A stretch of DNA of 30,390 nt, from positions 1 through 30,390 of the forward strand of contig CAXIUT010000035.1 of NCBI GenBank assembly GCA_964035545.1, in the 5' to 3' direction. Of the stretch, positions 1 through 30,390 are shown in pieces. Within the stretch, counting starts at the first letter, position 1. Every line of letters begins with the position of its first letter. The stretch comes from Bugula neritina (taxonomy: Eukaryota; Animalia; Bryozoa). A program made the translations under genes and the position numbers. The notes under the pieces were generated by a model. The model saw only the letters and a program-made list of their open reading frames with translations. It did no database searches and was not told the DNA's origin.

Positions 1-81
1 CCCAACCCCAACCCCAACCCCAACCCCAACCCCAACCCCAACCCCAACCCCAACCCCAACCCCAACCCCAACCCCAACCCC
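1..81 (+). repeat. Left telomere, (CCCCAA)n
   Basis: Perfect C4A2 tandem repeats at the sequence start, the Tetrahymena-type ciliate telomere repeat. Unique AT-rich sequence begins at 82. Confidence 0.99.
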
Positions 82-256
82 TAATATTGTCAGTGAAAAC
101 TATAAGTTATAAAATATAGGTAAAGAAAAATTAATAGAAAGAAATAATTTATTTACAAAAGATCAGAAATATTTATTTTTTCATATTAAAAATAGACAAC
201 TTAAGATTGTTATATTTAATCAATAAAATAAATAAGTCGCGAATATAATAACAAAT

Positions 257-2736
257 ATGATATAATATCCTCAAACAACCAAAAATAGAACTATTAAAGA
301 CTCATTTATAAGTAATGATAACCCTCAAAGCCATGCTTATCGAACTACTTAAACCCAAAATTATAGAGGAACCACCTAAAATTATTCTCAATCCCATTAA
401 AGACCTCGATCCAGCAGTGAACAATACGGAAGTACTCTGAACTAATTTTTAAACAATGGTGTGACCAAGCCAGGCAAGTACAACAATAAGTATTCCTTCA
501 AGCGAATGCCAAAAGAGAGAGCGAATTAGCGCCCAAATAGTGAATACAGATAAGTACAAACAAACAGACCTGTTATGCCTGAAAGAGTTAGCTATCTCAA
601 CGAATACAAAGAGACAGTTATAAATAGAAATACAGCTAATAACCAAAGGGAAGTAGTAACAGTGAAGCAGTAAAGCCAGTAATGGTAGAAATAAATTATG
701 CAATTGAGAATGAAAGTAGCTGAGCAAGAAGGATTATTGAATCAGATTCGATAGGTAGCATTCAATCGGAAGCAATAGTGTGAGAGACAGAATGCGATTG
801 GAGATAGAAAGTGTATCAATACTCTTGTAGATATTCATAATTTGGCGATTAGAGGTACTACATATCAGTCATTAGCTTATGTTCAAGAGCAAAAGCAGAT
901 GACCATGTCAAATATTCATATTAATCCTCCTACGATTGTTCATAATCCAGTGCCACCGCCTCATATCAATATTACTCATCGTCCTGTTGTTATTCATAAA
1001 CCTGCAGTTATCAATATTTCAGATCAAGCTCCACCTATAATGCCTTCATCATTTCCTAAAGTTCAATCTCCAGAACAGAATTTTGGTAATACTCAAAATA
1101 TTTCTTCTAAACTCGCTAACTATGAGCAATAAATAAGAGATTTGAAGTTAAAAATTGAGAAATTGTAGCAAAATAATTAAAATTTAAAGGGAAAAATAAA
1201 TCATATGTAGAATAATGCTCCAGTACAAGGAATAGACAGAAATATGTTATAGAAGTACAGATAGGAGATAGTTAGACTAAAGCAAGAGATATAGATGATA
1301 AAATAAAAACAAAATTATGAAGAGCATTATTTAAAATTAAAAGAGGATTATGATAAGCTAGTTATTATTAACTAGTAATTAGCCAAACAAAGTACATAGA
1401 ACTACAATAATTTGTAGAAAGCTGAGGATTATATATTGGAGTTGAGAGTATCGATTTAGGAATATTAAAAAAATTAACAAGCTATGAGATAGGAATATTA
1501 GTTAGAGATAAATAGTATTAATGGACAGATAAATATCTTCCAGAATAAAATAGAATAATATAAACTAACCACTGATAAAAAGGAAACTTAAGCTAAAGGA
1601 GATGATCTTGTTGTGGAAAATGGTAAATTGATATTAAAGACTGTGTTTCTTATGGAGGAAATATATCGACTTAATTTGCTTTATTAGGAATTTAGAGGGC
1701 ATCTTGAAAAGGCAGAAGGGCATATTAAATAGACTCAAATTTATATTAAAGAATTATAAGATAATATTGTATCATTAAAATTCAAATATGAAGCAAATAA
1801 CATGTCTGAACTCAAAATTAAGGAATTAGAAAGTAAAATAACATATCTAAGTCAGCAGATAGTACAATATTAAAGTAAAAATAAATTGCAAAAAGATTAA
1901 ATATCAAAAATATAATCTCAATACACTTTGAGTCTCAAAGAAATCAACCAGAAAAACAGTATTCTTTAAGAATTAAATAAAAAACTTAATTTAAAAGTAG
2001 GTAAAAATTAAGAGAATACAAAAATCTTAGTTAAATTAAAATAAGTTTAATAGCATCTTTTAATAGCAGAGAAATATATTGCATAAAATACTCAATTGTG
2101 GTAAAAAGCCAGAAATGACGCTTAATTATTACCTGAGAAGTTAGCTATAATAGATGTACTTAAAAAAGATTTGGGAATAAGTCGAAGTAAAAACAAATAA
2201 TTAAGTGAGAGAATAATGCAATTCGAAAAGATTATTGAGACAATGTAAAAGAAAAGATAAAATAAAGGAGAAATAAATGCTTTGTAGAAAGAGAAAATAG
2301 AACTTTAAGGTAAAGTAAAAAAATATATGCAACTATACATAGACAGTCAAAGTGAAATGGATTAATATGAACAGCAAATTGAGGTTTTTAAAATATAGGC
2401 ATAAAAAAATAGAAATATTTAGAAGATTTTGACATAAAAGGAAAGCAATTTATCTAATGAACTTTCTTCATATCAAGTTATGTATAAAGATATATCGAAT
2501 CATCTTCAAGGAGCTGAGGCATACATTAAAGATCTATAGGGACAACTGTCTAAAATGAGATAGCAATATAATTAGGGTATTTATCTATTAATATAGTTTA
2601 AGCTTCACATAAGGCAGTAAATTAGCATAAAATAGTGCATTCTTCAGCTTTATAAAATGCAGAGCAGCAGATATTCCAGATGGAGAAGATAATGCCCAAA
2701 ACAACTGTCAAACATGCAGGAATTATTAGATTGTGA
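257..2736 (+). CDS. Coiled-coil protein (~819 aa) with a Pro/His-rich segment; one 20-nt intron (2577-2596)
   Basis: Open frame from ATG 257 with TAR read as sense; it includes the supplied ORF 842-1132. Removing gtatttatctattaatatag gives a C-terminus ...KHAGIIRL-TGA(2734-2736). Heptad-like K/E/L composition. Confidence 0.8.
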
Positions 2737-2868
2737 TCAATACAAACCATACTTTTATTATTCATACTATTTTACTGCAATCCATATTGTTTTGTCAAAA
2801 AAATAAGGAGTAATATTACTCATTAAAATGTCTCTTATAAGATATGATAATAATGAATATCAATATGA

Positions 2869-5793
2869 TCATAATTGTTTTCCTAGAGCTTGATATTTTA
2901 ATCTGATGATTTACTGTTCTTTAGTGTCAAGTTGTAGGCTGAGTTCTGATACTTTACGTTGTCTTTCTGACACCTAATCTTATAAATATTGATATTTTTA
3001 TTTCATTATATTGTATTCATATAGAGTTTCTTCAGCATTCTATAGTTGCTTTTACAATCTTAGTACTATGAGTTGCTAATGTTAAAGTTATGCGTTCTTT
3101 TTATTAATTTATCTTTATTTCTATCTTTACAAATTCTCAAATTTATTTTGAAGTTCTTTGATTTTATTTATGCTACTAGATTGTTCATTTAGATAGTTAA
3201 ATGGACTGAAATTATTTTATTATTGATTATTAATTCTTTTTTGTTTTAAAGATTAATTCTATATTCTAATTTTATTCATTTTTTATTTTTGATTAATAAA
3301 ATGTTAATGCAATTGTTTATAATTTTATTTCAATTTATTCTAAGTTTATTGATATTTATAGCTTTCTTATTATATTTTAGATTGAATGATATTTTGTATA
3401 TTTTATTTATACTTTTTATATTAATTTTTTATTTACTAGTTAACATGCATTAGTTCTAAACAATTATTTTAGAGATTAGCATATTACTATCTACCAATAG
3501 ATAAACTACTGATCAGTTTATCTTTTTATTGGTTATCTTCTCTTAACTGATCTGCTTAATTTTGTAGATTTCCAATCATCAATGAATATTCTTTATTTCT
3601 TTGTTATGTTTCTTGAACTCTTTTTAAAGTTATTTCATGTTTGTCTACTAAATTTATTAACTATCGTTTTAGCATCTATGTCTACTCGAATAATTATCTT
3701 CTCTATGTGCTAATAGAAGATTATTGTTATCGACAGAAAGTTATCTATTCACGTAGTTGTCTATTTTAGGCTTATATTTATTTATTAATACAATCTGCAT
3801 GCATTGAGGCATTGAGAGCTAGTTATTTTGCTTGAAGGAGATGTTGAATTTATTATGCTAGCTGTTGATTTCTAGAAGCTAGCTAGTTTATTTGATTTGA
3901 CATCTAAGATGCTTATTACTATGCATTTTTTAGTTATACTTGTCTTATCTTCAAATTTAAATTTTTTATTGTTTTTTACATTTATTCTTTTATTTTATTT
4001 ATCTCTTTAGTTTTTTATTATTTTATTATTTAGATTTATAGCTATTTTTCATATTTATGTCGTTATCTTTATAATTAGTTTTGATATTTTATTCTTTTTA
4101 GTTCATCTTATTGCTATTTTATTATCTATTGATAATTTTATTGGCTTTTTATTTTTTTATTTTAATCTTACATTTATACACTTACAACTAGAGGAGGATT
4201 CAATATTTCCTTTCTTTATCTCTATTTCTTAAATTATGATATTGTTTTTTCATAAATTGTATTTTTAATTTAAAGTTATTCGGCTTTTTATTTGAATATT
4301 TATATTTTTTAATTCATTTATTTACTTTGTTTCAATTATAGATCTCTTTATTTTTAATATTTTAGACATTTTTATGATAATTATTTTATTCTATTCGATG
4401 ATTCTTATAGTTTTTTATTTAAATATTTAATTTATTAATCTTTGTTATTTTATTGAGTTTATTATGTAGATTAAAGCTTTTCTATTCTGTTTAATAATTA
4501 TATTCTTTCATCTACTGTTTAATAGTTCTTTTGGATTAATATCTAATTTTATTATTTAAGTTTCTTTATTTATAATTATAATTTTTCATTTTTATCAAAC
4601 TATTAACTTAAATATTAGTTTTTATCTTTTTATCATTTTTATTTATCTAATTTTTGTATTAATTTATTTCTCTAGTATATCTATAATAAATCTTTTCCAA
4701 AATTTTATTATCCATATTTCGATATAAAATGATAAATACTTTATTTTCTATTCTATTAACTTTCTTTTTAATTAATACATGAAATAAACCATTTTAAATC
4801 TTTTATTTAAGTTGATAATTCCTCATTTTTTTTATTTTGAGTTGAAAGATCAGCTATTAATTGATTTATGCTTTCCTCTTCTGCTTTTTTTATTTAAGAA
4901 TTCGAATATAAATTTCCTTTACTATAACTATAATTATGAATAAGTAATTTCTATCCCGAACGTTATCTTAAATAAAATATCTATCTAAAAAGTGGTTCAA
5001 AGAGTGGTTGTATTTTTTAATGCAGAGATAATAATCTTTTAGTAACATCTTCTTTAGAATAGATATTATTACTTAATTTTAGTATAAAATCTTTAATTGA
5101 ATTTTATTTATAATTTCTAGATTATATTTAAATACAATTAGATTGTAAATATTAAACTATTTTTTTACTTTTATTTCTCATTTATTCATTAACTATTCTA
5201 TCTAATTATGAAAATTATTGACTTATCCCATATCTCATCAATTTATTAAAAAATGATAATATCTATTCATAACTATGAGCCTTTGATTAATACTGTCGAC
5301 CTGTTGCTAGTCGATTAGCTATTTTAATGATGTTATCTCTTTCCATATAACCCATAACTTTAAAATTTTTATTAAGATTATTTTATAAGGATTTTACTTT
5401 CTATTTATCGATGTCCAAAAGATCTGCTATTAAGGTTACATATGTAGTATAGCATTAACTATCTCGGTCTTTTTCATTTAGCATTGTTCTTAACTTTTTT
5501 ATGCTATCAGATATATCATCTTTGTTCATTTATTTTTATTTTTATTTGCTTTTTTTACTAAATACCTTTTTTTACAGAAGAAGGTCTTTTACTTCATCAA
5601 TTATTCGGCTATTTTATTCTAATTGAACTTTTGTATATTTAAAGTAGTTGATAATATCGTCTTTGAGTTGTTCTCCTGGGTTTTTAGCTAAAGAATATTT
5701 GGAATTGGGGAGTTTATTGAATCGACTTATGAGACTTTGTAGTTCCCATTTTTCGTGACTTGTGAAGTTGACTACTATTGGATCTGAATACAT
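2869..5793 (-). CDS. Long coiled-coil hypothetical protein (~974 aa)
   Basis: ATG 5793 (MYSDPIVVNFTSHEKW...) and TGA 2869-2871 (...YQALGKQL) are in the same frame. Spot-checked internal stretches have no in-frame TGA; not every codon was checked. Confidence 0.75.
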
Positions 5794-5822
5794 GATTTAT
5801 TTATAAGAAGAATGAATATATA

Positions 5823-6358
5823 TCAATAAAGAGGTTTATATTTCAAACTTTGACAAAGTTTATCAAAAGTAATTATTTTACTATTCTTTACTATCTAAAC
5901 CAATGATATTCTTCTCTTCTTTTCTTATATTATTGCATTTGAATTTGCCTGATAGGATCGATACTAATTGGCCAATTAGCTATCAACGTTCATAATACCT
6001 CTATATCTGTCAACTTGATTTATAGTAAAAGCTATTATCAAATGAGGAAGCATTGACTCGATTGTTAGTCTTCTTTTTGCTAAATATCCAAAATGATACT
6101 TTTATATCGGTAATAGATCATACCTAAAGTTGAACATATGATATAGCCAATTCCTTTTAAAGAGTAGATATATTGTCCTATATTGTAGGGTAAATATTTA
6201 TTGTTACCTTATATTGATTCATAATATTTCTTTTACATCATCATTTTTAGTTCTATTTTTTTGATGATGTTGAAGATCAAAGAATCAGTGAGTTTGTTTG
6301 ATTATTGGCTAGTAATTTATTATTTGATTTGGATTGGTCCTTTCTCTCTTGTATCCAT
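5823..6358 (-). CDS. Hypothetical protein (~171 aa), possibly membrane-associated; one 20-nt intron (6080-6099)
   Basis: MDTREKGPIQ... Removing gtatcattttggatatttag bypasses a premature TGA and restores a frame ending ...LKYKPLY-TGA. Spliced length 516 nt. Confidence 0.7.
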
Positions 6359-6494
6359 CTTTTAATATCTTAATTTAATTCAGATAAAAATCTTATCATA
6401 ATTAGCTATTTAATTAAATAGAGAATAGTAAAAGCTAATAATAAAAACTTAAAATTCTTTTTTAAAATTATGACTGATGATTTTATATTAATTA

Positions 6495-9400
6495 ATGCAA
6501 CTATTAGTACAGATAGAATATTGTATAAACTGTCATCAGCATTCATGGTGTTCAAAGCATGACGAGGAAAAGTATCTTAATTATTTTCATCTTGTTAAAG
6601 AATCTATACTGAAAAAACTAAGCTAGAATATAGATGTGTTGATAGAAACAATGTAGGTACCGAAACATTACAAAAAAATAAATAAAAGCATTAAAGATAA
6701 TAAATATTATGATTCCTAGAAGTAAGAGTAAATATTTTTCCCTAAAATTGGTGCTTTTTAAATATATTCTGATAAAATACTTATCTTTTCAAAGTTAAAA
6801 ACTGGTTTATGGCCTCACTGTGATAAAATAGCATAGACTATCTTTCAAATGTCAGAGGCTAAAAAAGCTAATAAAGATCTAAATAGGTTTGCATATAAAG
6901 GGAAAAAAGTTCAAGTTGATAAAAACAAACTCCAAAATGCTATTTTCAAAAGAATAGGAGGAAACTAATCAGATTTATTAAAGTAACCAGAAGAAGACCC
7001 TTATATGTATACTTAAAATATCACTTCTCAACCTGTAAAATCAAAATAATTTCAAAAAAGCATGAATTATTAAAGTCCTCATAACAACTTGCCTTCAAGT
7101 GCTAAAAGTTATAATAAAATATATTCATCTGATTTTTATACAAAAAAGGAAAAAGCAAAAATTGAAAGGATAAGATCTCAAGAGAAATCTAAAAAGAAAC
7201 AAAATAGAATCAAAAAAATATATAATGATTATTTAGATTTTAAATAACCAGAACTGAAGGAAGATGTTTCTACACCGTATGCAAAATCTTTATCTAAAAC
7301 TAAAAAACATCATAAAGGATATTCTTCTCCAATAAAAAATCTAAATCCTCTTGATAAAATGATTGATGATGAGTTGAATTAATTCTAAATGGAAACTCCT
7401 CACGAATTGAGAGATTAATAAAAAAAGAAGTTATATAAAAAGTACAATATTGATCCTGAAGAAAAAGGTATTAAAGGAGTTAGTCAACAAAAAATAATTG
7501 AAGAAAAAATAAAATATTAGACTTTACTTGATGCTTTGAAGCAAGAGGAATAAAATTATGTTGAAAAGTTAGAGGTATTAAACAAGAAACTTGGAGTTCC
7601 TAAAAAATATAGTAAATTATCAGATCCTAAAAAAACTATGAAAAATAATGTTGATACCTAGAGAGTAAGAACATAAAATTAAAGAGAAGAAATAGCATTG
7701 CCAAAAATAAAAACTGAAACTAGTCATTAACAAAATACATAAAAAAATTCATAACATTATTCAAAATAAATATAATCGAGAAAAACTAGTAAAGTAAGAG
7801 AATATTAAAATAGTGATTATTCAGAGCCAAATTCTTCTCATAATATAACTAAAGGAAAAATATTTAATCAGAAAAGATCAATTAAATCCAAGATATCTGA
7901 TAGAAATATACCATAAGAATAGAAGAAATTTGGGAGAATAAAAGGTGAGGGAATAAGAAGAAAGGTGGATAATTATATAAATGATACGAAATAAAAGAAG
8001 GTTTAAGCCTAATAAGTTGAATCACCTGTTAAATAATAGAAATAAAGGAAGACATTTAGTTTAAAGAAAGTCATGGATATATATATTTAAAATCCTGTCA
8101 AATTAAATACTTTATTAAGTCAAAAAAGAGAGTATAAAGTTGAAAAGCAGGTTATAAATTAAAGTATTCAGATAGCAATGAGAAAAAGATCAGTGAAGAA
8201 CAGATAATAATTATAAGTTAAAAAATAAGTGAATTAATTTATAGATTAAAGACAAGATAAAGTTTAAGAAGATGAAAAAGTAAAGAAATAGACAATGAAA
8301 TAAGAATTAAATGTGATAAAATAATAAAATAATAGTAATTATGAATCTAAACCCAGAAGATAGACTATTAAATCTGAATAAAATAATCATCATGAAAATA
8401 AGGAGGTAGTTTAATTAAATAGTATTTAAAATAAGAAATAAGAAGTTCAAAATTAATAGATATCGAAAGATAGTCCTTAAGCATAAAAATAAAATTAGAT
8501 TAAATATAAGTAAGAAGAGTAAAATGTTTAATAGAAACATTTATAATAAGAAAAAATTGAATAAACAGAAATTAAATAAAGATAAATTATAGATGAAAAT
8601 AAATAAAAAACTGAAGAGTAGTCTAAAATAAATAAAATTTAATAAAATAAATAGTAATAACCATAAAAGATAAAATAAATCTAGAAAGATTAAAAAGAAG
8701 AAGATACTCCTGAATTAATTGAAAAAGAATAAGAAAATGACTAAAATAAAAAATAATAGTATAATCTGAATAAAATTTAAGAATAAAATAAATAGGAAGA
8801 ACTTTAAAAGAAAGAGTAAATTTAATAAGTTTTAAAAGAAGAAGAAAACAATAATTAGATCATTGAATAAGAAACAATAGAGAAAATATAAACTGATTAA
8901 AATAAGAATATTTAACCTCCAATTTAGATCATAGAAACAAAAAAATAATAATAAAATTAAATCCAGAAATAAATAGTATAGTAATAAGAAAAGATAAATA
9001 AATCTTAAAAAAATTAATAAAAATAGCCTGAAACATTAAAATAAAAAATAAAAGATGAAGATAATTTCAAAAAGTAAATTTCACTAGTATCTTAATAACC
9101 TGAAAAAATATAAAAAATAATAGTTGAATCAAAAGTGTAATAATATACTTCTCAGCCAGCTTAGTCTAGCTCTGAATCAAATTTAGTTAATTATTCTTCA
9201 TAAAAAATTGAAAAAAAAGAAAGAGATAATTAGACTAGTTTAAATTCTGAACAAAAATAGCCTTAATAAAAGTAAATAATTAAATAATAAAAGTAAAAAA
9301 TAAATAACATACCAGAACCTATTGAAGAAGTACCAGAATAACATCATGAAGAAAGTATAAATTATTAAAAATAAAAAGTCGAAGAAAAAATTGAAGCTAC

Positions 9401-12400
9401 TGACAAAAAATAAGATAAATAAGAGGTAAAAAAGGAAAAATCGGAGAAATAAAAATAGATAATTGTTGTCGATTAAAATTAAATACCAAATAAATAGGTT
9501 GAGGCATAAAAAATAGAAGAAAAGCCAAAATAGTAAGAACAGAAATAATAATTTTTAGATAAATCTCAACAGAATAATAAATATTTTATATCAAGAAGGC
9601 CTCCTGGATTAATAGGTCGTTTATCTCCTAAAAGAGATAGATCATTAAATGAATCAAAAAAAGATCGATCAAAAGTAGGTAAAGTGTACACTCTAAATTA
9701 ATCATAAATTCAAAGATAAAATGATTCAAAGTAGTAAACTAAAAAATAGAGTAAAAAGATAAATTAAAGTAGAGATAGTAAGTTTTCAGATTAAAATCAA
9801 GGAATTATTTTGACTGTTAACTAGGATAGCAATGATAATCCATTTCTTGCATTATTCTAAGTTGATAGAAATAAGGTGTCTAAAAAGTATGGTGATGGAA
9901 AATGGCATATTTTGAAAACATAAGAAACTCTTCCATCTAGAGGTTTTTATTCTTTGACATTTTAGGTTATTAATTCATCATAAAATTGTATATAATTTGG
10001 AATAATGCCTGAAAGTTTTTTACCTGTTTAAAATAAGATATGTCCTAGAGCTATTGGATTTCATTTTGCTAATGGTAAAATACATGATACTAATGGTAAT
10101 AAATAAAAGAAAAGTACTGCTTGGAGAAAAGTCAGATAACCTATTCAAAATGGATAAATTGGTTTAGTATAAATGATAGTTAATATTGACTAACAAAATA
10201 TTACTTGGAAATTTCAAAATTAAGAATTTGCTCAAAGTACTATCACTGATTATTTGATTTCTTAAAAATGCGTAGCTTATATAAGTATGATTCATTCAAA
10301 TGATACAATTATATTAAGTCCAGCTAAGAAGAATAAAATTATCAAAAAGGGAGATTCTTCAAATAACAAAATAATCAAAGTGAAAAAAATAGAAGTAGAT
10401 GAAGAAAATATTAATAAAAAATAAAAAGTAGAAGATATATCTTATGTAAATGGTAAAGATAGTATTATCTAAAAAGATTAAAAATAATATAAAAATAAAA
10501 AAGAAGAAACTTTGAATAAAGAAGTCAAACAAAAGTAAGCAAATACAAGACTTTCAGCTTTGTAGAGGAATCAAGAGAGGGCAAAGCAATAGCAGCCAGC
10601 TAATGAGATTAGTATACCTATATCTCATTCTCAGATGAACAGTTCGATTCGATAGACATCACCAAGCAATATCAAAGTAAATAAATAAGAGAAATAAACA
10701 AGCGAAGGATATACTCCTATACCATTGTCAATAAGCTTTGATAAAGTATCAAACCCTTTCATTGACTTTTATGAAGTCAAATCTAATAGTATTACCAAAG
10801 TCAACGGAGCTAACTCTTGGCATATCTTGAAAACTGCTGAAATTTTACCTTCTTCAGGAAAGTATTCTTTCTCTTTTACTATTATTGAGTCTTAAATGAA
10901 CTGCATCGAAGTTGGAATCATGCCAAAAGACTATAATCCTGTTGAGAATAAAATTTGCTAAAAATCTTTAGGCCTTCATTATGCCAATGGAAAAGTTCAT
11001 GATACTAAAGGAAATAAAGAAAAAAAGACTACTTCTTGGAGAGCTGTATGCTAACCTGCTTAAAAAGGAAAAGTAGGGACTATTGAGCTTAATGTAGATG
11101 CTGATAGTCAGATTATTTAATGGAAGTTTGAAGGAAATATCATAGCTAAAAGTATCCTTACCAATTATCTTAAAGGAATTCCTTGTGTAGCCTATATTAG
11201 TGTTGTTCACCTCAAAGATACTGTCTCAATCATGAATCTTAAAATTAAATAAACTTAAACTCATCAAGTATAAGCAATTTAGGTTTAATCTAAAATATCT
11301 AAAAGAATTGCAGAAAATAATGAAAGTGAAAAGTAAGCAAATACAAGACTTTCAGCTTTGTAGAGGAATCAAGAGAGGGCAAAGCAATAGCAGCCAGCTA
11401 ATGAGATTAGTATACCTATATCTCATTCTCAGATGAACAGTTCGATTCGATAGACATCACCAAGCAATATCAAAGTAAATAAATAAGAGAAATAAACAAG
11501 CGAAGGATATACTCCTATACCATTGTCAATAAGCTTTGATAAAGTATCAAACCCTTTCATTGACTTTTATGAAGTCAAATCTAATAGTATTACCAAAGTC
11601 AACGGAGCTAACTCTTGGCATATCTTGAAAACTGCTGAAATTTTACCTTCTTCAGGAAAGTATTCTTTCTCTTTTACTATTATTGAGTCTTAAATGAACT
11701 GCATCGAAGTTGGAATCATGCCAAAAGACTATAATCCTGTTGAGAATAAAATTTGCTAAAAATCTTTAGGCCTTCATTATGCCAATGGAAAAGTTCATGA
11801 TACTAAAGGAAATAAAGAAAAAAAGACTACTTCTTGGAGAGCTGTATGCTAACCTGCTTAAAAAGGAAAAGTAGGGACTATTGAGCTTAATGTAGATGCT
11901 GATAGTCAGATTATTTAATGGAAGTTTGAAGGAAATATCATAGCTAAAAGTATCCTTACCAATTATCTTAAAGGAATTCCTTGTGTAGCCTATATTAGTG
12001 TTGTTCACCTCAAAGATACTGTCTCAATCATGAATCTTAAAATTAAATAAACTTAAACTCATCAAGTATAAGCAATTTAGGTTTAATCTAAAATATCTAA
12101 AAGAATTGCAGAAAATAATGAAAGTGAAAAGTAAGCAAATACAAGACTTTCAGCTTTGTAGAGGAATCAAGAGAGGGCAAAGCAATAGCAGCCAGCTAAT
12201 GAGATTAGTATACCTATATCTCATTCTCAGATGAACAGTTCGATTCGATAGACATCACCAAGCAATATCAAAGTAAATAAATAAGAGAAATAAACAAGCG
12301 AAGGATATACTCCTATACCATTGTCAATAAGCTTTGATAAAGTATCAAACCCTTTCATTGACTTTTATGAAGTCAAATCTAATAGTATTACCAAAGTCAA

Positions 12401-13559
12401 CGGAGCTAACTCTTGGCATATCTTGAAAACTGCTGAAATTTTACCTTCTTCAGGAAAGTATTCTTTCTCTTTTACTATTATTGAGTCTTAAATGAACTGC
12501 ATCGAAGTTGGAATCATGCCAAAAGACTATAATCCTGTTGAGAATAAAATTTGCTAAAAATCTTTAGGCCTTCATTATGCCAATGGAAAAGTTCATGATA
12601 CTAAAGGAAATAAAGAAAAAAAGACTACTTCTTGGAGAGCTGTATGCTAACCTGCTTAAAAAGGAAAAGTAGGGACTATTGAGCTTAATGTAGATGCTGA
12701 TAGTCAGATTATTTAATGGAAGTTTGAAGGAAATATCATAGCTAAAAGTATCCTTACCAATTATCTTAAAGGAATTCCTTGTGTAGCCTATATTAGTGTT
12801 GTTCACCTCAAAGATACTGTCTCAATCATGAATAAATAACTTCTCTAAACTGAATCTCCCAAATAATAAACTAATTAAATCTTACCCACTGCTAAAGTTA
12901 TCGTTTCTCATAAAGTATAACTAAAATAGAAAACATCAAAATAATAAATAATAAATATTTAAACAAAATCTCCTAATTAGACATTTTCATAATTTCCAAC
13001 TTTTAAGATCTTTCTAAATATAGATAAAGCAATAAATTCTTTTATAGATTTTTACTAAATAAAATAAAATAAAATTTAAAAAACAAATGGCCCTAATCTA
13101 TGGCATATGGTTCAATCTCAAGAGACTCTTCCATCATCTGGCAAATATAGTTTATCTTTTACAATCCTCAAATCAGGATTAAACTGTATTTAAGTTGGTA
13201 TTTTACCTGATTAATATACAGTAACATAAAATAGAATTTGTACTAAATCTTTAGGTTTTCATTTTGCTAATGGTAAAATACATGATACTAAAGGAAGAAA
13301 ATAAAAGTCATCAACAGCTTGGAGATAAGTATGCTAGCCTGCTAAACCTGGAACTCTTGGCACTATTTAGCTTGATATTGATTATGATTCTTAAATAGTT
13401 TACTGGAAGTTTTAAGGCAAAGTATTTGCAGAAAGTGTTATAACAAATCATTTATTAAGTAAACCTATGAGAGCTTATGTTAGTATGGTTCATATAAATG
13501 ATTTAATACTTCTTAACCAGCCATTCAAATAATCAAAAAAGGATGTTAAAATAAATTGA
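6495..13559 (+). CDS. Giant protein (~2354 aa): N-terminal Rdx/SelW-like CxxC domain, long charged low-complexity linker, five SPRY/ConA-like beta-sandwich domains
   Basis: Starts MQLLVQIEYCINCHQHSWCSKHDEEKY and contains PKIGAF[TAA]IY...LIFSKLKTGLWP, matching Rdx-family motifs. The same frame was confirmed at several points through to TGA 13557-13559. A repeated domain WHILKTxExLPSSGKYSFSF...VGIMP...LGxHxANGKxHDTKG...WKF...AYISxxH occurs five times. Confidence 0.85.
10531..12833 (+). repeat. Intragenic tandem repeat, 798-bp unit, ~2.9 copies (starts 10531, 11329, 12127)
   Basis: Units look identical by eye, and the supplied antisense ORFs at 10968/11766/12564 are identical and spaced 798 apart. 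798 nt = 266 codons, so frame is preserved. Confidence 0.97.
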
Positions 13560-13627
13560 TTATTTCTAATGCCTATTATTTTAATATTTGATTGATTTAA
13601 TTAGAATAGATGGATTTAATATGAATA

Positions 13628-14125
13628 TCAATGATGTGATTCTTTGAAAATTTAATCCAAAAGATCAAAGTATTTATTTTTAAACTTTTATGATAGATGA
13701 TACTAACTTTATTTTTATATTCTATCTATCAATCGTTTTGCAGATGGGTTCTTCATCTAATCAAGATGAGCTTTCTAGTTGTGAATTTTATTAAGATTTG
13801 AACCATAAAAATATTCATCAACTATCTGATTTAATTCTTGACTTGGATCAACAACCTTACTATCTTTCTTTTTATCTTTCTTATTTTCATATTATATTTC
13901 ATGCTAGGCTTTCTTTGAGAAAAAAGTTTATACTTAAGCTAAGCAGTATATTTATGCTTAGCCTTTTTTTGTATTCGAGTGAGCATCTTTATGAGCTTTG
14001 ATACACTATCTACATAATATTTCTAGGCAGTGATGATTGGCACAAAGGTATTCATATTTTTATTTTGGATGTTTATGACAATTATCTTTTATTTTTTGTT
14101 TCCACTCAGTTCCACAGCAACTCAT
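13628..14125 (-). CDS. B-box-type zinc finger protein (~165 aa)
   Basis: MSCCGTEWK...CHKHPKxKYEYLCANHHCLEILCRxCIKAHKDAH gives a C-x2-H...C...C-x2-C...H-x3-H pattern. Open frame of 498 nt to TGA. Confidence 0.8.
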
Positions 14126-14242
14126 TTGTAATAAATCTTATTTAAAAGTAAACAAATAAAAAATATCTTTAAAGAGTTATAAGTATTATTTATCAGTACA
14201 ATTAGTTAAGATGATATATTTAATCACTAAATATAAGGTATT

Positions 14243-14668
14243 TCATAGTTGATGATTGGTAGGTTTCTTTAAAATGATAGACTAAAAAATATTGTCTTAT
14301 TTTTTCTTTCTTTACAACTTAAAATCATCGATATATTTATATTTTCTCATTAGCCATTCTCTTATTTCTGGAATAGCTACATCAAGTGAATTTAGTCCTC
14401 TCTATATTGATAAAATACTACATTGTTGCATCTATAGGGATCAGCTTAGTTTTATAGAAGGAACTCCATCAGCTTTTTTAGACAATTATAAGCAGCATAA
14501 TGCAAAATAGTATCTCCAGTCTGATATAAAGATCGATACTTGATTGATTGGTTCTATTATGTCTAATTTAGATTCTTTGACATGTTAGATGATTTAATCT
14601 TATTGTTTGAGCATGATTTTAGTCATTAGATTTTGTTATCTGAGTTCAAGAGATTCATCGTTTCCCAT
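14243..14668 (-). CDS. Small ankyrin-repeat protein (~128 aa); introns 14521-14539 (19 nt) and 14402-14421 (20 nt)
   Basis: After splicing: MGNDESL...QTGDTILHYAAYNCLKKLMEFLLxNxADPYRCNNRGLNSLDVA, which fits the ankyrin consensus. MG start is a possible myristoylation site. Confidence 0.85.
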
Positions 14669-14725
14669 TGAACTTTAAAGTTTTAATAATAATATGTAGT
14701 CAAATGAGATTAACTAAAAATCAAG

Positions 14726-16321
<1,596 letters not shown>

Positions 16322-16363
16322 TTATAATTATAACCCTTTAAAATTGTATTATAGAATTTTCAA

Positions 16364-17578
16364 TCATAGGTTAAAAGCTATGAGCCTTTATGGTTCAAAG
16401 TAGGTGACCTATCTGTGAATATTCAGAAGAGTTTTATCTGAAAAGTCAACTGGGTAGTATCGAGATGAAGCTTTTTCTTTGTCTAAAAGACCTAATTCCT
16501 TATAGAGTCTTGCGACTAATTCTGAACAGAAATAAGTCTTTTTTTCTTAGTCTTCACTATCTCGTTTCAGTACAGAATTGAAAGTAAATATCTTATCAAG
16601 ACTTATTTAAAACTCTTTTCCCATTGATTTGGCAACGAAAGCTTCAATAACTGATATGTCATGAGGAGTTAATTTAATTTTTAATCTTCTCCATGCGATT
16701 CTTAGTCGATACATATTTACTTATCAGTTGAATTATACCATCCGAATTTGATAACACTTTTCCAAGGAGTTAATCCTACTCCTTATCCAGAACTACTTTC
16801 AAATATAAATATTTAATTCTTTTTATTTCTGAGAATAACTCCAACATGATCTATCTTACTAAACAAATACCATATTAACTATCAGTAAATAATCTCTGGA
16901 CAGTAGCTGCACTATGCTGGGACTTAAAGAGGATAACATCTAATGAGTTACAACTTTTAGCGAATTATTCATGGGAAATATGCTATTTAGTATAGAAGTC
17001 ATTTGTTTTACTGGGAAGATAAGTAAAATGTTTTGATTTGCCTTCTGCAGTATCAATTGCTTTTTTGAGTAGTGCTATCCAATCATCAACTATTTGATCT
17101 TTTTCTTGTTGTTCAATTGGTTAGAAATAGAACTTTTTATTACATTGTTAAACTTTGATGATAAAGTAACTTCCTTTGTTGGTTACTTCTACAGCCTAGG
17201 TATCAAAATTGAGGAACTGATGGATAAAATCTTGTGCCATTTGTACTTTTAATTTGAAGTTGACTAGTTCTACATCATATTTTCTTCTCTGAATAGTAGA
17301 TGCGTTACCGATGAAATACAAGAGAAGAAACCTTATTCTTCAATATAGAATCTTCCTTTTTTGTAATAGACTTGGTAGTTTTAATCTGGTCTAACAAAAC
17401 CAGGCATAATTCTAAAAGTATTTTAGTCAACTTCTTCTTGTTCGATAATAGTGGTCATTTGAAGTTGAGATTGTTGTGTATACTTATTGGATTCCATATT
17501 GTTAAAATAAGATTTCTTAAGTGAGTTGTCGAAGGCTTTTTTAAGGTCTTCTTTGGCACCTTTTTTTTCAGGCTACAT
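16364..17578 (-). CDS. PH-like domain + permuted papain-like NlpC/P60 (peptidase C92/YiiX-like) protein (~384 aa); three 20-nt introns (17289-17308, 16851-16870, 16701-16720)
   Basis: Motifs DVILFK, YDHVG (catalytic His; formed across an intron junction) and YFCSELVA (catalytic Cys). PH-like C-terminal helix DDWIALLKKAI. Spliced length 1155 nt. Confidence 0.85.
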
Positions 17579-17701
17579 AATTTATATTTTATACTCCAAT
17601 TTAAACATAGCCACTAAATAACATAAATGTTGACTAATTCAATCTCTTTAATAATTTATGCATATTTTATTCAATTTATTTTACATATTTATATAAATTC
17701 A

Positions 17702-18850
17702 ATGAATTAATAAGAACCAAAAGAATAGCCGCCACAAAATATTGATCCTGAAATGGAAAGATTAAATTCTTTAGGGAGTTTAAGATCCATAGATTCAGCC
17801 AATAAATAGCCTTTATAAAAAAAGAATGAGGAAGAAGGGTTGGAACTTCAAGTTGTTCAAAGTAAAGTTGATAAGGGTATTAATCGATAAGAAATTATGA
17901 GAATGTTTAATGAACAAGTACAGAGAGAGGAGCTAGAAAGAGAAGAGATATAAAAAAGAAGAATGTAGATGCGTTTGAAGAGTAAATAGATGCCTAAAAT
18001 AACTCCAAAAAGATCACAAGTTGAAGATAAAAAGATAAGTAAATAACAAGCTATTCAACAAGCTTTAAATTAAAAGAATTTACGCCTTCGTAAAAGAGTT
18101 TAACCTATTTCAAGAAAATACCATACATTGTATCGACCTTCAATTTATGATACTAAAATGAATAGATATAGATTTTAATGTAAAGAAAAACTGATTATCA
18201 ATCTCTGTTTTGGAATAGAGGAACTACGTGAACTTGATCCACAATAGCTTTCTGAAGCAGATAGAGATATTATTAATCAAGATTCTTACTATTTGGTTAA
18301 AAAAAAGGCTACTTTGATTGATGCAAGTATGGTTAAACTTCTTAATAAAGGAGATAGAAATGATATAAGTCGATAGTATAAAACTCAATGGGAAACTTTA
18401 CTAACGAATATTAAAGATTAAAGTAACTTAGAGTTAAAACGTAAAATTTTAACAGGAACATTTGAGCCAACTAAAATAGCAGTAGCTAATGAAATTGATT
18501 TTTTTACTTTGGCTAAAAGAGAACAAATTATTGAAAAGCAAAAGCGATACGTGGCTGAATTTACAGTTGAAAAAGCTATTGTGCCTTCTATGAGACCTGA
18601 AAACGAAGAAATAATGGATAGACCTCGACCTAAATTAGTAGAAGAGCCTTCTCAAGTAGAAATACCCGTTCTTAAGACTAAACACAGCAGTTTAGCAAAC
18701 AAGTATATTGAAGAATCATCGATAACTCAAATATAGGAGTTGTTAAGCGAAAGACAGTTGGAGAAGATGTTGAAAAGGTTGTAAGAGGACCTTCATGGAC
18801 AATCTAAGACAATGTTGATGGATAATTTTAAGAAAACATTCTAAGTATGA
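17702..18850 (+). CDS. Hypothetical charged/coiled-coil protein (~382 aa)
   Basis: Open frame from ATG 17702 to TGA 18848-18850, including the supplied ORF 18509-18736. No recognisable motif. Confidence 0.75.
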
Positions 18851-18896
18851 TATATCTCAATATTCATAATTCTTTAACATTAAAACAAAGCATCAT

Positions 18897-19637
18897 TCAC
18901 ATATATATTTTTCTTCTGGCGCTATCTCTTTGTTTTTTTTATTAGAGTTTGGCGAAGGGGTTCATGGGTTCACTTGATAGATATGTGTTATTTCTAGGTT
19001 GTGGTTTGGATATTGTATTTTGGATTGTTATGTTTTAGGTTTTGTCTTGAGGTTTGATATCTTTGATGAAGTTAAGGACTTGAAGAGTTTATGATCCTGG
19101 GGAAATAAAATCTTACTGAACATAGGAAATATCAGAGATGAAGGCTATAGATGTCTGTGGGTCATTGAGTCTGATTTTATTGACATGACTTTAAAGTTCT
19201 TTGGAGGGAATTCTAGCGGTCCATGGTTATTTCTTTTATTCTTATATTTCTGTTTTGATATCTTTGTTATAAAAAATTCTTGATGATTTTGCTGATGTTT
19301 TATGGCTGTTTATTTTTGATCCAAGCTTTATGCCAACACTCTAATTTTATTGATGTTTTTGGATAGCTTTGACTTTTGGGCTAAATTTATCAGAAGAGAA
19401 GGTGGGTTGTGAAGTGTGGGTTTATTTGGTGTGAGAGAGTCCTCTTTTAGGTGTGACTAGATTGATTTTTTTTTGTTTGACAGGTTTTGGTTCTGAATGT
19501 ATTCTGAGTCGTGCGGGCGGGATGTGAGTCTAGATGGTAGTTGTATGTAAATTAGAGAAGCAGCAGCCGACGGGAATGGTTTCTTATTTTTGGTATTTGA
19601 TGGTTTGTGGTTGTATGGGTTTGAGGTGGTGTTTCAT
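18897..19637 (-). CDS. Hypothetical basic, probably disordered protein (~246 aa)
   Basis: MKHHLKPIQPQ... 741-nt open frame ending ...ARRKIYM-TGA. It fills the gap between its neighbours. Confidence 0.65.
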
Positions 19638-19841
19638 GTCTAATAAATAATATGTTGGAACAGAATAGAAGAAATAACTTGTGTTTTCTTATCAAACTTA
19701 TCAGAGAGTTTACAACACAATTTAAGAATGTTACTTGTGTAAATAAAAATTAACATTGCTATGTCAACACTTATTATCAAAGATATGATTAATTGATAGT
19801 TAGTGATATTGAATAAGTTTTTAATTGAATAAATAATAATC

Positions 19842-20713
19842 ATGGCTGTAAATGTCTTCAGCAAATCAAAAGCAAGCACTCTTGCTAAAATAGCAGCTTT
19901 GCCTCGCTACAGACATCCCATGGATCTCATTAACTAGCCTCATATACCCTACGAATTGCAACTCAAGCAAATTGATAACTCTATTTCATTCAAATAAGGG
20001 CAATATCTGTCTCCTCAACATTTCAACTTATGCAAATCCAGTGTAGAATGCAGAAAGGAGTATCAAGAGAGTGTTGATCCTGAAAGTAGGTCGAAAGTGG
20101 CACATAGACATTATAAACTATGGGAGAAGTATCTTCAGAATTGCATTTCTCAGCCTGAAGTAGATATGAATTAAAGTAGAACCAGCTAACTGAATAGCAA
20201 AAGCAGCGTGTTTATGAAGCTATGTTGACAGCTAAGTAGCGTAACTAGTAGAGGTTGGCATTGAACAGATTTGTTAAATTTGGATATGAGTATTCAACAG
20301 CATTCAAGGTAGATATTCCATTGAACCCAGTTATTATGATGAAGATGGTTCATCCTCATTTTGGATATTTGAACAATATTCCCAATCTCACTCAATATAA
20401 ATATAATTATACTGAACTATTTCAGTTGATCTAATAGTTTATTGCTGCAAGTTATGCTAGAGAAAAGGGGTATAATTTGCATGGTTCTGAGTTGGTGAGT
20501 TTTATATTTTGGAAGATTTTGGTTGGTAAGCAAGCTAGAATCGATCCTAGTACATTTATATCTTTTATGAAAGTGTTTAAATTCAACTAACTGAGTGAAG
20601 AAAACTTCCAGTAGAAGTTAAAATATAGCATTTACGATGGAGAGATGATAGAGGGAGATGGGAAGGTTCGATTCGATGTCTTTAGAAAAATATTTCTGGA
20701 TAGAGATTTATGA
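19842..20713 (+). CDS. Globular protein (~283 aa) with a basic/Ala/Ser N-terminus, possibly mitochondrial; one 20-nt intron (20160-20179)
   Basis: MAVNVFSKSKASTLAKIAALPRYRHP... Removing gtagatatgaattaaagtag restores the frame to ...RFDVFRKIFLDRDL-TGA. The localisation is inference only. Confidence 0.8.
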
Positions 20714-20750
20714 TGTATTTGATAATTTCTAATTGATCTATATATAGATA

Positions 20751-22262
20751 TCACTGTTATTCTTTATTTTATTTGTTTTTAGCAGTTAGTTAGCGAAGAA
20801 CTGGGAGGTGATCTGCTAATACTACTTATAGCTACTTCTTTTAAAATCCTTAGCCGGTAAATTAGTATTTTGTTTTTATTATGAACTAGATATCTTCTAC
20901 TCGAACTCCATATAGCTTCATCAGTACGACTAGCTTTTGTCTTACAGTTGAAGTGCTGAAGGCAAGAGTGCATAGTATGATATCGATGATTTATACTACT
21001 ATCAGACCTTATTTGACTTTTTAGTAATATTGTTAAGGTCCACTCTCCTTAAATACATCTTTACCTATGTTTTGCATGTATTATGTTCTGATTTCAAAGA
21101 GTTTTTAAAGTTTACTAAATCTTTTTTCAGTTAATTTGGCTTAAACTCTCGCTCTATAGATTTAATTATCACTTCTGATCATAACTAATACTACTCTCAT
21201 GCAATTTTAATCGATTACCATTTGTTAGTCGATATCTTTTCCTTTGAGACCTTGTCGATGCAAAATAGGAAATATATATTTCAGAGATCCTAAATCTATA
21301 AACTAGTCGATTAATTTATTTTACAGCTAATGAGGTAGAAACATAAAAGAGTTAGCAATAGATTTGAGTGCTGAAATAGAATAGTTATTTTTTGCCTTGA
21401 TAAAAAGAAGCATCATCTAATTGCCTTTCATCTAATGGTATATTATCTTTGATTTAAGCAGTTATTATGATTGATTGATCAGCACCACGCTCAAGCAGTC
21501 AAACAAATTACTAACATATTATTTTTAATCATTGTTTCCTGGAGATTTAGATTGATATGGTTTGATAGATTATACTAGAATTTCCATGCCATACAATCGA
21601 TGGAATTTCAGCTGTGCGTTTTAAGAATTAGTCAGTAGTGAAATAAGTAGATCACTACCTACATATTTATTATCATCGATTACTTTATGTTTGACGATAT
21701 AGTTGGGCATAATTCTATTGGCCAAATAATCGATTATTTTAGTATCTGTGACTAGTAGTTCGATTGAGGTGTCGACTTGTTCGACTAGTGCTTATAGTAT
21801 TTTCAATATTTTGAGGGATACTTCATATTATTCAACGCTTTCTTATTCGTCCATTTTGTTTAGTGTTTATACTAGAGATTAGTATAGTCCGTTTTAGACC
21901 AGCCACACACACATGCGGTAGTATACTTCAAATATTTAGTCTTTCTCTGGTTATTATGCTACTATCTAGTGGATAAATTCAATGCAGCTGATGTTGATGT
22001 CTGAGTTGGGATGGTTGAGGAGTTTTAGAATAGAAGTTAGTACTTTAGATTCGATCACTATTGATATGTGTTATTGTGTGAGTTATTGCATGCCTTGGAG
22101 GATGGTGTCGATGTTTTATTAGGATTGGTAGAAACGCATGGGTTCGGTAGGGTATTTCATTCTGAGGTTTATGTTTGTTTCATAGAGATTGTGTAAGTCT
22201 TTGTGGTAACTTTCAAGTAGTGGAAGGGTTATCTCGTTCTCAGGTTAAGGTTTTTACTACAT
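20751..22262 (-). CDS. CTNNBL1: Beta-catenin-like protein 1 (Prp19/CDC5L spliceosome-associated ARM protein), ~503 aa
   Basis: LRMKYPTEPMRFYQS, LLNHPNSDI, DDNKY, YVSNLFDCL and FIDLGSLKYIFP match remembered CTNNBL1 blocks (LRIKFPDNPEKFMESE, LLGHDNTDV, MENLFDSL, FVDILGLRTIFP). Intronless frame of 1512 nt. Confidence 0.85.
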
Positions 22263-22424
22263 TTATAATAGACAATTATGGCATTTGAATCAATCTATAA
22301 ATATGAAGTAAATTTATCATAAAATAGCCTAAATCAATTCTACTTAAATATAATTTCTAAATGGAGACGAATTTAGTCAATAATAGATAAATATCTATTG
22401 GTTATATTATTTTATTGTTTAAGG

Positions 22425-22830
22425 ATGAGTAATCTGAGTGAATCTCCATAGAAAGAAGGTCAAAATTCAACTCACGCAACTGGTCATTTAACTCTAGTTG
22501 AAGTACTTATATCTAACTAAGAACTTGGCTCGTGAGGCAGATAAAGACCAGCAGTAGTATCATAAATTGATAGAATTATACCGTCAAGATCTGAACTCTA
22601 TGAAAAATAAAATAACCAACATCGATGAGTAGATAGTCTAGACTATGACTCCTCTGATTGAGTCATTGTACCGCAGTTTGTAGTTGGGAATGACGAACCA
22701 GAAATAGGAGAACAGTAATTTTCAGGAGCAGATGACTGAATTGAAGAAAGAGAAATCTATATTGAGTCAGATGATTGTGGCATCGTTTAAGCGTTGTGAG
22801 CAGTTGAACGAGGACGTGGGTCATTATTGA
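22425..22830 (+). CDS. Small coiled-coil protein (~128 aa); one 19-nt intron (22503-22521)
   Basis: Removing gtacttatatctaactaag bypasses an early TGA. C-terminal heptads ENSNFQEQMTELKKEKSILSQMI...EDVGHY-TGA. Confidence 0.8.
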
Positions 22831-22853
22831 TCTATTCTATATTCAAATATATA

Positions 22854-25087
22854 ATGATTGAATTCATACTTCAGGATTAGTGTCGGGGGAAGGTGTTGCT
22901 ATTCGGTGGGACCATTCTGATGGTTGTTTTGGTGATAGGGATATTCAAGTTGATAACTGGATCTATCATAGTGGGTATTTTACTGTTTGCGTTGTTGATG
23001 TATTTTCTGTTGAAAGCATTGGGCGCCTATGTGATGTATCCTGGGAGTTCATTTTATACTCGTTCTGAGATGTAGATTCGTATGGGTCGAGAGATATCTA
23101 ATAGGATGGTAGTATTTTTTAATAGTTTGCATTTTTTGCATATGTCTGTTGTGCAAAAGAAATACACTTCACATCAGAATCATCATGATTTTGTTGTTGT
23201 TATTCGAAATCATGTCAAAACTATGATCTAGGTGCTGGCTATGTTCGAATAGACTTTGTCATAAAGGAAAAAGAAAATGATTGCTTGGTATAGATAAATT
23301 GAATAGATCATGAGTTAGGAGTAAGAAGAGATATCGATTGATTAGCTATTATCTAGACCAAGAATTATTGATGGTTTAAGTTAAGAAATCAATCAAAGTT
23401 TGATATCAAAATTTCAGAGAATATAGCTTCTGTTAAGGAAACTGCACTCCACGATTCAATCATACTCTCCGCCTAGTGGTTCACTTGCTTTGTTGAAATT
23501 TAGAATATTTGAGTAGAATCTTTATTAGATGCGTTTTGCTTTTCATACTTGGAATTCAGCTTTTAACTATGAGTTGAAAATGATAAAAACATCTGACAAT
23601 TAAACCATTGAAACGTAATATAGATATATATTTAGAACTATTATCCATAACTATTTAAAGAAGAACTTTTTAGCAGGTAGTTATTCATAACCTAATACAT
23701 CCAAAAAAACAATTCTATTTTGCAATCCTAACGGAGTATTTATTCAATTTTTTGGATTTGATAATTAATACATAAGAAACTATCTACGTCAAGTATTTTA
23801 TAAACTATTTAGGGATATAATGTGATTTTATGGAACTATAGAGGGTATGGCCAATCAACTGGCAATCCATCCATATGCAAATCTCAAGTAGATGCAAGCA
23901 ATGTTTTTCTACACTACAAGTAATTGGGTTATGATATCAAAATTATCCATGGATATTCGATAGGCGGAGCAGCTGCAGTTGGAATCTTTGACAAGTTGAA
24001 AGAGTAAACACGTGATGTGTAGGTGTTGATAGTAGACCGTTCTTTTTCATCGATTGGTTAGGTATGATTCGGATAAGGTAGATGTCGATTGAATTTGGGC
24101 CTGCTTTGCATGGATTGACTAAATTGATATTTTGGGATGACAATATTGATTTATCTTCTCAATTTTAGTCTGTGAAGTGTAGCAAGTTGCTGATTTGGGA
24201 CAATTATGACGAGGTGATACCTGACCGTGCTTCTTTCAAGAGCAGGATAATAAAGAGAAAGAGAAAAGCGGTTAAATCTAACAGTATGTTTGCCTTTGAC
24301 TAAGATCTGTAGATCAACCAATTGAACGAAGATGTATAAACTAATCTATTACAATAGAACCATAATCCTGATTTCCAATCTTTGACTCAAAAACTCATCT
24401 ATACCCTTCGTAAATTGATAAGAGCCAAAGAAGATGCAGAATTAGAGTAAAAAATAGAGTAAGTTAACAAGGAAGACGACAGGGAAACTTCTAGTAATAG
24501 TTGTAATATTGGTCGAAGTGTCGGAGAAGGGGTTTAGTATCTGGTTGATGTTGTTAATTAGCTAGATGGAGGAGGTATTCAGCTGATGAATGAGGTGAAG
24601 CAGTTGTCTCATATGATGGAATAACATCCTTAGAAGTTCAATCATATGTGTTAATCATATGTGTTGGGGATAGTGTGTTATGGATCATATTTTCCTTTGC
24701 AAGTTGGTTTGCATAATCATCAAAAAATAAAATAAAACACTCTTGTACTTCATTTTAACTCAGCTTAAACTGTAGCGTTCGATGGTTAAATTACAGGAAA
24801 AGTTTTATCTTGATATATCTGAGCCATAGCTATTCTTCAAGAAGGAAGAAACTACTGAACAGTTGATAAAGAATATGTACCATATATACTTCAAATTGTC
24901 TCAGTTGGTGAGCGATTACTTCAGTGAAGAGTGGTTCGCTTTGCACGGCAGTTTGTTACCAACGAACAATGGACATAACAGTAACTTGAGTATTGAATAA
25001 ATTAGAATTCTTAATGGATTTATTAAGGATTGTTTATCAAAGGAATTAGAGGAGAAGGAGGAAATATCTGAGGAAAAGATGTTGTGA
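22854..25087 (+). CDS. Membrane-anchored alpha/beta hydrolase (ABHD/Bem46-like), ~717-724 aa; introns 23793-23812, 24062-24081, 24745-24763 and possibly 23615-23635
   Basis: Two N-terminal hydrophobic helices. Motifs ILFCNPNG, GYNVILWNYRGYG, nucleophile HGYSIGG, VDRSFSS, DEVI (Asp) and GHN (His). Confidence 0.9.
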
Positions 25088-25198
25088 ATCTTTATACTTA
25101 AGATAATTATTTATTAAGATAAAATAGATTAATATAGTTTAATTTTGAATGGAATAGAAGTATCTAAGCTGACAAATAATATTTTAATAACTTTTAGA

Positions 25199-26659
25199 AT
25201 GTTTGGAGGATAAAGTTAAAGAAACCTCTTACATTCGACTCCCAACATCCGAATAGCTCCTGACAAAGTGACCCTATATCATGAAAAACAACAATATTCT
25301 AAAGAGATATTCGTATAAAGTGCCTAATAATCAAGTATTTTACACGTACCTATCTACATCTACGGCTATATGAATGAATTAATAAAGGTTGATATTGAGT
25401 AGGAGTATGTAAGTGGTAGATTTACTATATATGCGACTCCTTTGATAAATTTGTTGATAAGTCATGTGTTGTAGTTGAGGAAGAAGGAAATAGCTGAGAT
25501 GGATGCTAATCGAATTAATCGCTATATTCGTTCTTAGTTGGATAAAGTTAAAGATTATATAAGGAATAATTTGATTTTAGAGTGTGGAGAAACTGTGATT
25601 GATATTATTAACTAGAATAAGATAAAACAAAAAAATAGGAAGTATAGTTTGTAGTCATTTGATGAGGAATCTGGAAGTGATTAAGATTAGGACTAACCTG
25701 ATAACTTTTATTACAAAGAAGTAGTGAATAGTTAGGCTGTAAATACTGTTACTTATCAGATAAAAGGTATTTTTACTTGTGAATTTGACTGGGATAATTT
25801 TTACTTTCCTTATCTAGAAATAGTTTCTGCTCTTAAAATCAGAGCAAGACAGCTATATTATGATAAAATTATAATAAGGTATAATATGTTAGAGTTCAGT
25901 AAGAATTCCTAATCTTTTGTTAGACAATTTTGTTTGAAATTCATACAAAAAAGTGAGACTCAATTTGGTATATATAATGTGAATTGTCAGGAGGGGAGTT
26001 ATTCTGTGAATGCAGTCAAAAAATAAATGTAGAAACATCATTATTAATAGAATAATCGGTATTCTATTCCTACTATGGATTAATATTTTTCTGAAACGAG
26101 GTATTTTTAGTTTAAATTTCAAGTATTTTCTTATAATTTACCTTTTATGCTGAGAAATTTGATTCCTCATTTGATATTGCTTTTTGTGTCTATTATGAGT
26201 TATTTTGGAGGAGCCGATTAAATACCTCCAGTTTATGGTAATATAATTTTGCTAGGAATTACTTTGATAGAATCGCTATCTAATTTTAGGAGGAGCAAGT
26301 TTGACAATTCAACTATAAATATATATCAGATTAATCTTTTTGGTATCATTTTGATAAATCTTATGTTATTTATAGTTTCTACTAAAAATTTTTATGGAGA
26401 CAATAACTAAAAACCAAATATTAATGCTGAAAATGCTATATTTTGGATATCTGTGGGAATAGGAGTCTTTTTCTTTGCTTCTAATTACTACATATTTTTT
26501 TATTTTGGATTAAAAAAATAATAATACTCCTTTGAGTCGTTAAAAGTGATGAAAAAGAAAAGAATGGAGTGGTGGATATGGAATTAGTAGGAGATAATTG
26601 AAACTCTTAATGAAGTATAACCTACTGTATCATCTCTTACTTCATTGAGTAGTGTTTGA
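25199..26659 (+). CDS. Four-TM membrane protein, putative Cys-less pentameric ligand-gated ion channel (pLGIC)-like subunit (~486 aa)
   Basis: Open frame of 1461 nt. Pro-loop-like IKGIFTCEFDWDNFYFPY, followed by four hydrophobic helices, the first containing Pro (FMLRNLIPHLILLFVSIMSYF). The ORF is solid; the family call is tentative. Confidence 0.6.
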
Positions 26660-26704
26660 TTATTATGATATTTTATATTTTCAATATTATTTTGAATATT
26701 TAAT

Positions 26705-28822
26705 ATGAAAGCTAATAAGGAAAAAGAGTGGCAGTTTTAAGAATAAGTTAAATGCCAGGAACTACCTTTTAACGAAGAATAAACTATAAAGCTTTAAAAT
26801 TCTATTCTATATGTAAGGTACAAACAATGGTTAAAAGATCATGGTGCCTTAATTGATTCTCGTCTCAGATATCCTTCCTATTTTGGAGAAGCTAAGAAAG
26901 GAGTTATTGGAATAAGCGCTGCTCAGATGATAGATAAAAATAGAGCTGTTATCGCTGTACCTTACAACTTACTTATTACGGTTGAAAAAGTAAAATAAGA
27001 TATTTAGCTCTTTGAAATAGTTAAAGATAATGTGAGTTATTTTAAACATGACTAAGACGCAGCTATGAAAATATTAGTTCTTTACATATCTAGTGAGTTG
27101 ATTAAAGGTTAAAAATCTATCTATTATCCTTATTTTTGTATTTCTAATTAAGATTTTCTTAGTGGTTGGGAAAGCAGGTACTTACATATGCTTGAAAATA
27201 GAGATCTAATGAAGAAAATGAAGGAACAGCGTTAAGTTATTGAACTTTAGTTTATGAATTTTTTAAGAATCTATCGTAGATATGATAATATTTTTCCTCA
27301 AAAAATGAGTAATAACTAATACCAAAAAATATTCTAAAAATCTTATATTTTTATTGTTACTCGAGCATTTGGATGGTCTCTTCCTTCCATATCTCTGATT
27401 CCACTAGGTGATTCTTTGAATCATAGTAATATCAGATATGTTAATCATTTCGTAGTAAACACTGAGGAAGAAGTCAATCCTAAGCAAGAGGAATTAATGA
27501 CTCAGACTGGATATAAACAGTATCACAAAGAAGTTAACTTATCTTTGCTAAAGAATGAAAGTTTAAAGTTAGAAGAAAAGGATTTGGCTTAATTAAGAAA
27601 GTAGAAAAAGAGTAAGGTGATGAAGTTTGTTTAGAAACATCAGGATTTATTGATTCAAAGTGAGAAACTAAAAGGAATGTAGATAGAGAAGATAGTTTTA
27701 CCTAAAAATAAATCTGAACTTAGAAATAAACAGTATCATATTTTACATCAACAGTATAAAGCTGGTGTCCATAAATTGAAAAATCTTCATTTTTATTAAT
27801 CGTCTTGCGATTAAGATAACGATACTGATGAAGAGACTTTATTTGAGAGAGAGATGAAGTATGAGAAGTTTACATTTTACGATAAGGAAAGAGTAGTTAA
27901 TGAAAATAACAAGAAAAAGGAAGTAAAAAAGTTATGGAAGATGTATTTATAAGATTCAGAATAAGAAGAGGAAGAAGAATAAAAGCCTTAAAGAATTAAA
28001 AATCAAACAAGTAAAAAATAGAATTAGAAATTAAAAGAAGAAATAAAATAAAAGTTGTTTAAATAAAACGAATCAAGTGAAGTATCATATGAAGATTCTG
28101 AAGATGAAGATGATCCTGTTTGGGACTGGATTGATAAGGCTAATCATAAAAAGACATATTTTATAATGAGTACTAAGGAAGTAGTGAGATAGAAATAACA
28201 AATTTATAACTTCTATGGAAGAAGAACAAATAGATTTTTACTTAGCAATTACAATTTTGTATTAAAAGATAATATCTATGATTCATATCCTCTAAGTGTC
28301 AAATTGGATGATAAAATATCGACTAAAGTAGGTGTATCTAAGTTACTTATATTTTCTAAGAAAGAAGAGGAAGGAATTAAGAGTAGGTAGTTTAGTTTAA
28401 AGAGATATTTGATAAATAATGATTTGGTCAATATTTGTCGAAGTTATGTTATTTTATGGAATAAAAAATAATGGAATCAGTGTCGATTGACTATTCCTTT
28501 TGATAGATAAATTGAGGTTAAAACTTTGGAGTTGTATCAGTAAATTATCAAATATTTATCTAAATAGTTTACAACTTCTATTGAATAAGATTAATAAGAA
28601 GAGGAAGAAGAGGTACTTAAACATGAAGAAAGAATGTCGATTCTTTTTAGAAATTAATACAAAAAGATTCTTAAAGGTCAAGATAAGTTAATAGTTCGTA
28701 GTCTTCAATATCTGAAGAAGTGGGAAGTGAACTCTATTCAGAAGTTTTAGTAGCCAGATATGAAGTGGATAAAAAGATTGAAGCCATATATATTATCTCT
28801 TGAATCTGCAGTTTCTTTATGA
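26705..28822 (+). CDS. SET-domain methyltransferase, SETD3/SETD6/Rubisco-LSMT-like (~705 aa)
   Basis: Motifs WLKDHGA, IAVPYNLLIT, SIYYPYF, VTRAFGW, LIPLGDSLNH and QIYNFYGRRTNRFLLSNYNF. Single frame to TGA 28820-28822. Confidence 0.92.
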
Positions 28823-28871
28823 TAGAAATGATGATTAGAATACCTTATTATAATTCCATTTATAATCGAAG

Positions 28872-30230
28872 ATGATCAAGAAAGATTTCTAAAATGAAAT
28901 AGTTCTTTTTGATGACTAGGATGAGTAGATATAATAAAATCCTGTACCTAAATAGCCAGGAGAGATATTCCTTTTCGATGATTAAGAGTGCCTTGAAGTA
29001 TCTGAATCTTTTCATGATGTTGAAGAACCATCATATTCATCGTAGGAAAGAAAAGAAATGAGTAAGGAGTAATATAGTGATAAGCTTAATGAGCTTCAAG
29101 GTAAAATTATGTTTACGAATATATCTAATTTGGGAAAAGATGTGAAAAAGGCTAAGAAGACATATTTCTAAGAGGCTAAATAAAAAAGAAAAAGTATTTA
29201 ATCTGTTTGTAAACAAAGAAATTCTAAAAGAATTTAATAAATTGTTTTTTAACCTAAAGCAGGTAAAATTAAAGTTAATTTTGATTATGACAGGTCGAAA
29301 ATTAACAACTTTTTTCATTAACAAAAAAAATAAAATCGTCTATAGAGAAAATCTCAAAAACTTGAAGAATTTTCTATGAGCGATGAAATTGTACCTGAAA
29401 GTGCTACTGAAAGTTTTAACAAACAAATGCATCAAAAAAGTTTAACAGGAGCTTAATTTAAAGAAAAGAATGATTTGAAAATCGAAGAGGATCTCAACAA
29501 GAACACTTTGAAAGTGTCTAATTTTAGATAATTTTTATACAACCAACTAAAGCCAAGTTACACAATATTTTTATCAATTAAGAAGACGGTTAGTGGGATA
29601 ATAAATTCGACATACAAGATGTATTTTCAGGAGAATAGTCGATTTGTGATGTCATGTTAGAAGCAGGGTTTTTCTAAATATGTTTTTTCAACTAGTTAGG
29701 TTCATATCGCATAAGATCATATAAGTTATTTGGGCAAGATGTAGAGTAATTTTTTTGGAACTGAGTTTCAGATGTATGATTCAGGATAGTAGTATTCAAA
29801 AACAAAAATGATGTAAAATTATAAAAAGCAGTTGGCTTCTATCAATTATCATCAAGATTAGCATCAACCTCGAGAGATAACTACTTATATTACTACTTGT
29901 GATAATAAATCGTCAGAATTTACTATATTGGATGGAAATAATGATATTATTCAAAGCAAGGTCAAATATTCTAGTTATAAAAATATACATAAGTTGAAAA
30001 GTAAAGATCCTGGATTTGATGAGAATTAGAATTGTTATAAATTAGATTTTAAGGAAGTTGCTGGAGTTGCTTCTACTAAAAATTTTATCGTTTAGAGTCC
30101 AGAATATCCTGATGCGCTTATTTTTGGAAGGCAAGATAAAGATTCTTATATAATGAGAATTAAGGCTCCTTTTTCGATAATGCAAGCAGTGTCAATTGCC
30201 ATGTCGAGTATTCATCGAAAGTTTCTGTGA
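28872..30230 (+). CDS. Tubby-domain protein (~452 aa)
   Basis: C-terminal YLGKMxSNFFGTEFQMYDSG, PREI, CYKLDF, ASTKNF, FGR and PFSIMQAVSIAMSS are Tubby C-terminal motifs. Acidic N-terminal extension. Confidence 0.92.
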
Positions 30231-30303
30231 TTTCAGCATATTATTATTTGATTACTTATATAAAATATTTTATGAATAAATTTATATTTTAATAAAAAGT
30301 TAT

Positions 30304-30390
30304 GGGGTTGGGGTTGGGGTTGGGGTTGGGGTTGGGGTTGGGGTTGGGGTTGGGGTTGGGGTTGGGGTTGGGGTTGGGGTTGGGTTGGGG
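30304..30390 (+). repeat. Right telomere, (GGGGTT)n
   Basis: G4T2 repeats in the correct orientation for a right chromosome end. One G3 variant unit at ~30380-30384. Confidence 0.99.

Follow-up and report, generated by a model that had tools for sequence, protein, structure and literature searches.

The stretch of DNA analysed here (the window; 30,390 nt) is the whole of contig C44, and direct reading found a C4A2/G4T2 telomere at each of its ends. We counted 16–17 genes between the telomeres at the level of open reading frames (ORFs) only, so the 17 genes of the preliminary description stand as an approximate number. The features that the analysis draws on are as follows.

1–81, no strand: left telomere, (CCCCAA)n, read directly; many small contigs of the assembly are capped by the same repeat.
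257–2893, plus strand: coiled-coil-type ORF with 38 TAA and 26 TAG codons in frame and a TGA end; net charge −14 with TAA and TAG (TAR) read as Glu, +50 as Gln.
2869–4632, minus strand: lysine-rich coiled-coil ORF with 81 TAA, 22 TAG and just 28 GAR codons; net charge +66 (Gln) or −37 (Glu).
6474–7064, plus strand: Rdx-like (CxxC) gene, with TAA at 6759–6761 in GAF[TAA]IY; weak Pfam Rdx match, E 0.26.
7074–13559, plus strand: long K/E-rich ORF with five SPRY-like modules.
14726–16363, minus strand: Ser/Thr protein kinase, with TAA 15782–15784 as the Glu of the APE motif; Pfam Pkinase matches on pieces.
17525–18850, plus strand: TFIIS_M-domain (TFIIS-like) gene; PF07500 on orthologous fragments; four orthologues at 52–78% identity.
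19797–20713, plus strand: two-exon gene, the frames joined by an intron of ~20 nt; orthologues in L084 and L089.
20751–22289, minus strand: CTNNBL1-like gene with 40 TAA and 8 TAG; PF08216 on orthologous fragments; orthologues at 55–65% identity.
26696–28822, plus strand: putative SET-domain gene with TAA-containing acidic runs; orthologues in L089 and L091, 64% identity over 706 aa.
28782–30230, plus strand: Tubby-family gene, TGA end at 30228–30230; Pfam Tub E 2.3e-6 on the last 44 codons.
30304–30390, no strand: right telomere, (GGGGTT)n, read directly.

With telomere repeats at both ends, a linear form and 16–17 genes in 30 kb, the contig has the features of a macronuclear chromosome. It was deposited within a 216-Mb animal assembly, at least 42 small contigs of which hold genes that have TAR where Glu is invariant. 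As many small contigs are also capped by C4A2 repeats, we regard them as ciliate chromosomes rather than host DNA.

Under the standard or bacterial code, the 30.4 kb contain no ORF of at least 100 aa, and with TGA as the sole stop the longest ORF runs to 2,361 codons. TGA accounts for 2.4% of positions, and a TGA-free frame of that length would arise by chance with a probability of about e^-57. TAR makes up 8.3% of codons in the 16 ORF-level genes (538 TAA and 189 TAG, against 507 GAR), and TAA and TAG together are the majority Glu codons of this ciliate, at ~59–61% of all Glu codons. Reading TAR as Gln leaves 15 of the 16 ORFs with a net positive charge (+8 to +139); reading it as Glu gives a range of −85 to +11.

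The preliminary description had pointed to eight stretches in which TAR falls where glutamate is expected or inside acidic runs, and all eight were recovered with matching positions, strands and frames. They include TPITMAP[TAA]ILKGKPYD in the kinase (TAA 15782–15784, minus strand), KIGAF[TAA]IYSD in the Rdx-like gene (TAA 6759–6761) and the acidic runs at 27953–27982 and 25661–25702. Pfam and PDB were queried with stop-free pieces of the window ORFs. The kinase label is borne out by Pfam Pkinase matches and by an alignment to PDB of the piece beginning just after TAA 15782–15784. Stop-free pieces of the SET-like and CTNNBL genes gave no match in either search; the CTNNBL label is backed by PF08216 on orthologous fragments, and the Rdx label is best kept tentative.

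Orthologues of the window genes were found on metagenome contigs of related ciliates (L084–L091), which are syntenic with the window from 14.7 to 30.2 kb. We tallied codon pairings over 12 window genes, in coding frames only. TAA stands opposite GAR 167 times, TAR 101 times, GAY 42 times, CAR 8 times and AAR fewer than 8 times; TAG stands opposite GAR 97 times, TAR 75 times, GAY 19 times and CAR 9 times. From these pairings Glu is the best assignment for both codons, with D at −207 and Q at −393 nats for TAA and D at −128 and Q at −206 nats for TAG, and each of the 12 genes taken singly also gives Glu. Of 12 cited sites checked, 11 have GAA, GAG or TAR opposite them. The TAA of the kinase APE motif corresponds to GAA in the L088 orthologue, the codons at 28196 and 27962 of the putative SET-domain gene face GAA in both orthologues, and all five cited TAR codons of the CTNNBL1-like gene face GAA, GAG or TAR. 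Within the window, the long K/E-rich ORF contains an exact in-frame 798-bp tandem repeat (10531–12833) and diverged SPRY-like modules in which GAR is the commonest partner of TAR (11 of 52 pairings, with 7 for K, 7 for S and 5 for Q), although these paralogues are too diverged to be decisive alone on codon meaning. Scanning JGI metagenomes with a piece of the TFIIS-like gene gave no match.

A Codetta-like profile test took 19 GTPase genes from the same ciliate and scored them against columns built from 210 Ras/Rab domains of P0001–P0150, with TAA and TAG kept separate throughout. Raw column counts were used because the smoothed emissions of HMMER discriminated poorly. TAA (115 sites) scored +90.6 nats for E, −10 for D, −15 for K and −70 for Q; TAG (54 sites) scored +47.7 for E and −22 for Q. 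When the ascertained column was left out, E remained first for TAA (+55; next K, −2) and for TAG (+35; next Q, +0.8). All 16 control codons were correctly decoded, and E was returned in 1,000 of 1,000 bootstrap replicates over genes.

A motif census across the assembly gave the same answer. DTAGQ[TAR] matched 23 times on small contigs, 3 times in the 200-Mb host and not at all in a reversed control; DTAG[TAR], with TAR at the Gln of DTAGQE, had no match assembly-wide. GTxxYxAP[TAR], which places TAR at the kinase APE Glu, matched 29 times, on small contigs only (22 TAA, 7 TAG). Together, the invariant Glu positions of the DTAGQE and APE motifs are occupied by 40 TAA and 12 TAG. No TAR was found at the P-loop Lys on small contigs, and TAR at the HRDxK Lys occurred at chance level.

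Pairings, GTPase profile and census, as three independent tests, agree on TAA and TAG as Glu with TGA as stop, as first proposed, and reject Gln and a split Lys/Glu assignment by large margins; E leads the next residue by 57 to 207 nats for UAA and by 34 to 128 nats for UAG. We conclude, with a probability of roughly 0.93, that the contig is a complete ciliate macronuclear chromosome co-sequenced with its animal host, in which UAA and UAG are ordinary Glu codons and UGA is the sole terminator, that is, NCBI table 30.

Decoding in this ciliate would require suppressor tRNAs charged with Glu, and its eRF1 would have to recognize UGA alone. Elsewhere among the ciliate's contigs there are two tRNA(CUA) genes followed by Pol III T-run terminators. 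One of them (C10:16787–16858) shares 69% identity with host tRNA-Gln, 68% with host tRNA-Glu and 57% with the ciliate's own tRNA-Glu(UUC), and is a mosaic of a Gln-type D-loop and anticodon arm with a Glu-type acceptor end and T-arm. The acceptor end of the UAG decoders is tRNA-Glu-like (U1-A72, C2-G71, C3-G70), and the anticodon arm is Gln-like (GGACTCTAAATCC versus GGACTCTGAATCC in host Gln). The isotype of the two tRNA(CUA) genes is ambiguous, without a clear derivation from tRNA-Glu, and three different patterns found no tRNA(UUA) on ciliate contigs. A tRNA(UUA) would have to exist outside the assembled fraction. The only BLAST match to the tRNA(CUA) sequence was its paralogue, D-arm and T-arm patterns retrieved no further relatives, and searches for a canonical ciliate tRNA-Gln came back empty. 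An RF00005 search scored 63 of 18,702 candidates, mostly of the host. Two other candidates were set aside: one on C247 is a tRNA-Gly, and an odd match on C73 is probably a mitochondrial tRNA. It is conceivable, if rather unlikely, that GluRS took over an ancestral tRNA-Gln suppressor of oligohymenophoreans and so gave rise to the Glu code, rather than a tRNA-Glu changing its anticodon by mutation. The same goes for the organism being a non-peritrich with an independent origin of UAR as Glu.

A peritrich appears to be the most economical reading of the organism, given its C4A2 telomeres, its marine-biofilm relatives and the code itself, and it would then probably be an epibiont. A close relative occurs in a marine biofilm metagenome (PMC6355793), marine biofilm being the only habitat obtained from sample accessions, and the ciliate occurs with three different host labels. 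Peritrichs are known for reading UAR as Glu, no ciliate outside the group is known to do so, and a single origin among ciliates has been inferred (PMC10553269, PMC11687900). A second, independent origin in a non-peritrich ciliate is, in our judgement, improbable. Universal 18S patterns applied across the assembly matched host rDNA only, and neither rDNA nor a named marker of the ciliate was recovered, which leaves some room for such an origin; the mosaic suppressor bodies, not plainly derived from tRNA-Glu, favour it, as do the several code changes already described in Oligohymenophorea (PMC10553269). Against it stand the restriction of this code, among ciliates known to use it, to peritrichs and the telomeres, biofilm relative and three host labels, all of which fit sessile epibionts.

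Termination bears on a context-dependent code of the Condylostoma or karyorelict type, in which TAR would mean Glu inside genes and also end some of them near their 3′ ends. That all genes end in TGA, as the preliminary description had it, is independently supported for the Tub-domain and TFIIS-like genes and is otherwise partly circular, since the ORFs were defined by TGA. This circularity, with ~14 gene ends compared with homologues, is what leaves some room for context dependence. Yet every compared C-terminus ends at TGA where its family ends: all eight complete Rab C-termini have CC or CxC followed by TGA, and full-length Rab matches contain no in-frame TGA; positions 223–254 of the 256 of the Pfam Tub profile directly precede TGA 30228–30230; and four orthologues of the TFIIS-like gene stop with TGA at the same aligned position (four to five orthologues entering the comparison). 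TAR codons also persist up to the final codons, as in KTF[TAA]V-TGA and KS[TAA]CC-TGA. We therefore hold context-dependent termination to be very improbable; as far as gene sequences can tell, TAR may nevertheless be misread at a low level or occasionally terminate translation.

Among Oligohymenophorea, table 6, with TAA and TAG both Gln, is more common than any other code. The C4A2 telomeres are consistent with this class, and the Gln-like anticodon arm of the tRNA(CUA) genes also speaks for table 6. The probability of table 6 is nonetheless negligible: TAR never occupies the Gln of DTAGQE and takes the adjacent Glu 23 times, Q is penalized in the GTPase profile by 70 nats for TAA and 22 for TAG, and in the pairings by 393 and 206 nats relative to E, and CAR codons face TAR in just 17 of 518 pairings. 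Equally negligible is a split code with TAA as Lys and TAG as Glu, which has been described for Oligohymenophorea sp. PL0344, a member of the same class (PMC10553269), and would suit the finding of CUA-anticodon suppressors only, as TAA alone occupies the invariant Glu in 18 DTAGQE and 22 APE matches, scores −15 nats for K against +91 for E and faces GAR 167 times against fewer than 8 for AAR, and ciliate contigs have no TAR at the P-loop Lys.

Standard-code or table-6 annotation breaks or mistranslates the genes of this ciliate, in which TAR makes up ~8% of codons in the window ORFs. The contigs are a resource of telomere-to-telomere macronuclear chromosomes from a ciliate using table 30, in which most Glu codons are TAR and introns measure ~20 nt; several metagenomes contain syntenic relatives. 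The code itself is not new, and scientific interest lies in what the suppressor tRNAs are and where they came from.

The contig is a further instance of a code already described as NCBI table 30 ('peritrich') in Vorticella, Opisthonecta, Carchesium and Campanella, where UAA and UAG likewise encode Glu and UGA is the sole stop. The code is identical to that of these peritrichs; the telomeres of the present ciliate are of the oligohymenophorean C4A2 type, and its tRNA(CUA) bodies look like Glu/Gln mosaics. Tetrahymena, Paramecium and Oxytricha (table 6) share sense UAR codons, UGA as the sole stop and decoding by suppressor tRNAs, but read UAR as Gln, which is rejected here for both codons. Oligohymenophorea sp. 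PL0344 belongs to the same ciliate class and shares UAG as Glu through a tRNA(CUA) and UGA as stop, whereas its UAA is Lys and here UAA is Glu (PMC10553269). Blastocrithidia (table 31) also reads UAR as Glu; it is a trypanosomatid in which UGA encodes Trp and UAA also serves as a stop, whereas in the present ciliate UGA terminates.

In the window, TAA and TAG (together TAR) can be assigned to Glu and TGA to termination with high confidence from sequence comparison. The preliminary description had proposed this code, and it proved correct by orthologue pairings, a GTPase profile, a motif census and conserved gene ends. The window itself makes up the whole of contig C44 in an assembly of 216 Mb in 321 contigs, has a G+C content of 28% (20 to 33% across 2-kb windows) and carries telomeric repeats at both ends:

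1–81, left telomere, (CCCCAA)n, read directly
14726–16363, minus strand, kinase gene
17525–18850, plus strand, TFIIS-like gene
20751–22289, minus strand, CTNNBL gene
28782–30230, plus strand, Tub gene
30304–30390, right telomere, (GGGGTT)n, read directly

The same C4A2 repeat also caps the ends of many small contigs, and animal-type rDNA arrays and tRNA families lie on the large contigs C1–C9 and on C135. Thus, the window is a complete macronuclear chromosome of a ciliate cobiont within an animal assembly. Internal C4A2 tracts at several positions in C10, C11, C14 and C15, besides those at contig ends, suggest joined minichromosomes or alternative fragmentation sites.

Read with the standard code, the 30 kb contain no open reading frame (ORF) of at least 100 amino acids. 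With TGA as the sole stop, ORFs reach 2,361 codons; TGA makes up 2.4% of positions, and the chance of a TGA-free frame of that length is about e^-57. Each stretch quoted in the preliminary description was found at its place, strand and frame. Across 16 ORF-level window genes, TAA (538) and TAG (189) account for 8.3% of codons, compared with 5.8% for GAR (Glu), 3.4% for CAR (Gln) and 11.6% for AAR (Lys). Reading TAR as Gln gives a positive net charge in 15 of these 16 ORFs (+8 to +139); reading it as Glu gives −85 to +11. One long ORF (7074–13559) holds an exact (100% identical), in-frame 798-bp tandem repeat at 10531–12833 (266 codons, about 2.9 copies) that duplicates a SPRY-like module; the repeat may stem from a genuine recent expansion or have been introduced during assembly. 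Among the diverged SPRY-like modules of the window, GAR is the commonest partner of TAR, but weakly. The gene at 19797–20713 requires an intron of about 20 nt.

Gene ends point to TGA as the stop. In all eight Rab genes with complete tails, the CC or CxC motif is followed directly by TGA, and in the last window gene Pfam Tub positions 223–254 of 256 lie just upstream of the TGA at 30228–30230. The TFIIS-like gene and its four orthologues share one aligned TGA position, and TAR occurs between two and twenty codons before it. Among these Rab, Tub and TFIIS-like ends we saw no sign of termination at TAR, at the level of DNA, where rare use could escape.

Stop-free pieces of three window genes served as queries, and the contigs encoding the matches were retrieved. 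These derive from related ciliates in metagenomes and also contain in-frame TAR. Four of them (L084, L088, L089 and L091) keep the gene order of window 14.7–30.2 kb at 37–78% protein identity: L089 (ENA ERZ27293389, part of a 38-kb contig) carries orthologues of the window genes between 17.5 and 30.2 kb, with their order unchanged; L088 has the kinase gene, the gene beside it and the CTNNBL gene; and L084 terminates in a G4T2 telomere (C4A2 type). This synteny indicates that public metagenomes contain a clade of ciliates of this kind whose small chromosomes are conserved. Coding frames only were aligned, with X placed at TAR, and codon pairs were tallied for 12 genes.

Codons aligned with TAR in orthologues (12 genes, 37–78% identity)
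TAA: GAR 167, TAR 101, GAY (Asp) 42, CAR 8
TAG: GAR 97, TAR 75, GAY 19, CAR 9

CAR stands opposite TAR in just 17 of 518 pairings. The partner profile of GAR codons resembles that of TAR, and TAR is absent from the eight commonest partners of AAR. Likelihoods were computed from the partner frequencies that these alignments show for each of the 20 amino acids; Glu was best for both TAA (Asp −207, Gln −393 nats) and TAG (Asp −128, Gln −206 nats), as it was in each gene singly (12/12). Orthologues have GAA, GAG or TAR at 11 of 12 checked sites that the preliminary description had cited as Glu; the codon of the kinase APE motif is GAA in L088, and that at 28196 is GAA in both L089 and L091.

The same amino acid emerged from 20 small-GTPase loci on other ciliate contigs, two of them identical (19 genes). 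A Rab HMM was built on 37 full-length sequences from a reference set of 150 representatives found with a 65-residue stop-free piece, and column counts were drawn from 210 Ras/Rab domains. TAA (115 aligned sites) scored +90.6 nats for Glu (Asp −10, Lys −15, Gln −70) and TAG (54 sites) +47.7; 16 of 16 control codons (GAA, GAG, CAA, CAG, AAA, AAG, GAT, GAC, AAT, TAT, TTA, AGA, TCA, ACT and others) were decoded correctly. One Glu column was dropped from rescoring because the loci had been chosen by a motif with TAR there; Glu still led for TAA (101 sites, +55; next Lys, −2) and TAG (49 sites, +35; next Gln, +0.8). Bootstrapping over genes returned Glu in 1,000 of 1,000 replicates. The Glu of the ETSAK motif (93% Glu in references) is TAR in 9 of 19 genes. 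TAR outnumbers GAR both in the window ORFs (727 versus 507) and in the GTPase set (169 versus 110), making the reassigned codons the majority Glu codons. The identical loci, C102:18073–19123 and C178:35766–36833 (L063 and L070), share translations and HMM matches despite lying on different contigs, and could reflect duplicated or alternatively processed chromosomes, or assembly redundancy. At exon junctions of the GTPase loci (L053–L072, on C41 to C221), intron length estimated through HMM coordinates is 20 nt in 15 of 21 cases; the rest, with uncertain alignment ends, span 11–26 nt.

Motif census across the assembly
D-T-A-G-Q-[TAR]: 23 on small contigs (18 TAA, 5 TAG); 3 in the ~200-Mb host; reversed control 0
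D-T-A-G-[TAR]-[GAR/TAR]: 0
Kinase G-T-x-x-Y-x-A-P-[TAR]: 29, small contigs only (22 TAA, 7 TAG); control 0
TAR at the P-loop Lys of G-D-x-x-V-G-K-S/T: 0 on small contigs
TAR at the catalytic-loop Lys of H-R-D-x-K-x-x-N: chance level

Matches fell on 42 different small contigs. A split code of the PL0344 type (UAA as Lys, UAG as Glu) is excluded because TAA scored alone is Glu. Gln is excluded as well: coding sequence has over two TAR codons for every CAR codon, yet TAR never occupies the invariant Gln of DTAGQE.

A search pattern combining a T-loop with an anticodon loop carrying UUA or CUA yielded two tRNA(CUA) genes on ciliate contigs, each followed by a T-run, at C10:16787–16858 (L042:48–119) and C256:3981–4052 (L043). 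They are 75–80% identical to one another and share a Glu-like T-arm. The C10 gene starts its acceptor stem with U1-A72, C2-G71 and C3-G70, as in tRNA-Glu, and its D-loop and anticodon arm match tRNA-Gln; overall identity (host Gln 69%, host Glu 68%, the ciliate's own tRNA-Glu(UUC) from C54 57%) is not discriminating. Pattern searches found no tRNA(UUA) in the assembled ciliate fraction, nor was a canonical ciliate tRNA-Gln found there; this fraction is evidently incomplete. The tRNA check suggested in the preliminary description thus speaks neither for nor against Glu. These mosaic suppressor tRNAs hold part of the remaining interest. Elsewhere, C73 (70,610 bp; L010, L046), very AT-rich at about 19–25% G+C, carries tRNAs, among them two copies of one whose anticodon loop has 6 nt (TTTAAG), and is probably the mitochondrial genome of the ciliate. 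At least 11 tRNA genes cluster tightly within 1.2 kb of C214:41–45 kb (L002, L013), a bacterial or organellar arrangement; this cluster comes from another cobiont or organelle, not from the ciliate nucleus.

No ciliate rDNA was found in the assembly. A close relative occurs in a marine biofilm metagenome (78% identity over 259 amino acids; PMC6355793). DNA nearly identical to window 14000–22000 appears in sequencing runs from three studies, filed under three organism labels (fraction of sampled words present: organism A, 0.88 and 0.85; B, 0.36 and 0.22; C, 0.25 and 0.22), so several hosts are accompanied by this ciliate or one very close to it. The ciliate is probably a sessile peritrich epibiont, which fits its C4A2 telomeres, the marine-biofilm relative and the several host labels. 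Dozens, perhaps hundreds, of contigs in this animal assembly are ciliate chromosomes that require NCBI table 30.

The code is already known; its carrier is new. Table 30, the peritrich nuclear code, has UAR as Glu and UGA as the only stop, the same assignments as in the window ciliate. According to recent surveys, UAR as Glu is confined among ciliates to Peritrichia, with a single origin (PMC10553269, PMC11687900); Swart et al. used transcriptomes to predict which codes Carchesium and Campanella have (PMC4967479). By contrast, Oligohymenophorea sp. PL0344 reads UAA as Lys and UAG as Glu, whereas in the window ciliate TAA, too, is Glu.
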